This document shows positions 1-64,000 of a DNA stretch of 64,000 nt, piece by piece. Within the stretch, counting starts at the first letter, position 1, and the number at the start of each line of letters is the position of its first letter. The translations under genes were made by a program, and so were the position numbers. The stretch comes from a virus. Where the stretch lies: IMG/VR virus record IMGVR_UViG_3300045988_183986, one strand, 5' to 3'. The notes under the pieces were generated by a model. It was given only the letters and a program-made list of their open reading frames with translations, was not told the DNA's origin and made no database searches.

Positions 1-1152
1 GTGGCGTTCCTGCGGAGTGCTTGCGTTCTTGAACTTACCCTTCATTACATCGGCTCGCCAATAAGGGCTGATACCCAGCACCTCATCAGCGTCGAAATCG
101 ACGAATACGCGGTACTCAGTATACAGCGGCAAACCGTTGTAGATGGTCGGGTTGTGTTCCTTGTCCTTGATATATTCCCTGAGCACCCACTCGTTTGTGG
201 TATTCGCACCATAGAAGCAGGTATTGTTCAACGGCGAAGCCATAGAACAGGTCAGATGATTCAGGAACAGGAAATACTCGCCCATCTCATTGATTTCCTT
301 CGGGTCATGGATATGAGCGTTGCGGAACTCATACTTGGAAGAATAAGTTCCGGTCTTGATGAAGTAATCCTCGTGCTCATCCAGCTTGAATATCCGCTTG
401 CAATAACGGTTCACGATTTCCTTGGTCACAGGATTCAGGGTTTCAAAGCCAAGGCGAGTGAGCTGCAGCATCGGCAGCGGAACACGCAAAATCTTGGTAT
501 CAGGAATCCTGAAGAACTTGTTCCCGCACAACGCTTTTGCCAGCGGCGGAAGCCAGAATCCCATCGTGTTGGGATTCATTTCGAGCATCTGGTAGGTGAA
601 GTCGTCGAGGTCAAGAATATCAAGACCCTGACGGAACTGGTTGTAGTAGAACTTTTTCATGCGGTCATCGCGTGCATCCTTGTACTCGGCGTAATTCTGA
701 AGCAGAATCTTATACGACGGCTCCGAAATATCGACCTTCACGAGATTTCCTGTCAGCTGAGGTCTGAGCTCTTCCGGGTATTTTTTCAGGTCATTGTTCG
801 TTACCGTCACAGCGTATCGAGATGCTGCATAGTTTACATAATATCCGCCGCGTTTTTCATTGTAGATGTACAGGCGAGTACCATCTGTTAACTCACCTAC
901 GATACGGTCAATGAGTGTTTCAAGGTCCCGCGTAAACGGCACCCTCTTGTCAAGCATAGCTTTGACAGTAGCAGTATCCCACTGTAAAAAGTTCTCGGAT
1001 AATGCCCCGCTGTCCAGCACCTGTTTCTTGTAGGTGTCCTCGAATGTTTTGAGGGCATCAGGGCTGGTTTTCAGCATTGCGGCAAGTTCTTCGTAGGAAA
1101 ACGATTTATCTTCCATTTTGGTCATCATTTTACCAATTTTGGCAATCATATT
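1..1152 (-). CDS. hypothetical protein, 3' part outside window (possible ATP-grasp-like fold, weak)
   Basis: Not in ORF track because it runs off the window. Reverse-complement reading from ATG at 1150-1152 (preceded by AAAGGAGG) gives MIAKIGKMMTKMEDKSFSYEELAAMLK... with no stop through position 1. Downstream of and co-oriented with 1176..2201. Confidence 0.5.
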
Positions 1153-1175
1153 TTCGATTTCCTCCTTTTTGGGAA

Positions 1176-2201
1176 TCAGGTGTTTGCAAAATTCGGATTC
1201 TTCCAAATCGACTTATTCCCGTAATAGACTTCGGGAATGTACTTGATGGGAATTCTGCGATTGTCTTCGAGTTGCGAATCGTTGTTCGCGATAAACTCCT
1301 CGATGCGATTTTCTTCACTGCGCGGGGTGATGTTGCAAGTCGAGAAACCTCCACCGTACAGGATATCACTGTTCATCATACCTTTGACCGGATACTTTAC
1401 TTCGGTCGTTTTACCGTTGATGTTCAGGACAAGGCGAACGGTTTCGTATTGCTTAGCAAGTTCTACAAGAAGCCTGAACATGATTTCCTGAGTGTTCGGA
1501 CTATTGTACTTTCTCATATACTCTTCCGTCAACTCTTCCACCACAGCCAATGTAATCCCGTATAGGCGTCCAGACCGCCCGGAATTTGCCTTTTTGATTT
1601 TCTCCATCGTCCGTTCAGCCCAGCCGGTGGGATTAGCAAGATAATCCACTACCAGTTCATCGGCATTTGTGGATGTCAGGCCAAAGCAAGACCCGTTTCC
1701 AATCTCATCGACAATGCTGTCAATAGGGCTGCGATAATTCTTATGCTCATTTATTATGCGACAGAAAGCGTTCTGTCGTGCTATCTTGTCGTAATAACCG
1801 CCCTTGAGAATTTTCTTCTTGTCTTCTTCCATCACATTCTCTCGGAACATATCGAACAGCTTCTGTGCCATTTCCTCTATGACAGAATCCGAGGTAAAAG
1901 AAGAACGGCAGAAAATCGTTTTGAAGTCCTGTGTTTCATTGACGGTTTTGGCATTGTCGACAACGAGGCAAAGGAAGCGTATCTCTTGGTTGAATGTTAC
2001 GGGTTTCTTTTCCAAGGTTCCATAAAACCGCTGCCCGTACAAGGCATCTACCTTGTGTTCGCCATTGGCGAGCGGAACACGAATGAAACGGTAGTAGCGC
2101 CCGGACGGTTTTCCGGTATCGGGAATTGTGTTGCCTTCGAACACGGATGCGCCGGATTTGATAGCCTGCTCAAAATCCTCACGAGTTAAATTGATAGTCA
2201 T
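1176..2201 (-). CDS. hypothetical protein (341 aa), in operon with radical SAM gene
   Basis: Long minus-strand ORF with stop TGA at 1176-1178, tightly spaced between 2231..3016 and the 1..1152 gene. No recognisable motif. Confidence 0.55.
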   Translation of the reverse strand: MTINLTREDFEQAIKSGASVFEGNTIPDTGKPSGRYYRFIRVPLANGEHKVDALYGQRFYGTLEKKPVTFNQEIRFLCLVVDNAKTVNETQDFKTIFCRSSFTSDSVIEEMAQKLFDMFRENVMEEDKKKILKGGYYDKIARQNAFCRIINEHKNYRSPIDSIVDEIGNGSCFGLTSTNADELVVDYLANPTGWAERTMEKIKKANSGRSGRLYGITLAVVEELTEEYMRKYNSPNTQEIMFRLLVELAKQYETVRLVLNINGKTTEVKYPVKGMMNSDILYGGGFSTCNITPRSEENRIEEFIANNDSQLEDNRRIPIKYIPEVYYGNKSIWKNPNFANT

Positions 2202-2230
2202 AATTTCTTCCTTTCTGTTTTTATTATTTT

Positions 2231-3016
2231 TTAGCTATTTTCTTCGATGCACAATTCGCTGCTACGAATGTTTTCCAACCATTTTTCATCCATAACATTG
2301 CCAATACGATACTTCCTCTGGGATTCATAGGACCAGTCACAACCGACGACAACATCACCGATGGCATTCAGATACAGTTCTCCATCAGTGATATTGATTC
2401 CGGCTTCATTTCCCGGTTTACAATCTCTCTCATATTCAATCACAAGTTCCGAAACTATAGGTTCTCTCTTTAGAATCTGATTTGCGTTGATAGTTTTGGC
2501 ACGACCCTCGTTAATGAGATATTGCTTGCGAAAATCCGTTACTTTATCATTACGATTATATCTCAAACCGCTAAGAATACTCGCACTTTCGCGGGGAATT
2601 TCTTCATGAAAATCATCGCTGCTGATACAAAGACCACACGAATAGTCATCCTTGTCATCGCAATAATTCCACCATTCGAGGCTCGCCAAAGCGAGTTCTA
2701 CCATCTTATCGACGGCTTTCCCGTTGGTTACCATATAAAAACTCCCAACGGAAATGTTTCGCTCTCTTACGGCGTTCAAAGTATAGCGAATAGCAGGAAT
2801 GTTCAAAGAAATTTCTCCACCCGTAAAGGTCAAGGAACTGATGTATCCTGCATTAGCAAAACTGTCAAGAAACGCATCGATATATCTTTCCTGAATATCG
2901 ACCGCCTCCGCATCACCACGCAAACAATGCGCACAGCACATATTACAGCGACGGGTAATCTCAATTACCACATCACATGCACTCGAAATATACATTCTAT
3001 TTACTCCTTTCATCAA
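2231..3016 (-). CDS. radical SAM domain protein
   Basis: N-terminal CNMCCAHC (CxxxCxxC 4Fe-4S/SAM cluster motif) followed by a TFTGGE glycine-rich SAM motif. 261 aa. Confidence 0.7.
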   Translation of the reverse strand: MMKGVNRMYISSACDVVIEITRRCNMCCAHCLRGDAEAVDIQERYIDAFLDSFANAGYISSLTFTGGEISLNIPAIRYTLNAVRERNISVGSFYMVTNGKAVDKMVELALASLEWWNYCDDKDDYSCGLCISSDDFHEEIPRESASILSGLRYNRNDKVTDFRKQYLINEGRAKTINANQILKREPIVSELVIEYERDCKPGNEAGINITDGELYLNAIGDVVVGCDWSYESQRKYRIGNVMDEKWLENIRSSELCIEENS

Positions 3017-3327
3017 TTCTCGTCCGCAAAGCTCTCATTGCGGTCAACGATGATATCCACATCAAGTGGTGTAATTTTACCCAGACCGTAATTCAAGAAG
3101 AACGAGCCGGGAATGTCATCGACATCGCCCCAGTTCCAGCAACCACAGTTGATTTCAAGCTGTCGTTTGCCTTCGTCCGTCTTGAGATAATCTTTGATTG
3201 CGCCGCGCAGGACGCTTTCCGGGTCATAGATTTGCTCCGGATTATAGCTGAATTGCATCAGCGTGCATTCCGTTGTGGATAAGTCAATAGCCTCATTGGC
3301 AACAATTGTAAAAACCTTTGTCATAGT
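3013..3327 (-). CDS. hypothetical protein (~104 aa)
   Basis: ORF 3013..3396. Likely start MTKVFTIVANEA at ~3327 preceded by GAGGAGG. Confidence 0.45.
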   Translation of the reverse strand, partial: TMTKVFTIVANEAIDLSTTECTLMQFSYNPEQIYDPESVLRGAIKDYLKTDEGKRQLEINCGCWNWGDVDDIPGSFFLNYGLGKITPLDVDIIVDRNESFADEN

Positions 3328-3346
3328 AATCCTCCTCAATAAACAG

Positions 3347-3802
3347 TCAGGCACAACGAACGCGAATGACATTATCATCATTCGACAAGCAAACAATCAC
3401 GTCCACATCCGGTCCCTCTTTCTCAAGAGCACCTTCAAGGATTGGCTTGATTTTGTGCCATTGATTTTCTGTGATTTTGCAGCCGGGGCTCATAAGCAGA
3501 ATATTTGCTTCGGCCAGCTTTGCTTTCATGACCACTTGTAGGAAACAACCGTATAGGTATCCGTAATTCACCTTGTTACTTTCAAGACAAATCATATCTG
3601 CTATTACGGTCCTTTTATTACCATAGCAGTTCACAACATGTCCCAAGTGATGTTCAGATTTGTCATACCGTACCTTGGCATCCGGAAACATGCTTTCAAT
3701 AGATTCGTTTTTGAAAACACCACTGCTATCACAAAAAACACAAACGATATTTTTGCCGGGAAACTCCTGACTTGATAAACAGCTTTTTGTCTTTTTTATC
3801 AA
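3347..3802 (-). CDS. hypothetical protein (151 aa), possible TTG start
   Basis: ORF track. Start codon at 3800-3802 is TTG with AGGA upstream. Preceded by class B promoter and leader hairpin. Confidence 0.45.
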   Translation of the reverse strand: MIKKTKSCLSSQEFPGKNIVCVFCDSSGVFKNESIESMFPDAKVRYDKSEHHLGHVVNCYGNKRTVIADMICLESNKVNYGYLYGCFLQVVMKAKLAEANILLMSPGCKITENQWHKIKPILEGALEKEGPDVDVIVCLSNDDNVIRVRCA

Positions 3803-3829
3803 TTTTTCTTCATCATCCTTTCGGCGATA

Positions 3830-3867
3830 ACAAAAAATACCGCCACCTCTTACGAGATAGCGGTATG
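3830..3867 (-). terminator. leader hairpin + T-run between class B promoter and gene start
   Basis: ATACCGC...GCGGTAT stem then TTTTTT on minus strand, ~30 nt before start codon. Confidence 0.4.
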
Positions 3868-3904
3868 TTGATTTTGAATTGTAATTGTATTTTATCTATC
3901 GAAT

Positions 3905-3940
3905 ATACTTAGTATATCGATTTTGCAGCAATTTGCAAGC
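3905..3940 (-). promoter_or_regulatory. class B promoter (TTGCAA-aTTGCTGCAAAAtcga-TATACT)
   Basis: Conserved spacer motif. Followed by leader hairpin/T-run at 3830..3867. Confidence 0.5.
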
Positions 3941-3995
3941 GCAGCTATTTAGTGGCGCTTCAACTTTTTCCGGGGGTTTTATTTTTTCGCTTTAC

Positions 3996-4793
3996 TTACA
4001 GCAAACTCATCTCTGCACGATACGCATTGGCGTCGTAGCCCCAGATATTACAAGCAAAATCGATTGCTGCGTTACCTTTGCTGGGATAACCGTCGTCAAC
4101 AAAATCTCCTTTGCAAAGCGCATACCAGCCACAATTACTTCCGATATCCTCATCCGCATATTTTACACGAATATTGGCGTGTGGGAATTTACGGCTCAGT
4201 TCGACAATGGCGCATGCAGGTGTATTCCAAGGGGTTTTAAAATTGATGGCAATTTCCGTATCATTTATTCTACGGATATTCACATCAAAAACATCCCACT
4301 TTACGCCCCAGTTTGCGACACGCCAATAATACCATGAAGCATATCCATATTTTACGGCATTTTCCAAAGCACGCTCCGCTACAGTATCGAACTCTTCGAC
4401 ATTATAGGGGATACGTTTCAGGTTGATGAGTTTGCTATCTTTCACGTGTTCCAGTTTGGAGCGAGCTTCCGCAGCTTCCTTGCAAACACCAACCATATCT
4501 GATGCAGTAAGTTTTTCCTTCCTGTGCAGGAGAAAAGTTTCTCTGCAAATAGCCTTTCTTACGTTTTCCGGATACTTCTCCGGGTCAATTCCGTATTTAT
4601 TTACGGCCGCCCATGCGAGCATCCTGTCACATGGCGATACGATTTGCAGTGATTCCGGCATAGGAACAACAGACTGAAGCGAAAAATCTTTTTCGCCATC
4701 ATCGTCTTTTCCCTTGACACGATTCAGAAAATCCTCCAACTCTGCCTGAGAATTGAAAGAAACAGACATGATATTCATGATATTGTTTGCCAT
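3996..4793 (-). CDS. DUF1281 / Api92-like ferredoxin-like domain protein (mobile-element associated)
   Basis: Motifs VANWGVKWDVFD and ACNIWGYDA resemble the NWGTKWD signature of the DUF1281/Api92-like family. 265 aa. Confidence 0.5.
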   Translation of the reverse strand: MANNIMNIMSVSFNSQAELEDFLNRVKGKDDDGEKDFSLQSVVPMPESLQIVSPCDRMLAWAAVNKYGIDPEKYPENVRKAICRETFLLHRKEKLTASDMVGVCKEAAEARSKLEHVKDSKLINLKRIPYNVEEFDTVAERALENAVKYGYASWYYWRVANWGVKWDVFDVNIRRINDTEIAINFKTPWNTPACAIVELSRKFPHANIRVKYADEDIGSNCGWYALCKGDFVDDGYPSKGNAAIDFACNIWGYDANAYRAEMSLL

Positions 4794-4810
4794 TTATTTT
4801 CTCCTTTGTC

Positions 4811-4999
4811 TTACGCGGGTACGCGTACGCAAGAATAGTGGCAAGCTCCACAATTCAGGAACTTTGCCCGCTTCATCGCCTCATCCAAGCTGAACCGCGT
4901 CGCTTCGTTAATGTTGGCAGTATCACTCTTACACTCTACGTAAAAACGCACATCTCCAAAAAACGGGTCTTTACGGCTTAGCGCATACATATTTTCCAA
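4811..4999 (-). CDS. small hypothetical protein (62 aa, Cys-containing)
   Basis: Short ORF in the gap between flanking minus-strand genes. CGACHYSC motif. Confidence 0.3.
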   Translation of the reverse strand: MENMYALSRKDPFFGDVRFYVECKSDTANINEATRFSLDEAMKRAKFLNCGACHYSCVRVPA

Positions 5000-5011
5000 A
5001 ATAAGTCCTCC

Positions 5012-5752
5012 TCAAATGTACCTCTCCCAGAACTTTTCGAATTCCTCGCTCGGCATCTGTGCTTCCGTTTCATCCAACAGTCTTTCGTAAGAATCACTGG
5101 AAACATCGGTGCCAATAAAATCGGCAACGGCATCATGACCGCGCTGCATCAAAGCGTCTTTCAGAATCGCCCAACGGCATTCGTGAATGGCATCATCCAG
5201 CGTTTTGTTGCCATCAGGCTGCCAATACTCGCCTGTCTGCTGAATTCTATAAAACTCATCCAGCGCATCATCAACATTGTTTTCGAGAAGAATATCGTCA
5301 ATAAAATTGACAGGATAATCCTTGCCGTTGATTTTCACTTCTGCATAACTGAAACAGTCGTCGTCACACGGCATTGCTGCGCATGTGACATCGAAAATCT
5401 CGTGCGTTTTCTTGTTTACCTTGCAAGGCAACTGAAATGTTGCTCCGGACTCGAAACAAGAAAAGACAACCGCTTCCTCAACATCGTTGTCGGGGCACTT
5501 TGCAGACTGGATAAATTCCGGCATGGACAGCACATCAATACTCTCCCTTCGGTCACCCATGGCAGGATAAACCTTCATGATTGTATAACCATCATGCTGC
5601 AGCTTTCGGATAGCACGGCACAGGTCGAGATGCATTTCATGAAGACTGATGCCACTGCCTCGTCCGTCTTTTTTGGTATAGATTTCGACAACTACATCTT
5701 CAGAGGTGGTCTGAACAACATAATAAGTCTTATCATTACAAATCTTAAACAT
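5012..5752 (-). CDS. hypothetical protein
   Basis: ORF 5012..5773. Likely start MFKICNDK with GAGGGAG upstream. Confidence 0.5.
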   Translation of the reverse strand: MFKICNDKTYYVVQTTSEDVVVEIYTKKDGRGSGISLHEMHLDLCRAIRKLQHDGYTIMKVYPAMGDRRESIDVLSMPEFIQSAKCPDNDVEEAVVFSCFESGATFQLPCKVNKKTHEIFDVTCAAMPCDDDCFSYAEVKINGKDYPVNFIDDILLENNVDDALDEFYRIQQTGEYWQPDGNKTLDDAIHECRWAILKDALMQRGHDAVADFIGTDVSSDSYERLLDETEAQMPSEEFEKFWERYI

Positions 5753-5773
5753 AGCACTTATCTCCCTTCTCAA

Positions 5774-5971
5774 TCAAACAAAAGCCAGAAAATCGTTGGC
5801 CGGAATCTGTCGCTGGGCATCGTAAGCGGTGCCGTAGACATCATCACCCCAACTGATTTGCACATCCTTCGTCCACAGAGCAAGCTCAGACATTTTTGCT
5901 GCCACGGCTTTTGCGGAGCTGCAGATATACTTCTTGACGGCGTTGTTTTCTTTTACGTTAATTGTAAACAT
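5774..5971 (-). CDS. small hypothetical protein (~65 aa)
   Basis: ORF 5774..6028. Likely start MFTINVKENN preceded by AGGAGG, immediately after the leader terminator. Confidence 0.4.
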   Translation of the reverse strand: MFTINVKENNAVKKYICSSAKAVAAKMSELALWTKDVQISWGDDVYGTAYDAQRQIPANDFLAFV

Positions 5972-5992
5972 TTCAATTTCCTCCTTAACACA

Positions 5993-6026
5993 ACAAAAAA
6001 ACAGCCATCTCGATTGAGATGGCTGC
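5993..6026 (-). terminator. leader terminator (hairpin + T7) directly upstream of RBS
   Basis: CAGCCATCTCaatcGAGATGGCTG + TTTTTTT on minus strand, between promoter 6085..6120 and start at 5971. Confidence 0.55.
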
Positions 6027-6084
6027 ACGAACAGATTTTGAACTAAAACAAGTCAAGGAATTGATACTTTGATTTATCTTAGTT

Positions 6085-6120
6085 CCTTAATTATATCTAC
6101 TTTGCAGCAATTGACAAGAT
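6085..6120 (-). promoter_or_regulatory. class B promoter (TTGTCA-aTTGCTGCAAAGtaga-TATAAT)
   Basis: Conserved spacer motif. Confidence 0.5.
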
Positions 6121-6147
6121 AGCCACAACAGGAATGCAACATCGTAT

Positions 6148-6369
6148 TCACGGTACTTTTTCAACGACATCTTCACCGTAAACCACGAACAGACCAGAGC
6201 CGTTATCCCAGCGAACCATGATACTGCCGGTATCGTCTATACCTGAAACTGTGCCGAGTGTTCCAATAGGTGGAGCCTGAATATCATCCATTTTCAGCAG
6301 TTTCACGCGTGTTCCGGCTGGATATTCGGCACGGAGCGCAGCGACGATTTCTCGATTTGGGAAAGTCAT
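6148..6369 (-). CDS. DUF4314 domain protein
   Basis: 73 aa; LLKMDDIQAPPIGTLGTVSGIDDTGSIMVRWDNGSGL matches the DUF4314 pattern common in Firmicutes conjugative elements. Confidence 0.6.
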   Translation of the reverse strand: MTFPNREIVAALRAEYPAGTRVKLLKMDDIQAPPIGTLGTVSGIDDTGSIMVRWDNGSGLFVVYGEDVVEKVP

Positions 6370-6385
6370 AAATGTACCTCGCTTC

Positions 6386-6934
6386 TTAATATGTCACGGT
6401 GTCAAAGAACTCCTGACATTCCTCATCGTTCAACACAACGCCAAAGTACGCAACACGCTCGACGGTGGTTTCCCACACCTTAACGGTACGCGTCATAGGC
6501 TGAACGACCCACGAATGCTGTCGCCAAAGGCCATCTTCACTTAAAGCGTACCCGGTTGCAATCTGACATCTGCCACGATTTGCATCCCACAGATAAGCAG
6601 CGTTCTGATGGCAACGACAATCTTCGCCCTTCTTCATATATTTGGAACCATAGAAGAACTGTCCTCGTTCCAGAACTTTTTCCGCATCCTCATCACGGGT
6701 ATTGAGCAAAACCTCATCACCGCCGAAAGTTAAAATTCTATCACGCAGAGCACGCAAAGTTTTTTTCATTTCGTTTGTGAGCCAAGGCGCGGTGGCGTCC
6801 TCGTTGTACAGCTGCATTGCCTCTACTCGTTTTTTCCATTCCTTATCCATTGGATTCCAGCGGACAGGGTTCGCAACCATATCAGGAGAGGTCATGGGCG
6901 TTTTGGCATTCCAACTAAATTTCTTATTTGCCAT
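6386..6934 (-). CDS. hypothetical protein
   Basis: ORF 6386..6955. Likely start MANKKFSW. Confidence 0.45.
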   Translation of the reverse strand: MANKKFSWNAKTPMTSPDMVANPVRWNPMDKEWKKRVEAMQLYNEDATAPWLTNEMKKTLRALRDRILTFGGDEVLLNTRDEDAEKVLERGQFFYGSKYMKKGEDCRCHQNAAYLWDANRGRCQIATGYALSEDGLWRQHSWVVQPMTRTVKVWETTVERVAYFGVVLNDEECQEFFDTVTY

Positions 6935-6993
6935 TATAATACTCCTTTTCAACAAAACCGCTTACCTTTTTCAGGTAAGCGGTTATATTTTGA

Positions 6994-7662
6994 TTATGCG
7001 AGCATGGGATATATTTCTTTCTTTACCGCCCTCATAAGAGCGGCAGCATGTGCGGCGTTTTGTGCATTGCCAACACCTGCGCGAGATATTTTTGGATTCA
7101 CACGCTCAATGAAATTTTTCTTATACGGGGCAGAAATGCTCCTTGCAGCATCGATAATTTGTTTCATGTTTTCAGCGTCGATTTTTTGCTGAACGCATAA
7201 TTTTTGTAACCGTGTGCAAAAAGCGTCTTTGTTGTCCCGTACAGAAGTAGAATGATTTTTTGTTTCTTTATGTGGGATGACTGCCTCACAGGCTATCCGT
7301 TTAACGCTTAACCCTTTACTGCACATGGTCTGAATAAGCCCGTCATATCCCTTGTCTGCCGACACGATGATATAATTGCTTTTCTTTCCTGTTGTGCAAA
7401 GACTACCAAGTTTAGCAACAACGTGGAAATCCATGCTGTTTTTCCCTGCATTAGAGACGCAGAACTCTACTTGGTTGACTGGGTACTTTGCCAGAAAAAC
7501 CTGCAATTCTTTAAGTGACATGTATGTGGCTTCCGGACCGATGAAGATAATCAGCTTGTCCTTTTTGGTTTTAAAATGCACTACATTTAGCCATTTCTTT
7601 TGGACATTCTCGGTATCTATTAGCCAAACGGTTCGAGTGCAGCTCACACATTTCACCCCCAC
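6994..7662 (-). CDS. NYN/LabA-like (PIN-like) domain protein
   Basis: VWLIDTENV near the N-terminus and IIVSADKGYDGLIQ later resemble the D...SxDxD acidic residues of LabA/NYN nucleases. Confidence 0.45.
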   Translation of the reverse strand: MGVKCVSCTRTVWLIDTENVQKKWLNVVHFKTKKDKLIIFIGPEATYMSLKELQVFLAKYPVNQVEFCVSNAGKNSMDFHVVAKLGSLCTTGKKSNYIIVSADKGYDGLIQTMCSKGLSVKRIACEAVIPHKETKNHSTSVRDNKDAFCTRLQKLCVQQKIDAENMKQIIDAARSISAPYKKNFIERVNPKISRAGVGNAQNAAHAAALMRAVKKEIYPMLA

Positions 7663-7949
7663 ACTTCGGTGACTTTTCTGGGGATTCCGTGCTTGTCGAT
7701 TTTCCGTCGATAAATCGTGAATTTGCTCTTGGGATGAGCATTCACATAATCGTTTCTTGCGACATCGGTGTTCGCAATCAACAGATTTTTATCGGCAATA
7801 AGAACGCTTTCCCATCCGGAATCGAGAAGCGTACTGGCAACATCCTTGAAAGATACGTCTGCAGGCGTATCGCACTTACAAACCCCTCGTGCGATAGGAT
7901 GCGCAGTGGCAATGATTTTTGCTGCCGTCATCACAGTCTCGTAACTCAT
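7653..7949 (-). CDS. hypothetical protein (98 aa)
   Basis: ORF track, co-oriented, tightly packed. Confidence 0.4.
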   Translation of the reverse strand: MSYETVMTAAKIIATAHPIARGVCKCDTPADVSFKDVASTLLDSGWESVLIADKNLLIANTDVARNDYVNAHPKSKFTIYRRKIDKHGIPRKVTEVWG

Positions 7950-7961
7950 AGTGTCCTCCTA

Positions 7962-8219
7962 TCACGCCACCTCGAAATACTTTTCGACATCGCTGTTGAT
8001 AGAACGCGCAGGAACACCCTTGGTCTTCTCACTGTAGTAGCCACGCTTTTTCAGCGTGTTCTTAACAATAGAAATGCTCTTGTCGCTGCGCATGGTACGC
8101 TTTCTCTTTTCGATGCGTGCAGAACGAATGCGCTTTTCGTACTTCTGCATACGAACAGCGTCCATAATGATAGGAGCAGTAGTCTCCGCGACATACTCGT
8201 TAAAAGTTTTCATGTTCAC
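7962..8219 (-). CDS. hypothetical protein (85 aa, basic)
   Basis: ORF track. RBS GGAGGA upstream. Preceded by class B promoter and leader terminator. Confidence 0.4.
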   Translation of the reverse strand: MNMKTFNEYVAETTAPIIMDAVRMQKYEKRIRSARIEKRKRTMRSDKSISIVKNTLKKRGYYSEKTKGVPARSINSDVEKYFEVA

Positions 8220-8239
8220 ATATCCTCCGTAATATATTA

Positions 8240-8276
8240 TTTTTCTAAATAAAAAAGGCAGCTATTTTCTCAAAAA
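8240..8276 (-). terminator. leader terminator upstream of 7962..8219
   Basis: GGTAGCTATTTTTgagAAAAATAGCTGCC + TTTTTT on minus strand, ~95 nt downstream of class B promoter, ~20 nt before start. Confidence 0.5.
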
Positions 8277-8371
8277 TAGCTACCTTTAGTACATTGTGAT
8301 TGGCGATAATTCAATCATGCACGCCCACAAAACTCTGGTACGATGCATTGTGTGATTTTATTTATCGGATA

Positions 8372-8406
8372 ACTATATATTATTAACTTTGCAGCAATTT
8401 GCAAGT
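8372..8406 (-). promoter_or_regulatory. class B promoter (TTGCAA-aTTGCTGCAAAGttaa-TAATAT)
   Basis: Conserved spacer motif. Flanked by terminators on both sides. Confidence 0.5.
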
Positions 8407-8415
8407 ACAGGATAC

Positions 8416-8452
8416 AATAAAAGCGCCTCCCGTATTACGGGGAAGCGCCTTA
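8416..8452 (-). terminator. rho-independent terminator after membrane protein gene
   Basis: GGCGCTTCCCCGtaataCGGGAGGCGCT + TTTT on minus strand. Confidence 0.55.
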
Positions 8453-8459
8453 GTGTTAT

Positions 8460-9059
8460 TTATTCTTTGTTATCCGAAGAAATTTTCGGAGACTTCTTCT
8501 TCTCAACGAAAGCATCAATCGTTCGGCCGAAACGATTAAGAAGCATTGCGCCAAGATAAAGAATGATGCCGCTAATCATGATACCAACATCAAGCGTCTC
8601 AAATCCTGCGAAACTCTTGCAATAAATAGAACTGACTGCGAGAGCGCCAAGCGTTGGCAGCGAAGCAATCGTTACCGTAAGTGCCGCATACACAACACTA
8701 TTCAGAACAGTACCAATACTTGCAATGATGCCGCGCTTTTTAAATGTGCGCTGCTTATCGTAGGACATCTGATAAGCCCCGATAAGACTTGGTTCACGAA
8801 TAATGTCGCGCAGATGCAGCAGGCACCACGCCAAAACAGCACACCCGATGCCGCAGCCGACCTTATAGGCACTCATGCGAGAACCCCACAGGTCATTTGC
8901 GTTGGCGGGAACGACGAACGCCAGAATGTTGAACAGGACGGCAAACAAGACGAACATTGCCATGTGGGGATTCTTGGCATTGTTGCGAGCCTCGTTCTTT
9001 GCCTTACTGGCGACTTCCTCGGTCTGATTGTGAATTTTTACATTGAGAATCTTTTCCAT
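8460..9059 (-). CDS. membrane protein, hypothetical
   Basis: 199 aa with 4-5 hydrophobic segments. RBS AAAGGAAAGG upstream. Confidence 0.5.
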   Translation of the reverse strand: MEKILNVKIHNQTEEVASKAKNEARNNAKNPHMAMFVLFAVLFNILAFVVPANANDLWGSRMSAYKVGCGIGCAVLAWCLLHLRDIIREPSLIGAYQMSYDKQRTFKKRGIIASIGTVLNSVVYAALTVTIASLPTLGALAVSSIYCKSFAGFETLDVGIMISGIILYLGAMLLNRFGRTIDAFVEKKKSPKISSDNKE

Positions 9060-9104
9060 TTTTTTACCTTTCCTTTCGTGTGGACGATTTAGTTGTAAAT
9101 CGTT

Positions 9105-9422
9105 TTAATCTCTGTGATAGCGTTGCATCATACCGAACATAGCCGCAAGCGCCAATGCAAGGTAGATGTAAGTGTATCCCTTTTCAATCATGTTCAGAAT
9201 CACGATGGTAAAGCTCGAAAAAGCACCACAATAAAAAGCGGCACCAAGTTTATCGACCAAAAACATCAACATCTGGGCAACGACTGCCGCAGGAACAAGA
9301 AGCTTGAGACGCTTGGCCTCAATGATTCCGTCCCAGTCAAGAACAGCAATGAAGCTGGCTCCCATGCAGATGACCCAAACAAAAGCGAAAATAAGGGTTG
9401 CTGTGTCAAAAAAGTTACTCAT
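9105..9422 (-). CDS. small multi-TM membrane protein, paralog A
   Basis: ORF 9105..9437. Start MSNFFDTA with GGAGGT. Paralogous to 9478..9792; 3' ends share the nucleotide block atctgtgatagcg. Confidence 0.5.
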   Translation of the reverse strand: MSNFFDTATLIFAFVWVICMGASFIAVLDWDGIIEAKRLKLLVPAAVVAQMLMFLVDKLGAAFYCGAFSSFTIVILNMIEKGYTYIYLALALAAMFGMMQRYHRD

Positions 9423-9477
9423 ATCAGTTACCTCCAAAATTACTGATGGTTTACGGGTTTATGGACATCGAATCGCA

Positions 9478-9792
9478 TTATCTGTGATAGCGCTTTGTCA
9501 TGCCAAACATAGCTGCAATCATAATCGCCAAATATGCGTACAAATACAAGTTCTCAATCATTCCAAGAACTGAAATTGTAAGACTGGCGAACATACCGCA
9601 ATACAGAACAGCACCAATTTTTTTGATGATGAACAGCGTGGCTTGCGCAATGATGGCGACAACGAGAAAAACTTTGATGTATTTAGCCTCAAATAAACCA
9701 TCCCAATCGATGGCAAGGAAGATACAAGCCCCCACAGCGAGAGCCCAAACCAAAGCAGCAACAGATGCAACAGCGTCAAAGAAGCTTAACAT
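9478..9792 (-). CDS. small multi-TM membrane protein, paralog B
   Basis: ORF 9478..9807. Start MLSFFDAV. LAIDWDGLFEAKYIK matches AVLDWDGIIEAKRLK in the paralog. Confidence 0.5.
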   Translation of the reverse strand: MLSFFDAVASVAALVWALAVGACIFLAIDWDGLFEAKYIKVFLVVAIIAQATLFIIKKIGAVLYCGMFASLTISVLGMIENLYLYAYLAIMIAAMFGMTKRYHR

Positions 9793-9845
9793 AGCGAATA
9801 CCTCCATGTTTTAAATTAGGTTAATGTTCGGACATCTATATAAAC

Positions 9846-9883
9846 AGCAAAAAGCCGCCAATGGGACAATCCACTGGCGGCTC
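9846..9883 (-). terminator. leader terminator upstream of small membrane paralogs
   Basis: AGCCGCCAGTGGattgtcCCATTGGCGGCT + TTTTT on minus strand. Confidence 0.5.
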
Positions 9884-9929
9884 AGTTGCCGATTGCAATA
9901 ATACAGTTAAATCATTTGATTTATGTTAT

Positions 9930-9965
9930 GTCTCAATTATATTAACTTCGCAGCATAATGCAAGA
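9930..9965 (-). promoter_or_regulatory. class B promoter (TTGCAT-tATGCTGCGAAGttaa-TATAAT)
   Basis: Variant of conserved spacer, immediately after sortase stop. Confidence 0.45.
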
Positions 9966-9971
9966 GCTTTT

Positions 9972-10943
9972 TCAGAAGACTTCGTCAAGTTTTGCACATA
10001 CAATAAAACGAGTATCGTAATTATCACTGCCTGAACAGGTGGACAAAATCAAAACCTTATCATTCAATCCAACTTCTGTGGCGTACTGATTGTAAGAGTA
10101 AGCTTTCATACTTGCAATCTCTGTCAGAAAATACGAATCATCCGGATTCGCAATGGTATAACTTGGGTCAATAGGATAATCGGCAACAGCAAAGATTTTC
10201 CATCGTGTCTGTTGTTCACCCAGAGTAAGATAAATATACCGATGTTCTTTTGCAAAGTTGACATCGCGGAAGTATTTCAAAACACTGAATTTCTTGTGCA
10301 TACTGTTTCCGTTGCTATGTCCAAAAATAACAGTTACTCTGTACATATCATCAACATTGCTGACATTCCATTCGGAGGGAACAAAATAAGCGCCCCAGAT
10401 ACTTTCCCTATCGAACTCATTGTGAGTCAGATAATAATCATCGTCTGTGGGATGCTGCAAAATTGGCTCATCTGTAACATCAACGCCGGGAACAGTTAAG
10501 TAACCAACGGTGTTTTTGGAATACGCTGGCTTTGGTGTCGGTTCCGGTTCTGAATCACTCTCACTTGAATTAGAAGACGGGATAAGAATCGAGGGAGTAG
10601 AAACAGGTTCTTCTACATCATCGGAGATGTTTCCTGTCTCATATGCAGGGATATGATAGTAATCATACGCTTTCCATCCAATATAGCCAATCATGGCAAT
10701 AAGAACGATGCAGATTACGACCAACAAAACTGTCCAGATGGAAAATCGCCGTTTCTCTTTGTCCTCTGACGCGTCCATCGCATCCATCGATTCATTGTCA
10801 TCCTCGTCATGACTTGCCTTTTGATGAGGGAAGTTTTCACCAGTTCCATCATCCTCATCATTTGGAATGTAATTGTACGCACCAAGTTCCTGCTCGAAAT
10901 GTTCTTCTTCAGGCAGTGGTGGAATAATAGGTGTTTTTGCCAT
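9972..10943 (-). CDS. srtB: class B sortase
   Basis: N-terminal TM anchor. Conserved His in IFGHSNGNS, catalytic Cys in LILSTCSGSD (TLxTC-like), Arg in YDTRFIVCAKL. Confidence 0.7.
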   Translation of the reverse strand: MAKTPIIPPLPEEEHFEQELGAYNYIPNDEDDGTGENFPHQKASHDEDDNESMDAMDASEDKEKRRFSIWTVLLVVICIVLIAMIGYIGWKAYDYYHIPAYETGNISDDVEEPVSTPSILIPSSNSSESDSEPEPTPKPAYSKNTVGYLTVPGVDVTDEPILQHPTDDDYYLTHNEFDRESIWGAYFVPSEWNVSNVDDMYRVTVIFGHSNGNSMHKKFSVLKYFRDVNFAKEHRYIYLTLGEQQTRWKIFAVADYPIDPSYTIANPDDSYFLTEIASMKAYSYNQYATEVGLNDKVLILSTCSGSDNYDTRFIVCAKLDEVF

Positions 10944-10954
10944 AATACATCACC

Positions 10955-12118
10955 TTATTCAGCTGCGGCAGACCGCTCGTACACATCAATGCAGTAGTTG
11001 CCCATAATCTTGTTGTACATGCACTCCTGTGCCAAAGGACCTGCCCCATAGGTATCAACGGCGTTATCATAGTTACTGCCAATATAAGCTTTTACTTCAT
11101 CGACAGACGGTTTATAGTCCTGTTCCTCTGCCAGATACTGCGCAACAAGGCTCAGTAAAACATTTTCTTCCGTCTGACTACGAAGACTTTCTGAATACTC
11201 CTCCGAGGTCTTATAATTGCTGTATGTCTGAACGAATGTCTCCAAGTCCATATTGTAGGCAGTTGCTTCGTTTTCGACATACTTCAAGTTGGTTTCAAGA
11301 CTCAGGTTGACAAGGTCTGTCGTATCCTTTTTGAGTTTTACATTGTCAATGAAATACTGTTCAATCTCATTCTGAATCTTATTCATACGAAGATTCTCTT
11401 CAACATATTCACGAAGCAGGTCTACTGTAGTTACAGCAGTGCCGTCTTGCAGCTTGTAGCCACTCATGATACCGGCAACATCAGCATCTGTCATGCTATA
11501 TTGAGAAATCTTATTAAGCGTTACATGGAAAACAGCTTCCTTGTTGGCGAGCTCGATAGTCTGCTCGCCTGTGGTTCTATCTGTTGTACTGCTATATCCA
11601 TCAGGGAATGTTACTGTGACGTCAAACGAATCCCCCGTGTTATGCCCGACGATTTGCTCTTCAAATCCGTCAATAAAGGTATTGGAACCGAGTTCCAAAT
11701 CGTAGTCTTCTGTTGTTCCACCGGTAAAAGCAACACCATCAACCGTACCCTCGTAGTTAATGTTCACAACATCGCCTTCCTGTGCGGCGCGGTCTGTTAC
11801 CTCTGTCGTCAGCTTGTAATTGGACTGAAAATAATCCAACTCATTTTGAATCTCCTCGTCTGTAACGGCGTATACATCTTTGCTGACCGTATACTTCTTA
11901 TAATCCTTGGGCATTTTTATGTACTTGGATGCAGTCACATCACGAAAATACCCGTCATCATCAAGACCGAGGTCATACTCAACAGCGGAAGCTGTTTCGG
12001 AGGTGGCTGTTTCCGCAGTCTCAGATGCACTTGTATCGGCCGTATCTTTACTGCACGCGGTCAATGCAATACATGCAGCACTGATGACCGCCAGAATCAT
12101 TTTTGCGTTTTTCTTCAT
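10955..12118 (-). CDS. trigger-factor-like FKBP-type PPIase lipoprotein (lacks ribosome-binding N-domain)
   Basis: Start MKKNAKMILAVISAACIALTACS (signal peptide + lipobox LTAC) with AAGGAG RBS. GDVVNINYEGTVDGVAFTGGTTEDYDLELGSNTFIDGFEEQIVGHNTGDSFDVTVTFPDGY closely follows the trigger-factor PPIase domain pattern. C-terminal ~200 aa are TF C-domain-like. Confidence 0.65.
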   Translation of the reverse strand: MKKNAKMILAVISAACIALTACSKDTADTSASETAETATSETASAVEYDLGLDDDGYFRDVTASKYIKMPKDYKKYTVSKDVYAVTDEEIQNELDYFQSNYKLTTEVTDRAAQEGDVVNINYEGTVDGVAFTGGTTEDYDLELGSNTFIDGFEEQIVGHNTGDSFDVTVTFPDGYSSTTDRTTGEQTIELANKEAVFHVTLNKISQYSMTDADVAGIMSGYKLQDGTAVTTVDLLREYVEENLRMNKIQNEIEQYFIDNVKLKKDTTDLVNLSLETNLKYVENEATAYNMDLETFVQTYSNYKTSEEYSESLRSQTEENVLLSLVAQYLAEEQDYKPSVDEVKAYIGSNYDNAVDTYGAGPLAQECMYNKIMGNYCIDVYERSAAAE

Positions 12119-12132
12119 GAAAATCTCCTTTA

Positions 12133-12170
12133 TAAAAAGACCCCGGCAGACAGGTTGCCTACCGGGGCAG
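12133..12170 (-). terminator. GC-rich hairpin + T-run after secE-like gene
   Basis: CCCCGG...CCGGGG stem followed by TTTTT, then RBS of lipoprotein gene. Confidence 0.45.
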
Positions 12171-12174
12171 TATT

Positions 12175-12426
12175 TTAAACGAACAGGAACGGGACATGAA
12201 GCAGCAGGGCATAAGCTGCATCCATGATACCAATGATAACGGCAGACACAGCGCTCACAGCAAGAACTGCTCCGGTTCGACGGAACGTATTGCGCATACT
12301 CGGCCAAGTCACATTTTTGGGTGCAACCAGATTGTGCAGTTTCTTGGGCGTGCTCTTGATGAAAGAAGGAATTGCCTTCACGAAATTCACGATAGCCATT
12401 CCAATCTTTTTCAGTTTCTTTTTCAT
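12175..12426 (-). CDS. secE: SecE-like small translocon subunit
   Basis: Start MKKKLKKIGM. KNVTWPSMRNTFRRTGAVLAVSAVSAVIIGIMDAAYALLL matches the bacterial SecE pattern (K.V.WP...E..R.T..V......F.LD). ATG overlaps the upstream gene stop (ATGA). Confidence 0.6.
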   Translation of the reverse strand: MKKKLKKIGMAIVNFVKAIPSFIKSTPKKLHNLVAPKNVTWPSMRNTFRRTGAVLAVSAVSAVIIGIMDAAYALLLHVPFLFV

Positions 12427-12677
12427 GCCGCACCTCCTACTCCGGTTACTACGAACATGATGATTGCGATAACAAGCAGAATAGCTGTACATACAGCAAC
12501 CAGTTTATTTGCGGACGTTTTCGTGCTGTCTTTAGCACTCGAGCGCATTGTATCACTGATTCCGGTGATAACACTAAGACTGTTCTTGTCAGCCTTATCC
12601 ATGGAAAGCGTAACCGCACAAACCAGAACAGAAACCAGCAGAATCAAGATGCACAGAATGATTTCATAAATTGCCAT
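12423..12677 (-). CDS. secG: SecG-like two-TM protein
   Basis: 84 aa. TM1 + polar loop (NSLSVITGISDT) + TM2, resembling SecG topology. Translationally coupled between SecY and SecE paralogs. Confidence 0.45.
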   Translation of the reverse strand: MAIYEIILCILILLVSVLVCAVTLSMDKADKNSLSVITGISDTMRSSAKDSTKTSANKLVAVCTAILLVIAIIMFVVTGVGGAA

Positions 12678-12692
12678 TGTGTTGCCCTCCCG

Positions 12693-14033
12693 TCAATTCA
12701 AGAAACCCTTGTGATGGCGAACCACCAAATGGCTGTTAAGAGAATCGATAACTTCAAGCGTAACACCTGTGACAATCAACAGACTGGTACCGCCAAAGTG
12801 CATATTCAGACCTGTAACCGCAGTTGCCAAGATAGGCACACATGCAATAACCGAAAGAACAAATGCTCCCGAACCGGCGAGAGAATGGCAAGCATTGCGC
12901 AAATAATCACTGGTAGCTTTGCCTGCTCGAATACCGGGGATACTGCCGCCGTTCTTGCGCAGGTTGTTTGCCATTTCGATGGGGTCGAATGTGATGTCGA
13001 TGTAGAATAAGTTGAATGCGAAAATCAGGGCTACATACGCAACATCATAAATCCAATTCCGCGAATTCCAAGATGCCAGCGCCATATACAGGCTGGGGTG
13101 CTTGTTGTAATCGAGGAACATCGTCACGAGAGACGGCATACTGCAAATGGTGGACGAGAAAATAATAGGCATAACACCCGACATAATCAGTTTGATGGGG
13201 ATATAACTGGACTGACCAGTGGATGCTTTGTTCCCTACATTTTTACCGGCATACTGAACAGGAACGCGGCGCTCTGCATCGCTTGCGAAAACGACATAGA
13301 AGGTGGCCACCAAAACAAAGAGGATGACGCCGGGAATCATCAGATAATACCACCATCCATTTTCTTTGCCCATTGCAATAGAGTTCTGGAACAACGAGAT
13401 GACAGCATCCCATCTGGAAATGATACCGGTAAAGATGATAAGGGAAATACCGTTGCCAATACCTTTTTCGTCAATCAGCCATCCAAGCCAGATGACGATT
13501 TGAGAACCAGCAGTCAGAATGGCAATAACAGTAATGGCTTCCACGACCTGCGAAATGCCGGAAGTGTATTTCATCGCACCGTAGTTCTTCATAATAAAGA
13601 AGTACCCGATAGCTGTTACGACCGCCAAACCACAACCAACATACTGCGTGATTTTATTGATTTGCTTCTGCCCGCCGATGTCCTTGCTGATTTCTTCCAG
13701 TTTCGGAATCGCAACAGTCAAAAGCTGGATGATGATGCTTGCGTTGATGTATGCAGATACGCCAATCGCAAATACCGCACACTGAGAAAGTGCGCCACCG
13801 GAAACCAGATTGTAATAATCCAGTACAGAGGTGCTTCCGAACATAGTCTGAAGCGCAGCGGTGTTTACGAACGGAATCGTAATACCGCAACCCAGACGAT
13901 AAATCAGAAGACAAAGGATGGTGAAGAGAATCTTGTTGCGAACATCATCCACCATCAGCTTCTGAAAGATGGTGCTGTTCGAATAAGACTTTTTGAGTTT
14001 CGGCTTTTTCGCCGGATTTTTAATGTTGTCCAA
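12693..14033 (-). CDS. secY: preprotein translocase SecY paralog
   Basis: 446 aa, 10 TM. ILFTILCLLIYRLGCGITIPFVN...SGGALSQCAVFAIGVSAYINASIIIQLL is the canonical SecY N-terminal signature. Not flanked by ribosomal-protein/adk genes. Confidence 0.85.
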   Translation of the reverse strand: MDNIKNPAKKPKLKKSYSNSTIFQKLMVDDVRNKILFTILCLLIYRLGCGITIPFVNTAALQTMFGSTSVLDYYNLVSGGALSQCAVFAIGVSAYINASIIIQLLTVAIPKLEEISKDIGGQKQINKITQYVGCGLAVVTAIGYFFIMKNYGAMKYTSGISQVVEAITVIAILTAGSQIVIWLGWLIDEKGIGNGISLIIFTGIISRWDAVISLFQNSIAMGKENGWWYYLMIPGVILFVLVATFYVVFASDAERRVPVQYAGKNVGNKASTGQSSYIPIKLIMSGVMPIIFSSTICSMPSLVTMFLDYNKHPSLYMALASWNSRNWIYDVAYVALIFAFNLFYIDITFDPIEMANNLRKNGGSIPGIRAGKATSDYLRNACHSLAGSGAFVLSVIACVPILATAVTGLNMHFGGTSLLIVTGVTLEVIDSLNSHLVVRHHKGFLN

Positions 14034-14057
14034 TGCTTACTCCTTCCGCGACTGAGA

Positions 14058-14333
14058 TTATCGAGCAAAGAAAGCAACGATGATTCGCATCAGAAAGGCT
14101 ACAACGGCCAACTTCGTTGCAAGCCACATGAACCAATCGAGTTTGTCGATACCTTCGTCGAATACATTTGTTGCGGCAGCATCTTTTTTGTTACTGTCGC
14201 AATCCCCGTCAACATGGTTTTTCTTGATTTTGTTGCGATTAAGCACAAACAAAGTTCGAAACAAAGCCCATGTTGCAATACAGAATCCGTATACGATTAG
14301 AAGCTCGATACAGAAACTGTGCAAAGACGACAT
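14058..14333 (-). CDS. small membrane protein, hypothetical
   Basis: 91 aa, two hydrophobic segments. Immediately upstream of SecY paralog in same operon. Confidence 0.4.
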   Translation of the reverse strand: MSSLHSFCIELLIVYGFCIATWALFRTLFVLNRNKIKKNHVDGDCDSNKKDAAATNVFDEGIDKLDWFMWLATKLAVVAFLMRIIVAFFAR

Positions 14334-15010
14334 TAAGCGGATGCGCCGTTGGCGTCAGGAGTCGTATTGGAGGCGGTCTCGGCAACGGCCTCTACCGGAG
14401 TTTCCGTGACAGTCTCTGCGGGAGAAGTGATATCCCCGGTGATTGTGGGGACGTTGGCATCTTCTGCGACCGACTCATTGACGGGCGCTTCAATAACCGC
14501 ATCCTTGACTCCATCAGCAGTCACTTTCTTTGCTGCGATTTTTGCGAAGTGCTCATTGCGCTTTTCACGGCAAGCCTTGCAGCGGGTGGGGAGCTTGTAG
14601 TCATGGACGACATACCAGTACAGCTCGCGATTGGTAAACTGCAGCTTCTGACCGCAATCTGCGCAGGTGTCTTCCAGACCGATGTTATCCAGCCCGCGCT
14701 TCACGAAGTCGCGATGAATTTTGCGGCATTCCGGGCAGCGGTTCGGCAGAGAATAACCGTGACTCTCGAAGAAATCGCGGTCACGATTGGTGATGTCGAA
14801 TTCATGACCGCAGTCAACGCACTTGCGGGTCTCAAACACCTCATTGCTCTTTGCATCAGCTTCCTTGCGAGCTTCATCCTCTGCGCGGTGTTTTGCGAAA
14901 TCGTCACGCATACGACACTCGCGGCACAGCACCTCGCTCTCATTGGCGGTGCTGAACGGCTTGTTGCACTTCTCACAGGTCTTGCGGAACTTCTTTGCTG
15001 CATCTTTCAT
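14333..15010 (-). CDS. triple zinc-ribbon protein, hypothetical
   Basis: Three CxxC-(N15-22)-CxxC units (CEKC..CREC; CVDC..CPEC; CADC..CKAC), each followed by an FTN/ITN motif. Acidic C-terminal tail. Confidence 0.5.
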   Translation of the reverse strand: MKDAAKKFRKTCEKCNKPFSTANESEVLCRECRMRDDFAKHRAEDEARKEADAKSNEVFETRKCVDCGHEFDITNRDRDFFESHGYSLPNRCPECRKIHRDFVKRGLDNIGLEDTCADCGQKLQFTNRELYWYVVHDYKLPTRCKACREKRNEHFAKIAAKKVTADGVKDAVIEAPVNESVAEDANVPTITGDITSPAETVTETPVEAVAETASNTTPDANGASA

Positions 15011-15053
15011 GGTTTAAGTCTCCTTTATGGTAAAAAATTAAAATAATGATTGA

Positions 15054-15569
15054 TTAGGCGTTGGGACCAGAAAAAGAATCGATAATTTCATCAACGTGGA
15101 CGTTCAAGTCGGACTTGTCATCATCTTTCTTGGCGGGCTGTTTTACAGGAACAACGATATCAGGCTCATTCTTCTTTTCCTCCGCCGCCTTTTCTTCAAC
15201 AGGCTTCTCTGCGGATTTATCCTTGGCCTCAGTGACCTCGGACGCACTATCGGAATCCACCTTGCCGGATTCATCCTTACCGGCATCAGGATTCGCCTCG
15301 GTTGCCTTATCAGTATCCTTTTTCGTCTCATCATGCTTGCGTTCTACGCGGATGACATGAACGGCAGCCACGGGCGCGTGATGAATATCATCGATGCGCT
15401 CATCACAACCGCAGCACTCATCACAGTCATCACAATCGTCGTCATCATAAAGATAACCGTCATCCTCCAACTCTTTGATGACCTCGTTCTTCACATACTT
15501 GGTCGTGAGTTTCAGGGCAACGGCTGCAACAGTGGCGGCACCAATAACGGACAGAATGTTCTTCTTCAT
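15054..15569 (-). CDS. N-terminally anchored acidic protein with DDDDCDDCDECCGCDE cluster
   Basis: 171 aa. N-terminal hydrophobic segment. Asp/Cys-rich metal-binding-like cluster. K/E/D-rich tail. First gene after class A promoter at 15610..15646. Confidence 0.45.
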   Translation of the reverse strand: MKKNILSVIGAATVAAVALKLTTKYVKNEVIKELEDDGYLYDDDDCDDCDECCGCDERIDDIHHAPVAAVHVIRVERKHDETKKDTDKATEANPDAGKDESGKVDSDSASEVTEAKDKSAEKPVEEKAAEEKKNEPDIVVPVKQPAKKDDDKSDLNVHVDEIIDSFSGPNA

Positions 15570-15609
15570 AAATTTCTCCTTTGACTAAAAAGCAATGTTT
15601 CGCTTGGAA

Positions 15610-15646
15610 TATTTATATTATACCACATAAATATAATGTGGTCAAT
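15610..15646 (-). promoter_or_regulatory. class A promoter: TTGACC-N17-TATAAT with TGTGGTATAATATA
   Basis: Minus-strand reading TTGACCacattatatttatgTGGTATAATATA. Drives the 15569->12175 operon. Confidence 0.6.
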
Positions 15647-15862
15647 ACAAATTGCGAATAAAAAAATGCCCCGCCGAAGCAAGGCACGTAAAATATCAGA
15701 AGTGTCTTATCAGATTGCGCCGTAAAACCCCTTGTTTTAGCTATGGGGATATAAGGCGCAGTGAAACTTAAGTTGTAATGTTTACAAATCGCACAAGTAT
15801 TGAATGGCGAGCTGTGATATAATAAATCAAAAAACTTCTCAACGGCAAAAGGATAAAATGGG

Positions 15863-16966
15863 ATGACATTTCAAAAGGGTGTAAAATTTAGAATCTACCC
15901 AAACCGGGAGCAGCGCAATCTGATTGACCGCACTCTCGGTTGCAGCAGACTCATTTACAATAAAGGTCTTGCCATGCGGGAGGACGCTTTCAAAAGCGGG
16001 GAAAAGTGCGGCTACAAGCAAACTTCTGCTATGCTGACAGCGCTCAAGCAGGATGCGAACTACGCGTTTCTCAAAGAGGTGGATTCCATTGCTTTGCAGC
16101 AAGCGCTGCGAAACCTTGATGCCGGATACACAAACTTTTTCGAGCATAGAGCTGCACATCCAAAATTCAAAAGCAAAAAAAGCGCCAAACAATCATACCG
16201 CACACTCAATATTGATAACGGTATACGCATTTCTAATAAGCGCATTCACTTACCGAAAATCGGTTGGGTAAAAGTTCATCAGTCTATGGAGATTGGCGCA
16301 ATTCACAACGCAACAGTAGCACGCACAGCCACCGGTAAATATTTCGTAGTTCTTAATGTGGAATATGACCCTCAGCCTATGCCAAACAACGGTTGTGTAG
16401 TAGGCATTGATGTTGGACTCAAAGAATTCTATTCCGATAGTAACGGTACTGTGGTTAATAACCCCAAATACTTGGAGAAAAAAGCCAAAAAACTTGCTCG
16501 CGAACAGCGGCGTTTGGCTCGCAAACAGAAAGGCTCACATAATCGTGAAAAGCAGCGTATAAGAGTCGCTGCCGCCCACGAAAAGATTGCTAATCAACGA
16601 AACGATTTCCTTCAAAAACAGTCTACTATGCTGGTGCGTGAAAATCAAACCATCTGCATCGAAGACCTTAATGTAAAGGGAATGCTTCGTAATCATAAAC
16701 TTGCAAGAGCTATTTCCAGTGTTTCGTGGTCGTCTTTCTTTGGCATGCTGGAGTACAAAGCCTATTGGTACGGTTGTACAGTAATTCGTGTACCTACATT
16801 CTATCCGAGCAGCCAAACATGCAGTTGCTGCGGCTATAAGAATGTGGCTGTCAAGAACCTCAGCATCCGTCAATGGGAATGTCCGTCTTGTCACACGGTT
16901 CACAACCGCGATAAAAACGCTGCCGTTAATATTTTGCATAAAGGGCTTGAGCAAAAGTCCGCTTGA
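15863..16966 (+). CDS. tnpB: IS200/IS605-family transposase accessory protein TnpB (RuvC-like, RNA-guided nuclease family)
   Basis: [34 protein letters not shown]-terminus. C-terminal zinc finger [27 protein letters not shown]. Confidence 0.85.
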
Positions 16967-17095
16967 TAAATACATACCGTACCGTGGGACACACGGGAAG
17001 TAACGCCTGTCTGACATCGTGTAAGACGCAACAACCTCGGTTGCTGTGCAGTGGTGGTTGATGCAGGAATCCCCCTGCTTTAGCCGTGGGGAGAA
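16900..17095 (+). ncRNA. putative omega-RNA/right-end guide RNA region of the TnpB element
   Basis: By analogy with IS605 TnpB systems, whose guide RNA derives from the tnpB 3' end plus RE. RE hairpin at ~17068-17092. Confidence 0.3.
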
Positions 17096-17097
17096 TG

Positions 17098-17751
17098 TCA
17101 ACGAATACCGTATCCCATATCTTGTCGTACAAGTTTTATTTCCGAAGTGTCTTTCAGACTGTTCGGGAACATCTCTTTAGCGTAATCCTGATAGCGTTTC
17201 GTAACATACTTTACGCCGAGTTCTTCCGGCTTGATATCTGCTGCGGTCTTTCTGATACGTTGATTCGATGCGCGAGAAGAACATTTCTTGCATAAGCAAA
17301 GCGCGACATTAGAAATGCCTTCATTCCCGCAAACGGCGCATTTTGCATGCGTCTTATCTCTGTCCCATTCCTTTATTTCTTTTCCGTTTTCCGGGTCTAT
17401 TACAAGGCGGTTGCGCTTACAGCGGCGCACATAGAACACGCTTTGGCAGCAGGCAACGCATAAGCCTAAATCTTTGCGGTAGTGAGAAGAGAGACCATCT
17501 GTGACTTCACCGCACAAAAGGCATTTATTTTGAGAAACAATATTCTTGTACTTATTAGCCTTGTTCTCTAATAGCTTTTTTATGATTTCACCGGTCTTAT
17601 CGGGTTCAGGAGGATACGCATCCCATCCGTTTACAGGAAAAAAGCTGGAAAAGTCGTTCCATTCATCATCAGAAAACGAACAGCCGACAGGCTTGAGTAT
17701 CTTAGGAAGTTTATTGGACCATACTTTTTCTGCATTAGACTTCTTCGGCAT
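17098..17751 (-). CDS. Cys-rich hypothetical protein
   Basis: ORF 17098..17808. Likely start MPKKSNAEK. Multiple CxxC pairs. Stop abuts the IS right end. Confidence 0.45.
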   Translation of the reverse strand: MPKKSNAEKVWSNKLPKILKPVGCSFSDDEWNDFSSFFPVNGWDAYPPEPDKTGEIIKKLLENKANKYKNIVSQNKCLLCGEVTDGLSSHYRKDLGLCVACCQSVFYVRRCKRNRLVIDPENGKEIKEWDRDKTHAKCAVCGNEGISNVALCLCKKCSSRASNQRIRKTAADIKPEELGVKYVTKRYQDYAKEMFPNSLKDTSEIKLVRQDMGYGIR

Positions 17752-17782
17752 ACAGGCTCCTCCTTTGGAAGGAGTGACAGAA

Positions 17783-19207
17783 TCAATATTCTGCCACGAT
17801 GTTATCATCGGGTTTCTTCTTTATCAAAGAGTCCCCGAATCGATTTACATGTTCTTTCGGCGGTTCAATGACCTCGATGTCGGTATCCTCCACTTTTTCG
17901 ATTTCGTCAGAGGAATCGTCATCTTTTTCATTCTGAACCTTATCCGATGGATTGGTGATTTGTGCATCCTCTTTTGCAACATCTGAAAGCAAATCAAATG
18001 TCAACTGAGAATTTGAGGACGCTGGTTTCTTTTCTCTTTTCTTGGTTGTTTGGCGTTTTTTGGAAGTTCTTTTTGACTTTACAGGTTCATTGGAACCACC
18101 CTCGCTTGTTTTTGCACTTGCTGTGTTTGAATCAGCAACCGCATCCGCTGAAGCCTTATCCTTGTTTGTTTCTGTGACGGGTTCCTGAACCTTTTTGTTT
18201 TTTGATAAATCATCTTTGTCTGATTGTTTTGATTCCAAAGCAGAAGACTCTTGTGCGTTTGAACCTTGTCCTTCTTGCACTACAGATTCTTCCTTTACTG
18301 GAACCTTGGCAGTTCCCTTCTGCAAAAGGCCATCGATTGCTACAACGGCCTCAGACTTCTTTTCTTCGGACTCCGCCTTCTGTACTGCACGGCGAATCGC
18401 CTCGGTTTTTTCTTTCTTTTCTTTTTCTGCTGATGCGGTATTTTCGTTTTCCTTTATCTCAGCAGGCACATTCATGTCAGATTTCGAATTCCACCACTTT
18501 TCAATAGTAGTAATCGTTCTTTCTACTAATATTATACCACAAAATTTGTGGTTTGACAACTTGCGGCTCGGCACAAAGCATACAATGCCGCACAGAGAAA
18601 CAACCAGTAAAACAATAGCAAGTCCTGCATCAAAAATAAAACAAATAAACGACACCGGAATCAGCAGTTCACAGATACCACGCATGATAAATACTGTTTT
18701 ATCTCCTTGGTCTTTTCGGTTTTGCATAAAACTGTCTCTCCCCTTCTGCGGGTGATAAGACAAACCACTTGACAAGCCGTTTGTTGCCCAATCACAAGGT
18801 ATCTCGTAAGTCTTTTCTCCTAAGCTGTCTGTGTACTGAATTACAGCAATATCAAAATACTCACCATTCTTCTGTGATGCCAAGAATGCACGTAAGAATT
18901 CATTTCCAACAGACCGCGCAGGAACAATAATCGTTTCGATGCCGTCAGAATCTTTTGCGGCGATATCTACTACATAGGTATCATCTTCACCGCGCCATAC
19001 GTTCTGCACAATACCGCGCACCAATATACCGCGCTTATGAACACGCCTTCCCATAAAAGTAAAGGAGTTTTCAGAGTACCATGTGTTTACCATGCAATAC
19101 GCAGCAATAATAAGCAATGTAAGGTACTTAACATTTATGGAGATAATGCTTAAAGAAAAAATATACGGAACGAGCATCAGCAAGACGAATGATACAAAGC
19201 TATTCAC
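17783..19207 (-). CDS. membrane protein with K/E-rich C-terminal half, hypothetical (contains internal class A promoter)
   Basis: 474-aa ORF. N-terminal TM segments. C-terminal low-complexity K/E/S-rich region. Confidence 0.45.
18525..18560 (-). promoter_or_regulatory. class A promoter-like sequence inside ORF 17783..19207
   Basis: Minus strand TTGTCAaaccacaaattttgTGGTATAATATT shares the exact TGTGGTATAATAT block with intergenic class A promoters. Confidence 0.4.
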
Positions 19208-19887
19208 TTTGAATCACCGCCTTCGCCAAATCCGTCCAAAAAGACAAGATTTTCTTTTGTGTGTTTCTTTTTTTGTTCAATAACTTCTTTTTCGGCTTCT
19301 TGTTTGACTTTATCGTACGCTTCCAACGGACTCATGGAAGGTACAGATTTCTGCGTATCAGCAGGGACGATAGTATCATCGTTTTTGACGGCTGTCGTTA
19401 CACGACTGCAGGTTACGAGATTTCTGTCATTAAACGCAGTTACGCCATCCTCATTTGATTTAAAAATAAAGTCATACATAGCACCAACGAAGAAAGAGTT
19501 TTTAACGTTTTTCTTTGATTCGTTGACGCTGAGGAAAAAATCGTATTTTCCGTTTTTGTCGATAAACTCTCCATCCTCATTGACAGGGATGATTCGATAG
19601 GTTGAAATCTGCTGGCGAATCATATTTTTGCTGGACTCATCGGATACAACAATTCCCTTAACAGTCTTATACCGTTCATTTTTTTCATCATTATGAATCT
19701 CATAAATTTGAAAAATAAAATAAGCAGCGCACATCAAGCCGATAAGAAGAATCTTCCACTCCCGCATTACAACAACACCGAAAATAGAAGCAATCAAGAA
19801 CAGAATGGCGATAAGCCCATTCTTCACATACATAGATGTGATAAGGGATTTGCAATCCGGATGATAAATCTTAGACATTTTATTCAC
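19204..19887 (-). CDS. membrane protein, hypothetical
   Basis: 227 aa, two N-terminal TM segments. Confidence 0.45.
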
Positions 19888-20866
19888 CGCCTTCTACGTT
19901 AGAATCTTTATCTGCGCTGTTTGTCGTACTGGCCGACTGTAAAATGCTTGCACCCTGCTCATTCAAAACATCCTCGATTGTCTTGTCGCGTAGTTTAATA
20001 CTGGACAAAACGACATCGTAAGACTCCCCAGACGAAGTAGTTACCCGTGCGATATATTGAATGGTCGTATCCCCCGCAAGCAATGCGCCATCTATTGTTT
20101 GCTTCTGACGATTTCCATCCTTATCTTCGGTCTCAACCACATACATATCCTGTGACGCTTTTTGTGCAGATACAGAAGACGTCATAACAATATCTCCGGC
20201 CTTCATATCAGAGGTCGCGAACTTATTTACGATGGAACCTGTTCTATCCACAAAGAACACGGGAGTATCCTGCTGCATCTTCCCATCGCCGTCTACGAAA
20301 TGCGAACCGCATAAGGATTCGTATTCGTTGACACTCAAAGTCTTATAGCTGAGTTCTGAATCCTCGATGGTATCCCCAGAAGGAATATCCACATTTACGA
20401 CAGCAACTTTATATTCTCCGGTAAGCTGCCCGCTGATTTGGACCCAGTTTGTGTATACGAAGAAGCCAATAGCGATGGCGGCAACGGCAACAATGAACAT
20501 TGCGATACCGATATTACGCTTGTTATTGTTTTTGATGATTTGTGCCTGTTCTAGGATTTCCTTACTGGCATGCTTAGTATCTTTAAGCGTCTGGTTTGCT
20601 TCATCCAGTGTATCGCTTGTCTTTGTAAGCACTTCGTAAGCTTTGGTCTCTCTATGGCCGACATTCACATTCAGCCCTTTTGCGCCATTGTTGTTGGCAG
20701 ACTTTGCGTTGTTGTATTCGGCGCGAAGCGTTTCCACAACGGAATCGTCAAGCGTCATCTGTTCCCCGTTAGGCAGAATTACCGTACCATCATCATAGAC
20801 ATCGAAAACACGTTCCTTGCCTTCATACATGGCGCGTACCTGACCGATAACATAATGTTCGTTCAT
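19880..20866 (-). CDS. single-pass membrane protein, hypothetical
   Basis: ORF 19880..20941. Likely start MNEHYVIGQ with AAGGGA RBS. Central TM IGIAMFIVAVAAIAIGFFVY. Confidence 0.45.
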   Translation of the reverse strand: MNEHYVIGQVRAMYEGKERVFDVYDDGTVILPNGEQMTLDDSVVETLRAEYNNAKSANNNGAKGLNVNVGHRETKAYEVLTKTSDTLDEANQTLKDTKHASKEILEQAQIIKNNNKRNIGIAMFIVAVAAIAIGFFVYTNWVQISGQLTGEYKVAVVNVDIPSGDTIEDSELSYKTLSVNEYESLCGSHFVDGDGKMQQDTPVFFVDRTGSIVNKFATSDMKAGDIVMTSSVSAQKASQDMYVVETEDKDGNRQKQTIDGALLAGDTTIQYIARVTTSSGESYDVVLSSIKLRDKTIEDVLNEQGASILQSASTTNSADKDSNVEGGE

Positions 20867-20880
20867 GTTTATCACATCCC

Positions 20881-21375
20881 TTATCTCTTGTACTTTTCGA
20901 ACACCTTGCGCGAAGGAGCTCTCGGACCGCACATCTTGCACTTTTTACTCTGCTCAACATAATCAATGAGCATCTGACGTTCCCATTCAAGGTATTCGTC
21001 CATATTTTTTTCTTTCCATGAATCGAATTTGCCGTATGAAACACCGAGATAACTGGCGAATATGCTGACAGCATTCAGCATATAATCATTCGGGATTACA
21101 ACCCTTTTCCCGTCCAGATTGTAAGCATGTCCCGTAGTGATTTTGTTTCTTGTCTGTCCTATCTTCATTCGCCTCGTTTCTGTGTTCTTCTTTACCTGAG
21201 TTTCTCTTCTTAGGGTACTGCAGGACTTACAATATTGAGTGTTTTTGGCGGTAGAATAAAAAATCCTGCCGCATTCCTTGCATTTGCGTTCGTACGTTAT
21301 GGTTTTAGGAGTTGTACTTTGTTTTTGGGTTTCTGTATGGTTGCTGTTTTCAGAAGTACAATGATTCCGAGCCAT
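20881..21375 (-). CDS. zinc-ribbon hypothetical protein
   Basis: CKECGRIF...CKSC and CKMCG motifs. Confidence 0.4.
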   Translation of the reverse strand: MARNHCTSENSNHTETQKQSTTPKTITYERKCKECGRIFYSTAKNTQYCKSCSTLRRETQVKKNTETRRMKIGQTRNKITTGHAYNLDGKRVVIPNDYMLNAVSIFASYLGVSYGKFDSWKEKNMDEYLEWERQMLIDYVEQSKKCKMCGPRAPSRKVFEKYKR

Positions 21376-21391
21376 AATCTGTACCTCTTAT

Positions 21392-22453
21392 TTAAACGCG
21401 AGCGTCAATCAGGCAATTCAGCAGCCCGTTCGCGTCACAGCCAAACAATAAGCATCCGAACACACCAATGGCATGTCCTTTTCTGGTAGAGAATGTTCCT
21501 GCCGTAACACCAAGATGCCCGGCAATCTGCTCATCTGTCCAGTTGTACTTTTTCCCCTCAATCATTGCAAGGATAACGTCATAATAACGTTGACCAAGCG
21601 GAAACTGTTTCATGATTTCGACAGCCCCTCGTATGAGTTTCACATACTCCACAATGAGATAGGCATCGCTTCTGTTTTTATCAGAAACTTTGATTTTACT
21701 CAAATCTTCGTACGAAGAAGACCCAAGCAGTTTCATGGCGGGGTCCTTTGACCGTGAGGCACGATACAGAATACGCGTGTATTCCGTAAGAAGCAGCGGA
21801 ACATTATGATAAAGGCTTGCTTCTTCTACCCCGTCCACATCACTGCTTGTCATCAGGATTTTATAATATTCCTTGATAACACTACCTGCTGTATTGTAAA
21901 CGGATTCAATGCACCGCTCGCAATACTTCATGATTTTGATGCGTCCATTCTTCGGAAGAACGGCGGGATTCAAAAAGCAATCAAACACCTCCCGCATGCT
22001 GGAACAATAATCGACTTCGTACAAGAGTTCTAACCGCGACTCCTCAATGGCGTCAAGAAGCATCTGACAACTTTCGAAGTATTCTTTGCGTTTCCTGAAA
22101 TGCAAAGACTCTTCCTCAATATTCGGAGCCAGCCAGCTCTGAATACGGCGCAAACGGGAAATGGCTTCGACATCGCACATCTCATCGTCGTGAACGTTTT
22201 CACAGTTCTGCATCATGACATCAAGGTCTTGTGCCTGCATCATCCATTTGAGTGCCGGATACAATATCATCAGAACAGCCGCTTCTTTCAGTTCCGGCCG
22301 CTCTTCCACAACACGGTTTACGCACTTTGTCAGCACATAAGAATTGGGGATGTCTCCGCCAAAACTTCTACGCAGAACAATGTTGTCCTGCATAATAGCA
22401 TCGAGCAATGCGTAAAGCTGCTGTTCTTGGGCTTTATTCAATGCTTCGGACAA
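21392..22453 (-). CDS. sigma-70 region-4 (HTH) domain protein, possible divergent sigma factor/regulator
   Basis: C-terminus FPLGQRYYDVILAMIEGKKYNWTDEQIAGHLGVTAGTFSTRKGHAIGVF fits the sigma70_r4 pattern (LP.RQR.V..L.Y..g.s..EIA..LG.s.GTV.SR). No clear region 2 seen. Confidence 0.5.
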   Translation of the reverse strand: MSEALNKAQEQQLYALLDAIMQDNIVLRRSFGGDIPNSYVLTKCVNRVVEERPELKEAAVLMILYPALKWMMQAQDLDVMMQNCENVHDDEMCDVEAISRLRRIQSWLAPNIEEESLHFRKRKEYFESCQMLLDAIEESRLELLYEVDYCSSMREVFDCFLNPAVLPKNGRIKIMKYCERCIESVYNTAGSVIKEYYKILMTSSDVDGVEEASLYHNVPLLLTEYTRILYRASRSKDPAMKLLGSSSYEDLSKIKVSDKNRSDAYLIVEYVKLIRGAVEIMKQFPLGQRYYDVILAMIEGKKYNWTDEQIAGHLGVTAGTFSTRKGHAIGVFGCLLFGCDANGLLNCLIDARV

Positions 22454-22893
22454 TTTGCCTTCCCTCCTTTCGCAAGATTCGTTTCAATATGAATATGCGT
22501 GTTATCATGTACGGTTTCGGACAAAAGGCCACTATAATGGAACATGACCTTGTACTTCTTTGCGCTACAGGCATATTTGAGTCGCGCCCAAAGGTCTTTG
22601 TTATGACTGGGCTCAGTATCGCCGTCCTCTACGCCAAAAGAAGCACCAGTACGCGCAATCGCATTATCGCTGCTGAATACGACAATCTGAGACCCTGTTG
22701 GCAAACCGATGTTCTCGATAATGCGGCAGAGCTCTGCCAATTTCAGTCTTGTATAACCAATTGGAGTAGCCATAAAATAAGTATCCTTCTGTCTATCCGA
22801 CTTGGCGGAAGGATTTACGACAAAACTGTGAACGCACACCTCCCCATTCAGTTCCGGCGTTTTGACGATATCAAGATAAATAATAGCGGCCAT
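22438..22893 (-). CDS. RNase HI-like protein
   Basis: IIYLDIVK (first Asp), YTRLKLAELCRI (Glu), IVVFSSDNA (Asp), DLWARL and HYSGLLSETVHDN align with RNase HI catalytic motifs (TDGS/ME-L/STDS/DLW-RL/GH). Overlaps and is coupled to the sigma r4 gene. Confidence 0.55.
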   Translation of the reverse strand: MAAIIYLDIVKTPELNGEVCVHSFVVNPSAKSDRQKDTYFMATPIGYTRLKLAELCRIIENIGLPTGSQIVVFSSDNAIARTGASFGVEDGDTEPSHNKDLWARLKYACSAKKYKVMFHYSGLLSETVHDNTHIHIETNLAKGGKANCPKH

Positions 22894-22919
22894 AAATCGC
22901 TCCCCCTAATGTACAGTAA

Positions 22920-22952
22920 TTGACTTTTTCGCGTTTTTGTGGTATTATATAA
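22920..22952 (+). promoter_or_regulatory. class A-type promoter on plus strand
   Basis: TTGACTttttcgcgtttttgTGGTATTATATA upstream of 23048..23710. Confidence 0.5.
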
Positions 22953-23047
22953 GTGCAGTAAAGGTATAATTTATATTACCGGTTACAAAGATTGTTGTTT
23001 TCGGTAATTATATAAACTTGTCTGTTAAACCAAGCAGGAGGGAAATT

Positions 23048-23710
23048 ATGAGTAACAATATCAACAACAACCACGAATCGGTAGAGAATATCTTCAATGC
23101 TTTCTTGATGGGAGGCAAAATGAACACTGCTTCCAAACAAGAACGAGCAAAAATTGTAGATACCTTTATGGAACAGGCAAAATCTTGCTTTGTTGACACG
23201 GAGAATACCGTGAAATATCTGAATGTTCTGATGGAACGGACGAGACTCCGTTATGGGTTTACCGCTGATGAATTTGCAGCAATGTTGGGATACAGCAGCA
23301 CTGCCGCTTACAACAAGACATTCATGCAACCAAATGCAAACTTTGGAACTGTAGTATTTCCTTATGTGGTTCAGTTTTGCTATCTGTTTGGCTATAATTT
23401 GTCAATTCCTGATTCCGTGTCTGCTCCGCAAACAGTGGCAGACCTATACTCTTTGGAACTGGCTTCTTTTCTGATTTCTCTTGGCCCCGATGCAATGGAT
23501 GATATTTCAAGAACATTGGTCGGTGCCGAATACCTTGACCCGAATTTAAGAAAAACAAGTTCTCAAATACTTTCAAAGGCAAAGAAATACTTCTATGGTA
23601 ATGATGGTGAAGCGTTACCCAATGAAGTTCAGTACCGCAACAGATTAGATAACGCTGAGAATAAGATTAAGCGTCTCGATAAAATAGAGAAAGCCAATCA
23701 CGACAAATGA
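23048..23710 (+). CDS. HTH (XRE-like) domain protein
   Basis: ORF 23018..23710. Start MSNNINNNHE with GGAGGG RBS. FTADEFAAMLGYSSTAAYNK helix-turn-helix-like segment. Confidence 0.45.
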   Translation: MSNNINNNHESVENIFNAFLMGGKMNTASKQERAKIVDTFMEQAKSCFVDTENTVKYLNVLMERTRLRYGFTADEFAAMLGYSSTAAYNKTFMQPNANFGTVVFPYVVQFCYLFGYNLSIPDSVSAPQTVADLYSLELASFLISLGPDAMDDISRTLVGAEYLDPNLRKTSSQILSKAKKYFYGNDGEALPNEVQYRNRLDNAENKIKRLDKIEKANHDK

Positions 23711-24175
23711 TTAGCCGCCAAACATATCGGCTAACTGTAATGCAAGCATCGCTTCTTCTGAAATAGGAGGCGGTGCTTCTTCTGTTTTGGGAGTTGTGTT
23801 GATGGTTTGTGTGTCTGTAATGTTTTGGGGGGAGTAATTTGAAGCTGGCGCAGCTACCGCAATCCCGTTTTTCTGAATGCTGCTTGTCACTGCATCTACA
23901 ATCTGAGGGATACAGCTTCTGATTTCTTCTGCTATTGTGTTTTGCAGTTCCTCTTTTAAGATGGACTGCGCTTCTTGCATCTCATGTTGTTTTGTAGCCT
24001 TGTCGATTATAGCATTTACAACCGCATCGGTTTTTCCGCCGCGTTGCAAACTGTTCAGATAATCATATACAAGTACATGATTGTCTTTGCTTAAATCAAA
24101 AACAAGTGTGGTTCGTACCGTCGTGCCAACGGTCTCTTTTTCTGTTTCATTCTTTTTGGGACGTCCACGCGGCAT
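23711..24175 (-). CDS. parR: ParR-like ribbon-helix-helix centromere-binding protein
   Basis: DNHVLVYDYLNSLQRGGKTDAVVNAIIDKAT resembles the pSK41-type ParR N-terminal RHH (YPQIFDFLENVPRGTKTAHIREAL). AT-hook-like MPRGRPKK. Immediately downstream of parM. Confidence 0.5.
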   Translation of the reverse strand: MPRGRPKKNETEKETVGTTVRTTLVFDLSKDNHVLVYDYLNSLQRGGKTDAVVNAIIDKATKQHEMQEAQSILKEELQNTIAEEIRSCIPQIVDAVTSSIQKNGIAVAAPASNYSPQNITDTQTINTTPKTEEAPPPISEEAMLALQLADMFGG

Positions 24176-24208
24176 TCAGTGCTCACCACGCTTTCGAAAA
24201 CGGTGCTC

Positions 24209-25168
24209 TTAAATTTCACCGCTCATGGTCAGCTTTGCACGAGCCATGATTTCATATCCTTTTGCATTTGCGGTTACATCCGTCAAGAAGAAAAGGTTCT
24301 TGGTGTCAATGGCTCGCTCGATGCTTTCGCGCATCATAGCAGAACCACCGCCCATAAAGATGAAATAGGATGTTTTGAAGTCGTCCTTGATTTTTTCGGA
24401 AATCGTACGAATCAATGCTGTTGCATAATTGTCTGCGGTTTCCTTGGCAATTTTCACGGCGTTTTCATCGACCAGCATGTTGTTGTTCCCTGCAAGGATT
24501 GCCTCAGCCATGTAGTCATCGACCGACAAGGAACAATGGACACGCAGCTCGCTCTCGACAGTGCTCAGGAGTTCAATGACTCCACGGTCATAGCTTTCGC
24601 AGAAAGAAAGGTCCGGAGCATAAGTGTTGCCACGACCAGAGAAACGAATCACATCCGTGGTATACCCGCCGATGTCTACGACATAAGAACGGGGATAGCG
24701 CTTGATTTCCTTCTGAATCTCGCTTGCTGCCGTAATAGAAAAGCCCTGAGGATAGACAAAGACATGCTTGACAGTAATCTCAAACGGGATATCTTTGTAC
24801 ATGAAATTGATGAGTTTCCCGCTTTTGCCGAAATACTCATCATACTTCGCTTTCAGGGACATATGCTGCGGGGGCAAGCCCATCGCGAGGCATACATCGT
24901 ATTTGTAGAATTTCTGATTGGGATACTTCTTTATAAGGTTCTTTGCTACGGCAATCAGCGTCAGCAAAAAGTAAGTATCATCCTTCGTCTTATCCTGCTG
25001 ATAAGGCGTGCGGCTGTCATTGAGAGAATAATACTTCCCCATATAGCACATCGTCTCTCCCTTGATAGCCGGTTCAGTCGTACCGTGACGAACAAGACCA
25101 GTGGGAAACGGCTCACAGCCAGGCGTCTTCATTGCCTTGTTTCCGGTATCTACTCCAATAATCTCCAT
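24209..25168 (-). CDS. parM: actin-like segregation ATPase ParM/StbA family
   Basis: ORF 24209..25468. Start MEIIGVDTGNKAMK with GGAGGA RBS (phosphate-1 motif). DIGGYTTDV (phosphate-2/adenosine motif). Confidence 0.7.
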   Translation of the reverse strand: MEIIGVDTGNKAMKTPGCEPFPTGLVRHGTTEPAIKGETMCYMGKYYSLNDSRTPYQQDKTKDDTYFLLTLIAVAKNLIKKYPNQKFYKYDVCLAMGLPPQHMSLKAKYDEYFGKSGKLINFMYKDIPFEITVKHVFVYPQGFSITAASEIQKEIKRYPRSYVVDIGGYTTDVIRFSGRGNTYAPDLSFCESYDRGVIELLSTVESELRVHCSLSVDDYMAEAILAGNNNMLVDENAVKIAKETADNYATALIRTISEKIKDDFKTSYFIFMGGGSAMMRESIERAIDTKNLFFLTDVTANAKGYEIMARAKLTMSGEI

Positions 25169-25279
25169 AAAAAATCCTCCGAACGAGTCGCAATATAGTT
25201 GAAAGTACGAATTTTGGGATACTCTGCGTGATAAAATATAAGTGTCTACCAGATAACAATGGGACTCACTGACTGATGT

Positions 25280-25390
25280 ATAGCGGTTGTTAAAACGGAA
25301 AGAACAACTAATATACAACTGCCTGTTGTTATCATGATACCACACATGCAGTTGTCCAGCAACGAACTTTTGTTCGCATAGACAACAAAA
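25280..25390. promoter_or_regulatory. cluster of GTTGT/ACAAC inverted repeats (candidate parC centromere / divergent operator region)
   Basis: GTTGTTaaaacggaaagAACAAC, ACAACtgcctGTTGT, GTTGtccagCAAC, gACAACa within ~110 bp between parM (minus) and the XRE gene (plus). Confidence 0.45.
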
Positions 25391-25406
25391 AAGAAAGGAG
25401 TTATTT

Positions 25407-25637
25407 ATGCCATCCACCTTTGATACCATGGTAGGAAAGCGAATCAAAAAGCAACGAATGGAAATCAATTACAGCCAAGAACAGTTGGCGGCAAGCACGA
25501 ATTGTTCCTATCGCTGCATCCAAAAATGGGAGTCAGGAAAGACGATGCCGCGAGCGCAGATGCTATGTAATTTAGCAAAAGCCTTACATGTTTCGTCTGA
25601 CTGGCTGCTGGGTATTTCCAATGACAGGAACGGTTAA
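25407..25637 (+). CDS. XRE-family HTH transcriptional regulator
   Basis: 76 aa. INYSQEQLAASTNCSYRCIQKWESGKTMP is a classic Cro/CI-type HTH. AAAGGAG RBS. Confidence 0.7.
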   Translation: MPSTFDTMVGKRIKKQRMEINYSQEQLAASTNCSYRCIQKWESGKTMPRAQMLCNLAKALHVSSDWLLGISNDRNG

Positions 25638-26983
25638 TCGTTTACCGGGAAAACCAGCGTCTTAGCGATTGTCTCGGCAAGGTCCTGAAACTCGCTCTCA
25701 ACGTGCTCCGGGATAAAACCGATAGCAGCTTCCCTCTTCAAAACGTCGATAGCCTTCGTAAACTGAGAACGGGTGTACGAATACCCCCAACGAAGACCAT
25801 CGGCGTTTTGCTGTAGAATTTCGCAAAGCGGGTCCAGCACAACAAACATGATTTCCTTCACGTTGTTTTCCGTGCAGATACGCATAGCCTCGATAGCTCC
25901 GGCAAAGCCGTACTCCCATTCATCGCTCGTGTGTCCACACATACCGTGGATGATTCGCTTGTCTCCCATATCTACCACGATACCGTAAGCGCCTTCACGC
26001 GTCTCGTCGTTGTAAACGCAAGTGAGGAATACATTCGTACGGAATGCATTCGAAGCCTTCATGGCGGAATCATATTTTGAACCACGGTCGCTCTTCATCG
26101 GAACAATGCCGGTAATAGAAAGCTTGTCTGTCTTAGGCTTCTCCATCTGCATACCGGACTGTCCACGAGCCATGATTGCACTATTCCCTTTCTGAGGAGA
26201 TTCTGTGCGCTGTGCAGGCTGTGAAACAGGCTTCTGAACGGGTTTCGCCTCTGGCTTCATTTCCGGTGCAGAAGCCGTCTTATCCGTCACGGGCTTTTTA
26301 TCCTTAGCCGGAATGACAGGAGGCTTGGGCTGTTCCGAAATCTGTTCGGAAACAGGAGGCTTTGCAATCACCGGAGCGACCTTCTTCTGTTCCGGTTCGG
26401 CATCTTTCGGCCCTTGTTCGTTTTCTTCCGTTTTGTTCAGAACCGTTTCAAAAACATGGAGCGCTTCCTTCGTTTTAGACTCGGTAGCCTCATTTTTGGA
26501 TTCGTCCTTTACAGGAAGAGATTCTTCTTTTACGGGTTCATCCTTTGTTGCAAGCTTGACGGCGGGATTTGATTGCGGTTTCGGTTCTTTCTTAGCGGTG
26601 ACACCGAAAAGGTTTGCGAGAAGTTCTTCCTCTTTCTTCTTCCTTTCAGCTTCCTGCTTCTTGCGTTCTTCCGCAAGCTTACGTTCCTGCTCTGCCTTTT
26701 CGGCTTCTTCTTTTTCAATTTGCTTGCGCATCTTTGCGCGGCGAGCTTCCTCGATGCGCTTTGCTTCTTCTTCTTCTTTCTTTTTCTTTTCGAGATACTC
26801 AGAGTGAATCGGACGAGATGTCGTGGGAGCTGCCTGCAGAGGCTTCTTTGCTTCCACCTGTTCCCCCTTATTCTCCTCCTTCTTGAGCTTTTCCTTTTCT
26901 GCGGCATCAACTTTGCGCTGTGTCATATTGTTGAACAGCTTATTCAACGCCTCAGACTCGGCGATATAAGACTCCTTACTCAT
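25634..26983 (-). CDS. K/E-rich coiled-coil protein with conserved C-terminal globular domain, hypothetical
   Basis: 449 aa. Long charged low-complexity region then ~150-aa ordered domain. Overlaps upstream gene by 8 nt. Confidence 0.4.
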   Translation of the reverse strand: MSKESYIAESEALNKLFNNMTQRKVDAAEKEKLKKEENKGEQVEAKKPLQAAPTTSRPIHSEYLEKKKKEEEEAKRIEEARRAKMRKQIEKEEAEKAEQERKLAEERKKQEAERKKKEEELLANLFGVTAKKEPKPQSNPAVKLATKDEPVKEESLPVKDESKNEATESKTKEALHVFETVLNKTEENEQGPKDAEPEQKKVAPVIAKPPVSEQISEQPKPPVIPAKDKKPVTDKTASAPEMKPEAKPVQKPVSQPAQRTESPQKGNSAIMARGQSGMQMEKPKTDKLSITGIVPMKSDRGSKYDSAMKASNAFRTNVFLTCVYNDETREGAYGIVVDMGDKRIIHGMCGHTSDEWEYGFAGAIEAMRICTENNVKEIMFVVLDPLCEILQQNADGLRWGYSYTRSQFTKAIDVLKREAAIGFIPEHVESEFQDLAETIAKTLVFPVND

Positions 26984-28646
26984 TACCGGTTGCCTCCTTT
27001 TTCGTGATGAGTGTATAGATTAACTCCTCTGTAAGAGGAATAGATGTAACATTGGGCAGATGCTCGAATCGAATACCACGAGCCTTACAAATCTGCTTCG
27101 CCTTTCCGTACAAAGAATGGCTCATCTGTGTAACACGGAAAATAACAATGTCACTGTTTGCGATAAGCGCATCGCAAGTAGCCAGATTACACTGGTCAAC
27201 ATACGAGATGTCCGGCTGTGCATTACGAAGCATGTTGACAAAGTTCTGCTGTCCACCGCAGAAAACAATTTTCTTGTTCTTTGCCATCTGATTCAGCTCT
27301 TTATGATAGTCAATGACTTCTGTTTCCTGTTCACAGATACCTGCATCGGAATCATCAAAGTCATCAAACTCGGAAGTTTCTGGCCGAAGCTGAATGAGCT
27401 TTCGCTCTGCGTTCGCCAACAGCTTTTCCAGTTCATGGATTCTACTCTCGGCATCATCGTTCTTTTTGCGCAAAGCCGTTTCTCGTTTCATGGATGTGGC
27501 CTTGAAATCGTAAAGTTCTTTCTTGACCTTTTCCAGTTTGGCGTTTGTACTTGCCTCAGCCACTTCTTTTTTGACTTCGGAAGCTTTTTGCTTTAGCTGC
27601 TCCTCGTATTTTTTGTTTTCGAGTTCGCGTTTTCTCAGCTTTCTCTGGTTATAGATTGTAGTGCTCTTTTCGAGAATCGCATTCTTTTGTTGCTTTTCTC
27701 CAAAAGAAGAAACAACATATTGCCAGACAAGAGCAATATAAGCATCACGAATTCCTCTGTCGATAGACGCTCTATGTACCATCTTTCTCGGGTCTACTGT
27801 GCAGCTCATTGCCATAATTGCGCAAATTCGCTCTTTCATTTTCTCCGTGATGGGGAACTTATAAAGCGAATGATGATTGACACCAATACTGGTAGAAATC
27901 CGAAAAGAACTCATACACATATCGATACGTGGACGACTGGACATATTTAACGGAGGCGCTGGAGCAACGCCATTCTTGACGGCTTGCGTAAAGAAATCCG
28001 CCATTTCCGGCATATCCCAGCTGTTACAGTCACTGTCGTATCGCAGCGCATAAATCATATCGCCGAGTGTGGCGACATCCCAGATATCGGACACTGCTTC
28101 TTTCACAAAGGCCATCATCGCTTCCGTGCCGCTGTCAGAGAAGGAGTTATCAAAATCTTTGACGATTTTCCTGATACTGTCTCCGTCCTTCACGGATGCT
28201 GCCTGAAAAATGTCCAATGCAGCCTTAAATCCATGCGTAATGGTTCTCTTACTCAAATCATTCTCGTGGAACATCTTTTCGAATAGCTTATCCGATTCGC
28301 CGTCGATTTTCTTTACAATCTGGTACAGCGTGGGATTCGTCTTATCGGCTTTGATGACCAGATACGAAAGGATGTCAAGTGCCGTATCTGTCAATCCATC
28401 ATTCCCTGCAAGAATGATGGTAAGGTCATTTTCGCCTTTAAGGATTTTCCTTTTCATCTTCTGGCAATCGTTGTCTGACTGAGCCAGTTCAATGATTTCC
28501 TTCCTCAAAGGGAAGCACTCGATTAGAAAAGCAATCCGCTGATACACAAAATCAACGGTGCTGATTTTAAATTCTCGCGGGAAATCCCTGATTTCAGCAA
28601 TATCATCAGGAATCACAAAGCCGTTAATCACATTCTGTGTAACCAA
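26976..28646 (-). CDS. hypothetical protein (556 aa)
   Basis: Long ORF. Central coiled-coil. No recognisable motifs. Confidence 0.45.
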   Translation of the reverse strand: MVTQNVINGFVIPDDIAEIRDFPREFKISTVDFVYQRIAFLIECFPLRKEIIELAQSDNDCQKMKRKILKGENDLTIILAGNDGLTDTALDILSYLVIKADKTNPTLYQIVKKIDGESDKLFEKMFHENDLSKRTITHGFKAALDIFQAASVKDGDSIRKIVKDFDNSFSDSGTEAMMAFVKEAVSDIWDVATLGDMIYALRYDSDCNSWDMPEMADFFTQAVKNGVAPAPPLNMSSRPRIDMCMSSFRISTSIGVNHHSLYKFPITEKMKERICAIMAMSCTVDPRKMVHRASIDRGIRDAYIALVWQYVVSSFGEKQQKNAILEKSTTIYNQRKLRKRELENKKYEEQLKQKASEVKKEVAEASTNAKLEKVKKELYDFKATSMKRETALRKKNDDAESRIHELEKLLANAERKLIQLRPETSEFDDFDDSDAGICEQETEVIDYHKELNQMAKNKKIVFCGGQQNFVNMLRNAQPDISYVDQCNLATCDALIANSDIVIFRVTQMSHSLYGKAKQICKARGIRFEHLPNVTSIPLTEELIYTLITKKEATGNE

Positions 28647-28670
28647 GTTATCAACTCCTTCACCGGCAGT

Positions 28671-28952
28671 TTAAGTTCGATGAACTTTGTTTTTCATACA
28701 ACAAGGAAGGCAACAGACACCGTATGTGTTATTGCCCCACTCGCAATGCGCTCGACTGCAAATAACACCGCGTTGGGCTTTGACGGTTTTCTTCTCTTCT
28801 TTCTTCTTTTCGATTTCGCCTTCCCGAAGAATGGTCTTTACTTCCTTTGTTGTGATACCATACTTTCTGGCAATCTGAACGACCGTTTTTCCTCCGTTGA
28901 ATTCCTCTACAGCCTGTTCATGTGTTACGCCACAGCCAAATTTTCCGTACAT
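28671..28952 (-). CDS. small HTH + Cys-rich protein
   Basis: GKTVVQIARKYGITTKEVKTIL HTH-like. C-terminal CxxxxHCxWG..CCLPCC. Confidence 0.4.
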   Translation of the reverse strand: MYGKFGCGVTHEQAVEEFNGGKTVVQIARKYGITTKEVKTILREGEIEKKKEEKKTVKAQRGVICSRAHCEWGNNTYGVCCLPCCMKNKVHRT

Positions 28953-29036
28953 GATTTAACCCTCACTCTAAATACGGCAAAAAGGCCATGCGCTCTATTT
29001 CTTATAAGAAATGGCGGTATGGCCTGTTTGCCTCGC

Positions 29037-29555
29037 TTAAATAATCGAGAACTTACGCTTTTTGTTTGTGAACTCAACAATCATAGAAGGACGACGACTG
29101 CCGATAGTCTCTTTCCGATTCTCAGAATCAATGAACAGATAAGGGTTCGTCATCTTAATTCTGGCAGGCAGAAACTTTACCCTTACTCCCTGCTGTCCAT
29201 AAATGTATCTCTGGAACCAGTCAGAGTCCGTAGAAACGGGTAAAAGCATGACGACCGTGGTATTCTTTTTCCTTGACTCCTCGTACGCCTTGCGCACCCA
29301 CAACTTAAAGGACTTATGCCCTGTCGGGGGATTGCAAAATACTGTTTCACCTTTCCAGTCCTGCAAGAGACCATCGACACGCTCCGTGTAATATTTCTTG
29401 CATTTATGATTTTTGTCCGATGCAGCCGCATCCAGAGTGAAACCGTATTCCTTGTTCAGGTCATCGAAAAGCCCCTGAGGCGTCTCCCATTCCTGTTTGT
29501 GAGTATTCTTGACTGCATAAGTCTTATCCGTTGTTTTCGTTTCTACGCTGTTCAT
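29037..29555 (-). CDS. phage/plasmid-type DNA N6-adenine methyltransferase (Dam family)
   Basis: EWETPQGLFDDLNKEYGFTLDAAAS followed by VFCNPPTG (NPPY-like catalytic motif). Typical of orphan Dam MTases of mobile elements. Confidence 0.7.
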   Translation of the reverse strand: MNSVETKTTDKTYAVKNTHKQEWETPQGLFDDLNKEYGFTLDAAASDKNHKCKKYYTERVDGLLQDWKGETVFCNPPTGHKSFKLWVRKAYEESRKKNTTVVMLLPVSTDSDWFQRYIYGQQGVRVKFLPARIKMTNPYLFIDSENRKETIGSRRPSMIVEFTNKKRKFSII

Positions 29556-29584
29556 GGCAATCTTCCCCTTACGATTGATGATGT

Positions 29585-30223
29585 TTATTTCGTGGTCTTT
29601 GGGCCTTTTAAAAGCCCCTTGGTTCTGAGAATGTTCCGCACATATGCAAGGCGTCTTCTGCCAAAGCCATGTGCATTCTGCTTACTTTTGTTTTCGGCAT
29701 AAGCCATATCAGAATACTTGATGCCGTCTTTGTAATGCTTCAAGAGATAATCTGTAACAGTCGTATCTCTGATTGCAAGAATAGCATCGACAATTCTCGC
29801 TTCTTCTTTTTTCGAATAAGGATAATCGTCGATGTTATACCTGACCCCGTCCAGCCCGCAAATGATATTCACGGGCCAACCCTTACGGAAGGCAATGTTT
29901 GCTTCGCGGATATTCCGTTCTGTCATGACATCGCCGGTCTTATCTCTTCTGTGCCTGTACAATGTTCGCTGCGCACAGGCTTTGCATACACCCCGCGCAT
30001 ATATGATAGAAAGCCTATTACAAATAGGGCATTCTTCGATTCGGACATGTTTTCCGGACTTAACGGTTTGATAATCCAATCCGTTGATGTAAGTCTTGTT
30101 GTTAAAGGTGATTGTTTCTGCACCCTTATATTCAGGGAACTCATCTCCTGTATAAATTCCCTTCATCTCTGCGGGGAGAGTATCTGCGTCGCTTTGAAGT
30201 ACGTAGAATTTCTTTTTGCTCAT
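29585..30223 (-). CDS. zinc-finger hypothetical protein
   Basis: CPICN...CKAC pair. 212 aa. Confidence 0.45.
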   Translation of the reverse strand: MSKKKFYVLQSDADTLPAEMKGIYTGDEFPEYKGAETITFNNKTYINGLDYQTVKSGKHVRIEECPICNRLSIIYARGVCKACAQRTLYRHRRDKTGDVMTERNIREANIAFRKGWPVNIICGLDGVRYNIDDYPYSKKEEARIVDAILAIRDTTVTDYLLKHYKDGIKYSDMAYAENKSKQNAHGFGRRRLAYVRNILRTKGLLKGPKTTK

Positions 30224-30242
30224 GGTCTACCACCGTTTCTGT

Positions 30243-30962
30243 TTATCCTGCGATGCTGCTTTCAGCAACCTCGAATGGCTTTACATCAACAAGCCTTACA
30301 GAAACAATGGTAGCAAGCAGGTCTTTGGTGCTATTGAAGATGATGTTCTTCTTCTCGCCAAAGGTATCATAGAACTGAGCAGAGCAGCGATTCGGATTGT
30401 CATCGGTATCCAGCATTTTGAATCCGCTCTCTCCTCTGCACAGCATCGTGGTAATATAACTACCCATGTTGCAGAAGAAATCGGTTGTAGTGAACCGGAA
30501 TACCGGAGGCGTTTTCTTACGGATGGTGATGTACCGCTCGTAAAGCTCTCCGTTGATTTCCGTAACCATCAGAAGTTCAAAGGTACAGATGAACTGCCCT
30601 GCTGTCGGTGACGGAATTCCGTGCGTAGGAGTTCCCTTGTGCTGCGCCGCACTCTCCGCCTCGTACATGATTCCGTACTGTGTAACGTTGACGGTGCCGA
30701 GATTGTCAATCTTCTTGACAGTCTGATGTTTGACGAGATAGCCGTCGTACATAAGACGGTCAATAATTCTCTCGCCCTTGGCTTTCAGATTGTCGCCCTC
30801 AATCGTTGAAACGACTTCGTCAGAACCCTCGTACTGATAGCCAACGACACGACCAAAACATGCAGGCGCATCGTTTTCACTTTCTACTTTCAGGGACATA
30901 ACTGACCCGAAAGGGCAATACTCCGGAATTCTTTTCTTTGCTACATAACGTTTTTCTACCAT
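30243..30962 (-). CDS. hypothetical protein (239 aa)
   Basis: ORF track. Class A promoter at 31120..31156 upstream. Confidence 0.45.
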   Translation of the reverse strand: MVEKRYVAKKRIPEYCPFGSVMSLKVESENDAPACFGRVVGYQYEGSDEVVSTIEGDNLKAKGERIIDRLMYDGYLVKHQTVKKIDNLGTVNVTQYGIMYEAESAAQHKGTPTHGIPSPTAGQFICTFELLMVTEINGELYERYITIRKKTPPVFRFTTTDFFCNMGSYITTMLCRGESGFKMLDTDDNPNRCSAQFYDTFGEKKNIIFNSTKDLLATIVSVRLVDVKPFEVAESSIAG

Positions 30963-31119
30963 TGAATCTGTCCCCCGTATTTGCTTGTTAATTCGTATGA
31001 TATTGCCTATTTATTCTAATATAGTCAACATCAAAAAACTGCGTAAAAAATCGCACAGATGTTCTTCTGCGCTGTTCCACCATAGAAATATCACCGATAT
31101 TCCCTGTTCATCTTGAACA

Positions 31120-31156
31120 TATCTATATTATACCACATTAAAACAAGGTAGTCAAC
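31120..31156 (-). promoter_or_regulatory. class A promoter TTGACT-N17-TATAAT (TGTGGTATAATATA)
   Basis: Minus strand TTGACTaccttgttttaatgTGGTATAATATA. Confidence 0.55.
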
Positions 31157-31162
31157 GACAAA

Positions 31163-31200
31163 AACCGTCGCAAATGTTAGTTTTCGCATTTACGACGGCT
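31163..31200 (-). terminator. rho-independent terminator after flotillin gene
   Basis: 12-bp stem CCGTCGcAAATG/CATTTaCGACGG followed by T-run on minus strand. Confidence 0.5.
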
Positions 31201-31223
31201 GAAGTTATATTTTTTTGAGCAAA

Positions 31224-32759
31224 TTATTTTATATCGCTTGCGTTTTCGTCAGGTTCGATGTGCGCATTGTCATCAGCCTTCTCGATTGCAGGCAAACCGT
31301 GAATGTTGATATTGCGGTCGGTCTTAGCATTGATACTGTTCGCACGAACGATATCGGCCATATCGATACCGGTAGCTTCCTTGACAGTCTGCATGGTCTG
31401 TGCCATCAGCACGGGAACATTCCCAGACACGCCGGAAACGCCAGATGCATCGCCGCCGATGATAGATACCTTGTCGATTGCGGACAAGGGCTGAGCCACA
31501 TTCTTAGCAATATCAGGCAGGACCTTGATAAGCATTTCAGCGACAGCGGCATCGTTGTACTGCTTGTAAGCCTCCGCCTTTTGCTTCATAGCTTCGGCTT
31601 CAGCAATACCCTTCTGACGGATAGCCTCAGCTTCTGCCTTACCTACAAGGGCAATACCTTCGGCTTCCTGCTGCTTTGCAAATTTCTGAGCCTCAGCAGC
31701 GCGTTCGGCTTCGTATTTTTTTGCTTCTGCTTCTTTTTGGCGTTTATACAATTCGGCATCCGCAGCTTTGCGAACCTCTGCATCCAGTTTTCTCTGCTGA
31801 ACCTCGGCTTCCTGTGCAGCAAGGTCGACCATCTTTTTCTGCTTTGCGATTTCCGCATCAGCTTCGGCTTCTTTGATTTCCTTGGCGCGAAGATTTGTCT
31901 GAATCTGTCCTGCAGCGTTGGCATCAGCAGCAGCCTTGTCAGCCTCGGCCTTCAATTTGGCCTTTGCCAGCTGCAATTCATTGTTGCGCTGTGCAATAGC
32001 AGTCTGGGCTTCAACTTCCTTTTCATTGGCTGCCATTTCAGCGTCAGCCTTTGCGCGAGCAATATCACGAGCGGCTTCGGCACGAGCAATCTCTGCGCGT
32101 TTCTTGACGGCTTCTTCCTGCTCAATACCAATAGCCTCAATGACGCCGTGATTGTGACCTTGCGCATCGACGGCGTCTTTTACATCCTGCACATTGAAGG
32201 TCACAACTTCAAGACCCATTTTTGCAAGGTCAGGACGGGCATTTTCGATTACTGACAGCGCCATTTGTTTACGATTTGTGAGAATCTGGTCAACCGTCAT
32301 ATCCGAAACGATTTCGCGCAGGTTGCCTTGCAAGACATCATTTACTTTGTCATTGATGCCTTTTTCGTCCATGCCAAGGAAGTTCGAAATAGCCGACTGC
32401 TGACGACCCGTAATATATTCCTTGACATCCTTTGCACCAGATGCCTGAACCTCAGAGTCGAGAACAGTAGAATTATCGCTGTATACCTGAATCGTTACAA
32501 CAGAATCAATCCAGAGCGATACGCCTTCTTTTGTCTTGACACCCGTCTCAGGGGTTTTGACATCAATTTTCAGAAGACGCATATTCAGCTTATCTGCACG
32601 CTGCAGCACAGGGATGACAAATGTACCCTTTCCACAAACGACCTTGGGCTTTTTCAAGCCGAATCCAGTCACAACGATGGCTGCTGTGGGAGGCGCTTTT
32701 TTGTAGCATGTGAATGCGAACAAAACAAACAATACGACAATGATGATTCCTAAAAACAT
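31224..32759 (-). CDS. flotillin / SPFH (band 7) family protein
   Basis: N-terminal TM. SPFH core followed by long Ala/Glu/Lys-rich heptad region (AEAEA/KAEA repeats). 511 aa, typical of FloA/YqiK-type flotillins. Confidence 0.8.
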   Translation of the reverse strand: MFLGIIIVVLFVLFAFTCYKKAPPTAAIVVTGFGLKKPKVVCGKGTFVIPVLQRADKLNMRLLKIDVKTPETGVKTKEGVSLWIDSVVTIQVYSDNSTVLDSEVQASGAKDVKEYITGRQQSAISNFLGMDEKGINDKVNDVLQGNLREIVSDMTVDQILTNRKQMALSVIENARPDLAKMGLEVVTFNVQDVKDAVDAQGHNHGVIEAIGIEQEEAVKKRAEIARAEAARDIARAKADAEMAANEKEVEAQTAIAQRNNELQLAKAKLKAEADKAAADANAAGQIQTNLRAKEIKEAEADAEIAKQKKMVDLAAQEAEVQQRKLDAEVRKAADAELYKRQKEAEAKKYEAERAAEAQKFAKQQEAEGIALVGKAEAEAIRQKGIAEAEAMKQKAEAYKQYNDAAVAEMLIKVLPDIAKNVAQPLSAIDKVSIIGGDASGVSGVSGNVPVLMAQTMQTVKEATGIDMADIVRANSINAKTDRNINIHGLPAIEKADDNAHIEPDENASDIK

Positions 32760-32774
32760 GGTATACTCCTTTTC

Positions 32775-33005
32775 TTATCTGCAATGGGATTTGCAATACT
32801 TTGACACTTTGCTGGCGACCTCTTTCTTGAATGCATATTCATCACATTGTGCCAAACGCATTTTATATATCTCCTGCTGTTTGGCAACACGAGCCGAATA
32901 GCCTTCGCATACGGAATGACATCCAGCTTTGCGATGTGGGCATTGATAACAGGTTCTAAAAATGTCGTGTTCGCTCGCACTTCCAGTATTGCTGTTCGAT
33001 GTCAT
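32775..33005 (-). CDS. small Cys-rich protein
   Basis: 76 aa with CYQCPHRKAGCHSVCEGY and C-terminal CKSHC. Own promoter at ~33038..33068 (TGTGGTATAATATA). Confidence 0.4.
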   Translation of the reverse strand: MTSNSNTGSASEHDIFRTCYQCPHRKAGCHSVCEGYSARVAKQQEIYKMRLAQCDEYAFKKEVASKVSKYCKSHCR

Positions 33006-33037
33006 AAATGGAACTCCCCCTATCTTTCCAATTGATA

Positions 33038-33068
33038 TATTATATTATACCACAAATAGGCAAAAGAA
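33038..33068 (-). promoter_or_regulatory. class A-type extended -10 promoter (weak -35)
   Basis: tttgTGGTATAATATA on minus strand. Confidence 0.4.
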
Positions 33069-33123
33069 TCAATTAAAAAGATGAGCAAGATACTTCTCGC
33101 TCGCCTTCTGCTTTTCTGTGTTG

Positions 33124-34212
33124 TTAGATTTCTTCGCTGCCTTCGCTATCTTCTTCTTTGCGACTATCCTTAGAGAACCCAACAAAACCGCATGCGCCTG
33201 CGGAAATTCCGAAGATTACTGCCATGATGGGCATGATGAGTCTGTTTCGATATACAGCGCCTACAATGAAATTGGCGTTAGCTACCTGCTCCAATACATA
33301 GTGTGCAATCGCGCAAATCGTAAGTTCAGAAGCGTTACCGAACGATTCATCAAGACCGATGCTGAGCAACGACATGGAATAGGTTGCGCTGGCTACATAC
33401 TTGATTTCGATAGGTGCAGCAGTTTCATATACAGCTACATAGCTCTTGCCGGTATTCTTTTGACCGTAGAAAGACAGTGTGCGGTAGAATCCGCCTTCTG
33501 CCCTTGCTACTGGGTCGCTTGTCCACTTACCGCCTGTGATTTTATAGGAATCACTGTTCAGACCGATGGCAGACATCAAATCGCTCTTATAACCATCCCA
33601 AAGCGGTGTGGCGGGATTGTATGTGTGGACTTTTCCGAGATAGACATATGCGGTGGCACCTTCCGGAATTACGACTTGTCCATCAATCGTGAAATCGACC
33701 CATGTATCGGTGTCCTCGACTTCATTGACCTCTTTCAGAACGCCTTCAACTTCCGTACCATCATCAAGAGTGAAGGTCTTGTTTTGCGGGGCGTTCGGTT
33801 TCTTGTCTTCGCCCTTGTACTCTACTGTCATTTCTGTGGGAATATCGGCTTGTTCTTCCGTGTACTGAACATCTTCGAGCGGCAATTCATACTGTTCTCC
33901 GCCCAGCGTTACAGTATAGGTCTGAGGAACTTCTTTTACAGTCAAATCCGTATATTCTACGGTTTCTTGATACTTGGTATTGAGTTCCCTTTGCTGATAA
34001 TCTACGCTGTCTTCGTCGAGGACATAGGTATTACCGTTCTCCTCAATTTCCTTCGGAAGAGGATTGGCATCGGCTTCTTCTTGGTCCTTGTAATTGAACT
34101 CACGAGTGATATCAATATCAATATCACCAAGAGAAGTCAACGCTTGTGTAGAAATGCATCCTACGCAAAGCAGCGCACTTACAAAAGCAAGCACTCTCAT
34201 TATATTCTTCAT
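33124..34212 (-). CDS. secreted/membrane-anchored surface protein, hypothetical
   Basis: ORF 33124..34329. Likely start MKNIMRVLAFVSALLCVGC (signal peptide). C-terminal hydrophobic segment IMAVIFGISAGACGFVGF. Confidence 0.5.
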   Translation of the reverse strand: MKNIMRVLAFVSALLCVGCISTQALTSLGDIDIDITREFNYKDQEEADANPLPKEIEENGNTYVLDEDSVDYQQRELNTKYQETVEYTDLTVKEVPQTYTVTLGGEQYELPLEDVQYTEEQADIPTEMTVEYKGEDKKPNAPQNKTFTLDDGTEVEGVLKEVNEVEDTDTWVDFTIDGQVVIPEGATAYVYLGKVHTYNPATPLWDGYKSDLMSAIGLNSDSYKITGGKWTSDPVARAEGGFYRTLSFYGQKNTGKSYVAVYETAAPIEIKYVASATYSMSLLSIGLDESFGNASELTICAIAHYVLEQVANANFIVGAVYRNRLIMPIMAVIFGISAGACGFVGFSKDSRKEEDSEGSEEI

Positions 34213-34271
34213 AGCTTTTTTTGGCGTCTTAGCAGCTTGTCTGCCTGTACGCCGCCTCCTTTCGAATTCTC

Positions 34272-34306
34272 CTTTTATTGTATCTACTTTGCAGCAAATA
34301 GCAAAG
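34272..34306 (-). promoter_or_regulatory. class B promoter (TTGCTA-tTTGCTGCAAAGtaga-TACAAT)
   Basis: Contains the conserved TTGCTGCAAAG spacer. Overlaps upstream terminator. Confidence 0.5.
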
Positions 34307-34337
34307 AAAAAAGCCGAGCGGCTTATCACCGCTCGGC
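34304..34337 (-). terminator. rho-independent terminator
   Basis: GCCGAGCGGtgataaGCCGCTCGGC + T-run on minus strand after 34352..34912. Confidence 0.55.
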
Positions 34338-34351
34338 ATCCCCATCACATA

Positions 34352-34912
34352 TCAATCTTCATCGACGTCTTCGTTGACAGTCGTGTTTACTCGTTCCTCT
34401 TTCGGAATGTACTTAGGTGTGGACTCACAACGACATTTGAGTACATATTCACTATCGCCAAACGCAAGTTCCTTTAATGCTAACGGATAGGCAAAAAACA
34501 GCTTCTTGGCAAATGCTTCATCCTTATCAAACGCTTTTGCCAGTTTCTTGTAGAAGAACCAGCAATAAGCAGACAATGCAAGAGTGTAAGCAATGGAATC
34601 GAACTGGAACATTGTAAATCCAGTTCCCAACTCGACATGGTTCATAAAATACCACACCCAAAGCCAAGACGGAACACACTGAATGATAGAGCCTACACCG
34701 TATACCAGCGGATACACGCCATAGGTACCATAGGCGAAAATGAGCGGAGAAGCTCCCTTCTTATATGCCTTATAGGACATTTTCATAACACAAACAAAAA
34801 TAAAAAGAAGTGTTACGGTAGTCAGCAGATTAGCAATGAAGTGTAAGAAGCCAAGCCCCTTCGTACAAAGATGTAAAGTCAATCCTAAATAAAGAATAAT
34901 CGGCATTTTCAT
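34352..34912 (-). CDS. multi-TM membrane protein, hypothetical
   Basis: 186 aa, 5-6 hydrophobic segments. GAGGAGG RBS. Class A promoter at 34922..34958. Confidence 0.45.
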   Translation of the reverse strand: MKMPIILYLGLTLHLCTKGLGFLHFIANLLTTVTLLFIFVCVMKMSYKAYKKGASPLIFAYGTYGVYPLVYGVGSIIQCVPSWLWVWYFMNHVELGTGFTMFQFDSIAYTLALSAYCWFFYKKLAKAFDKDEAFAKKLFFAYPLALKELAFGDSEYVLKCRCESTPKYIPKEERVNTTVNEDVDED

Positions 34913-34921
34913 TCCTCCTCT

Positions 34922-34958
34922 TTTCTATATTATACCACATTTTGCCTTAATGGTCAAC
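34922..34958 (-). promoter_or_regulatory. class A promoter TTGACC-N17-TATAAT
   Basis: TTGACCattaaggcaaaatgTGGTATAATATA on minus strand. Confidence 0.55.
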
Positions 34959-34969
34959 TTGTATAATAC

Positions 34970-35005
34970 AAAAAAGATAGCCGCCCATTTCTGAGCGGCT
35001 ATCTG
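34970..35005 (-). terminator. rho-independent terminator
   Basis: AGATAGCCGCtcagaaatggGCGGCTATCT + TTTTTT on minus strand after lipoprotein gene. Confidence 0.55.
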
Positions 35006-35154
35006 AAGATTTGAGGTCCACATTCAGCGCCTAAACCCTGTTCTGCTTCCCTGATGACTGGTTTTATCGTTGCTCGCCAACCGCAGGTCTATACATCCTG
35101 CATCGCACTTTGAGAAAATAATCGAGTTTATGTGCCAGCCTCACAAGGCGTCTT

Positions 35155-35811
35155 TTAGCCTACTGCAGTTTCGTCAGCAGGGGCCTCGGACTCAGCAGCA
35201 GAATCGGCTTCGGCAGTATCCTCAGAGGAAGCCTCCTCAGTGGATTCGGCGGCATCGCCATCAGTCTCGGCGCTTTCAGCCTCGCTGTCGGAAGCCTCAC
35301 TGTCAGCAGCTTCGGATTCAGCAGTGCTCTCAGCCTCGGATGCAGCCGCTTCCTCAGCAGGCACGGAGGTAGCCACCAGCAGATTGCCCTCGGCATCAGC
35401 CTGACCACAGTTGTACAGATATGCGAACGCGGCGCTCAGATTGTCGAACTTGGACAGGTCAGGAACCTCAACAGTAGAACCGTCATCAGCGGTCTTGGTA
35501 CCGTCGAAATGAACGCTGCCATCCTCGTCATAGCGAACGGTGACGGTATAGCCATCGCTTGCCAGAGCCTCGGTCATATAAGCGGCATAAGCGTTCATGG
35601 TGGTCTTCATCTGGTCCTCGCTCAGAGAAACACCATCGGGCATCTCAGTCAGCTTGCTGTTATCCAGAACCTCAACTGCGGACTCACTGGTCGCGCCGCT
35701 TGCACTGGCAGCATCATCCTTCTTGCCACAACCAACAAATGCAGTGCAGGCCATTGCCATAGCGAGACACAGCGCAGCACCCTTCTTTACAGAACTCTTG
35801 TTAACCTTCTG
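35155..35811 (-). CDS. acidic lipoprotein, hypothetical
   Basis: ORF 35155..35862. Likely start MQKVNKSS with AAAAGGAG RBS. Lipobox LAMAMAC. SEAES/AESE acidic repeats at C-terminus. Confidence 0.5.
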   Translation of the reverse strand, partial: QKVNKSSVKKGAALCLAMAMACTAFVGCGKKDDAASASGATSESAVEVLDNSKLTEMPDGVSLSEDQMKTTMNAYAAYMTEALASDGYTVTVRYDEDGSVHFDGTKTADDGSTVEVPDLSKFDNLSAAFAYLYNCGQADAEGNLLVATSVPAEEAAASEAESTAESEAADSEASDSEAESAETDGDAAESTEEASSEDTAEADSAAESEAPADETAVG

Positions 35812-35875
35812 CATGAGTAACTTCTCCTTTTTCATGTGTGTTTGTTTGATGTGCATAAACAAGCTTCATGCACTA

Positions 35876-35912
35876 TGCTTATATTATACCACCAAAAGCA
35901 TAAATAGTCAAC
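35876..35912 (-). promoter_or_regulatory. class A promoter TTGACT-N17-TATAAT
   Basis: TTGACTatttatgcttttggTGGTATAATATA on minus strand. Confidence 0.55.
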
Positions 35913-35990
35913 AAAGAATAGCGCCCCACAGATTTACCTGCGGAGCGCTATATGTTATCTCTTACGCGGAGTAGAGATTATTTCAGTTGG

Positions 35991-38900
35991 TTACTGCTTC
36001 TTTTCCTCGGTTTTATCCTCGGTCTTTTCAGCAGCTTTTTCTTCGCTATCGCCCTTCTTCTTCTTAACGATGACAAATGCGCCAACGCCAATCAGAGCAA
36101 CAACAACGATAACAGGAACGATGATGTCTGCGCCAAAACCAACGCCAGTCTTGTAGTTGACTACAACAGGTGCCGGAGTGGGAGCAGGTTCATTCTTGAC
36201 TACAGGAGTCGGAGTCGGTCTGCTTTCTTCCGGAGGATTCTCCAGCTTAACGCTTGCTACCCGGACATCGCCGTAGTTGCCTGCCTTATCGACTGTACGG
36301 GTCACAATGTAACCAGTCCAATCGGGGCTCAGCTTGAAGGTAACGTAACCGTTGTCCTTATCAATGCTTGTGACATTGACAGTCTCGAACTTGGTTTCGT
36401 CGAAGGTGTAATCGCCCTTAGCACTCTTGGCAATAGCAGAACCATTGACCTTGTAATACTGAATCTTAGCAACACCGGAGTTGTACTCGCCATCCAGAGC
36501 GGAGATAGCAGGAACGGAATCCTTGACCTTTACAACAGGCACGAAGTCGGGGTCTTCGGTATCATCCTTGCCACCGTTTTCGTCGGGAGTAGCAACGACA
36601 TCGTTACCGTTTTCGTCACCGGTCTCGTCGCCAGTTGTGAAGAGAGCGGGCTTGCCATGAGCAATACGAAGCGTAGTGGCTTCGGTCTTGTCATTGGTCG
36701 TTTCGGTCTTCTCGGACTCGGCGGGAACCTTCTCATCGGTACCGGATTCGGTTTCATCCTTCTTACCGGAATCTTCCTTCTTGTCGGTATCGTTCTTCTT
36801 ATCGTCCTTCTTATCGTTGTCCTTTTCGGGAGCCTTGCCGGTCTCTTCACCAGTAATGAACACATTGATGGTGCTCTCGAACTTGACAAACTTTTCGTTC
36901 AGCAAGTCGGTCTTATTGGTAGAATCAACCTTATCGGCAGCGAAAGCGGAAGCAACGACAGGAGCTTCGGTATCAAGAGAAGTGATGATAGTTCCCATCT
37001 CGGTAATGGCACCGGTCTTCAGGTCAATCAGGTAATAGGTAGAAGTAACCTTCTCACTATTAGCGGAAATGACCATCTTCTCGGCCCACTCAGCATCGGT
37101 CAGGGAATCGCTGGTTCCGATTGCGTAACCCTTAGGAGCGATAACTTCAACCTTAGAGTTGAAGTACAGGCCACTCAGGTCATCAGTCGTCTTCTTGGTA
37201 ACCTCAACAGGCTTACCGGTCTTTTCGTCAGCCACAGTACCAACGATAGTTGCGGGCTCTACATCGGCAAGATGCAGACGCTGAACTTCGAGGTCTCCGG
37301 TGGTAGGTAGGTAATTGTAGTTGTCGTAAGCGCCGCCAACATACTTGAAAGCGTCCTTCGTCAAGCCAACATTACCGAAGATACCATCGATGCTGGAAGC
37401 AACAATGAGTTCGAAGGAAGGCAGCTTAACGGTTTCAGCAGTCTCGTCGAAAGCGTAACCACTGGTCTTGATTTCGGGAATCTCCGTCTTAGTGCCATAC
37501 AGCTTGACGACGGGGTTCGGGTCGAGAGTAACCGTCAGGTCTTTACGAGCAATAACGAACTGACCATCGGCTTCGTTCTTATCGGCATCAACGACCTTGA
37601 TGGTTACTGCGTAATTCTGCTCAACAGCAGCATCGTAATCAGAAGTAACGGTGTAGGTGTAAGTACCAGCGTTCTTGACGTTTTCAGTCTTGAATTGGCT
37701 GTCACTCTCCACGCCGTCATCGCCGCTTGCGATATCAGGAGTCAGAGTAGCCTTTGCATCAGCGGTCAAGGGAGCAGTCTGTGCATTGTCGGTGGTCTTG
37801 TCGTTCTCGAAAGGAGTATAAACAAGTGCCATCTTCAGACCCAGAGAATCAGGTTTGACAGCTGCACCGTGTGTACCGTCGCCATTAGTGGCAACAGCAT
37901 TAACGGTGAAATCGGGGTTAGTGGTATCGCCATAGACGATATCCTTGGGCTCGGTGACAGTGACTTCTACCAGACGCTCGCCAATGGTGTAGACGCCATT
38001 GACAATCGTAATCAGGTAATCGTCATTGTCGTAAGAACCGACCATGTCGTATGCACCGTAATTCTTGACAGATTCGGGCACGCTCTCCGCAACCAGAGAA
38101 GCAGCACCATCAGCAGACTTCATGGAAATCTTTTCGGCAACCGCGTTCTCAACATCCTTCTGAGTGATGCTGATAATAGCTTTCAGGTCATCGCCATTTA
38201 CGATGGTCTTCTTATCGGCATCGCCAGTATAGGTAAGAGTATTGCTCAGTTCAGCCATTTCATTGCCGTAGACAGAACCAACAGTGCCGATGGTCCAAGT
38301 CAGAGGACGCTGAGTGACCGTGTAAGTGCCGTTCATAGCAGTTACCAGATAATCCTGATAAGAAGCTTGACCGACGCGGTGAGCCAGACCGGAGAAGGAA
38401 GGAACAATGTCATAGCCTCCGACATGGCTTGCAGAAGTGACGAGGCACAGGTTCGTGCCTTCCAGAATATCACCATTGACCAGAGCTGCCTTGGCAGTGT
38501 CACCAGTGTATTCCAGAACGTTCACGGTGCCGTAATCAGACCAATCTTCAACAGCAACATCGTCGCCATAGATAGAAGTCTGGGGCTTAGCGGTGACAGT
38601 GATGGGACGCTTGTCGATAACAAAATCAACGGGAGCGTAAACAAAGGTGTAGTTGTTTGCTGCGGCATTCTCAACATTTGCAGGAACGACCTTGCCGGTA
38701 CCAGCGTGAGAAGCTACCGTTGCGGGAGCTCCCTCAGCATCTGTGAAGTTGAAGGTCAGGTTTGCAATGCTCAGGACACCAGCATCATCAGGAGTGGTGT
38801 TGCCCTTGACGGGTTTCACAACGAATCCATCGAAAATCAGGTCGTCGCCGGAGAGAACAGGGTTCTCATCGCCGTAAATCTTGCTCTGGGGAGCCAGAGT

Positions 38901-41900
38901 AACATTCAGCGTAGCAGGAGTGATTTCAAAGGTGTTGTTTACGCGGGTGATATTGAAGTTGGCATCATCGCCCTCGATAATCATCGGGTGCTTGCCGACA
39001 TCTTCACCAGCATCGGTGCCAGCGTCAGGACGAACAACCTTCAGATTTGCAAGGTCGCCTGCATCCTCGCTCACATAGTAAGCGCCGTCACCAGTTGCAG
39101 TCCAAGTCAGTTCGGGGTCAGCCTCGCCGTAGACCTTCTTCTGGCCTTCGTCAACAACCACGATTACATCGCGCTTATCGACATGCAGAGAACCATCAAC
39201 AAAGACAATGGGGTCATAGTTCTTTGCGCCCTTGTTTTCCAGACCGCTCATGGTGATGACATAATCGCCAGCAGCAGGACGAGCAGGAATCTCGGACAGA
39301 GAACCGTCAGCATTCTTGATGTTGTAGACAACCGAGCCAGTGAATGCGGAAGCAACGGTGTCATTGTTCTTCAAGCCAGTAACGGTGTAGCTGAACGTGG
39401 GAACGGTGCCGCCATAAATCATGGAGTAACCGCCAGCCACAGTAAAGGTGACCTTAACGGGCTTGATGGTCAGAGTAGCAACTTCCATAGCTTCGGGCTC
39501 GGTGGTGGAAGAACCAACATCGACGGAAGTGCCGGAGCCAGTCACGATGGTGATGGCGTAGTTGCCGTACTTGTTGTACAGAGTAGAGCTGATGGGATAT
39601 TCACCGACATCCTCACCGGCTTTGCGAGTGACAGAACCACTCAGAGCACCAGTAGTCAGTTCCAGCGTATTCTTCTTCAGACCATCGTTGGAAATGTTGC
39701 CGGAAATCTCGCTGTAAGAGAATGCGGGGTCTGCATCGCCGTAATCCTTCTCGTAGTTGGAGAAAGTCAGGGTGATGGGACGAGGAGTGATGGTGATGGT
39801 AGAATCAATCACCGTCAGGTCGTAGTTGGCAGGCTGTGCGTAGATAGCTTTCAGAGCATAAGTGCCAACGCTTGCGGAAGCAGAAGTTGCACCGGAAGTC
39901 AGGGTAATGCCCTTAAGAATCTTTTCGGCTTCTGCTGCCTGAACATCAGTAGTAGTCAGCAGACCAGTGCCGCCCTTGATGTAATCCTTCACGTTCATAG
40001 AAGTGAGGGTCTCACCATAGGTCTTTTCGGTTTCAAGCAGGTTGATAACGGCAGTACGCTTATTGATGGTGAAGCGAACATCATTGGTGAAGCTGATACG
40101 ATAGTTCTTTGCCATCGTCTGCTCATAGATGTTACCGCTGTAAATCGGATAAGTGCCAGCGTTCTCGCCTGCTTCACGGCTCAGACGAGCCTGTGCGAAG
40201 TCGGCCTTGGGTTCTGCGAAGCTGGTGGTGTTGTAGTCGAAGATGACATAGGTATCGTTGACTGCAAAGCTGGGGTCAGTCTCGCCGTAAGTCTTGGACA
40301 GGCCATAGCGAGGAGTGATGGTCAGGGGCATCTGATGAACAATCAGCATGTTCTTGCCATCGGGCTCAGACAGCTTAACGCTGTTTGCGGGCTGGTTATC
40401 CAGACGGAAGGTCAGGTTGTAAGAACCTGCATCGTACAGACCAGAAGCGTTCGCAGTAGCCTCAACGGCGATACGAACAACACCCAGAGAAACATCCTTG
40501 CCGTCCATCTTGATGTTGACGGTTTCGCCATCGTGGTAAATCTGAGTGCCATCGGAGGTATTCACGTTGACGGAAACTTCCTTGGCGATGGTATCGGGCT
40601 TCTTCTCACCGTAAGTAGTCTGCAGTGCGTTGAAGGTGACAGAGACATCAGCCTCGGTGACTTGGAACGTAGCCTGCGGAGCAATCGTTACGATGTAGTT
40701 GGGGTTCTCATCATAAGAGATGGTAGCCTCATAGTTGCCGACAACCGTAGTGGGGTCTTCCCACTTGGTCAGGTCGATGTGGATGTTCAGCGGGCTGCCC
40801 TGCGGGTCAACCACATTGATAGCCTGAGAACCGGTCTCGTCATACAGCGCATAGCTGGGGGTGTTCTTACCGGCAACGCCATACTTACGGACGCTGTTGG
40901 TAGTACCCTTGATGGTGACAGGCAGTGCATTGATAGTCAGCGTACCGCTTGTACCATCGCTGTAAGTGCCGGTATAAACGATGTTGTAGTTGGGGTTGGT
41001 GTAACCGGAAACAACAATAGGATAGGTACCGACACCAGTCAGCTTACCAACGGTATTGTCAACGCCATACTTGATGGTGACAGTGCCGCCCAGAGAAGCG
41101 ACGGTATCATGGATGCCGATTTCATCGTTGCTTGCGAAGTTCTTGTATTCCAGTGCGCCGGTAATGTCGGCATCGCTGGGATTCTCTGCGCCATACAGAC
41201 GCTCACGGTTCGGAACGGTGATGGTCAGAGTACGCTTGGTGATAGTGTACTTATCGGGAGCATTGAAGGTGATGTCGTAGTTCTTGGCGATTTCAGCAGT
41301 CTGGAACTGTGCATCGCTGTAAGCGTAAGAGCCAACAGTCTCGCCGACCTCACGAGTCACAACGCAGCCAGCAAAGTCGGAACCAACACGGCCACCCTTG
41401 CCATTGACGGGGTCAAGAGTAAAGGCAACGCCGCCCTTGGCATCACTGTCGCCGTAAACCTTCGTCTGACCGCCCATCACATTGATGGCGATAGGACGCT
41501 TGGTAACGGTCAGCTTGCTGTTGACAAAACGAACCAGATAGTTGTCGTAACGGTCGTAGTTCTTGCCATCGGCATTGGGGTCCCAGTCAGAAGACCAACG
41601 CTCCTGAGAAGCACCCTGCACAGATGCGCTGACGGTGTATTCGCCAACATTGGCAGTTGTAGGAGTGCCGCTGTTACCAGCCGCATCTACCATAGTAAAG
41701 CCAAGCTTGTCCTCGGTCAAACCGATGCTTGCCTGTGTATCGTTCAGCTTGAAACCTTCGATGGATTTAATCTTGCCGGAACGAGCAGCGCCATACATTG
41801 CGGACAGGTCATCGAGAGTGACAGTCAGCATTGCAGGATGGATGATGTACTTGCTGTTGATGACCTTGACGTCATAGTAAGCAGTGCATGCAGGGGGAAC

Positions 41901-43943
41901 TTCGACAGTCATCGGATATTCGCCAACATTCTTATTGTCGATATCCTGACGCTGTGTTGTCAGAACCATGCTGACCAGCTTGTTCACACCGTCATCAGCG
42001 GTGATGTCGGAACCGGCGACAATACGCTTATCGGAGGCCACTGCCTGAGCAGCACCGTTATAAGCAACAGCGTCGAAGGTGATGGTGGAAGACTTGCCCT
42101 TTTCAGCCTCACCATAGATGGCATCAATCTGGTCATTGGTGATGGTTACGTTACGCTTGGTAATTTCAAACGTTGCGGTAGCAAGGTTGATGTTATAACC
42201 ATTGATAGGCGCATTCGTCTGGATATTGCCGATTGTAACAGTGTAGCCACCGGGAGCAGAGGTGATGCTGGGCAGAACAACGGTGGGTTCACCGCTCAGA
42301 CCAAGCATCTCTTTCAGAGCAACTGCGTTGGACTTGTGCTCGTTGTTGGTCTTATACTCGAAATTGGTTTTATCGGTATCAGACCAACCGGTAATCACGA
42401 AGTCAACCTGAGGATTCTGCTGACCATACTGACGAGTGGCTTTGCTGCCGGTCGTCTGTACGCCATCATTGCCCTTGAAGACAAATACAGGAGTCAGGGT
42501 CAGAGTCTTTTCAGAAACGACAACATACACATCGCCGGTATTGGGCTGAATGTCGATGTTGTAGTTCGTGTTGCTCTTCGCGGAGGAACCTAAGATGATT
42601 TTGTAAGAACCGGTAGTGTCCTTATCGAAGTTCTCTGTGGTCAGAACATCCGCAGGAAGCAGGTCGCCGTCAACCAGACCACCATTGGTATCCATAACGG
42701 TGTAGTTAATCTGGCTGATGGTATTGCCCTTCGTAACATAGGTGGTATGAGGGACAATGTAAATCTGACGCTTGTTGATAGTCACACCCGTGTCATTGCG
42801 GATGTTCTTGGAAGAATCCAAGTTGGAACCATCAATGATGGTGTAATTCAGACCATTCACAGTAACGCTTGTGGCACCTGTATCAACATAAGTCGGATAA
42901 GTACCGGCATTGCAATGAATGTCTGTGGGATTCTGGCCGTCGCCATCAGCCGGAGCATACATGATGAAGCTCAGACCGTCGATAGCTGCCTGAATATCCT
43001 TTTCGACTTCCTGAGAAGTACGGGAATCAGCAGTGCTGTATTCGATGGTCAGACCCTTAGACTTGAAAGAGTCACCGTAGGTGTAGGTAACAGTCTGAGG
43101 CAGAATGCGAATGACATTCTCCTGACCGCTAATCTTGGTATACTGAATACCCGTGCCTGCGGCAATCTGCTTACCAGTCTCAGCAGCGGTGATTGCCTGA
43201 TAGTCCCCGATGACAGTCGTAGAACCGCCGCCATCAAACGCGCTGGCACCGCTGTTGTCTACGGGGTTTTCCTGACGGTCGCAAACCTGCAGATACAGGT
43301 CAGACATGTCAAGGTATGCATTCATGACGGGCTCGGCGACCTGCTCATCCTCGCTCAGAGAATAATACATGTCTTCAATGGGTTCCCAGTCATAAACTGC
43401 ATCCAGTTCCTCAGTGCGACGCGTGACCATCGCATCAAGAACCGCGTTTTCCTTGTCAGCCTGCCATGCCTTGCTTGCAAGACCGAAGTTGTTTGCAGCA
43501 GTCAGAATTTCATCTTTACGGCTTACAAGGGCGTTAGCCGCATCGATAAATGCCTGTGCTGCTTCACTGATGCTGCCAGTGGTAGAAGCTTCGCTGGAAG
43601 TGCTGGTGCTTGCACCAGTATCAGAGGCAGCACTGTTTGCGTAGGCAGTGGTCGTTTCAGACCCCGCCTGACTTGTAGCCTCAGAAGAAACATCGCTCGT
43701 CACAGAAGTGTCGCTGGACGCGGAACTTGCTGTGTCGGTAACATCGCTTTTCGGCGCGGGAGTAGTAGCGGAAGAGTCGGAGTTTGTTGTCGTAGTGCTG
43801 AGTGCATCAGTTTCCTTCGGAGCTTCTTCACTCTGCGTGATTCCACTCGCGCTCTCCACTGCATAAGCAGTGACAGGAGCAAACTGAGACAGGCACATTG
43901 CTACGGCGACAATCGCACTCAAAAACCGCTTACGAGGTTTCTG
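35991..43943 (-). CDS. giant cell-wall-anchored adhesin (~2,650 aa) with MBG (YGX-type) repeats and C-terminal N-Y-K-T-G sorting signal
   Basis: ORF 35991..44009. Start MQKPRKRFLSAIVAVAMCLSQFAPVTAYA (signal peptide, AGGAGGG RBS). Ser/Thr-rich N-terminal stalk. >15 repeats with TxTKRPxT...KxYGxxDP signature. C-terminus PTPAPVVVNYKTGVGFGADIIVPVIVVVALIGVGAFVIVKKKKGD. Confidence 0.85.
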   Translation of the reverse strand, partial: QKPRKRFLSAIVAVAMCLSQFAPVTAYAVESASGITQSEEAPKETDALSTTTTNSDSSATTPAPKSDVTDTASSASSDTSVTSDVSSEATSQAGSETTTAYANSAASDTGASTSTSSEASTTGSISEAAQAFIDAANALVSRKDEILTAANNFGLASKAWQADKENAVLDAMVTRRTEELDAVYDWEPIEDMYYSLSEDEQVAEPVMNAYLDMSDLYLQVCDRQENPVDNSGASAFDGGGSTTVIGDYQAITAAETGKQIAAGTGIQYTKISGQENVIRILPQTVTYTYGDSFKSKGLTIEYSTADSRTSQEVEKDIQAAIDGLSFIMYAPADGDGQNPTDIHCNAGTYPTYVDTGATSVTVNGLNYTIIDGSNLDSSKNIRNDTGVTINKRQIYIVPHTTYVTKGNTISQINYTVMDTNGGLVDGDLLPADVLTTENFDKDTTGSYKIILGSSAKSNTNYNIDIQPNTGDVYVVVSEKTLTLTPVFVFKGNDGVQTTGSKATRQYGQQNPQVDFVITGWSDTDKTNFEYKTNNEHKSNAVALKEMLGLSGEPTVVLPSITSAPGGYTVTIGNIQTNAPINGYNINLATATFEITKRNVTITNDQIDAIYGEAEKGKSSTITFDAVAYNGAAQAVASDKRIVAGSDITADDGVNKLVSMVLTTQRQDIDNKNVGEYPMTVEVPPACTAYYDVKVINSKYIIHPAMLTVTLDDLSAMYGAARSGKIKSIEGFKLNDTQASIGLTEDKLGFTMVDAAGNSGTPTTANVGEYTVSASVQGASQERWSSDWDPNADGKNYDRYDNYLVRFVNSKLTVTKRPIAINVMGGQTKVYGDSDAKGGVAFTLDPVNGKGGRVGSDFAGCVVTREVGETVGSYAYSDAQFQTAEIAKNYDITFNAPDKYTITKRTLTITVPNRERLYGAENPSDADITGALEYKNFASNDEIGIHDTVASLGGTVTIKYGVDNTVGKLTGVGTYPIVVSGYTNPNYNIVYTGTYSDGTSGTLTINALPVTIKGTTNSVRKYGVAGKNTPSYALYDETGSQAINVVDPQGSPLNIHIDLTKWEDPTTVVGNYEATISYDENPNYIVTIAPQATFQVTEADVSVTFNALQTTYGEKKPDTIAKEVSVNVNTSDGTQIYHDGETVNIKMDGKDVSLGVVRIAVEATANASGLYDAGSYNLTFRLDNQPANSVKLSEPDGKNMLIVHQMPLTITPRYGLSKTYGETDPSFAVNDTYVIFDYNTTSFAEPKADFAQARLSREAGENAGTYPIYSGNIYEQTMAKNYRISFTNDVRFTINKRTAVINLLETEKTYGETLTSMNVKDYIKGGTGLLTTTDVQAAEAEKILKGITLTSGATSASASVGTYALKAIYAQPANYDLTVIDSTITITPRPITLTFSNYEKDYGDADPAFSYSEISGNISNDGLKKNTLELTTGALSGSVTRKAGEDVGEYPISSTLYNKYGNYAITIVTGSGTSVDVGSSTTEPEAMEVATLTIKPVKVTFTVAGGYSMIYGGTVPTFSYTVTGLKNNDTVASAFTGSVVYNIKNADGSLSEIPARPAAGDYVITMSGLENKGAKNYDPIVFVDGSLHVDKRDVIVVVDEGQKKVYGEADPELTWTATGDGAYYVSEDAGDLANLKVVRPDAGTDAGEDVGKHPMIIEGDDANFNITRVNNTFEITPATLNVTLAPQSKIYGDENPVLSGDDLIFDGFVVKPVKGNTTPDDAGVLSIANLTFNFTDAEGAPATVASHAGTGKVVPANVENAAANNYTFVYAPVDFVIDKRPITVTAKPQTSIYGDDVAVEDWSDYGTVNVLEYTGDTAKAALVNGDILEGTNLCLVTSASHVGGYDIVPSFSGLAHRVGQASYQDYLVTAMNGTYTVTQRPLTWTIGTVGSVYGNEMAELSNTLTYTGDADKKTIVNGDDLKAIISITQKDVENAVAEKISMKSADGAASLVAESVPESVKNYGAYDMVGSYDNDDYLITIVNGVYTIGERLVEVTVTEPKDIVYGDTTNPDFTVNAVATNGDGTHGAAVKPDSLGLKMALVYTPFENDKTTDNAQTAPLTADAKATLTPDIASGDDGVESDSQFKTENVKNAGTYTYTVTSDYDAAVEQNYAVTIKVVDADKNEADGQFVIARKDLTVTLDPNPVVKLYGTKTEIPEIKTSGYAFDETAETVKLPSFELIVASSIDGIFGNVGLTKDAFKYVGGAYDNYNYLPTTGDLEVQRLHLADVEPATIVGTVADEKTGKPVEVTKKTTDDLSGLYFNSKVEVIAPKGYAIGTSDSLTDAEWAEKMVISANSEKVTSTYYLIDLKTGAITEMGTIITSLDTEAPVVASAFAADKVDSTNKTDLLNEKFVKFESTINVFITGEETGKAPEKDNDKKDDKKNDTDKKEDSGKKDETESGTDEKVPAESEKTETTNDKTEATTLRIAHGKPALFTTGDETGDENGNDVVATPDENGGKDDTEDPDFVPVVKVKDSVPAISALDGEYNSGVAKIQYYKVNGSAIAKSAKGDYTFDETKFETVNVTSIDKDNGYVTFKLSPDWTGYIVTRTVDKAGNYGDVRVASVKLENPPEESRPTPTPVVKNEPAPTPAPVVVNYKTGVGFGADIIVPVIVVVALIGVGAFVIVKKKKGDSEEKAAEKTEDKTEEKKQ

Positions 43944-44087
43944 CATGTTAGTTGCCCTCCTAATAATGTGAGTGTTCTGTGGTTTTACCACAGCCGGATT
44001 TATATACACCCTTACCTACTCCCTAGTGTGCAGCCTCGATTGTAGATAAGAAAGTATATCAAAACACAAGCAATCAAATTGCATATT

Positions 44088-44120
44088 TACAATATGCCAC
44101 AAAAAGACAGAAAAGTCAAT
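44088..44120 (-). promoter_or_regulatory. degenerate class A-like promoter inside long 5' UTR
   Basis: TTGACTtttctgtctttttgTGGCATATTGT on minus strand. Confidence 0.3.
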
Positions 44121-44129
44121 CAAAAATTT

Positions 44130-44145
44130 TGGCACAAAAATGCCA
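44130..44145. promoter_or_regulatory. perfect palindrome TGGCA-N6-TGCCA in adhesin 5' UTR
   Basis: tggcacaaaaatgcca. Candidate operator. Confidence 0.3.
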
Positions 44146-44257
44146 CCCATGAACGCATTCTCATATTTCGTATGGACATGGATGGTTGAAACATTAACGC
44201 AAAACCTGCTTGACTATAGCTATTATTTGTTCTGAGAAATTTGATGCTGTATTTATA

Positions 44258-44292
44258 TCTATTATATTACTTACTTTGCAGCAACGGTCAAT
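44258..44292 (-). promoter_or_regulatory. class B promoter (TTGACC-gTTGCTGCAAAGtaag-TAATAT)
   Basis: Conserved TTGCTGCAAAG spacer. ~230-nt 5' UTR to the 2,650-aa adhesin gene. Confidence 0.5.
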
Positions 44293-44322
44293 AATTATTC
44301 TGAAAATTAGAAGTTTTTTACG

Positions 44323-44361
44323 CAAAAAAAAGAGCGGCAGCTCTTTCGAACCACCGCTCTA
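44323..44361 (-). terminator. rho-independent terminator after giant adhesin gene
   Basis: AGAGCGG...CCGCTCT stem followed by TTTTTTTT on minus strand. Confidence 0.5.
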
Positions 44362-44373
44362 TTGTTTTACCGC

Positions 44374-47300
44374 TTATTCAGCGGAATCATCCTTATGGTT
44401 ATCTTTGTTGTCGTTTTCGTCCTTCTTGCGCTTGTGGTTTACTACCACCAGAGCAGCGACGCCAATGCCAACCATTGCTACCAGCCCAACAATGCTCTGT
44501 GCAAATCCGATACCCGTCTTCTTGTTGCTCGTGAAGATAGAGAAGAGGGAGAAGGGTTTGCCGTCTACCTTGAAGATATCGAGCCAGCCAATCGGCGGGG
44601 TCTTGGGCTTCTCAGTAGGAACAGGGGTCGGAGTAGGCTTCGGGTTGTCGGGAGTCGGAGTCGGTTTAGGCTCGTCAGGCGTTGTGGGAGTAGAGGGTTT
44701 CACAACAGGGACTTTCACCTCGTTGGAAGGTTTCTCTACATCTTCATCAATCGGCTTGGACGGGTCCTTACCATGACCCGGATTCTCGGGGTCTTCGGGA
44801 TTCTGACCCGGAGCCTTAGCGACAGCCACGTTAATGACATCGTGTCCGGCATCCGCGTCAACGGCAACATAAGAATAGGTCAGAGTGAAGGATTCGCCAA
44901 CAGGGATACGAGCAATAGTGAACGTTGTCGTTGCGCTATTGTAAGTATATCCATCACCGTTCTGAGCTTCAATATGGCTTTCGCCGTCATTGTTGTCCTT
45001 TACGGTTACATTGACAAGGTCTACTTCACCAGTATTGGTTACTACCACACGATAATTGATGGTTTCACCGACATTGACTTTCGTCTTGTCAGCACTCTTC
45101 ACAATCGTGAGGCTCTTTTCGAGCGGAACATCCGTTTCCGTACCGGAACCCGGAACTTCCACATCGACCTTGTTGGACGGAATATCCGTATCAGGGTCAA
45201 TCGGTTTCGTCGGGTCTTTACCCTGTCCGGGATTCTCCGGGTCTTCAGGGTTCGTACCGGGAACATGAATCGTCGCTACGTTTTCAAGAATGTGCGTGGT
45301 CACATCGGCGATACCGACAGTATAAGCGTAGTGGACAACCACATCGCCGCCAGCAGGAATCGTGTCGATGGTGAATACACCATTCTCATAGTGATAACCA
45401 GCGCCATCCACTGCGAAAATGCTTCCGGAGAAGTTATTCTCATCAGTCAGAGCAGCATTCTGAATATCGTGGTCTTTGCCATTGTGTACCGTTACGGTAT
45501 AGGTGACAGTCTCACCCAGCTTTGCGACAGTCTTGTTTGCAGACTTCCAGATGGTGACAACGCCATCATCAGGCTTCTTCACATCGACTGTATTGGACGG
45601 GATATTATACTGCTCGCCATCGTGCGTGTACTTAATGGTTGCGGTATTCTCCATAACGCTCTCATCGGTCGTCTCTACCGTATAGGTATAAACGATATCA
45701 AGAGCCTCACCGGCATCCAGATAACCGATAGTCCAAGTACCGTCTCCGTTATAGGTATAGCGGTTAGAACTCTCAGCCGTAACATCACCCGCAAAGTTGT
45801 TATGGTCTGCGACAGTGATATCGTTTACGGTTTTGTCTGTCGTATTCTTCACCGTAATGGTGTAGGTCACAACATCTGTCACCTTAGCGATATACTTATC
45901 GGCATCCTTTTCAACATCGATAGGCGGTGTCGGGTCTTTCACAACAGCAGCGTTCAGAACCTTAGGAGCATCAGCGGTAACTACCACATAGGTGAAGTTA
46001 AGCGTTACGCTCTCGCCAGCCTTTACAGTGCTGATGGTATAGGAGTTGTCGCCGTTATCCGCAACACCATCCATAGGTACGAAGTTGAGCGTTCCGTTGC
46101 CATCGAAGAAGTCTTCGACAACAACATTTTCCGCATCAATCTTGCCCTTGTTGGCGACAGTAACCATATAGTTGAGCGTATCGCCAACCTTGGCTTCTGC
46201 CTTATCAACGGACTTGGTGATTTCGATTACAGGAATCTCTGTTTCGGTTTCAGAGCCGGAAACTTCCACATCAACCTTGTTGGACGGAATCTCCGTATCG
46301 GGGTCAATGGGTTTCTCGGGGTCTTTGCCGTGACCCGGATTATTCGGGTCTTCGGGATTCGTGCCGGGAACATGGATTGTTGCAATGTTTTCGAGAATCT
46401 GCGTGGGCACATCAGCAATTTCAACCGTATAGGTGTAGTGGATAACCACATCACCGCCTGCGGGAATCTTATTGATTGTGAATTCGCCGTTCTCGAAGGT
46501 GTAATCTGCACCTTCAACGCTTACGATTTCGCCAGCAAAGTTGTTGGTGTCTGTCAGACGAGCGTTTTCGATGTCGTGATTCTTTCCGTTATGAACCGTG
46601 ACGGTATAGGTTACAACCTCACCCGGCTCAGCCTTTGTCTTATCTGCAGCCTTGCGGATGGTAACAACACCATCATCGGGCTTCTCGACATCGACGGGGT
46701 TAGAGGGGATATTGTAATCTGTGCCATCCTTGCTGTAAGTCACATTTGCAATGTTTTCGATGACGGTGGCATCCTCAGCCTGCATCGTATAGGTGTAGGT
46801 GATATGGATGGTCTCGCCAGCGGCAATAGTCGGAATAGTCCATGTCTTATTGCCATTGTAAGTGTACTTGTCAGCGTTTTCGGCCTTGATTTCGCCCTTG
46901 AAGTTGTTAGTATCGGTGACAGTTACATTGTCAACAGGCTCAGAAGTGGTGTTCTTCACGGAAATCGTGTAGGTTACAACCTCATCAACCTTTGCAATGT
47001 GCTTGTCGGCTTCCTTCTCGACGTCAACAGGCGGTGTCGGGTCTTTGATTACTGCGGCGTTCAGTACGAGAGGTTCGTCTCCTTCAACTACAACATAGCT
47101 GAAACGAAGCTTTACGCTCTCCCCTGCCTTGACCGTAGAAATAGTGTAGGTGTTGTCTCCGTTATCTGTCACACCATCCATGGCCTTGAAGTTCAGCGTT
47201 CCGTTTCCGTCAAAGAAGTCCTTAATCAGGATATTCTCAGCATCCGCGTTACCGCCGTTCTTGACAGTGACGGTGTAGTTTAGCGTATCACCAATCTTGG

Positions 47301-50300
47301 CAGTAGGCTTATCTACAGACTTGGTAATAGAGATTTCCGGAATCTCGGTCTCAACTTCGGAACCGGGGACTTTCACTTCGACCTTATTGGACGGAATGTC
47401 CGTATCGGGGTCAATAGGTTTATCCGGGTCCTTGCCGTGTCCGGGATTCTCAGGGTCTTCCGGATTCGTGCCGGGCACATGTGCCGTGGCAACATTTTCC
47501 AGAATGTGAGTGGGTACATCTGCAATCTGCACCGTGTAGGTGTAGGTTAGAACGGCGTCTGCACCAGCAGCAATCTTATCGATTACAAAGTGTCCGTCAA
47601 CGAACTTGTAGCCGACACCATTTGTGCCGGTAATCGTTCCAGCAAAGTTGTTGGAATCGCTTACGACCACATTGGTGATGTCATGCGCCTTGCCGTTGTG
47701 AATCGTAACCGTGTAGGTCACGACCTCACCGGGCTCTGCAATCTTCTTGTCACCGCTCTTGACAATCGTAACTTCGCCATCCTTCGGAACAACGACTTCA
47801 ACGGGGTCTGCCTTGATGACATACTCGCCGTCATCGGTCGTGTAGCGAACATCAGCTTTGTTGACCAGTGTAGAGGGGTCGGTAGTCTTCACCGTATAGG
47901 TGTAGAGAATATCGATGCTCTCACCAGCCTTGATGCTGGGGATAGTCCAAGTATGGTTGCCATTGTAGGTGTACTTGGCGTTGTCTTTAGAGGTGATTGC
48001 ACCTGTAAAGTTGTTGGTATCGCTGACCAGCAGGTCGGTAACGGTCTTATCAGTCGTGTTCTTCACCGTGATGGTGTAGTTGACGACTTCATCGACCATC
48101 GCCACATGCTTGTCTGCGGTTTTCTCGATGTCAATGGGAGGAGTCGGGTCTTTCACAACAGCAGCGTTCAGGACCATCGGTGCATCTCCGGCAACGACCG
48201 TGTAAGTGAAGCGGAGCGTAATGCTCTGACCCTTCTCCACATTCGCAACCGTGTAGGTGTAATCACCGTTATCCGTCACACCGTCCATCGGAACGAAGTT
48301 CAGGACACCGTTACCGTCAAAGAAATCCTTGACGATAGCGTTCTTGACTGCCTGTCCGCCAACATTCGTCAGCGTAATCGTGTAGTTCAGCGTATCGCCA
48401 ACCTTGGCTTCCGTTTTATCTACACTCTTAACGATTTCGAGCTTGCCTTCCGGCACATCAACATGCGTGCCGTCACCGGGAACCTCAACATCGACCTTGT
48501 TGGAAGGAATCTCCTCATCAGGGTCGCCGGGGTTCTTGCCGGGGACATGAGCCGTTGCAATGTTTTCAAGAATCTTGGTCGGAACATCGGCAATCTGGAC
48601 TGTGTAGGTGTAACGGACCACTGCGTCACCGCCAGCAGGAATCTTGTCAATGACAAATTCGCCGTTGGTGAACTTGTAGCCAGCGCCATCTACGCCTTCA
48701 ATCTTGCCCGCGAAGTTGTTCGCGTCAGTCAGACGGACATTCTTGATGTCGTAATCCTTACCGTTGTGAATTGTAACCGTATAGGTAACGACCTCGTTCG
48801 GCTCAGCCTTGGTCTTGTCGGCAGTCTTAAAGATGGTAACGACACCATCGTTAGGCTTTTCGACTTCGACGGGGTTGGACGGAATATCGTAGTCAGTACC
48901 GTTGTAGCTATAACGCACATCGGCAGTGTTTTCAATGACAGTTTCATCGCTTGCCTGCATCGTATAGGTGTAGGTAATGTCGATGGACTTGCCGGATTCG
49001 AGCGTTGCGATGGTCCAAGTCTTATCACCGTTGTAGGTGTAGCCCTTGCCATCTTTGCCTTCGATTTCGCCCTTGAAGTTGTTCGTATCGCTTACCAGCA
49101 GATTCGTCAAGGTGTCCTTGGAATTGTTCTTCACCGTAATGGTGTAGGTAACAATCTCATTAACCTTAGCGATATGCTTGTCTGCGCTCTTCACAATATC
49201 CGTGGACGGTTTGGGAGTTGTGATGACTGCCGCGTTCAAAACCTCAGGTGCGTCACCGTCAACCACCACATAGGTGAAGTTAAGCGTTACGCTCTCGCCA
49301 GCCTTGACACTTGCAATCGTGTAGGTGTCATCACCGTTATCGGTGACGCCATCCATAGCCACGAAGTTCAGTGTGCCCTTGCCGTCGAAGAAGTCCTTGA
49401 CCATGACATTCTCGGCATCGCCCTTACCGTTGTTCTTGACAGTAATCGTGTAGTTCAGGGTATCACCGACAGCGGCTTCACTCTTGTCTACACTCTTCGT
49501 CAGAACAAGGTCAGGAATCTTGGTTTCTGTCTCGGAACCCGGAACCTCAACATCGACAGGATTCGAAGGAATCTTCTCATCGTTATCGATAGGCTTATTC
49601 GGGTCTTTACCGTGACCGGGGTTGTTCGGGTCTTCGGGGTTCATTCCGGGAACATCAGCCGTAGCGATGTTTTCCAGAATCTGAGTAGGCACATCACCAA
49701 TTTCAACCGTGTAGGTGTAGGTCAGAGTGACCGAAGCGCCTGCGGCAATCTCAGCGATATGGAACTCGCCGTTCTCGAAGGTGTAATCTGCGCCGTCAAC
49801 ACCAGTGATTTCACCAGCGAAGTTGTTGGCATCAGTTACTACAACATCGTGAACATCGAAGCCCTTGTTGTTGGTAACGGTTACATTGTAGGTGACGACC
49901 TCACCCGGCTTAGCCATCTTCTTGTCCGCTTCTTTGTGGATGGAGACAGTGCCCTTATCGGGTACGACCACATCGACAGTCGGCGTATCAAGTTTCACGG
50001 TATCGCCGTTCTCGGAATACGTCACATCAGCCTTGTTCTCGAGGAGCTTCTCATCATTGCTCTGTACCGTGTAGGTATAGGTGATGTTGATAGTCTCCCC
50101 TGCTCCGATTTCCGGAATCGTCCAAGTGCTATCGCCGTTATAGGTGTACTTATCTGTATTGGCGGCATTGATGCTGCCAACAAAGTTATTGGTATCCTTG
50201 ACAGTGACATTCGTCTTTGCTTTGGTATCGGGGTTATACACGCTGATGGTGTAGGTCACGATTTCATCGACAAATGCGAACTTCTTGTCAGCCGTCTTGG

Positions 50301-53300
50301 TGGGTTCGAGCGGCGGGTCAACGGGCGGTGTCGTGACGACAGCGGCGTTCAGGACCTCAGGCTCATCGCCTTCCACGATAACATAGGTGAAGCGGAGCTC
50401 CATGAATGTACCGGCAGGCAGTTTGTTGATGGTGTAAGTGCCATCACCGTTCACTACAACACCGACAGCCGGGATGTAGTTGAGTTTACCGTGTCCATCG
50501 AAGAAGTCTTCGACCAGAATATTTTTCAGTTCGCCATCGCCAACATTAGACACCTTAACGGTGTAATGCAGCATATCGCCAACAGAAGCACTCTTCTTGT
50601 CTACGAATTTCTCGACTTTCAACTTGCCCTCGGGCGGGTTGACAGGAACAGGTACATCACTGCCGGGAACCTTGACGGTGACCTCGTTAGAAGGCTTCGT
50701 CTTTTCATTCTCAGGAGTCTGGTCTTCGTCAGCGAACCAGTAATGCAGCGTAGCCACATTCTTCAGCTCGTTGTAGGTATCCTGACCCTTACCGGCATCG
50801 GTATTCAGCACAATGTAATCATATTCTACCGTGACAGTCTTGCCAGCCGGAATAGTGCCGACCTTGATGACTGCGGAACCGGCAGATGCAGATTCCAGAG
50901 TACCGTTCTTGACATTCGTGATAACGCCGTTGAAGTTGTTCTTGTCGTGCAGCGCTGCATTCACATAGTCAACAGTGTCATTGTTGTGCATGACGACGGT
51001 ATAATGCACCGTATCGCCGATGTTTGCAATGGCCTTGTCTGCCTGTTTTACAACGGTGGGTCCGACATGTTCCGGCGTGGGAGTTTCGGGGATGACAGGG
51101 ATATCAACCTCATTGGAAGGAATCTTTACCTTGCCGGAATCCGTCACATATGTCATTTCGGCGTTATTGACAAGCATGGCATTGGGAGCATCTTCATTCA
51201 TTACCGTGTAGGTGTAGACAATGTCTACGCTCTCACCAGCGCCGATAGAAGAAATATTCCAGACCTTGTCGCCAATATAGCTTACAACATCAGTGTTTTC
51301 GGCAGGCGTGATAACGCCCGTGAAGTTGTTCGTATCCTTGACCTCAACATTCGTCTTGGTTTCGTTAGTCGTATTGGTAACGGTAATGGTGTAAGTCACC
51401 ACCTCGCCAACTACTACGGTCTGTTTATCTGCCTTTTTCTCGATTTCGGGAATTTCCGGAATCTCGACAGCAGCATTGTTTACGACATCCTTGTCGCCTT
51501 CCTGTACGGTATAGGTGACAGGAATCTCAACGACCTCACCAGCCGCAATTTCTGCGATGGTGAAGGAATGAGTCGCTGCGTCATAGGTGTACTTGTCGGA
51601 ACTTGCAGCATTGATTTCACCAATGCCGTCATTGAAGTCGCGCACAACTACATTCTGAGCAGTCATTGCACCGTTGTTCGTAACGGTAATGGTGTAGTGA
51701 ATGGTATCGCCAATCATCACACTGGATTCAAGAGAAGTCTTCACAACGCGAATGTCGCGGTCAGGCACTTCGCCTACATGGACAGTCTCAGTATCGGGGT
51801 CGCTCGTAACAGTCTTGTTGTCGGGGTTCTTGCCCTCAGCAACAGCCGTATTCACGATGTTACCGTTATCGAGGTTCATGTCCTCTGCCACAGCAGTATA
51901 GACATAAGTGATTTCAACGGAATCGCCTGCGTTCAGCTCAGGAATCATCCACTTGCCGTTTCCGTCATACATCAAATCGCCAGTGTACTTGACAGTGCCG
52001 TTGCCGTTGGATGTATCGGTAACGATAACATTCGTCAGCTTGGTATTGCCACTGTTCTTGACGGTCAGAGTATAGGTTACGGTCGTGTCATTGCCGTTCA
52101 TATCAACGAAGCTCTTGTCAGCGTTCTTTACGATGGTCAGTTCATCACGGAGCACATCAACCTCAACAGGTTTAGAAGGTTCTTCGATGTCCTTGTCACC
52201 CGGAATCTCAGTATCGGGATTCTTGGGAGCGTGAGCAGTAGCTACGTTGATAATCGTTTCGGGGTCACCGTTCTGCACAATATACAGGTAATTCAGAGTA
52301 ACGGAATCACCGATATTCAGAGCAGGAATGGTGAACAGTCTGGTTTCGGGGTTATAGGTATATCCGTCGCCGGTAGAGACGATAAACATACCCAGAGCAT
52401 TGGTGTCATCGGAGACGGTAACATTCGTCATATCGACAGTGCCGTCGTTCGTGACAGTGACCTGATACTTGACGACTTCGCCGGGATAAGCGTGGTCGCG
52501 GTCAGCAGACTTGACAATCGTCAGGTGCTTGTAGTACAGCGGCACGATTACTTCGTTGGAATCGACAGGTTTCTCAGGAATAGTCGGGTCTTCGCGAGCA
52601 GGAATCGTTGCGGTAGCAATGTTATCCAGCTTGCCGTTTGCGAGGTCATCTGCAACAACCGTGTACTTATAGGTGATGGTTACGGACTTACCAACGCCAA
52701 GGCTGGTGATTGTCCATGTTCCATCATCGTTGACACGATAGCCGAAGTGGAGCTTCGTGTTCTCGACAGGCTCGCCCATGAAGTTGTTCGTATCCTTTAC
52801 GACAACATTTTCAAGCTTCGTGTTGCCCGTATTGGTGACTTTCAGCGTGTAAGTGACGACATCACCTACGCCAGCCTCAGTCTTATCAGCACTCTTTTCG
52901 ATGGTCAGATTCTGACGGATGATTTCCACATCAACATCAGGAGTCTCAACCAACCAATCCTTGTTAGGCTCGGTATAGTTCGGAGTGGTGCTGCCATCAG
53001 GGTTCTCAGTATAGCTCTCGACTACCTTCATATCGGTAATCTTGGCGTTGTTTTCGAGGATATCGTTGTTGTTGGTGCCGTGGTCGGTCGGGTCTACCGT
53101 GTAGGTATAGGTGAACGTTACAGCATTGGTATGGGTTTCATCGCGCAGATGGGAAATCTCTGCGATAACGAACTCGCCCTTCTCTGCATCATAGGTCACA
53201 CCGTTTGCCTGAGACAGGACAGGAACACCAACGAAGTTGTTGGTATCTTTAACGATGACGTTGTGCAGGTCATGACTGGTCGCGTTCGTAACGGTAATCG

Positions 53301-56300
53301 TGTAGCGAATCACATCGTAATCCGTAGCGCGTTCACGGTCAGCAGATTTCTCGATAGAGACAATTTCCTTATCGCGAACGGTCAGAGTACCATCCACATA
53401 CTTGATGATGTAGTTGGCATTGCTGCCGCTGCCATCTTCGGTGTTGATGATAACTGCATCGCTGGGAACGTTCTTGCTGGAACCCACTTCGGTCTGAGAA
53501 CCGGTTACGGTCACAGAATCCATCTTATCGTGAATGCCAAGCAGGTCGTTATCTACGAGTTCCGGAGCGTAGGTATAGCCGGGTTCCGTCAACGGAGTAC
53601 CGTCATATACCTTTTCTGCGGAGTTTGCAGTAATGGTTACCTCACGCGGGTCAATGAAGAAATGTCCGGGAGTTACTGTGCCAATCTCAATATTATCTAC
53701 CTCTGTATAGGTAGGAACAATGGAATAGCCGGGGTTCTCGGTACGAACATTCTCACCCGGAACACGAGCTGCATCCAGATTCAGGGCACGGTCGATATAA
53801 TCGCGCAGGTCCTTATCCGGAGTGTAAGGCTCATCCTTCTCGTTCGTGAGCGTATAGGAAACATTGAACTTATCTGGGTCGTTATCACCGTAGGTCTTGC
53901 GGTCGTCTTCTGCCTTGATGTTAATAATCAAGGGTTTGACGGTCAACTTACCATCGATGTAAACGAAATCGTAGTTCGGGTTATGGAAAGTAGAATCCTT
54001 GGCAGATACAGGATATTCACCAACAGGGCTCCACTTCTCTGCATCAGTCTTGGTCTTGAGCGCATCTTTACCACCGATATCATCGATGGTGTCACCGCGC
54101 TTATAGCCGGTAATGGTTACGTTGGGTGTCGGGTTATCTTCGCCGAAATACTTTTCGTCGTCAATAACTGTAACAACGATGGTTGCAGGTACAATAGTCA
54201 GAGTTCCGGGAGTGGTAATGATTTCGTAGTTGCCGGACGGGTCAGTGCCATCAATGGTGATGGGATACTTGCCTACCTGCTCACCGTCATCAGTATCAGC
54301 GCCGGGACGCTTTGTGGTGATATCGAAGAAGTCTTCGTCACCGGGATTGACCAGTTCTTCGGGGTCAGTAATCGTCCAAGTCAGCGGGTCGGGGTCTTTC
54401 TCTCCGTAAACCTTCTGCTGGTCATCTGCCTTCACATGGATAGGTTTCTTACCAATCGTCAGGTCACCGCCAACATAGATAAACTTGTAATTGCTCTTGT
54501 CAGCAACCAACTGCTGTCTATCGTAGTTGATGGGATAATTACCAACTTTCGTCTTATTCGTTACGGGATTGCCAGCGTTATCGTTGCAGTACATTGTAGC
54601 AGTGCCGGAGACCTTGGATTCATCGTCCTTGATACCGGTACCTGTTTCGTCCTTAACGTCACGACCGACAAAACCTGTGATGGAATAAGTGAATTCGGGA
54701 ATCTCATCGCCGTAGGTGGTCTTGTATCCGCCATCGACCGTAACAGTGAGCGTTGCGGGGATGATTTTCAGAGAACCATCGTATACGGTAACGGCATAGT
54801 TCTTGTTGCTTGTATCGTACTTTGCGGAAATGAGGTAATCACCATCATAGAGGGTAGTTCCCCACTTATTGAGAGAATCTGCTGCAGTGACATCGCCGCG
54901 CACAACATTCTCACCCTTGGTGCGGTACAACTCAACATTCAGCGGGCTGTTTTCGGGGTCAATCAGGCCAATCACATTGCCAGCATTGTCTTCGTAATGG
55001 AAGGTAAATGCCGGGTCAGCAGTGCCGTAGGTCTTGACCTTATGGTCAATACGAACAATCAGTTCCTTCGGGTTGACAGTGATATCGCCATTGACATAGC
55101 GGATAACATAGTTCTTCTCGAAGTTTGTGTTGCTCTTGACTTCGAAAGTGGAGCCGATATGCTCTTCACCGTCTTCCAGAACAACGCAATCCGGGTTCAC
55201 CGCATCCTCGTTGTTGTTGCCAGCAGTTACGATGTACTTGCCAGCGTCAGACAGGTCGAAGCACAGAGTAGCGAAGCCAAGTTCACCGTTCAGAACGGTT
55301 TCCTTCGTGTCATCACGCTTGAAGCCGGTAATATCGGCATCAAATGCGGGATTCTCTTCGCCATAGGTCTTGGAATAGCCACCCTTTACGGTAACAACCA
55401 GCTCAGCCGGAGTAATCGTAAAGTTGCCGTTCTCCATGGTAATAACGTAGTTGGTGATACCATCCTTGCTGACAGGGCTGATATCGTTGGCATTGATGGC
55501 GTAAGCCTTGCCGAACGAATGCTCGCCAGTCCAGACATCTTCACCGGGTTCACGAGTCACGCCAGTACCTTCGAGGTCGCCGGGCTGGACAGGCACATCC
55601 GCGCCTTCCTTCTCGGTGAGAACGGGACCGTTTGCGTACTCGATGTAGTAGTTGCCATCTTCGCCACGGACACCGTCATGGAGCGTGTACTTCAATTCAG
55701 GGTCAGCGTCGCCGTAAACCTTGGTGTTATCCGCAGCAATAACGGAAACGGGGCGAGGAATGATAGTCAGGTTGCCAGCGGTAATCGTGATGTCATCATC
55801 ATCATAGATGGTGCTGTGGACACCGGACAGGCTGATGCAATCCTTGTAAGTGCCGCTGGAGCTGGTCTGTGTATCCAGATGGGTAAAGGTAAAGGAATTG
55901 GTGTTGATACCGGCTTCCTCTGCCGTGATTTCAACAGCCTCGCCGTTTTCTACCTTAAACACATGATAGGTGTAATCGGTAGAACCATCGTAGAAGCGGT
56001 TGACACGGTCGCCGTAATAGCGAACCTTATCATCCACGGTAATCATCAGACCCTGACGCTTGACAATGAGGTCGTTTGCGTAACGGTACTCAAAGTCGTA
56101 GTTCGGGTTATCCAGCTCAAGCTGTTTCTGGTCGTTCGCTGCGAGGTTACCGATTTGACGGTCCTGCGGCGTGGAGTAGACGGGATAAGAACCGACTTCC
56201 TCACCCTCTGCACGGACCAGATTGAAGACGATGGGAACCTTATCGGGGTTCACAACAACGCTTGCATCCGTGATACGGCTGCCTGCGCCGAGCTTCTGCT

Positions 56301-59300
56301 GACCATTTACGGAATTATGGGTAATCATATCGGTCAGGGTGAAATCCTGAACCTTATCAGCATCGCCCAGTTCCTTCTGCCAGCCAGTGACTTCCAGCAG
56401 CATCGGACGAGGTTTGATAGTCAGAACACCGGGCGTGTAGTTCGCAATCGTATAGTTATAACCGCCATCTGCGTTTTCACGAGGTACGAGAATCGTATGC
56501 TCTTCGCAGTAACTCTTATCGCCATACAAGTAATTGGAACCGACATCGGTGTACTTATTGTAAGTCAGGTTGATGTAATCGCTCAGAGTATTCTTTGCGG
56601 TTTCAAGAACCTTTGCGGTTGCGCCATCGTTATTCTTCAAAGCAACATCAGCAGTATCGCCGTGCTTCAAGCCAACAACGGTCAGCGTGTAGTCGTTTTT
56701 GTTATCTTCGCCGTAGTAACGCTCCTGATTACCGAATACGATTGTCAACGGGACAGGCGTAATGGTCATCTTAGCGTCGTTCGTTTCGACGATATAGTTG
56801 CTTGCTGTGCTCTTTTCGTAAGAGATACGGATGGTATAGCCTTCGTCACGGACATTCTCACCGCTGTCACGAACTGCCTTGATGCCGAGCATTTCGCTGG
56901 TAGGCTTAATGATTTCGCCATCGACAGTCCACTTCAATGCGGGTTCCGTGCCGCCGTATGCCTTCGTTGCATCGAGAGCCGCAATGCGAATCAGACGAGG
57001 ATGTACTTTCAGAACATTGGACTCGTAAACGAGTTCGTAGTTGGAAACTACCTGTCCTTCACTGTTCGTGACGGTCTTGATGCCAAGAGTATTGCCGTAA
57101 CCGGTGTTTTCGTTCACGGATACAGGATATCCGTTTACGGGAACATGGGTATGCGGATGGTCATCGTCATGATAATGCTCATGACCCTTGTGCATTTCGT
57201 TGTATTTCTCCAAGCAGTAAGCGCATTCTTCTTCGGGAACATCCGTCTGATAGATTACATCACTGCTCTGTGTAGCGGTTGTCAGATAAGGCAGATTAGA
57301 AGTGCCGTTCTTGAATGCCAGAGCGGTGCGGGAAGCGCCGTTTACGACCTCAACCACATTACCGATGGTATCATTACCAATCAGATGCATGTTGTTGTAA
57401 TCAACGGTAGCGTCATCGCCCAGAACGGTCCAGTTGTTCTCGTCCGAAACATCCAGTTCATTGCCTTGGTCATCTGTGCCAAGAACCTTGAATGTGGAGT
57501 TGAAGAACGGGTTCGTCGTACCGTAAATCTTCTGGCTTTCGTCAACGGAAATCATAATCTTGCGGGGTTTGACCTCGATGGAGCCGGGGTCTTCCGTGAC
57601 AACATAGTTCTTCAACACATCATAGTTGAATTCGTTCAGACCAATGTAAGATACGGGGTAAGAACCAGCATCTGTTGTCTCACTCGGTACTACATTGTAA
57701 ACGAACTTGCTCTGATAGTTGTTTGTTTTCTTCGCTTTCAGGTCGAGTTTTTCATCGTCCTGTGCAGCAGTCTTATGGTCTTCGACCAGACCTTCCATGG
57801 TCAGCCAGCTGTCAGAACCCTTATTCCAGTAGTAGACATCGTCTGCATACGGAAGCTTGATGTTCTTGAAACCGTGTCCATAAGTGGTGCTTACGCTCTT
57901 GACCTGCGCACGCAGCGTCGTACGGTAAATACCACCGCTGAAAGTCTTGTCTGCGATATAGTAGTCGTTGTAGTTGTTATTCACAAGGTACATTTCATTG
58001 TTCTGCTCAATGTCACGTACCAGTGCGTTCGTATCATCGATATCCTGTACAGTGTACTCAAATTCGATGTTTACGGTACCGCCGACCGGAATCGTGTCAA
58101 TGTAGAACTCTGTGCCCTGCTGGTTCATACGAATGCCATTGGTGGATTTCAGAGTGATGGGGCCATTGCCTGCAAATCTGCTCTTGAGACGCAGGTTCTG
58201 GATAGCAACAGGAGCAACATAGTTGTTCTGCGCGGCCAGACCATATCCAGTATCCTTGTTCGTAACTGCAATCGTAACAGTCATCTTCTGACCAACCTGC
58301 GGGGTGGTCGTGCTGTAGCTGTACTTTACAGAATACGGCAGATGGCGAATCGTATTCGTCGAAAGACCATTGTAACGGTCTTCTTTGATGACACCATTGT
58401 CGCCGTTTGCATCATACCCGGTCAGCTGCTCGCCAGCATTGCTGTCAGCATAAGAACCAACATAGGTCTGAGCATTCAGTTCAACGGAATCGTAGTTGGT
58501 GATATTATCAATATAGATATTTCCCTGCCCTTCTTCACCAATATTGGCGTTGTAGTAGGAATCATATACCTTGATGTTGTTCGGATTCACTACCGTGTTC
58601 TGGTAGTTATCCTGCTCGGTCTTGGTATAGCGGGTAATATCGATGTTTTCCTGTTTACCAGCAAGAATCATTTCATATGCCTGCTCGATAGTCACATTCT
58701 GATTATCGTAGACAGTCGTATCGGTCAGATACTTGCCGTTTCCGATATCATTGGAGTTGCCATCGTAGTTCCACTTGTATTTGTTCACATCATGGTACTG
58801 ACTGTGAACATACAGAGGACGAGGATTGATGGTACCAGTGAAATCTTCACTTGCAATATAATAGTTGTCAAACGGGTTGTTAATCAGTTCAAGAATCGTA
58901 ACGGTCTTGATACTGTGCAGACCCGTATGGATGGACTCTCTGAAACTCGTTTTTGCGAAGTCCTCAGGAGCATAGTTTTCGCAATAATAGCCGTAAGCCA
59001 GTGTGCTGTTCAGCGCGACAGTATCGCCGTGAACAATACCGGAATCAGCAGTTGCTGCTTTGATTTTAATATCAGATACCTTTGCGGTGCTGATATTGTC
59101 GTAAATCTTATTGTTGTCATAGCTGTAAAGATGCAGCGGGCGCGGATAAATATCGAAGTATACGACATTACCGTTGCCGGATACATATTCATCAGGTGTA
59201 GTGCTTTCGCCACGGACTACATAAGTCTTGCCGGGCTTCGTGTTCTCCCAGCAGAAAGTAACTTCGTACTTGCCCGTGTAGGTTGCCGTAGCAGTGTAGG

Positions 59301-62300
59301 AACCGGTACGAACGAGAGGCTTCTTCTTGCTATCGGTAGTAGCGTTTGTAGGATATGTGATGTTGGGAGATTCGTTGTTCGAATAGGTGATGTTTACGCC
59401 GCGCAGGATTTCCTGTTCATCGATACCTGCATCGGTATCGCCGTCCCATACAACGTGTGCGGTAACAGTCAACTGGTTGCCGTCGTACATCTTATTAGCA
59501 ACAGTCAGCATGACCTTGGCACGAGTAGGAGTGCATTCGTTTGCATCCTCGAAGCCAATATCCATTGCGTTCTTGCCAACGCGACGATACAGACGCTTAT
59601 TCAGGTCAACAACCTTGATTTTTGCACGACCAGCCTGGCCAATACCGGAACCGGCACCGTCATTCAGCTGGTTTGCACCAGTGACGTTTGCTTTAATGAT
59701 GATGTTGCCGTTGTCAAGGTTTGTACCAACAGAAGCGGCATAAGAAGAACCACGCAATGCACCATCGGTAGAAGCAGACTGCCAACCAGAACCGCCGCCG
59801 TTTTCGTGCAGTGTGTTGTTGTAGCCTTCCTCGTCTTCTCGCTGCATTTTGATATCACTGCTGTGGGTGCCACTGTAAGTCCAGCCACAGATATCGCCAT
59901 GATGGTATTCGTAGCCATCGCTGAAGACCTTGTCTTCCTTTAATGCACAGTGATAACGCTGACCACTGTAGTCTGAACCAGAACCGCCGACACCACGCTC
60001 GGTGTATCCATTGCCGGAGATAATTGCAGCACCGGAACCGCCGCCAGCAACGCCGAACATCGACGAGCCGTCACCGTAGTTCTTCAGCTGTCCGTCACCA
60101 ATAAGGCCGAATGCAACCGTGGTAGCGCCACCACCACCGCCAAAGCCTATGGGAGAATTGCTGTGGTAGCTGTGGTCAGGGTCGCCTCCCCCTTTATAGC
60201 AGTCATAGAACACTGCGCCGACACCACCGGAACCACCGCCGTTATAGCCACCGGAACCACCGGAACCACTGCCGGTAGAACCGCCACCGGAACCACCACC
60301 GGAACCGCCACCGCCTGCACCGCCAGCGACAAAGTAGAGGGTCGTGCCTTCCTTAATGTCTGCTGTGATAATGGTGTGGCTGCCGGAGTTGCCGCTGATA
60401 CCATCTGTCATACTTGCATTGCCGCCGCCAGCACCCCACAGGTCAATCTGATAGGTTGCATCGAACGGAGCGGTCCAAGAAGAAGTGGGATTGTTTCCGT
60501 CATTGGCTTTGAAGGACTTGTCGGCCGCACGAACATTCTTTTCATCGATGTAGAAGAAAACCTGTTCGTTGGTGCCGTCAAACTCTTCCATGTCGTAGCA
60601 ATGATACTGGATAGCATTGCGCCAGAACCATTGCCAGATTTCCTTCGGGTAAGAATAATCGGACCATAATGCATAGCCGTGGTCCAGATAAGGCGCATAG
60701 TCCTCGTTGTTCTTGTCCAGATATCCGCGTTCATCGAGGGAAATGCCAAGTTCAGCCATCGTCTTGCCCTGAACATCAATCTGAGAAGGATTGCCGTTCA
60801 TGTCATAACGAGTAACGGTTGTCATTTGTCCACGATACTGAGTACCGAGATTGACGCTCAGATGGTCACTCTGGTTAAACACAGTACGAGAAGTGTCTCT
60901 GTGCTTGCCATACGGGAACTCATTCACAATCTGATAGCGGGACATAATGTACCGAAGTCCATTAGGCGCTTCAATTGTCAGTTCGGGATACATGAAAATA
61001 GAGTGCTTATCAACGCCGCAACTAACAAGATTGCGCTCGTTTGCATGGATACTGATATTGTAATCCAGCCACAACTCTGCACCAGTGTCGGTGTTATCTT
61101 CATCGATACCGCCGTTCACATAGTCAAAGTTATGAGCAAGGGTATTTGTGATGGTCTGACTCTTCAGTTTCGTGCTGTTGTAGCCGCGAATGTATTCCAG
61201 ATACGGCTTGCACTGGAAATAGAAGTGCTCAGTACCGAAGTCCATCGGGTTCGTTGCGGATTCAATGTGCAGGCTCGTGGTAATGCTCCACTTAGCATAT
61301 GCACTGTTGATGTCAAACGGCTGACCATTCAACATCGTATCCTCAACGGGTTTGATATCATCAATGGTGATGTAGGCGGTGAACTTGCCGAACGGAGAAC
61401 CGGAATGCTCAGTTTCGATTGCGTCCACGACCTGCTTCATCACAGAACTGTCATCTGTATTGATGTCGTATCTGGTTTTGACGATATTTGCCCAGTCTTT
61501 GTAGTTTTCGGTAGTCAAACCGTTACCGTTGTTAGCGTACCCGTTGATATTGATGGGGTTGATGACGGGCTTATAATCGGTAGATTCCGAATTCAAGTCG
61601 TCTTGGAAGCCCCACTGCAATACAGGGATAAGGATACGGTTTCCGGATTCTGTCAATTTGCTGGGAGAGAATGTGATAGTCGTTGTATAAACGGCCACGT
61701 TCTTATCAGAAATCAACGGGTTATTGGAATCGCCTCTGCTGGCATTCCAGTTATCCACTTGGTCTTGCGTTGTCTCAACAGACCAGTAATTCTGACCAAA
61801 ATCGCCAGTCGCATCGCCCTCGCTGTTATGCTCCTGCATCATCAATGCACGGGCTTCCAGCATAGTTGCGGAAACGAAAGGTGCATCGACCTGCAACAAG
61901 CCATAACGGGAAGTGTCGAATCCTGCGTTGTCAGCATCGCCGATTGCGCTGTAGGAGTTCTCGACCTTGGTTCTCTTTTCGTTAAAGCGATAGCTTGCAA
62001 CGATACGGAAATAATATCCGGACCAGTTGTAATCTGCCGCGTGCAGGGTAAGGGTGATAGTAGTGTGTTTCTGAGCACACTGCTGGTCAGTGAAACCATC
62101 AGGACGCCAGAAATCGGCAGGCAGCCATTTGTTGTCATGAATCATACTTGCGGTCTCTTTCCCCTTTGCGAGGGTATCGACCGTATGTGCTTCAATGTCA
62201 ACCTTGTTTACCTGACTATTATCTACGGTATTCAATGTATAAGTACCGCCGAATGTGACGGATGTGGCAAGAGTCTGCCAATCGTCATCATAGGGGTCTT

Positions 62301-64000
62301 TGTACTGAACATCGTAGCTGTAGCCCTTATCATCAAGGCCCTTCCAGTAATCTGTTTCAAATACGAAGGTGGCTTCGTCCTGAGTCATAACACGCTGATT
62401 CGGTGCCTGCGTCATGGACATGGGGCGCTCTTCGATTTGAATGATACCGGAAGCTTCCGGAGTGATTACGCCGGGGTCGATGGTGGAATAAGTCTTACCC
62501 TCAACCTCGTAGTCTGTACGAAGCTGAATAGCGTTTCCTGTATATGCCAGCATTTGCAGCTGTACATCCACGGAACTGTGCGGGTAATTGTATACACCAT
62601 CATTGCCGTCGTGGAATACCGGCGTTTTGATGATACCTGTTACGGCACCGTCTTCGGTAGTGAACTGACCGTAATGGCCAATCTTGACCCAGTCGCTCAG
62701 AGCATTATTGGTATTGCGCAGGTCAACCACGCGGTAATACCATGTTACGGATTCATTGCTGATGGGCTGATTGTAGATGATACCGGAACCTTCGAGAACC
62801 TTAGTGGTCTCGCCTTCCCAGTAACGGTAGTTCTCAATAGGTGTTGCTTCGATTGTCAGCAGTTCCAGAGGAACCGTTTCGCAGTCGTTCCAGAAATGAG
62901 GAGGAACCTTTGCAACGATAGGACCGTATTTGGTGACCTCATTGCCAGCCTTGTCATATACGCGGGCACGAAGAATCGTCTTACCGCCTACATAGATACA
63001 TGGCAGGTTAGAAATACAATACTGGTCTACGTTGTTGACTACACAGCTGAAATCGTCGCCCGGCTGTAATAGTGCCGTGTTATCCTCGTACCGGATATGA
63101 ACGGTATATCCCTCGTGAACCTGACCATCATTGAACAACTTTGCGTCGCTCAGCTTGCCGTAGATACGAGCGATACCGGTGGTACGAACGGACGGAGAGC
63201 TGTTACCGCTGTCCTTAAAGACAGTGTCCCAGCCTTTCAGTCTATCAGTACCAAGGTTCCAGTCGTTGCCGTCTCCGGTACGGTATGCACCCAAATCACC
63301 GGTGGTGTTATCGAACAGAGCACCGTCTTTGGGAACTTTTACATCGAAGTATTTGCTGTTCCAGTGACCTGTGAAGTTCTTGATGGGCTTCCAAGTCGTG
63401 GAATCAAAGCCCAGCTTCGTCAGGTCGAGGTCTTCCATCAGTTCGTAGCAATCGCTCAGAGGATACCAGTAGCTGCCGCCATTGGCGAGAGCTGTCAGAA
63501 TCTTCTTGGCGTTTGCTGCATTGACACGATGGACGAAGTGCGTCATCTGCTGGTCGGCTTGGTCAGCGGCACAGACTTCACACTGCTTGCGCTGAGAAAT
63601 CCACATCAGGGTGTTGACGCAAAGTTGCATCTCCTCAGAAGAAGCGTGGTTGATTTGACGACCACCTACTTCAATCGGCAAGTGACCAATCTGGTTCATA
63701 ACAAAGTTGCCGGAACCAGCCAGATAGAAATTGTTGGTACCATTGCGTCCATCGACGGTAGGCTCATACAACTTGCCGAGTCCAGCATTTGTAAACACGC
63801 TAGAGCATCCATTGTATTGAACCCAGATATCATCGAATGCGACCTGACCATTACTGTGCGTCAGAGCAGCAGGAATCGTCTGCCCTACACTGAACTTATA
63901 AGGCCAGTTGGTTGGTGTACGATGCTTGATGTCGGGGTTGACCATCGCCTCTTCGTATGTAAAACCGCCGTTAGAACGGATACGTAAGGAGGTGTTGCCG
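44374..64000 (-). CDS. giant cell-wall-anchored adhesin, 5' end outside window (>6,540 aa): Gly-rich domain + MBG repeats + ~18 DUF11/CnaB-type repeats + N-K-K-T-G sorting signal
   Basis: ORF 44374..63945 extends without a stop to the window edge, so the true N-terminus and signal peptide are upstream. GAGGG/GGSGGG region. MBG motifs (KxYGxxDP). Repeats of type LTIEKSADKTEAGVGDVVTYTLKVTNTGN (DUF11). C-terminus SNKKTGIGFAQSIVGLVAMVGIGVAALVVVNHKRKKD. Confidence 0.85.
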   Translation of the reverse strand, partial: GNTSLRIRSNGGFTYEEAMVNPDIKHRTPTNWPYKFSVGQTIPAALTHSNGQVAFDDIWVQYNGCSSVFTNAGLGKLYEPTVDGRNGTNNFYLAGSGNFVMNQIGHLPIEVGGRQINHASSEEMQLCVNTLMWISQRKQCEVCAADQADQQMTHFVHRVNAANAKKILTALANGGSYWYPLSDCYELMEDLDLTKLGFDSTTWKPIKNFTGHWNSKYFDVKVPKDGALFDNTTGDLGAYRTGDGNDWNLGTDRLKGWDTVFKDSGNSSPSVRTTGIARIYGKLSDAKLFNDGQVHEGYTVHIRYEDNTALLQPGDDFSCVVNNVDQYCISNLPCIYVGGKTILRARVYDKAGNEVTKYGPIVAKVPPHFWNDCETVPLELLTIEATPIENYRYWEGETTKVLEGSGIIYNQPISNESVTWYYRVVDLRNTNNALSDWVKIGHYGQFTTEDGAVTGIIKTPVFHDGNDGVYNYPHSSVDVQLQMLAYTGNAIQLRTDYEVEGKTYSTIDPGVITPEASGIIQIEERPMSMTQAPNQRVMTQDEATFVFETDYWKGLDDKGYSYDVQYKDPYDDDWQTLATSVTFGGTYTLNTVDNSQVNKVDIEAHTVDTLAKGKETASMIHDNKWLPADFWRPDGFTDQQCAQKHTTITLTLHAADYNWSGYYFRIVASYRFNEKRTKVENSYSAIGDADNAGFDTSRYGLLQVDAPFVSATMLEARALMMQEHNSEGDATGDFGQNYWSVETTQDQVDNWNASRGDSNNPLISDKNVAVYTTTITFSPSKLTESGNRILIPVLQWGFQDDLNSESTDYKPVINPININGYANNGNGLTTENYKDWANIVKTRYDINTDDSSVMKQVVDAIETEHSGSPFGKFTAYITIDDIKPVEDTMLNGQPFDINSAYAKWSITTSLHIESATNPMDFGTEHFYFQCKPYLEYIRGYNSTKLKSQTITNTLAHNFDYVNGGIDEDNTDTGAELWLDYNISIHANERNLVSCGVDKHSIFMYPELTIEAPNGLRYIMSRYQIVNEFPYGKHRDTSRTVFNQSDHLSVNLGTQYRGQMTTVTRYDMNGNPSQIDVQGKTMAELGISLDERGYLDKNNEDYAPYLDHGYALWSDYSYPKEIWQWFWRNAIQYHCYDMEEFDGTNEQVFFYIDEKNVRAADKSFKANDGNNPTSSWTAPFDATYQIDLWGAGGGNASMTDGISGNSGSHTIITADIKEGTTLYFVAGGAGGGGSGGGSGGGSTGSGSGGSGGYNGGGSGGVGAVFYDCYKGGGDPDHSYHSNSPIGFGGGGGATTVAFGLIGDGQLKNYGDGSSMFGVAGGGSGAAIISGNGYTERGVGGSGSDYSGQRYHCALKEDKVFSDGYEYHHGDICGWTYSGTHSSDIKMQREDEEGYNNTLHENGGGSGWQSASTDGALRGSSYAASVGTNLDNGNIIIKANVTGANQLNDGAGSGIGQAGRAKIKVVDLNKRLYRRVGKNAMDIGFEDANECTPTRAKVMLTVANKMYDGNQLTVTAHVVWDGDTDAGIDEQEILRGVNITYSNNESPNITYPTNATTDSKKKPLVRTGSYTATATYTGKYEVTFCWENTKPGKTYVVRGESTTPDEYVSGNGNVVYFDIYPRPLHLYSYDNNKIYDNISTAKVSDIKIKAATADSGIVHGDTVALNSTLAYGYYCENYAPEDFAKTSFRESIHTGLHSIKTVTILELINNPFDNYYIASEDFTGTINPRPLYVHSQYHDVNKYKWNYDGNSNDIGNGKYLTDTTVYDNQNVTIEQAYEMILAGKQENIDITRYTKTEQDNYQNTVVNPNNIKVYDSYYNANIGEEGQGNIYIDNITNYDSVELNAQTYVGSYADSNAGEQLTGYDANGDNGVIKEDRYNGLSTNTIRHLPYSVKYSYSTTTPQVGQKMTVTIAVTNKDTGYGLAAQNNYVAPVAIQNLRLKSRFAGNGPITLKSTNGIRMNQQGTEFYIDTIPVGGTVNIEFEYTVQDIDDTNALVRDIEQNNEMYLVNNNYNDYYIADKTFSGGIYRTTLRAQVKSVSTTYGHGFKNIKLPYADDVYYWNKGSDSWLTMEGLVEDHKTAAQDDEKLDLKAKKTNNYQSKFVYNVVPSETTDAGSYPVSYIGLNEFNYDVLKNYVVTEDPGSIEVKPRKIMISVDESQKIYGTTNPFFNSTFKVLGTDDQGNELDVSDENNWTVLGDDATVDYNNMHLIGNDTIGNVVEVVNGASRTALAFKNGTSNLPYLTTATQSSDVIYQTDVPEEECAYCLEKYNEMHKGHEHYHDDDHPHTHVPVNGYPVSVNENTGYGNTLGIKTVTNSEGQVVSNYELVYESNVLKVHPRLIRIAALDATKAYGGTEPALKWTVDGEIIKPTSEMLGIKAVRDSGENVRDEGYTIRISYEKSTASNYIVETNDAKMTITPVPLTIVFGNQERYYGEDNKNDYTLTVVGLKHGDTADVALKNNDGATAKVLETAKNTLSDYINLTYNKYTDVGSNYLYGDKSYCEEHTILVPRENADGGYNYTIANYTPGVLTIKPRPMLLEVTGWQKELGDADKVQDFTLTDMITHNSVNGQQKLGAGSRITDASVVVNPDKVPIVFNLVRAEGEEVGSYPVYSTPQDRQIGNLAANDQKQLELDNPNYDFEYRYANDLIVKRQGLMITVDDKVRYYGDRVNRFYDGSTDYTYHVFKVENGEAVEITAEEAGINTNSFTFTHLDTQTSSSGTYKDCISLSGVHSTIYDDDDITITAGNLTIIPRPVSVIAADNTKVYGDADPELKYTLHDGVRGEDGNYYIEYANGPVLTEKEGADVPVQPGDLEGTGVTREPGEDVWTGEHSFGKAYAINANDISPVSKDGITNYVITMENGNFTITPAELVVTVKGGYSKTYGEENPAFDADITGFKRDDTKETVLNGELGFATLCFDLSDAGKYIVTAGNNNEDAVNPDCVVLEDGEEHIGSTFEVKSNTNFEKNYVIRYVNGDITVNPKELIVRIDHKVKTYGTADPAFTFHYEDNAGNVIGLIDPENSPLNVELYRTKGENVVRGDVTAADSLNKWGTTLYDGDYLISAKYDTSNKNYAVTVYDGSLKIIPATLTVTVDGGYKTTYGDEIPEFTYSITGFVGRDVKDETGTGIKDDESKVSGTATMYCNDNAGNPVTNKTKVGNYPINYDRQQLVADKSNYKFIYVGGDLTIGKKPIHVKADDQQKVYGEKDPDPLTWTITDPEELVNPGDEDFFDITTKRPGADTDDGEQVGKYPITIDGTDPSGNYEIITTPGTLTIVPATIVVTVIDDEKYFGEDNPTPNVTITGYKRGDTIDDIGGKDALKTKTDAEKWSPVGEYPVSAKDSTFHNPNYDFVYIDGKLTVKPLIINIKAEDDRKTYGDNDPDKFNVSYTLTNEKDEPYTPDKDLRDYIDRALNLDAARVPGENVRTENPGYSIVPTYTEVDNIEIGTVTPGHFFIDPREVTITANSAEKVYDGTPLTEPGYTYAPELVDNDLLGIHDKMDSVTVTGSQTEVGSSKNVPSDAVIINTEDGSGSNANYIIKYVDGTLTVRDKEIVSIEKSADRERATDYDVIRYTITVTNATSHDLHNVIVKDTNNFVGVPVLSQANGVTYDAEKGEFVIAEISHLRDETHTNAVTFTYTYTVDPTDHGTNNNDILENNAKITDMKVVESYTENPDGSTTPNYTEPNKDWLVETPDVDVEIIRQNLTIEKSADKTEAGVGDVVTYTLKVTNTGNTKLENVVVKDTNNFMGEPVENTKLHFGYRVNDDGTWTITSLGVGKSVTITYKYTVVADDLANGKLDNIATATIPAREDPTIPEKPVDSNEVIVPLYYKHLTIVKSADRDHAYPGEVVKYQVTVTNDGTVDMTNVTVSDDTNALGMFIVSTGDGYTYNPETRLFTIPALNIGDSVTLNYLYIVQNGDPETIINVATAHAPKNPDTEIPGDKDIEEPSKPVEVDVLRDELTIVKNADKSFVDMNGNDTTVTYTLTVKNSGNTKLTNVIVTDTSNGNGTVKYTGDLMYDGNGKWMIPELNAGDSVEITYVYTAVAEDMNLDNGNIVNTAVAEGKNPDNKTVTSDPDTETVHVGEVPDRDIRVVKTSLESSVMIGDTIHYTITVTNNGAMTAQNVVVRDFNDGIGEINAASSDKYTYDAATHSFTIAEIAAGEVVEIPVTYTVQEGDKDVVNNAAVEIPEIPEIEKKADKQTVVVGEVVTYTITVTNTTNETKTNVEVKDTNNFTGVITPAENTDVVSYIGDKVWNISSIGAGESVDIVYTYTVMNEDAPNAMLVNNAEMTYVTDSGKVKIPSNEVDIPVIPETPTPEHVGPTVVKQADKAIANIGDTVHYTVVMHNNDTVDYVNAALHDKNNFNGVITNVKNGTLESASAGSAVIKVGTIPAGKTVTVEYDYIVLNTDAGKGQDTYNELKNVATLHYWFADEDQTPENEKTKPSNEVTVKVPGSDVPVPVNPPEGKLKVEKFVDKKSASVGDMLHYTVKVSNVGDGELKNILVEDFFDGHGKLNYIPAVGVVVNGDGTYTINKLPAGTFMELRFTYVIVEGDEPEVLNAAVVTTPPVDPPLEPTKTADKKFAFVDEIVTYTISVYNPDTKAKTNVTVKDTNNFVGSINAANTDKYTYNGDSTWTIPEIGAGETINITYTYTVQSNDEKLLENKADVTYSENGDTVKLDTPTVDVVVPDKGTVSIHKEADKKMAKPGEVVTYNVTVTNNKGFDVHDVVVTDANNFAGEITGVDGADYTFENGEFHIAEIAAGASVTLTYTYTVEIGDVPTQILENIATADVPGMNPEDPNNPGHGKDPNKPIDNDEKIPSNPVDVEVPGSETETKIPDLVLTKSVDKSEAAVGDTLNYTITVKNNGKGDAENVMVKDFFDGKGTLNFVAMDGVTDNGDDTYTIASVKAGESVTLNFTYVVVDGDAPEVLNAAVITTPKPSTDIVKSADKHIAKVNEIVTYTITVKNNSKDTLTNLLVSDTNNFKGEIEGKDGKGYTYNGDKTWTIATLESGKSIDITYTYTMQASDETVIENTADVRYSYNGTDYDIPSNPVEVEKPNDGVVTIFKTADKTKAEPNEVVTYTVTIHNGKDYDIKNVRLTDANNFAGKIEGVDGAGYKFTNGEFVIDKIPAGGDAVVRYTYTVQIADVPTKILENIATAHVPGKNPGDPDEEIPSNKVDVEVPGDGTHVDVPEGKLEIVKSVDKTEAKVGDTLNYTITLTNVGGQAVKNAIVKDFFDGNGVLNFVPMDGVTDNGDYTYTVANVEKGQSITLRFTYTVVAGDAPMVLNAAVVKDPTPPIDIEKTADKHVAMVDEVVNYTITVKNTTDKTVTDLLVSDTNNFTGAITSKDNAKYTYNGNHTWTIPSIKAGESIDILYTYTVKTTDPSTLVNKADVRYTTDDGEYVIKADPVEVVVPKDGEVTIVKSGDKKIAEPGEVVTYTVTIHNGKAHDITNVVVSDSNNFAGTITGTNGVGYKFVDGHFVIDKIAAGADAVLTYTYTVQIADVPTHILENVATAHVPGTNPEDPENPGHGKDPDKPIDPDTDIPSNKVEVKVPGSEVETEIPEISITKSVDKPTAKIGDTLNYTVTVKNGGNADAENILIKDFFDGNGTLNFKAMDGVTDNGDNTYTISTVKAGESVKLRFSYVVVEGDEPLVLNAAVIKDPTPPVDVEKEADKHIAKVDEVVTYTISVKNTTSEPVDNVTVTDTNNFKGEIKAENADKYTYNGNKTWTIPTIAAGETIHITYTYTMQAEDATVIENIANVTYSKDGTDYNIPSNPVDVEKPDDGVVTIRKAADKTKAEPGEVVTYTVTVHNGKNHDIENARLTDTNNFAGEIVSVEGADYTFENGEFTINKIPAGGDVVIHYTYTVEIADVPTQILENIATIHVPGTNPEDPNNPGHGKDPEKPIDPDTEIPSNKVDVEVSGSETETEIPVIEITKSVDKAEAKVGDTLNYMVTVANKGKIDAENVVVEDFFDGNGTLNFVPMDGVADNGDNSYTISTVKAGESVTLNFTYVVVTADAPKVLNAAVVKDPTPPIDVEKDADKYIAKVTDVVTYTITVKNTTDKTVNDITVADHNNFAGDVTAESSNRYTYNGDGTWTIGYLDAGEALDIVYTYTVETTDESVMENTATIKYTHDGEQYNIPSNTVDVKKPDDGVVTIWKSANKTVAKLGETVTYTVTVHNGKDHDIQNAALTDENNFSGSIFAVDGAGYHYENGVFTIDTIPAGGDVVVHYAYTVGIADVTTHILENVATIHVPGTNPEDPENPGQGKDPTKPIDPDTDIPSNKVDVEVPGSGTETDVPLEKSLTIVKSADKTKVNVGETINYRVVVTNTGEVDLVNVTVKDNNDGESHIEAQNGDGYTYNSATTTFTIARIPVGESFTLTYSYVAVDADAGHDVINVAVAKAPGQNPEDPENPGHGKDPSKPIDEDVEKPSNEVKVPVVKPSTPTTPDEPKPTPTPDNPKPTPTPVPTEKPKTPPIGWLDIFKVDGKPFSLFSIFTSNKKTGIGFAQSIVGLVAMVGIGVAALVVVNHKRKKDENDNKDNHKDDSAE

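Follow-up and report, generated by a model that had tools for sequence, protein, structure and literature searches.

On bacterial chromosomes the genes for the Sec channel are dispersed, with secY in the spc operon, secE beside nusG, and secG elsewhere. A recent preprint described a 'surface-associated module' of Hodor conjugative megaplasmids with the gene order hyp-SecY-SecG-SecE-trigger factor-sortase B, together with two giant proteins of ~2,642 aa and 7,309–7,704 aa, both of which have a signal peptide as well as a cell-wall sorting signal (Yuan et al., bioRxiv, February 2026; PMC12934698). Its authors proposed that export uses a Sec pore encoded by the plasmid itself, metatranscriptome data placed secY, secG, and secE in one co-transcribed set and the chaperone and sortase genes in a separate unit, and SecA was never listed (PMC12934698). 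Hodor replicons average 357 kb, encode Rep_3, ParA/ParB/ParM, VirB4/VirD4/VirB6, and a MOBH-like relaxase, carry ParM/StbA partition genes and frequent TnpB, have relatives filed as viruses, and have a terminase only where a prophage has inserted (PMC12934698). The few genes common to two deeply diverged Hodor groups include the Sec genes, sortase B, and both giants (PMC12934698).

The window analyzed here, a 64,000-nucleotide stretch of DNA, carries an instance of this module, with the same gene set and order, the same two giants, and the same GC range and replicon size, and differs from it in nothing essential. It probably belongs to Hodor group G2, to judge from matching descriptions and GC. 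The arrangement is real and unusual, and it is already known; the novelty claimed for it in the initial annotation falls to the publication of February 2026 (PMC12934698). That annotation also implied that the DNA was bacterial chromosome, its housekeeping secY lying elsewhere, but the window is part of a ~350-kb extrachromosomal element, a conjugative megaplasmid of human-gut Bacillota. Relatives at 99% and 90% identity lie on IMG/VR contigs 345,980 and 389,222 bp long and on ENA/Logan contigs of 270–382 kb, near-identical copies occur on metagenomic contigs of 240–389 kb that are filed as viruses, none of 185,579 reference genomes matches the locus, and a ParM/Alp7A-like gene lies within the window. 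The housekeeping Sec genes and SecA therefore belong to the Bacillota host.

Virus-detection pipelines class the element as a jumbo phage, in which case the Sec genes would serve infection through membrane remodeling or phage protein export. Its relatives are indeed IMG/VR viral genomes of 240–389 kb, most genes are ORFans, and distant contigs with the trio carry the phage-like replication genes RNase H, RecJ, and NrdD and a sigma factor. A PHROGs scan of ten large window proteins, however, returned a partition protein as its sole match, Hodor elements acquire a terminase only via an inserted prophage while encoding Rep_3, partition, and conjugation genes (PMC12934698), and a sortase-anchored adhesin system fits a resident replicon rather than a lytic phage. 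We consider the phage explanation very unlikely.

The channel genes lie on the minus strand. The secY gene (12,693..14,033) encodes a full-length housekeeping-type channel subunit of 446 aa and begins at a TTG start preceded by the ribosome-binding site GGAAGGAG; its product matches PF00344 (Pfam, E = 8e-87), passes TIGR00967 (330.3 bits vs. a cutoff of 253.6), and aligns end to end with PDB SecY chains 3dl8_G and 3din_C. The secE gene (12,175..12,426) encodes a single-TM bacterial SecE of 83 aa with an NVTWP motif, above cutoff for both PF00584 (4.1e-08) and TIGR00964 (32.9 bits vs. 27.55). Between them, secG (12,423..12,677) encodes a divergent SecG of 84 aa with TM-loop-TM topology, which aligns over its full length with PF03840 (E = 0.0024) and TIGR00810 (20.3 bits, 0.00042, vs. 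a cutoff of 30.85) but stays below both thresholds; five of five orthologues from related elements match PF03840 (best 7.7e-07), and precomputed SecG matches are present for loci L016 and L099. SecY and SecE thus pass the curated equivalog models of the housekeeping subunits, while SecG is full-length but weak. A 15-nt spacing with a GGGAGGG ribosome-binding site separates secY from secG, and the secG stop overlaps the secE ATG as ATGA, as expected from the translational coupling that the initial annotation had proposed. Profiles and layout likewise agree with its claim of a co-operonic SecY/SecG/SecE trio outside any ribosomal (spc) context, and the genes as read give the plasmid a full SecYEG channel of canonical type, encoded by a single operon (zinc-ribbon protein-secY-secG-secE).

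As in housekeeping SecYEG, the pore-ring positions, the plug region, and the SecA- and ribosome-contacting C5 loop with its Arg (IPGIRAG) are kept, so transport of ordinary signal-peptide substrates with SecA is expected of this channel. It differs in being encoded in one operon on a mobile replicon, whereas the housekeeping genes are dispersed, and in two features of SecY, a 2-residue deletion common to all other element-borne copies and a Pro-to-Ala change within the conserved G-x-x-P-Y-I motif. The nearest chromosomal SecY proteins, from the Gemmiger/Subdoligranulum group, are 47–50% identical and lie in a normal L15-SecY-Adk-Map context.

Upstream of the first sec operon gene lies a promoter-like site (15,617..15,645, minus strand; TTGACC-17-TATAAT with an extended -10 TG), which has 11 of 12 matches, is the best in the 7.7-kb region scanned, and coincides with the outer end of the interval 12,175–15,646; a terminator-like hairpin (15,687–15,666) stands just ahead of it. 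The operon starts with the acidic and triple zinc-ribbon genes that the initial annotation had described, but the first of these is not conserved. The acidic Asp/Cys-cluster protein (15,054..15,569, minus strand; 171 aa) has a TM helix at its N terminus together with a DDDDCDDCDECCGCDE cluster and an acidic tail, falls in no Pfam or NCBIfam family, and gave tblastn matches solely in the 99%-identical loci L007–L009, which places it, on sequence comparison, outside the conserved module as a lineage-specific gene. The zinc-ribbon protein (14,333..15,010, minus strand; 225 aa, cytosolic) corresponds to the 'hyp' gene of the Hodor module and has three CxxC...CxxC zinc-ribbon/treble-clef units (Pfam zf_Tbcl, 2.4e-10) and a disordered acidic tail. 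Its gene is kept directly upstream of secY in every lineage of 59–99% SecY identity, its family is confined to these elements (20 clusters), and its AlphaFold2 model (pLDDT 72.5) has no fold match in the PDB. A 91-aa ORF with two hydrophobic segments (14,058..14,333, minus strand), whose ATG overlaps the zinc-ribbon gene stop, is specific to the 99%-identical lineage and of uncertain reality; in the 90% and 59% lineages it is absent and the gap between the zinc-ribbon gene and secY is only ~85 nt.

At its other end the sec transcription unit is closed by an intrinsic terminator-like hairpin (12,140..12,168, minus strand) with a 13-bp stem, 8 GC pairs, and a T-run, and a further terminator-like hairpin (9,852..9,883, minus strand) follows the sortase gene. 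Because the strong terminator lies between them, secE and the chaperone/sortase genes form two transcription units, in agreement with the separate co-transcribed sets of Hodor (PMC12934698).

In at least seven lineages, spanning 52–99% SecY identity, the three sec genes stand side by side, and their reading frames are intact across seven lineages. All module genes compared are under strong purifying selection, with dN/dS of 0.049 for SecY, 0.108 for SecG, 0.131 for SecE, and 0.115 for the zinc-ribbon protein, at synonymous saturation. The more distant lineages L014, L099, and L100 (52–71% SecY identity) keep the trio without the chaperone and sortase; this wider distribution and the strength of selection go beyond the published description (PMC12934698). 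They also bear on whether the locus is a functionless, decaying copy of host housekeeping genes captured passively. Host fragments are frequent on mobile elements, and a polymorphic TnpB insertion is found just upstream, but three chromosomally unlinked genes have here been joined in one operon, all reading frames persist in seven lineages, dN/dS stays at 0.05–0.13, and the genes are co-transcribed (PMC12934698). The selection analysis already contradicts such decay, to which we give almost no credence.

Downstream, the initial annotation had correctly recognized a trigger-factor-like lipoprotein and a class B sortase. The former (10,955..12,118, minus strand; 387 aa) has a signal peptide and an LTAC lipobox, kept in three lineages, and is built of the PPIase (FKBP) and C-terminal chaperone domains of trigger factor (Pfam FKBP_C, 2e-16, and Trigger_C, 2e-4; TIGR00115, 3.8e-50 over model positions 108–371 of 410), aligning to trigger-factor residues 125–395 in PDB 8p7x and lacking the ribosome-binding N-domain. 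This 'trigger factor', as a lipoprotein without a ribosome-binding domain, is therefore predicted to be an extracytoplasmic foldase, a point that adds to the Hodor account (PMC12934698). Faecalibacterium chromosomes encode lipoprotein homologues (P0237, 39% identity), that of F. prausnitzii among them. The sortase (9,972..10,943, minus strand; 323 aa) is divergent. An acidic N-terminal tail and a TM anchor precede its catalytic domain, in which His lies in IFGHS, Cys in LSTCS, and Arg in TRFIV. It remains below the TIGR03064 cutoff (5.9e-22; 78 bits vs. 153.75), nine of nine PDB matches are to sortase B (best 5b23 at 5e-12), and the gene is retained across the 59–99% lineages.

Two giants, the putative clients, carry the only C-terminal sorting-type signals in the window. 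The first (minus strand; gene 35,991..44,009, with the 2,651-aa protein at 35,991..43,946) has a Sec signal peptide (MQKPRKRFLSAIVAVAMCLSQFAPVTAYA), a Ser/Thr-rich N-terminal region, and five MBG_2 domains, and its C terminus bears a signal of NYKTGVGF, TM, and KKKK. The second (44,374..64,000 and beyond, minus strand) is at least 6,541 aa long, its frame still open at the window end. A scan of its C-terminal 2,499 aa matched DUF11 in 18 stretches; DUF7507 and CARDB repeats are also present, along with a C-terminal NKKTGIGF, TM, and HKRKK signal. The trio's association in this window with a lipoprotein chaperone, a sortase of class B, and giants that bear sorting signals stands, as does the position of the sec operon directly upstream of the first two. 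The giants themselves are not downstream of the sortase, as had been stated, but on the same strand 22–50 kb upstream of the operon. Among related lineages, L001 and L016 have a giant surface protein no more than 10 kb from the trio, L014 has a large CAP-domain protein (at least 1,054 aa, running past the locus end) near the trio, and L099 and L100 show no giant over the same 10 kb.

A second SecY accompanied by small SecE/SecG-like subunits beside large surface proteins, one with a Ser/Thr-rich N-terminal region, might suggest a standard accessory Sec (SecA2/SecY2) locus with its SecA2, Asp, and Gtf genes just outside the window. Such a locus is effectively refuted. SecY passes the SecY model while scoring far under the cutoffs of the two SecY2 models (149.6 bits vs. 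249.6 for TIGR02920 and 147.6 vs. 353 for the second), and its small subunits are genuine relatives of SecE and SecG rather than Asp4/Asp5. No ORF in the window is SecA-sized, the two giants being the only ORFs above 600 aa; Pfam searches of dominant-strand ORFs of at least 150 aa and several plus-strand candidates found no SecA, Asp, or glycosyltransferase family; and in seven related lineages the trio has no SecA2, Asp, or Gtf gene within 10 kb. Scans of IMG/VR with two exact SecA motifs gave 78 and 29 matches, none on Hodor-like contigs, and the 346-kb and 389-kb relatives, assumed near-complete, contain no SecA motifs, although a very divergent motor would escape two exact motifs. The initial annotation's view that SecA2, Asp1-3, and glycosyltransferases are missing holds in the window and for the 10 kb searched in those seven lineages, and the failure of SecY2 models and the lack of SecA motifs in near-complete relatives extend what was reported for Hodor (PMC12934698).

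We favor, with moderate confidence, the interpretation that the locus is the secretion part of a Hodor-type 'surface-associated module' whose own SecYEG exports the plasmid's giants. Plasmid SecYEG would enter the host membrane and add Sec channels, energized by host SecA, since the plasmid has none. The two signal-peptide giants (~2.6 k and >7.3 k residues) would be threaded through these channels, each occupying one for minutes, be received on the outer face by the plasmid lipoprotein, a trigger factor minus its ribosome-binding domain doing PrsA-like work, and then be joined to the wall through an x-[K/P]-T-G motif by the plasmid class B sortase. Such an export-fold-anchor kit would make adhesin-like display independent of host Sec capacity and compatibility, and the giants probably serve cell contact or plasmid spread.

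A translocon for the giants driven by housekeeping SecA, as initially suggested, is compatible with all findings and is the same as the Hodor hypothesis; 'dedicated' is the unproven part. SecY has an ordinary, general-purpose look with nothing suggestive of client specialization, and because it is canonical and housekeeping-type, with intact pore ring and C5 loop, extra general capacity is equally compatible with it. An added SecYEG might boost capacity or compatibility for the whole secretome and membrane proteome, or keep export working in a range of hosts, with the giants in no way special. Besides these genes, the window has numerous ORFs for membrane and secreted proteins, and the sec operon is transcribed apart from the chaperone and sortase genes. 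The trio persists without chaperone and sortase in L014, L099, and L100, and with no giant within 10 kb in the latter two, so its role may exceed adhesin export. Against this, the small gene set that both Hodor groups share includes Sec, sortase B, and the giants (PMC12934698), and giants also lie near the trio in L001 and L016. We regard a general booster as possible but the less likely account, one that partly overlaps giant export and does not exclude it; the link between channel and giants is one of co-occurrence and is correlative.

PrsA is an extracytoplasmic foldase lipoprotein of Gram-positive bacteria (PMC12445088). The module chaperone, too, is a lipoprotein in which a chaperone scaffold holds an inserted PPIase domain, and it is predicted to be placed to fold proteins leaving SecYEG at the membrane-wall interface. 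It combines an FKBP-type PPIase with a trigger-factor C-domain, whereas in PrsA a parvulin sits within an NC domain of the SurA type; the module protein is an analogue of PrsA and does not belong to its family. The sortase shares the catalytic His/Cys/Arg of clostridial class B sortases, with C. difficile SrtB (5gyj and 4ux7) among its PDB matches. C. difficile SrtB recognizes (S/P)PxTG, and the client motifs here (NYKTG and NKKTG; QAPTG in a relative) also end in x-T-G. The window enzyme differs in its sub-cutoff score and long acidic cytoplasmic N-terminal extension, and its clients in tails that run on as a long charged segment past the basic stop-transfer residues. The accessory Sec systems of streptococci and staphylococci (SecA2/SecY2, Asp1-5, Gtfs) similarly set a second Sec channel, with small SecE/SecG-like partner subunits, beside very large wall-anchored presumed clients. 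The present locus, without SecA2, Asp1-3, or glycosyltransferases, is instead plasmid-borne and has a SecY-type rather than SecY2-type channel, and its presumed clients are DUF11/MBG repeat proteins where theirs are serine-rich-repeat glycoproteins.

The export module of this window was already published in a preprint of February 2026 (PMC12934698), so that an observation presented as new in the initial annotation is already known. The preprint describes the Hodor elements, conjugative megaplasmids of the human gut that had long been wrongly filed among the huge phages and that form two groups, G1 and G2. Hodor replicons exceed 300 kb, were found in more than 9,000 samples, and encode Rep_3, ParA/ParB/ParM and a T4SS (VirB4/VirD4/VirB6) without TerL (PMC12934698). 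Their module places a class B sortase alongside a protein labelled 'hyp', SecY, SecG and SecE, plus a trigger factor, with SecY/G/E co-transcribed and the trigger factor and sortase genes co-transcribed separately; common to both groups are proteins of 7,309-7,704 aa and ~2,642 aa, in both of which a signal peptide is combined with a sorting signal, and these giants bear MBG/S-layer-type repeats (PMC12934698). The order in the window, a triple zinc-ribbon protein (hyp) followed by SecY, SecG, SecE, the trigger-factor-like protein and sortase B (9972-15010, minus strand), is that of Hodor and is identical in related contigs. The window further resembles Hodor in having both giants, TnpB, a ParM-like gene and a matching GC content, and a 389,222-bp relative in IMG/VR agrees with the upper size quoted for Hodor (PMC12934698). 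The module region has a GC content of 43.7% in the window's lineage and 48.4-49% in the lineage whose SecY is 90% identical (lineages are named here by SecY identity to the window), a difference suggesting that the window belongs to G2 and the 90% lineage to G1. Beyond the preprint, the present analysis adds the predicted extracytoplasmic location of the trigger-factor-like protein, the lack of SecA motifs in Hodor-like contigs of IMG/VR, purifying selection, and the occurrence of the SecY-SecG-SecE trio beyond the conserved core.

The initial annotation stands as to the identity of the genes and the classes that are lacking. It had tacitly assumed a chromosomal setting; the locus instead lies on a giant extrachromosomal element, with relatives on contigs of 240-389 kb. 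SecY relatives of 89-99% identity occur in metagenome assemblies only, one 90% cluster has 1,455 members, and contigs of ~270-382 kb recur among these relatives. Two IMG/VR contigs, 345,980 and 240,696 bp long, carry 99%-identical copies, and 90%-identical ones occur on two more, with lengths of 389,222 and 247,423 bp. Scans of 185,579 GTDB species genomes for close relatives of SecY and of the element-specific zinc-ribbon family found none. The nearest chromosomal SecYs are 47-50% identical and sit in the usual ribosomal context L15-SecY-Adk-Map. A tblastn search of PLSDB and INPHARED found only SecYs of at most 45% identity. Its best 'plasmid' match, Subdoligranulum variabile OY725837.1 ('plasmid 3', 116 kb), was rejected as a relative because it is a housekeeping L15-SecY-Adk-Map region; the SecY of this record lies within S5-L15-SecY-Adk-Map, so that the 'plasmid' is more likely a piece of chromosome or a replicon with the wrong label. 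Twelve C. difficile single-cell 'plasmid' records of 96-150 kb that contain secY may be a similar case.

The window consists largely of ORFans. Further annotated genes, all on the minus strand, encode a ParM/Alp7A actin-like partition protein (24209-25468), a Dam-type N6-adenine methyltransferase (29037-29555), a flotillin/SPFH protein (31224-32759), a DUF1281_C (Api92-like) protein (3996-4793), a PIN7/NYN nuclease (6994-7662) and a small radical-SAM protein (2231-3016), a set that fits a large plasmid backbone. When ten large proteins of the window were compared with PHROGs, the partition protein alone matched, which gives no support for a phage. Two further readings, a phage function for the sec genes and a decaying host fragment, were contradicted by specific tests. 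Two opposite-strand ORFs near 33 kb overlap almost fully (33118-34377, plus strand, 419 aa; 33124-34329, minus strand, 401 aa); neither has a Pfam match, and the minus-strand ORF also has no PHROGs match.

The module forms two closely packed transcription units on the minus strand, running from 15.65 kb to 9.85 kb. The first begins at a promoter-like site (TTGACC-17-TATAAT with TG; 15645-15617) that has 11 of 12 matches, is the top site of the region, and is preceded by a terminator-like hairpin. Its first gene encodes an acidic membrane-anchored protein of 171 aa with a DDDDCDDCDECCGCDE cluster (15054-15569), followed by the 225-aa protein (14333-15010; Pfam zf_Tbcl, 2.4e-10), in which the CxxC...CxxC unit occurs three times, and by a 91-aa ORF (14058-14333). 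Next come secY (12693-14033), with a TTG start behind GGAAGGAG, the SecG-like gene (12423-12677), which lies 15 nt past secY behind GGGAGGG, and secE (12175-12426), which begins with an ATG that overlaps the stop codon of secG. A terminator with a 13-bp stem (12168-12140) closes this unit after secE. The second unit encodes the 387-aa trigger-factor-like lipoprotein (10955-12118) and the 323-aa class B sortase (9972-10943) and ends in a hairpin (9883-9852). Directly downstream of the sortase gene lie tandem paralogous small membrane proteins (9105-9437 and 9478-9807, minus strand; 110 and 109 aa, 48% mutually identical), which occur in the 99% lineage only and have no family match. Directly upstream of the sec promoter lies an IS605-family TnpB-only element (15711-17102) with a plus-strand TnpB ORF (15863-16966; OrfB_IS605, 9.4e-30; Cas12f1-like TNB domain). 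This ~1.39-kb segment is present in the window and in one closely related locus (L008) and missing in two others that are 96-99% identical (L007 and L009), indicating a recent, polymorphic insertion.

Across lineages with 59-99% SecY identity the conserved core comprises the zinc-ribbon protein, SecY, SecG, SecE, the chaperone and the sortase; neither the 171-aa acidic protein nor the 91-aa ORF extends beyond the window's own lineage. In comparison with the 90% lineage, SecY has a dN/dS of 0.049, SecG of 0.108, SecE of 0.131 and the zinc-ribbon protein of 0.115 (dS ~1.2-2.2), low values that indicate strong purifying selection on all four genes. An AlphaFold2 model of the zinc-ribbon protein has a pLDDT of 72.5, rising above 90 in the core. 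Compared with the PDB by Foldseek, this model gave no match at E<=0.001, the top rows being generic zinc fingers.

Profile comparisons bear out the identification of SecY and SecE, both above curated cutoffs, and point to a probable SecG, which falls below them but is supported by its orthologues. SecY matches PF00344 (8e-87) and the equivalog TIGR00967 (330.3 bits; cutoff 253.6), can be aligned over its whole length with SecY chains of known structure, and has the full 10-TM architecture. The SecY2 models score far below cutoff (TIGR02920, 149.6/249.6 bits; NF009082, 147.6/353 bits). In an alignment, V/I/I/I/I/I occupy the pore-ring positions that correspond to E. coli I82/I86/I187/I191/I278/I408, and the C5-loop Arg (R357 in E. 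coli numbering; IPGIRAG), a residue that contacts SecA and the ribosome, is conserved; the E. coli sequence served solely for residue numbering. SecE exceeds both curated thresholds (TIGR00964, 32.9 against 27.55 bits; PF00584, 33.5 against 22.7 bits). The SecG-like protein falls below cutoff (PF03840, 18.4 against 29.2 bits, E=0.0024; TIGR00810, 20.3 against 30.85 bits), aligns across the full model, and has the position and topology of SecG. All five orthologues from related elements match PF03840 (best 7.7e-07), orthologues in two distant lineages have precomputed SecG matches, and a profile of five orthologues found no SecG among PDB chains. We accept the protein as a probable divergent SecG from Pfam and NCBIfam models; it is the weakest of the three Sec calls.

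A relaxed, prl-like channel arising from clade-specific substitutions was considered and set aside, as the only clade-wide change, Pro-to-Ala in GVSAYI, is too little for altered gating, and the IRPG to IRAG change is inconsistent between lineages. The database protein P0084 (65% identity) was dropped: its N-terminal ~200 residues are identical to the window SecY and the rest resembles a different SecY, so it is most likely an assembly chimera.

How might such a channel be driven? The window contains no SecA-sized ORF, its only ORFs above 600 aa being the giants, and in seven lineages the 10 kb around the trio hold no SecA family member. Exact-motif scans across IMG/VR found the SecA motifs MAGRGTDI and RGRxGRQGDPG in 78 and 29 contigs, respectively, none of them Hodor-like. 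With the C5-loop Arg intact and no SecA found, host SecA is the most economical motor, and we infer that it drives the plasmid channel. Dozens of 'viral' IMG/VR contigs of 100-360 kb (L020-L109) do contain exact SecA motifs; none is related to the window, and they represent either bacterial contamination or large elements encoding a SecA-like ATPase. The alternative of a SecA2/SecY2 accessory system, which would place a SecY2 beside SecA2, Asp and Gtf proteins, fails on both counts: SecY stays below the SecY2 cutoffs, and no SecA2 was found in the regions searched, nor were Asp1-3 or GtfA/GtfB families among the window ORFs scanned with Pfam, as the initial annotation had noted by eye. The putative clients are also DUF11/MBG_2 repeat proteins, in contrast to the serine-rich-repeat glycoprotein of accessory Sec.

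The match of the trigger-factor-like lipoprotein to TIGR00115 (170.9 bits; cutoff 180.2) is limited to positions 108-371 of the 410 in the model, and solved trigger factors in the PDB align with it at residues 125-395 only. Because the alignment starts only at about residue 125, or model position 108, the ribosome-binding N-domain is missing; the N-terminus instead consists of a signal peptide, an LTAC lipobox and a Ser/Thr/Glu-rich linker, and the lipobox is kept in three lineages. The protein is thus, judged from its sequence, derived from trigger factor but predicted to be functionally no cytosolic trigger factor. The lipobox and the lost N-domain together imply that it should sit on the membrane's outer face and act post-translocation, in the manner of PrsA (PMC12445088). 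The nearest chromosomal homologues of SecY and of this lipoprotein point to a host in the Faecalibacterium/Gemmiger/Subdoligranulum group. A homologue of 380 aa and 39% identity is encoded on the F. prausnitzii chromosome (P0237, on a 3.12-Mb Faecalibacterium prausnitzii contig), where it is labelled 'trigger factor' yet has a signal peptide and an A-G-C lipobox. Such chromosomal 380-aa homologues have FKBP and Trigger_C domains without the ribosome-binding domain, which suggests that the Faecalibacterium-group lipoproteins form an uncharacterised family of foldases that derive from trigger factor and work outside the cytoplasm.

All comparisons point to a class B sortase, though a divergent one, with predicted activity and motif specificity. 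It matches TIGR03064 (E=5.9e-22; 78.1 bits against a cutoff of 153.75) and has no Pfam Sortase match at E<=1; all nine PDB matches are sortase B, with the GH, TC and R motifs (His/Cys/Arg) aligned. The candidate client motifs NYKTG, NKKTG and, in a relative, QAPTG all end in x-T-G, which we take to resemble clostridial SrtB substrates. The smaller giant (35991-43946, minus strand; 2,651 aa) combines a signal peptide with five MBG_2 domains and a C-terminal NYKTGVGF followed by a TM segment and KKKK. The larger, of at least 6,541 aa (44374-64000, minus strand), has a frame that runs past the window end, with the N-terminus beyond; it has MBG_2 repeats, 18 matched stretches of DUF11 within the 2,499 C-terminal aa that were scanned, and NKKTGIGF followed by a TM segment and HKRKK. 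After the signal peptide of the 2,651-aa giant (43700-43946) comes a long Ser/Thr/Ala-rich low-complexity stretch (SDSSATTPAPKSDVTDTASSASSDTSVTS...) that recalls O-glycosylated or stalk regions; no glycosyltransferase was found in the window.

The core translocon is usually seen as immovable housekeeping machinery, and to our knowledge mobile elements carrying a complete SecYEG are rare. In the best-supported reading the plasmid, as its sequence indicates, would equip the host membrane with a complete SecYEG of canonical type, through which host SecA would push the giant precursors. The external trigger-factor-like lipoprotein would then fold the emerging giants, the plasmid sortase B would fix them to the wall, and the displayed proteins would serve cell contact or plasmid spread. 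The folding step follows from the predicted features of the lipoprotein; the motor, anchoring and display steps, like the proposal that the giants are clients of the plasmid channel, draw on co-conservation.

The main rival to this client-based reading is that the trio provides general capacity or acts as a compatibility device, and it gains from lineages in which the trio persists but the adhesin kit does not. The trio occurs in at least seven lineages with SecY identities of 52-99%, several of which have no chaperone, sortase or nearby giant. It is kept in mobile-element-like contigs at 70% (L014), 55% (L016), 52% (L099) and ~50% (L100) SecY identity. The L016 trio adjoins a protein of at least 2,419 aa with a SpaA domain, a sortase that Pfam recognises and a bactofilin; neighbours in L099 and L100 are RecJ, RNase H, a sigma-70 factor, NrdD, RecG, NADAR and Macro, with chaperone and sortase absent. 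These four contigs may correspond to the 'distant relatives' that the preprint mentions, or may be additional giant elements not yet described. In a neighbour-joining tree the element-borne SecYs, which share a 2-residue deletion, group in a single clade, separate from the housekeeping SecYs of Gemmiger/Subdoligranulum, a placement that is provisional as the tree samples the search's top hits only. A bolder extension, which we consider improbable, is that the trio operon is the hallmark of a much wider, mostly undescribed superfamily of giant Bacillota elements, that the Hodor-branch zinc-ribbon protein, whose gene is always found ahead of secY, is a cytosolic coupling or targeting factor handing giants to the channel, and that the kit is a portable, host-independent export-fold-anchor machine and not just a set of housekeeping copies.

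These elements are very common in human gut metagenomes (1,455 variants in the SecY cluster alone; more than 9,000 samples, PMC12934698), and their surface module may affect cell-cell contact and gene flow. If the plasmid channel does serve the giants, it would show a broad-host-range plasmid freeing a costly surface phenotype from its host. The channel would then represent a second, independently evolved export route for difficult giant adhesins, besides SecA2/SecY2.

Follow-up and report, generated by a model that had tools for sequence, protein, structure and literature searches.

Two giant surface proteins, here called g1 and g2, are encoded on the minus strand of a 64,000-nucleotide stretch of DNA cataloged as viral (IMGVR_UViG_3300045988_183986), which is referred to below as the window. 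The question this locus raises is how these proteins are held at the cell surface and whether their C-termini are sorting signals for a sortase encoded on the same DNA. The original prediction was that both giants end in a noncanonical N-[YK]-K-T-G signal, a variant of the class B sortase recognition motif, next to a class B sortase gene. The positions of the features discussed here are collected in Table 1.

Table 1. Features of the window, with the coordinates and strand of each and the evidence or remarks attached to it.
Feature	Coordinates	Strand	Evidence or remarks
Sortase, assigned to class B, 323 aa	9972..10943	-	acidic cytoplasmic N-terminal extension; membrane anchor at ~residues 69-96; H209, C303, R312
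Trigger-factor-like FKBP foldase	10955..12118	-	lipoprotein signal peptide and lipobox (…IALTAC/SKD); without ribosome-binding N-domain
SecE-like small membrane protein	12175..12426	-	orthologue in L081 and L121 has Pfam SecE, PF00584
SecG-like small membrane protein	12423..12677	-	weak TIGR00810 match, 20.1 bits vs cutoff 30.85
SecY translocon subunit, plasmid-encoded	12693..14033	-	TIGR00967, 330 bits, above cutoff of 253.6
Conserved "hyp" gene with zf_Tbcl treble-clef domain, heads the Sec row	14333..15010	-	Pfam; position kept in L081 and L121; preprint
ParM/Alp7A-like gene	24209..25468
Small lipoprotein gene directly 3' of g1	35155..35862	-	kept in relatives; sequence and L127 orthologue
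g1 giant surface protein, MBG (YGX-type) repeats	35991..43946	-	~2651 aa counted from M22; ORF list
g1 basic stop-transfer cluster KKKKGD (36048..36065), then unusual 18-residue Glu/Lys-rich extension	35994..36065	-
g1 hydrophobic membrane-spanning segment ADIIVPVIVVVALIGVGAFVIV	36066..36131	-	translation
g1 sorting motif NYKTG (36144..36158) and conserved VGFG	36132..36158	-	cut predicted between T and G
g1 Pro/Thr-rich stalk RPTPTPVVKNEPAPTPAPVVV	36159..36221	-	translation
g1 N-terminal Sec signal peptide MQKPRKRFLSAIVAVAMCLSQFAPVTAYA	43860..43946	-	by eye from sequence; same N-terminus in orthologues L127 and L128
g2 giant surface protein, N-terminus outside window	44374..>64000	-	>6541 aa within window
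g2 basic cluster NHKRKKD, then 14-residue acidic/Lys extension	44377..44439	-
g2 hydrophobic segment QSIVGLVAMVGIGVAALVVV	44440..44499	-	translation
g2 sorting motif NKKTG (44512..44526) and conserved IGFA	44500..44526	-
g2 Pro/Thr-rich stalk	44593..44700	-	translation

The window appears to belong to a Hodor conjugative megaplasmid of the human gut, based on its match to the description in a preprint (Yuan et al., bioRxiv 2026; PMC12934698). Hodors are described there as 211- to 389-kb contigs from the human gut, including that of the Hadza, which were earlier classed as huge phages and which carry ParM, Rep_3, ParA/ParB, a type IV secretion system (VirB4, VirB6, and VirD4), and a class A sortase. 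Their giant proteins, of >7300 aa and ~2640 aa with MBG domains and signal peptides, have a motif/TM/basic-tail architecture and are called putative sortase-anchored proteins, and the class B sortase and the giants are among the few genes common to both Hodor groups (PMC12934698). The window contains the same row of genes (hyp-SecY-SecG-SecE-trigger factor-class B sortase), together with two giant MBG proteins and their small neighbors. Its sortase is 98 to 100% identical to copies on IMG/VR contigs of 240 to 346 kb (240,696 and 345,980 bp), a 389,222-bp contig belongs to a sister lineage whose sortase is 75% identical, and relatives are present in Hadza gut assemblies. Local GC content is 44% to 51% among the Hodor and relative loci compared. 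IMG/VR lists the contigs as viral, and we rejected the reading of the element as a huge phage because no structural or packaging match to PHROG was obtained for 20 window proteins, no tRNAs or Rfam elements were found, ParM is present, and TerL is missing from most Hodor members (PMC12934698). A megablast search with 25 kb against phage and plasmid records returned no match, tblastn with the sortase and SecY against plasmids returned only matches of ≤45% identity that are unrelated to Hodor, and the best match of the sortase among phage records is 33% identical.

The mechanical ORF of g1 is 35991..44009 on the minus strand, with a GTG start at 44009, and its repeats match Pfam MBG_2 in 7 stretches (166 bits). 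The full-length cluster representative of g2 (P0055) is 7323 aa and contains MBG_2 repeats, ~22 DUF11/CLIPPER and ~20 DUF7507 repeats, and CARDB; the N-terminal signal peptide of g2 was found in locus L131 (MQKGKTWQRVASAVLAVMMTM...). At the other end, g1 closes with ...RPTPTPVVKNEPAPTPAPVVV-NYKTG-VGFG-ADIIVPVIVVVALIGVGAFVIV-KKKKGD-SEEKAAEKTEDKTEEKKQ and g2 with ...KPTPTPVPTEKPKTPP...FTS-NKKTG-IGFA-QSIVGLVAMVGIGVAALVVV-NHKRKKD-ENDNKDNHKDDSAE, each followed by the stop codon. Translation thus confirms the predicted succession of stalk, NYKTGVGFG or NKKTGIGFA, hydrophobic segment, and basic tail on both giants, and both pentapeptides fall inside the two intervals in which the original prediction had placed them. 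The parts by which cell wall sorting signals (CWSSs) are recognized are all present: an N-terminal Sec signal peptide (for g1 in the window, for g2 through L131), a pentapeptide that closes with T-G (T-N, T-A, and T-S being the other accepted endings) followed by 15 to 25 hydrophobic residues (20 to 22 in these two signals), and a C-terminal K/R cluster. Judged from these parts, the C-termini of g1 and g2 have the layout of a bona fide tripartite CWSS. The 14 to 18 extra charged residues beyond the K/R cluster are atypical for sorting signals, and this acidic extension was counted against a class B reading.

The motif is far outside what chance would give. With expectations computed from each giant's own amino acid composition, N.KTG[VI]GF is expected at ~1e-8 per position and, for the 15 residues nearest the hydrophobic segment, at ~2e-7. 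A relaxed pattern, [KQP]TG[VI][GD][FLV], has expected counts of 0.013 and 0.034 in the two giants and is observed exactly once in each, at the C-terminus. Other N.KTG-type tails had been suggested as a check, and within the window this yielded only the two giants: the relaxed pattern is absent from every other ORF of at least 80 aa. A BLASTP alignment of g1 with g2 is confined to the internal repeats (~26% identity) and does not include the C-termini, and therefore the common motif is not a leftover of global similarity. The claim that no LPXTG is present is correct for the C-termini but not for the whole of g1, which has a single internal LPTTG at residue 2234 (37296..37310); this is not a sorting signal because no hydrophobic segment follows it.

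Comparison of 12 homologous C-termini from five lineages shows which part of the motif is held constant. T-G is invariant in 12 of 12, and its spacing to the hydrophobic segment does not change, although the sequence on either side diverges (mean column identity, 38%); the residues that follow are [VIMN]-[GD]-[FLV]. Both the N and the K of the motif vary among orthologues (QAPTGVGL, QSKTGVDL, PSKTGVGL, and NKQTGIGF), so that N-[YK]-K-T-G does not survive as a consensus and only T-G does. P4 is N in both window giants; among the 12 homologues, it is N in 8 and Q or P in the remainder; P3 is Y, K, A, S, or P, with Y in g1 and K in g2. This variability (P4 N/Q/P; P3 Y/K/A/S/P) is unusually loose for one enzyme and was counted against a class B reading. 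P2-P1-P1' is K-T-G in both window giants, which fits the Q/K-T-N/G of a sortase B signal. Pro at P3 is absent from both window signals and is found only in the distant relatives L129 and L130. At the aligned position, the L129 lineage and the termite gut lineage L130 have NPATG, NPGTG, and NPQTG, and in the nearer lineages the series continues with [PQ]SKTG in L127, QAPTG and NKKTG in the sister Hodor lineage, and NYKTG and NKKTG in the window. The signals of relatives terminate straight after the K/R cluster, like classical sorting signals. Because the distant homologous giants have NPATG, NPGTG, and NPQTG, the predicted likeness to a sortase B signal that has lost its Pro is evolutionarily correct, and by this comparison the signals of g1 and g2 are degenerate sortase B-type signals (NPxTG).

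The LPXTG_anchor model (TIGR01167) scores 12.2 bits on g1, against a cutoff of 15.9, and does not match g2; L-P is absent from P4-P3, and these are not class A-type LPXTG signals. A QVPTGV-class signal is likewise not found in the window, where P2 is K; only QAPTGVG of the sister-lineage g1 is similar, and it matched no NCBIfam signal model at E values up to 1. The NCBIfam models for exosortase PEP-CTERM, rhombosortase GlyGly-CTERM, and archaeosortase PGF/Loki-CTERM gave subthreshold noise only, the single match being Loki-CTERM on the g1 hydrophobic segment (14.7 bits; cutoff, 19.9), and no exosortase or rhombosortase gene was found within the window. A profile of four 53-residue signals searched against an index of 5.8 billion proteins returned one irrelevant 39-aa match, the signals being too short for this method.

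The catalytic motifs of the sortase, GHS (H209), LSTC within LILSTC (C303), and TR (R312), are invariant in 19 homologues. The best 15 PDB profile matches are all class B (E values of 1.6e-45 to 2e-21), the closest in sequence being the anchoring SrtBs of Bacillus, Listeria, and Clostridium and the last being Spy0129 (2e-21). The best 19 Foldseek matches of the structural model are also all class B (3e-16 to 2e-11), and classes A, C, and E appear only from 5e-7, a gap of ~5 orders of magnitude. In the AF2 model (pLDDT of 75.6), a helix at residues 269 to 282 lies between strands 244 to 257 and 297 to 303 (β6/β7), and a helix in a long β6/β7 loop is a class B sortase trait (PMC11231552). These matches and the model assign the sortase to class B, as had been predicted from its motifs. 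Its score with NCBIfam TIGR03064 is 78.1 bits (positions 9 to 235 of 235), below the equivalog cutoff of 153.75, and it therefore represents a divergent subfamily and not an equivalog of the S. aureus/Bacillus SrtB. The subcutoff scores of both LPXTG_anchor and TIGR03064 were counted against a class B reading of the signals. The neighbors of relatives of this sortase have xPxTG-type C-terminal signals in 11 of 80 genome loci (NPQTG, NPKTG, NPDTG, NPETG, NPHTG, SPKTG, SPNTG, VPKTG, and PPVTG), and no neighbor in the 80 loci ends in LPXTG. In the P0009, P0020, and P0037 contexts, no further CWSS-bearing gene was found up to 10 kb from the sortase.

The sortase closes a row of conserved order, hyp-SecY-SecG-SecE-trigger-factor-like-sortase, in which the trigger factor and sortase B genes are described as cotranscribed (PMC12934698). 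The SecY is of the canonical type and not SecY2 (the SecY2 model scores 150 bits, below its cutoff), and no SecA2 or glycosyltransferase genes were seen in the window. The small gene next to SecY is named SecG in the preprint's version of this row (PMC12934698). The trigger-factor-like protein matches TIGR00115 (170.9 bits) only over profile positions 108 to 371 of 410, PDB trigger factors align with it only from ~residue 77 to 125 onward, and its lipobox is kept in three lineages. From these features, we observe that the plasmid "trigger factor" is a predicted secreted lipoprotein.

Contrary to the original prediction, the sortase is not next to the giants in the window: ~25 kb separates it from g1, a distance that was counted against a class B reading. 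The linkage is closer in the sister lineage. There, one cluster on a single strand holds the giants, six small genes, SecY/G/E, the trigger-factor-like gene, and the sortase, which lies 8.6 kb from the stop codon of g1. In both Hodor lineages, the giants and the sortase are on the same contigs, and in the termite gut relative, a 38%-identical sortase lies ~17 kb from giants with NPGTG and NPQTG. The small lipoprotein gene 3' of g1 is part of a cotranscribed giant-protein operon (PMC12934698). A tblastn search for a second sortase (S. aureus SrtA query) and a scan for catalytic motifs, which covered the window and most Hodor and Hodor-relative loci apart from L131 to L136 upstream of g2, found only the class B gene, and no other sortase is among the ORFs of L131 and L133, which cover 7.5 kb on the upstream side of g2. 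Across the window and its flanks (~95 kb), the class B gene is the only sortase. It is not the only one on the element: according to the preprint, all Hodors carry one of class A elsewhere on the plasmid, those of group G1 also carry one of class C, and the enzyme for the giants is given as "class A and/or B" (PMC12934698). These class A and C sortases elsewhere on Hodors were counted against a class B reading.

The best reading of the signals is that they are processed by the plasmid's class B sortase, a prediction to which we assign a probability of roughly 55%. The signals could instead be sortase substrates of a class A enzyme, Hodor-encoded elsewhere or belonging to the host, with the class B sortase serving other substrates or another step. 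The position of the class B gene 25 kb from the giants would be in keeping with this, and T-G with a hydrophobic P2' also fits LPXTG-type cleavage chemistry. We nonetheless consider a class A enzyme rather unlikely: L/I-P stands at P4-P3 in 0 of the 12 homologous signals, the class A motifs named in the literature consulted are LPXTG, LPXTA, and LPKLG, the relatives have NPxTG, which is a class B hallmark, and the sole sortase in ~95 kb is the class B gene, which in the sister lineage shares one unbroken cluster with the giants.

An explanation that dispenses with cleavage altogether is that the C-terminus is a permanent transmembrane anchor and that TG[VI]G[FL] is a juxtamembrane or helix-start packing motif, conserved for structural reasons. 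Small-residue motifs of the G-x-G type are common at helix ends, and the presence of one here would suit an uncleaved anchor, as would the variable P3 and P4, the NCBIfam sorting-signal scores below their cutoffs, and the 14 to 18 charged residues past the basic cluster, which resemble a real cytoplasmic domain. What makes such an anchor unlikely is that T-G is invariant exactly at P1/P1' and the full NPxTG is present in relatives, that the tails of relatives stop right after the K/R cluster, that Hodor groups and distant relatives alike keep a dedicated sortase together with the giants, and that, as in wall-anchored proteins, the motif is immediately preceded by a wall-spanning Pro/Thr stalk. 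Very improbable, in our judgment, is a polymerase or ligase role, in which the class B sortase, after the manner of the S. pyogenes class B pilus sortases, would build a fiber by linking one giant through its Thr to a Lys on the other giant or on a small neighbor. The resemblance of QAPTGV in the sister-lineage g1 to QVPTG(V)/EVPTG of group A streptococcal pilins hints at this role, as do the single operon of giants and small neighbors and the class C sortase in group G1 Hodors (PMC12934698). However, pilins do not resemble MBG/DUF11 repeat proteins of 2650 and 7300 aa, neither a SipA/LepA-like gene nor a protein of the pilin type was seen in the window, and the nearest PDB matches are anchoring SrtBs, with Spy0129 last.

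The signals of the giants and their homologues lie within the range of class B motifs known from the literature, namely, NPQTN, NPKTG, and NAKTN/NPKSS; (S/P)PxTG, cut between T and G; and QVPTG, EVPTG, and VPPTG. SrtB substrates are IsdC of S. aureus (NPQTN) and of B. anthracis (NPKTG) and SvpA/Lmo2186 of L. monocytogenes (NAKTN and NPKSS). Cleavage after Thr is documented for NPKTG, and Listeria NAKTN is a precedent for a proline-less class B signal, Pro at P3 being dispensable in some systems (PMC8225981). The window resembles these systems in its sortase class and in four positions of its signals, P4 (N), P2 (K), P1 (T), and P1' (G), and differs from them in the Tyr or Lys at P3, the conserved [VI]-[GD]-[FL] after Gly, and the occasional Q or P at P4 of orthologues. 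The SrtB substrates in those species are small NEAT heme-binding proteins of an iron-regulated operon, whereas those of Hodor would be giant repeat adhesins on a plasmid. C. difficile SrtB, with the motif (S/P)PxTG, is, like the Hodor sortase, a clostridial-type class B enzyme, and it anchors adhesin-like proteins to the wall, the role proposed for the Hodor enzyme; its structure is among the top Foldseek matches of the Hodor sortase, and in vitro it accepts K or Q at P2 and cleaves between T and G. Unlike the proposed Hodor enzyme, it requires Pro at P3 and is a chromosomal gene and its organism's only sortase. Its failure to cleave the proline-less NVQTG in vitro was counted against a class B reading. 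The class B pilus sortases of S. pyogenes (SrtC1/Spy0129 and SrtC2; QVPTG(V), EVPTG, and VPPTG) come near in motif, as QAPTGVG of the sister g1 is close to QVPTGV and T-G-V is common to QVPTG(V) and the window g1; however, these enzymes require SipA and polymerize small pilins, P2 is K and not P in the window signals, and Spy0129 is the weakest class B PDB match of the Hodor sortase.

PrgB/Asc10 of pCF10 is an LPXTG-anchored adhesin of a Gram-positive conjugative plasmid, with a canonical LPXTG and a host class A sortase, and the accessory Sec system (SecA2/SecY2) exports giant serine-rich adhesins. The likeness of Hodor to these two systems is one of concept only, namely, a wall-anchored adhesin on a mobile element and a dedicated translocon copy for very large surface proteins. 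By the preprint's description, nothing structural sets the window apart from the Hodor surface module, and both the module and the sortase-anchored reading of the giants are already known from that source (PMC12934698). The preprint places the motif in its Supplementary Figure 9 and spells out no sequence for it in the main text, and it regards the FKBP protein as a chaperone of the trigger-factor type (PMC12934698). What is added here is the definition of the motif across lineages (T-G invariant and NPxTG derived), the reasons to prefer class B to class A, and the recognition of the foldase as a predicted lipoprotein.

What the sequences show is the makeup of the signals, their conservation, the sortase's class, and the linkage of the genes; the cut and its site, the acting sortase, the wall acceptor, and the biological role are inferred. 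If the class B sortase is the enzyme, the pathway may be as follows. The giant precursors would be exported by way of their N-terminal Sec signal peptides through SecYEG, for which the plasmid supplies SecY, SecG, and SecE, and would fold on the outer face of the membrane, probably aided by the FKBP foldase of the plasmid, the lipoprotein that resembles trigger factor. The precursor would be retained in the membrane by its hydrophobic segment and K/R cluster at the C-terminus, and there the membrane-anchored class B sortase (Cys303, His209, and Arg312) is predicted to cut [N/Q/P]-x-[K/Q/P]-T-G-[V/I]-[G/D]-[F/L] between Thr and Gly. The Thr carboxyl would then be passed to the peptidoglycan cross-bridge or to lipid II of a Bacillota host. 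The cell wall would then display proteins of 2650 and 7300 aa, which plausibly serve as adhesins in mating-pair formation or colonization.

We also suggest, tentatively, that Hodors may carry a self-contained export-and-anchoring route that is independent of the host LPXTG machinery and consists of their own SecYEG, an extracytoplasmic lipoprotein foldase that descends from trigger factor, a divergent class B sortase, and a private proline-less signal. Such a route could let the plasmid show adhesins of 2650 and 7300 aa in any Bacillota host and may underlie broad-host-range conjugation. The relaxed specificity at P3 and P4 would extend the recognition range of class B sortases and might offer an orthogonal ligation tag. 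If the class B sortase does process these proline-less signals, a mobile element would be bringing along the translocon, the foldase, and the anchoring enzyme for its own giant adhesins. This would widen the range of class B substrates and would help to explain how a 350-kb plasmid functions in phylogenetically distant gut Bacillota.

The two giant surface proteins encoded by tandem minus-strand ORFs in the ORF listing of the window, g1 and g2, end as the original prediction had described. In g1, a Pro/Thr stalk leads into NYKTG-VGFG, 22 hydrophobic residues, KKKKGD, and 18 Glu/Lys-rich residues, and in g2, a Pro/Thr stalk leads into NKKTG-IGFA, 20 hydrophobic residues, NHKRKKD, and 14 charged residues. 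(Signal-spanning peptides of this type are PVVVNYKTGVGFG, FTSNKKTGIGFA, AAQAPTGVGLS, and RDPSKTGVGL.) The Glu/Asp/Lys-rich extensions of 14 to 18 residues follow the basic cluster in both giants, while the giants of more distant relatives (L127, L129, and L130) stop directly after the K/R cluster. The functional start of g1 is M22, with a typical Sec signal peptide; the g2 frame is open at the end of the window, so its N-terminus lies outside. With seven MBG (YGX-type) repeats in g1, and MBG repeats, ~22 DUF11/CLIPPER, ~20 DUF7507, and CARDB-like domains in g2, both are built like giant surface proteins of Gram-positive bacteria. When the last 399 residues of g2 served as query in an exhaustive HMMER search, 4353 relatives came up, and many of the top 150 terminate in LPxTG-, LAxTG-, or xPxTG-type sorting signals. 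Three long plus-strand ORFs inside the giant genes are most likely mechanical by-products of a repetitive, compositionally biased coding strand, not genes.

Based on each giant's own composition, N.KTG[VI]GF is expected at ~1e-8 per position. The pattern [KQP]TG[VI][GD][FLV] is expected 0.013 times in g1 and 0.034 times in g2; each giant has one occurrence, at its C-terminus, and every other window ORF of at least 80 aa has none. Since g1 and g2 can be aligned only over internal repeats (~26% identity) and their tails do not align, we conclude from this rarity and single C-terminal occurrence that the shared motif is not due to chance. The earlier statement that LPXTG is absent holds for sorting signals, but g1 does contain an LPTTG at residue 2234, 384 residues ahead of the real signal and with no hydrophobic membrane segment after it. 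It matches by chance and can mislead searches that look for LPXTG by pattern.

The sortase belongs to a small family (43 proteins among 5.8 billion) in which H209, C303 (LILSTC), and R312 are invariant. Its ORF has no Pfam match, and the NCBIfam class B model aligns end to end with a score of 78 bits, which is under the equivalog cutoff of 153.75. Among PDB sequences, every match to the family profile is a class B sortase (E values of 1.6e-45 to 2e-21). In an AlphaFold2 model (pLDDT 75.6, with most of the catalytic domain >90), residues 69-96 form an N-terminal membrane helix and residues 269-282 a helix within the beta6/beta7 loop. The 19 best Foldseek matches of the model are all class B, and those to classes A, C, and E lag by ~five orders of magnitude. 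Based on these comparisons, we conclude that this is a divergent class B sortase, in agreement with the SrtB-type assignment made originally. Ahead of the membrane anchor is an acidic cytoplasmic extension of ~65 residues (1-65), and a cytoplasmic tail-to-tail interaction with the charged tails of the giants is conceivable.

Coordinates of features in the window and in related loci
Feature	Location	Strand
Radical SAM protein	2231..3016	-
DUF1281_C/Api92-like	3996..4793	-
PIN7 domain protein	6994..7662	-
Several small membrane proteins	8460..9810	-
Class B sortase	9972..10943	-
Trigger-factor-like (TF-like) FKBP protein	10955..12118	-
SecY	12693..14033	-
zf_Tbcl "hyp" gene	14333..15010	-
TnpB/IS605 OrfB	15863..16966	+
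ParM	24209..25468	
Flotillin	31224..32759	
g1	35991..44009	-
g1 tail extension	35994..36047	
g1 internal LPTTG	37296..37310	-
ORF within g1 (1632 aa)	37695..42593	+
g2 (as listed)	44374..63945	-
g2 tail extension	44377..44418	
Antisense ORF (973 aa)	44362..47283	+
Antisense ORF (4117 aa)	47590..59943	+
Giant-Sec-sortase cluster, sister lineage	L117 3242..20736 (g1 stop 11137, sortase start 19732)	
TF-like gene, sister lineage	L117 18559..19731	
TF-like gene, third lineage	L121 8826..9980	
Termite-gut sortase	L123 10001..10807	
Termite-gut giants' region	L130 10001..24847	
M73-linked sortase cluster	L125 10001..20091	

Sortases 98 to 100% identical to that of the window are present on IMG/VR human-gut contigs of 240 to 346 kb, a 95%-identical sortase occurs on Hadza gut assemblies, and a sister lineage (sortase 75% identical) includes a 389-kb contig. 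The window carries a ParM/Alp7A-like partition gene and a flotillin gene; no phage structural matches were found among 20 window proteins, and there are no tRNAs in the window. A preprint (Yuan et al., bioRxiv February 2026; PMC12934698) describes in its text "Hodor" conjugative megaplasmids of the human gut, 211 to 389 kb, formerly filed as huge phages, with a hyp-SecY-SecG-SecE-trigger factor-class B sortase region exactly as in the window. Its two giants, of 7309 to 7704 aa and ~2642 aa, combine MBG domains and signal peptides with the motif/TM/basic-tail architecture, and it names both "putative sortase-anchored surface proteins." Because gene content, protein sizes, contig sizes, and source all agree, the window appears to be part of a Hodor megaplasmid, so both the system and the interpretation of the giants as sortase-anchored were already known. 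The preprint gives the motif sequences solely in a supplementary figure; the cross-lineage anatomy of the signal is new in this analysis.

Contrary to the original statement, 25 kb separate the sortase from the giants. It ends a same-strand row (hyp, SecY, SecG-like, SecE-like, TF-like FKBP, sortase) that is kept at 95%, 75%, and 70% sortase identity and in which SecY, at 330 bits, exceeds the canonical SecY cutoff. In L117 to L120, from the sister Hodor lineage, a single unbroken run of same-strand genes contains g2, g1, six small genes, SecY/G/E, the TF-like gene, and the sortase; in the window, by comparison, ~22 kb that hold ParM and flotillin intervene. No other sortase-like gene was found in the window, as originally noted, nor in the flanks covered, which reach 10 kb past the sortase and 7.5 kb upstream of g2. 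The lone plus-strand gene in this long minus-strand run, TnpB (OrfB_IS605, Cas12f1-like TNB, HTH), is missing at the corresponding place in three loci with 95%-identical sortases (L081 to L083) and appears to have inserted recently, between conserved genes close to the Sec row. The same three loci keep the gene order downstream of the sortase, where the window (1..9000) encodes radical SAM, DUF1281_C/Api92-like, PIN7 domain, and small membrane proteins.

The TF-like protein has a lipoprotein signal peptide and a lipobox kept in three lineages (…IALTAC|SKD, …CLTAC|SK, and …LSLAAC|SN). Its alignment to trigger factors begins only at about residue 77-125, which indicates that it lacks the ribosome-binding N-domain. 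Whereas the preprint's text takes it as a ribosome-bound chaperone, these two features suggest that it is probably an extracytoplasmic, PrsA-like lipoprotein foldase.

Distant relatives of the sortase (≤41% identity, mostly Oscillospiraceae) were compared at 80 genome loci. At 11 of these, adjacent genes encode a TM segment and basic tail behind a non-LPXTG signal (NPQTG, NPKTG, NPDTG, NPETG, NPHTG, SPKTG, SPNTG, VPKTG, or PPVTG), and LPXTG occurs at none of the 11. At L125 and L126, the genes after a subfamily sortase (42% identity) are two small ones, a pair for Peptidase_M73 (camelysin/TasA-like) proteins, and one for a >2165-aa protein that runs off the contig; this is a different sortase-linked surface cluster.

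C-terminal signals of the giants and their homologues
Source	g1-type	g2-type
Window	NYKTGVGF	NKKTGIGF
Sister Hodor lineage (L117-L120; sortase 75% identical; contigs shared with L089-L092)	QAPTGVGL	NKKTGIGF
P0056 (homologous protein)		NKQTGIGF
L127 lineage with P0060 and P0063	QSKTGVDL	PSKTGVGL / PSKTGVGV
L129	NPATGNDF	NPATGNDF
Termite-gut relative L130	NPQTGIDF	NPGTGMDF

We aligned 12 distinct homologous C-termini from giants of related elements. T-G are the sole invariant residues; the fourth position before the predicted cut is N in 8 of the 12, the third is Y, K, A, S, or P, and the second is K, Q, P, A, or G, while [VIMN]-[GD]-[FLV] follows the Gly throughout. The relative from outside the human gut, a termite-gut metagenome, encodes a g2-like protein of 3970 aa with a C-terminal NPGTG signal and a protein of 923 aa with a C-terminal NPQTG signal; this locus overlaps L123 at 99.65% identity, which places a member of the window sortase's subfamily (38% identity) ~17 kb upstream. 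Phd/PIN and BrnT/BrnA toxin-antitoxin pairs, DnaE, and RepB primase are encoded nearby. The proposal of a variant sortase B motif gains from relatives that carry NPxTG, but N-[YK]-K is not a fixed part of it. Based on the 12-signal comparison, including NPxTG in L129 and L130, the Hodor signals are degenerate descendants of NPxTG, a sortase-B-type signal. Known class B motifs are NPQTN (S. aureus), NPKTG (B. anthracis, cut between T and G), NAKTN (PMC8225981) and NPKSS (Listeria), (S/P)PxTG (C. difficile SrtB, which cuts between T and G in vitro and leaves NVQTG uncut), and QVPTG, EVPTG, and VPPTG (class B pilus sortases of group A streptococci). Judged by sequence, all Hodor-family variants fall within this class B motif space, and none carries the L-P typical of class A.

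Processing by a class A sortase, the plasmid's or the host's, is left possible by the preprint's text, which reports that every Hodor has a class A sortase and that group G1 also has one of class C; since the motif set and the gene neighborhood speak against it, we consider it unlikely. The long charged tail and the sub-threshold HMM scores would suit a C-terminus that is simply an uncleaved transmembrane anchor, but the invariant T-G, the NPxTG ancestry, and the Pro/Thr stalk make this rather improbable, and pilus-like ligation by the class B enzyme is highly improbable.

From the observed anatomy and conservation of the signal, the class of the sortase, and its linkage to the giants, we infer each catalytic step of the best-supported mechanism, anchoring by the plasmid's class B sortase, to which we assign a probability of about 0.55. 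The giants would be exported via Sec, possibly through the plasmid's own SecYEG, would fold extracytoplasmically, and would stay membrane-bound through the C-terminal segment; the plasmid's class B sortase would then cut after the signal Thr, and the giants would be transferred to host peptidoglycan.

Follow-up and report, generated by a model that had tools for sequence, protein, structure and literature searches.

The 64,000-nucleotide stretch that we analysed (IMG/VR record IMGVR_UViG_3300045988_183986; hereafter the window) encodes a giant repeat protein, and the region concerned is probably the gene, minus its first 782 codons, for a surface protein of ca. 7,323 residues carried by a Hodor-type conjugative megaplasmid of human-gut Bacillota, i.e., a Sec-exported, CLIPPER-locked and sortase-anchored fibre. 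The order of its parts is signal peptide, acidic linker, conserved head, glycine-rich domain (GRD), MBG array, 23 DUF11/CLIPPER domains, Pro-rich linker, NKKTG motif, membrane helix and basic tail (Table 1).

Table 1 Features of the giant surface-protein gene and associated genes in the window (aa, residues of the window protein)
Feature	Position	Strand	Remarks
Class B sortase homolog	9972-10943	-	N-terminal membrane helix; His (IFGHS), Cys (LSTCSG), Arg (TRF)
Trigger-factor-like FKBP foldase	10955-12118	-	Lipoprotein signal MKKNAKMILAVISAACIALTAC followed by SK
SecE/SecG-like/SecY block	12175-14033	-	
SecE	12178-12426	-	PF00584, 33.5 bits (cut-off 22.7)
SecG-like gene	12423-12677	-	PF03840, 18.4 bits, under its cut-off
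SecY	12693-14033	-	TIGR00967, 330 bits (cut-off 253.6)
Second giant surface protein	35991-43946	-	2,651 aa; signal peptide MQKPRKRFLSAIVAVAMCLSQFAPVTAYA followed by VE; MBG array
Terminator-like hairpin	44331-44360	-	13-bp stem plus T-run, 14 nt past the stop codon
Giant surface-protein gene	44374-63999	-	5' end cut by window edge; 6,541 codons plus stop
Sorting-signal-like tail	44377-44526	-	NKKTG at 44512-44526, 24-residue hydrophobic helix, KRKK-led charged tail
Pro/Thr/Lys-rich linker	44596-44790	-	Read from the translation
Stalk of 23 DUF11/DUF7507 (CLIPPER) Ig-like domains	44791-53343	-	Pfam and self-HMM
Super-repeat	45127-50625	-	5 copies of 1,107 bp (369 aa), three CLIPPER domains each
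MBG (YGX-type) array	53344-57570	-	aa 2144-3552; 12 clear copies and 2 weak
Transition region	57571-59574	-	aa 1476-2143; YDG-type MBG-like units, weak custom-HMM matches
Degenerate DUF11-like domain	57988-58317	-	aa 1895-2004; custom HMM
Divergent ALK/LTK-type GRD (PF12810 superfamily)	59599-60486	-	aa 1172-1467
Variable head part	60508-62625	-	aa 459-1164; homologs cover it at 32-34% identity
Conserved head core	62626-63999	-	C-terminal 458 residues; part of ortholog P0043 residues 440-1240

The element appears to be a Hodor on the basis of matching features rather than of an alignment to the published genomes. Hodor megaplasmids are described from the human gut as replicons of >200 kb with a GC content of 44.6-47.1%, ParM and TnpB, encoding a protein of 7,309-7,704 aa, a neighbour of ca. 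2,642 aa and a class B sortase next to the order hyp-SecY-SecG-SecE-trigger factor (Yuan et al., bioRxiv 2026, PMC12934698). Both of their giant proteins bear signal peptides and cell-wall sorting signals and contain MBG (YGX) domains (the preprint names "S-layer and/or MBG" only), and transcripts of the genes occur in stool (PMC12934698). The element studied here agrees in the sizes of both proteins (7,323 and 2,651 aa), in the sortase/sec order, in its ParM-like gene and TnpB, in GC content (46.7% in the window), in replicon size (contigs carrying it span 272-350 kb), in its human gut origin and in its occurrence in thousands of samples: Hodor-related reads are reported from 9,349 samples (PMC12934698), and a neighbouring marker protein is sequence-identical in 1,909 blocks of a public assembly collection. 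The element is very common in human guts. None of the features compared speaks against its being a Hodor. Positions 1-25000 of the window had no megablast match in plasmid and phage collections, the Hodor genomes not being among them.

The kind of system is already known: the preprint describes the sec genes and the sortase along with both giant proteins. What the present analysis adds is the GRD, the CLIPPER stalk, the N-x-K-T-G signal and the lipoprotein character of the "trigger factor". In the main text of the preprint the protein is called uncharacterized, with no mention of a glycine-rich domain or DUF11, and the trigger factor is taken as a chaperone, its lipoprotein signal not being noted (PMC12934698). 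The present work overturns no current ideas and refines, by a small step, the anatomy of a system described only recently. The "Inocle" elements of oral Streptococcus (PMC12340149) are likewise extrachromosomal and hundreds of kb long, with their own sortase, surface proteins that combine signal peptides with sorting motifs, and genes related to secretion, but their GC is 24-32%, their host a Streptococcus and their sortase a sortase A alongside LPXTG-like proteins; they also have a signal peptidase, SecY is unmentioned in their description, and the two elements are unrelated.

From the stop codon at 44374-44376, the minus-strand frame of the giant gene is open as far as base 63999. The remaining two frames at the window edge are rich in stops, and by a simple calculation the chance of so long an open frame is ca. 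(61/64)^6541, i.e., roughly 1e-136. An ATG at 63945 is merely the first start codon within the window and not the gene start. An ortholog of 7,323 aa (P0043) aligns to the window protein at 98.6% identity with an offset of +782, no indels and 93 mismatches in 6,541 residues, and it is from this alignment that we judge the full length and the 782 N-terminal residues absent from the window. These begin, in the ortholog, with a Sec signal peptide (MQKGKTWQRVASAVLAVMMTMSTFSSTIAYA followed by AEP), which is also present in P0001 and in locus L001, where the proteins are 79-85% identical to the window protein. A preliminary description, made from the letters of the window, had anticipated a protein of more than 6,540 aa starting outside it, which the additional 782 residues bear out. 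The neighbouring MBG protein of 2,650 aa that it mentioned is also real, and its gene was called at 2,647-2,651 aa in six further contigs.

The assignment of MBG and DUF11 repeats, likewise proposed beforehand, is confirmed by scores above the Pfam gathering thresholds for both families, with some changes in number and extent. DUF11 (PF01345) reaches 785.9 bits (cut-off 24.6) in 23 stretches and DUF7507 551.2 bits in 20. A self-built HMM, drawn from the repeats themselves, places 23 DUF11 copies at aa 3546-6403, so that the earlier figures of ca. 18 repeats within 44650-51800 are replaced by 23 and by the borders of Table 1. At least 10 MBG units had been expected at ca. 52000-58800; we count at least 12-14, the clear array running from 53344 to 57570. 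MBG_2 (PF18676) scores 213.7 bits (cut-off 25) in seven stretches, and single copies are found by an HMM made from the protein's own repeats at E-values of 1e-14 to 1e-27. In the transition region, where the units are of the YDG type, a relative in locus L014 gives a match to PF18657 (YDG) that is flagged as faint.

According to crystallography, DUF11 serves fibrillar adhesins as a stalk domain whose isopeptide bond is built on Lys, Asp and Asn; the reference triad, in PDB 9IFR, is Lys715, Asp748 and Asn806 (PMC12617251). Aligning the 23 copies gives an 80% consensus of K..DK...YT..V.N...N....D...N.A, in which the Lys, Asp and Asn positions of the triad are each kept in at least 80% of the copies, spaced at ca. 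34 residues from K to D and ca. 88-91 from K to N. Each CLIPPER domain would, on this pattern of residues, be self-locked by a Lys-Asn isopeptide bond. The direct repeats of the super-repeat are spaced at 1107, 1107, 1068 and 1107 bp with a DNA identity of 68-80%, and the protein has a periodicity of 146, 102 and 121 aa. Known CLIPPER fibrillar adhesins similarly carry DUF11 and DUF7507 in tandem midway along a long protein, together with a signal peptide, a distal non-repeat region, a sorting region and the conserved Lys/Asp/Asn (PMC12617251). In the present protein the copies number 23 and follow a three-domain super-repeat, the stalk is accompanied by an MBG array and a GRD, and no recognised adhesive domain is present.

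The Gly-rich segment lies where the preliminary description had located it, and its reading of TAPFDATYQIDLWGAGGG as PF12810-like is upheld by intermediate bacterial GRDs, hhalign, a mixed profile and locus L014, although the Pfam test it proposed gave no match: PF12810 (gathering threshold 24.5 bits) finds nothing in the giant protein even at E<=10 in hmmscan, and reaches just 17.3 bits in a 49%-identical relative (P0044). The bacterial proteins P0046-P0049, however, match the GRD at E 7e-10 to 3e-7 (phmmer) and, across those residues, themselves score 54-78 bits with PF12810. The window subfamily aligns to canonical members by hhalign with 98.8% probability and E 8e-17 over ca. 137 columns, in the N-terminal half only, while the C-terminal motifs align with canonical members in MAFFT. 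Searched against the PDB, the mixed profile retrieved ALK, SCD-2 and LTK (E 2e-9 to 1e-2), followed by unrelated matches that were all weak; the window's own subfamily profile, made of four sequences, reached no PDB entry, ALK included. A syntenic relative in L014 is PF12810-positive and matches the GRD at E 5e-11. Finally, the AF2 model of the GRD has a pLDDT of 60.8, and its best 21 Foldseek matches in the PDB are all GRD structures of ALK, LTK or SCD-2 (E 1.5e-5 to 3e-2), though with TM-scores of ca. 0.25 and an rmsd of ca. 10 A.

Profile comparisons and the fold-search matches support the Gly-rich module as a divergent member of the ALK/LTK-type GRD family. With the ALK/LTK domains (PF12810; PDB 7LIR, 7N00, 7NWZ, 7NX0) and their bacterial relatives it has in common a series of motifs, i.e., F.AP..G.Y.i.lWGA.GG, L..G..lY..VGG.G, GGYNGGG, GGGGGAT, DGQLKNY, V.VAGGG, GGGGGW and a closing G.A.I.V strand, and it differs in having no Pfam match, in a subfamily-specific insert of ca. 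85 residues and in sitting in a bacterial surface fibre instead of a receptor kinase. In the solved ALK/LTK structures, polyglycine-II helices form a lattice on a TNF-like beta core. By analogy alone the window GRD is a plausible binding module; the cytokine binding of ALK/LTK should not be attributed to it.

Ahead of the GRD lies an unannotated conserved head of ca. 740 aa, itself preceded by an acidic linker. Its core recurs in about 60 metagenomic proteins at 40-45% identity, with invariant motifs that include NFYL.G.GN...NQ.GH.P and SQRKQCE.CAA.Q, and constitutes a family without annotation, as no match was found in Pfam, NCBIfam or the PDB; the AF2 model of the core is poor and unusable (pLDDT 48). 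The variable part of the head has no family match in Pfam, is probably made of beta-sandwich modules and ends just ahead of the GRD in the motif W.W.WRNA..Y.CYD...VFFYIDE. No domain of known binding specificity was found in the giant protein in Pfam, NCBIfam and PDB searches.

We infer from this architecture that the protein may act as an adhesin: the signal peptide (in the orthologs) and the tandem stalk domains by which fibrillar adhesins are recognised are both present. If ca. 4 nm is allowed per Ig-like domain (an estimate), the stalk would hold the head and GRD at a distance in the order of 100-200 nm from the cell, where they would bind a putative ligand, most likely on other bacterial cells (providing contact for plasmid transfer) or on the gut surface. 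In the first case the protein would serve in mating or aggregation, attaching to recipient Bacillota cells and so aiding the spread of the conjugative megaplasmid, a role that would be analogous to that of the aggregation substance PrgB of pCF10. We propose this reading tentatively. The two Hodor groups, although deeply diverged, both keep the gene, which the preprint deems important for plasmid spread (PMC12934698); since both giant proteins belong to the small set of genes common to these groups, they are probably central to plasmid persistence or spread. Moreover, members of the head family are found on further plasmids and integrative elements, including conjugative or mobilisable ones, next to sortases, Rep_3, relaxases, ArdA or ArdC; in some of them the head is joined to an NlpC/P60 cell-wall hydrolase, with relaxase, ArdC and ParAB genes alongside. 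However, T4SS genes were not found in the window (they and the replication genes would be located beyond it), and MBG, CLIPPER and GRD modules are also common in chromosomal host-binding adhesins.

The second alternative, under which the protein would attach to the host, mucus or dietary particles, or serve as a biofilm fibre, and so help the plasmid's host to colonise the gut, we regard as possible but doubtful. The fibrillar-adhesin architecture is frequent in host-binding bacteria (PMC12617251), all samples derive from human gut or wastewater (PMC12934698), and Inocle has been proposed to aid colonisation via its sortase and LPXTG-like proteins (PMC12340149), but no lectin, mucin-binding or matrix-binding domain was detected in the head. 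The domain map gives experimental handles, i.e., a fragment for binding studies, a peptide for the sortase and stalk residues to mutate.

Sec would export the precursor, possibly by way of the SecYEG that the plasmid encodes, and the fibre would then fold outside the membrane with the help of the plasmid's lipoprotein FKBP/trigger-factor-like foldase. The genes are adjacent in the order sortase B, trigger-factor-like, SecE, SecG-like and SecY, an arrangement that is syntenic in a 75%-identical relative (L010); SecY is followed by a zf_Tbcl "hyp" gene. The trigger-factor-like protein has Pfam matches to FKBP_C (60.5 bits) and Trigger_C (21.9 bits), is covered by the tig model at model positions 108-371 only (170 bits, cut-off 180) and lacks the GFRxGxxP motif. 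Because its LTAC lipobox is conserved (it is kept in L010) and a ribosome-binding domain is missing, we interpret it as a putative lipid-anchored extracellular foldase; the lipoprotein signal changes where this chaperone should be sought. An extra SecY on a replicon with very large surface adhesins is reminiscent of the accessory Sec systems (SecA2/SecY2) that serve serine-rich-repeat adhesins, but the score here is that of a canonical SecY, and SecA2, Asp and glycosyltransferase genes and serine-rich repeats were not seen in the window. The two SecY2 models gave 149.6 and 147.6 bits (cut-offs 249.6 and 353), and no SecA, Asp or glycosyltransferase family was found among the scanned window ORFs.

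At the other end of the protein, the Pro/Thr/Lys-rich linker likely spans the cell wall and is followed by a candidate sorting signal. N-x-K-T-G, [VI]GF, a helix and a K-rich tail are common to both giant proteins, the second one ending in NYKTG (36144-36158), a helix and KKKK, while their C-termini are otherwise dissimilar; in all six frames of the window (128,000 residues) N.KT[GN] occurs four times, and two of these occurrences are the motifs of the giant proteins. Class B sortases typically recognise motifs with Asn in the first position, e.g., NPKTG and NPQTN (PMC11987632). The homolog encoded in the window, our candidate for the anchoring enzyme on sequence grounds, has nine significant phmmer matches in the PDB, all of them class B sortases (E 5e-12 to 7e-7). 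It would cut after the Thr of N-x-K-T-G and link the fibre to peptidoglycan. As in the SrtB-IsdC system of B. anthracis (NPKTG) and SrtB of S. aureus (NPQTN; PMC11987632), an Asn-first candidate motif, Thr at P1, Gly at P1', a helix and basic residues coincide with a dedicated class B sortase on the same replicon, but P3 is Lys or Tyr instead of Pro, the putative substrates are giant fibres and not a small haem-binding protein, and cleavage is predicted.

Alternatively, the fibre could be membrane-tethered by its C-terminal helix with a cytoplasmic tail, as is reportedly the case for the giant S. aureus protein Ebh, N-x-K-T-G then having no sorting function. Cytoplasmic tails of the length and acidity seen in both giant proteins (21-24 residues) are unusual for sortase substrates, LPXTG is absent from the giant protein and no NCBIfam sorting-domain model matches it, the motif lacks the Pro of NPxTG, and the sortase gene lies 33 kb from the giant gene and is missed by the Pfam Sortase model. 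Nevertheless, we consider a mere tether unlikely: N-x-K-T-G-[VI]-G-F stands directly before the helix in two otherwise dissimilar C-termini, which account for two of the four six-frame matches given above, the sortase homolog retains His, Cys and Arg and is conserved beside the sec genes, and in the Hodor preprint cell-wall sorting signals are assigned to both proteins (PMC12934698). Some relatives of the giant protein have no membrane anchor at all.

Taken jointly, a sortase-anchored fibre, the foldase and the sec genes would form a self-contained surface-display line whose parts may work otherwise than published, in which the "trigger factor" is a lipid-anchored extracellular FKBP foldase with a PrsA-like function, positioned just outside the plasmid SecYEG and not bound to ribosomes in the cytosol, a private class B sortase reads the non-canonical N-x-K-T-G, and the GRD with the ca. 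740-aa head serves as a recognition device for recipient cells across Bacillota classes; as a whole, we put this forward as a speculative combination.

That the gene is an artefact, whether a pseudogene, a shadow ORF or the result of repeats collapsed or expanded in assembly, is extremely improbable: very long ORFs do exist on the opposite strand (e.g., 47590-59943 (+), 4,117 aa) and some relatives have the gene truncated or split, but every domain match falls in the minus-strand frame, the ortholog comes from an independent assembly, transcription is reported in stool (PMC12934698), and the repeats are not a product of assembly because the super-repeat copies are just 68-80% identical in DNA and the ortholog is free of indels. 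According to the Hodor preprint, the giant gene is co-transcribed with three downstream genes, whereas here a strong terminator-like hairpin follows the gene.

The giant gene at the edge of the window (44374-63999, minus strand) encodes a genuine giant surface protein of fibrillar type, whose architectural kind is already known. Its frame runs from 63999 through 6,541 codons with no stop until the stop codon at 44374-44376 (an ORF listing of 44374-63945 is counted from the first ATG within the window), both other frames at this edge are stop-rich, and by simple calculation the chance of an open frame this long is ~(61/64)^6541, roughly 1e-136. An exhaustive search of 1.84 billion representatives with the glycine-rich module recovered a homologous protein of 7,323 aa (P0043), matching at 98% identity over its residues 1932-2262. 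This protein is colinear with the window ORF over its full length at an offset of +782, free of indels and differing at 93 of 6,541 positions; therefore 782 residues are missing from the window. The preliminary description, which had proposed a protein of more than 6,540 aa starting outside the window, was thus borne out. As read from P0043, the missing stretch opens with a typical Sec signal peptide, MQKGKTWQRVASAVLAVMMTMSTFSSTIAYA/AEP, and then an acidic Pro/Thr/Glu-rich linker, and the same start is found in a 79-85%-identical relative, both at the contig end of a Peptococcaceae metagenome-assembled genome (L001) and again in the protein P0001. Assembly collapse or expansion of the repeats is unlikely, because the independent assembly gives every repeat and because the five copies of a 1,107-bp super-repeat are just 68-80% identical to one another in DNA. 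All domain matches, and the orthologs as well, fall on the minus-strand frame of the giant gene; therefore the long antisense ORFs lying opposite the two giant genes, 47590-59943 (+, 4,117 aa) and 37695-42593 (+, 1,632 aa), are shadow ORFs that arise from biased codon usage in the repeats.

Features of the giant protein and of the surrounding genes. Residues are those of the window ORF (full protein, +782); all other positions are window nucleotides
Feature	Position	Strand	Remarks
End of conserved head core	residues 1-458 (core, P0043 440-1240)		40-45% identity, ~60 metagenomic proteins
More variable head part	residues 459-1164		
Gly-rich module	residues 1172-1467		
Transition region	residues 1476-2143		YDG-like units and one degenerate DUF11-like domain
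MBG (YGX) array	residues 2144-3552		12 clear and 2 weak domains; Pfam MBG_2, 213.7 bits
DUF11/DUF7507 array	residues 3546-6403		23 domains; Pfam DUF11, 785.9 bits, 23 stretches
369-aa three-domain unit, five copies	last ~15 of 23 DUF11 domains		
C-terminus			Pro/Thr/Lys-rich linker, then SNKKTG, IGFAQSIVGLVAMVGIGVAALVVV, NHKRKKDENDNKDNHKDDSAE; from translation
Flotillin (FloT-like, SPFH/Band 7)	31224-32759	-	
Phage-type Dam methylase	29037-29555	-	
ParM/Alp7A-like actin	24209-25468	-	
SecY	within 9972-14033	-	canonical SecY model, 330 bits; not SecY2
SecG-like two-helix protein	within 9972-14033	-	PF03840, 18.4 bits, below cut-off
SecE	within 9972-14033	-	PF00584 above cut-off
FKBP and trigger-factor-C protein	10955-12118	-	lipoprotein signal ...AACIALTAC/SK
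Class B sortase homolog	9972-10943	-	nine significant PDB matches, all class B sortases, E 5e-12 to 7e-7
PIN7 domain protein	6994-7662	-	
DUF1281_C (Api92-like)	3996-4793	-	
Small radical-SAM protein	2231-3016	-	

The architecture originally read from the sequence (a Gly-rich module combined with MBG and DUF11 repeats) stands, its counts and borders do not, e.g., ~18 DUF11 repeats become 23 domains by the Pfam stretches. A DUF11 domain was solved in a 2025 study (PDB 9IFR), in which DUF11/DUF7507 were renamed CLIPPER/CLIPPER_2 and an intramolecular Lys-Asn isopeptide bond with an Asp as catalyst was demonstrated (PMC12617251). When the 23 copies are aligned, a first-strand Lys, an Asp ~34 residues on and an Asn ~90 residues after the Lys are each present in at least 80% of the copies, and going by this conserved triad we infer that such bonds would form in the CLIPPER domains here.

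The preliminary description had also compared the Gly-rich module to PF12810, the glycine-rich domain (GRD) of ALK/LTK type, and the Pfam test that it proposed gave zero matches even at E<=10. Scanning NCBIfam at the same threshold returned nothing, phmmer against PDB sequences found artificial Gly-Ser linkers only, a profile built solely from the GRD subfamily of the window (A2) had no match in PDB and did not reach ALK, and a word-indexed protein search yielded 4 matches only, so that the exhaustive representative search was required. The comparison itself is supported through intermediates. Over module residues 14-198, phmmer matches four bacterial proteins (P0046-P0049; E 7e-10 to 3e-7), and these bear the PF12810 ALK_LTK_GRD domain over the matching stretches with 54-78 bits (cut-off 24.5). 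The multiple alignment displays the full motif series, from F.AP..G.Y.i.lWGA.GG through the closing G.A.I.V strand, and profile-profile comparison of the four-member window subfamily with canonical members gives 98.8% probability (E 8e-17) in the N-terminal half. A mixed profile run against PDB retrieves C. elegans SCD-2 and human ALK and LTK at E 2e-9 to 1e-2, unrelated matches being weak and ranking below them. The 21 best Foldseek matches of an AF2 model (pLDDT 60.8, pTM 0.65) are likewise ALK/LTK/SCD-2 GRD structures, though at TM-scores of only ~0.25, and an insert of ~85 residues is modelled at pLDDT <50. Moreover, a syntenic relative (L014) has, behind its head gene, a gene whose precomputed annotation includes PF12810; its identity to the module in the window is 36% (E 5e-11). 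The module is thus well supported, through these intermediates, as a divergent member of the GRD superfamily that lies under Pfam's detection limit.

The 1,149-aa head is without annotation: neither Pfam nor NCBIfam gave any match even at E<=10, the core profile had none among PDB sequences, and a search of 5.8 billion proteins with the head profile reached unannotated relatives only. Across ~60 metagenomic proteins the core retains many invariant residues. AF2 modelling of the core (801 aa) from an 11-sequence alignment was too poor for use at pLDDT 48, and Foldseek matched it in PDB to generic beta-sandwiches only, none better than E 0.08; a ThuA-like alpha/beta fold may perhaps lie around GHDTMYAYAG. 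More distant members of the head family are encoded on a Rep_3 plasmid (L012), adjoining a sortase and an S26 signal peptidase, others occur alongside ArdA and Mob_Pre in a Tn916-like integrative element (L013), and others form fusions with a membrane segment and an NlpC/P60 hydrolase, with relaxase, ArdC and ParAB genes adjoining (L008). In L014 (10001-18931, 34% identity) the head stops at 1,769 aa and a 1,205-aa GRD and YDG protein starts 4 bp later, followed by Dam and a ParM-like gene; this 1,205-aa protein has no membrane anchor and ends instead in a conserved Cys-containing domain, which is also common to the 889-aa protein of L012. The same head and GRD and YDG parts form a single ORF in another homolog (P0004). 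In a closer relative (L010, ~75% DNA identity) the giant gene is shortened to 1,688 aa and abuts the counterparts of window 30488-29631 and 15029-14532, behind which comes the SecY-SecE-trigger factor-sortase block. Its stretch 7933-12999 corresponds to window 61355-63982, 29631-30488 and 9985-15029; all that lies between head and Dam-proximal genes is missing, as is the ParM region. This locus is a naturally occurring deletion form that has neither stalk nor second giant protein, and therefore both can be lost. Taken together, these loci make the head a module of gut-Bacillota mobile elements and the stalk a variable spacer.

The next gene downstream (35991-43946, minus strand) encodes the second giant, a 2,651-aa MBG protein that likewise has a signal peptide, and a C-terminus composed of VVNYKTG, VGFGADIIVPVIVVVALIGVGAFVIV, KKKK and a charged tail. 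LPXTG-type models matched the tails of neither giant protein. The pattern N-x-K-T-[GN] occurs four times across all six frames of the window, and two of the four occurrences directly precede the C-terminal helices of the giant proteins. Since class B sortases typically read Asn-first motifs, e.g., NPKTG and NPQTN (PMC11987632), N-x-K-T-G is a plausible variant class B sorting motif in which the Pro is absent. A strong terminator-like hairpin (44331-44360, minus strand, 13-bp stem and T-run) immediately follows the stop codon of the first giant, and the 2,651-aa gene is preceded by a promoter-like site (44091-44119, minus strand) whose -10 is extended. In Hodors, conjugative megaplasmids of the human gut, the giant gene is reported to be co-transcribed with its three neighbours (PMC12934698), which the hairpin fits awkwardly, read-through being possible. 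Three small genes (33124-35862, minus strand) separate the second giant gene from that of the flotillin; their products are an acidic lipoprotein (lipobox FVGC), a multi-pass membrane protein and a protein of 401 aa that has a membrane helix at its C-terminus, and they are probably the preprint's co-transcribed "neighbour genes".

Further downstream of the giants, and far from any ribosomal operon, a compact same-strand block (9972-14033) combines sortase, foldase and Sec genes. It is syntenic in L010 and has been reported for Hodor megaplasmids too (PMC12934698). The His, Cys and Arg positions of the sortase align with those of class B sortases. In its neighbour, the "trigger factor", the tig model matches from position 108 on only, both the GFRxGxxP ribosome-binding motif and the N-terminal ribosome-binding domain are absent, and the LTAC lipobox recurs in the 75%-identical relative L010 (18995-20167). 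Judged from these sequence features, its site of action is probably external to the membrane, as for PrsA, rather than at the ribosome; the text of the Hodor preprint makes no mention of its lipoprotein nature (PMC12934698). An accessory Sec system was rejected on the SecY scores, and this SecY is at most 45% identical to plasmid and phage proteins, a level that does not indicate its origin.

With domain order, signal peptide, C-terminal helix and neighbour genes established, we postulate that the fibre would be exported through Sec, that the lipoprotein FKBP/trigger-factor-like protein would aid its folding outside the membrane, that the CLIPPER domains would self-lock through isopeptide bonds, and that the class B sortase would cut N-x-K-T/G and link the fibre to the wall. 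Head and GRD could then be displayed at a tip on the order of 100-200 nm away, an estimate that assumes ~4 nm per Ig-like domain. Given that the head is spread over mobile elements and fused to wall hydrolases, we lean slightly towards other bacterial cells as the ligand, i.e., a role in mating or aggregation, a role at the gut surface or in biofilms being about as likely.

As for the element itself, Hodors are 211-389 kb in size, with a GC content of 47.1% or 44.6%, Rep_3, ParA/B/M and a T4SS, and were described in a February 2026 preprint; their surface module comprises a giant uncharacterized protein of 7,309-7,704 aa and three downstream genes, one of ~2,642 aa, and both giant proteins have signal peptides and cell-wall sorting signals (PMC12934698). 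The window (GC 46.7%) matches every one of these surface-module features, and we accordingly take it to be part of a Hodor, on matching features and not on genome alignment. Phage origin was dropped, as PHROGs matched none of 10 neighbouring ORFs, and "Inocle" identity was rejected on GC (24-32%, with Streptococcus as host, vs 46.7% here). Window 1-25000 had no megablast counterpart among plasmid and phage collections, and the majority of window ORFs are without a Pfam or PHROG family. Residue-identical flotillin sequences are present in 1,909 blocks of the public assembly collection; the contigs that carry them measure 272-350 kb and none exceeds 1 Mb, which makes this an extremely widespread, conserved element. 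The giant protein family is already described in the Hodor preprint (PMC12934698), and the protein thus counts as known; what is added here are the GRD of ALK/LTK type, a CLIPPER stalk of 23 domains in which the triad is conserved, a head family that has no annotation and extends to other conjugative elements, the shared N-x-K-T-G signal and the lipoprotein nature of the "trigger factor".

Two further observations concern neighbouring genes. In L001 (5360-7314, minus strand) and L010 (5665-7619, minus strand) an AAA_15/AAA_21 ATPase and RloB pair, which looks like a defence pair of the OLD/abortive-infection type, lies directly upstream of the giant gene in divergent orientation, and it probably sits just past base 64000 of the window. 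A complete TnpB (IS605 OrfB/Cas12f-like) at 15863-16966 (+) is the sole long plus-strand gene thereabouts, and TnpB is frequent among Hodors (PMC12934698).
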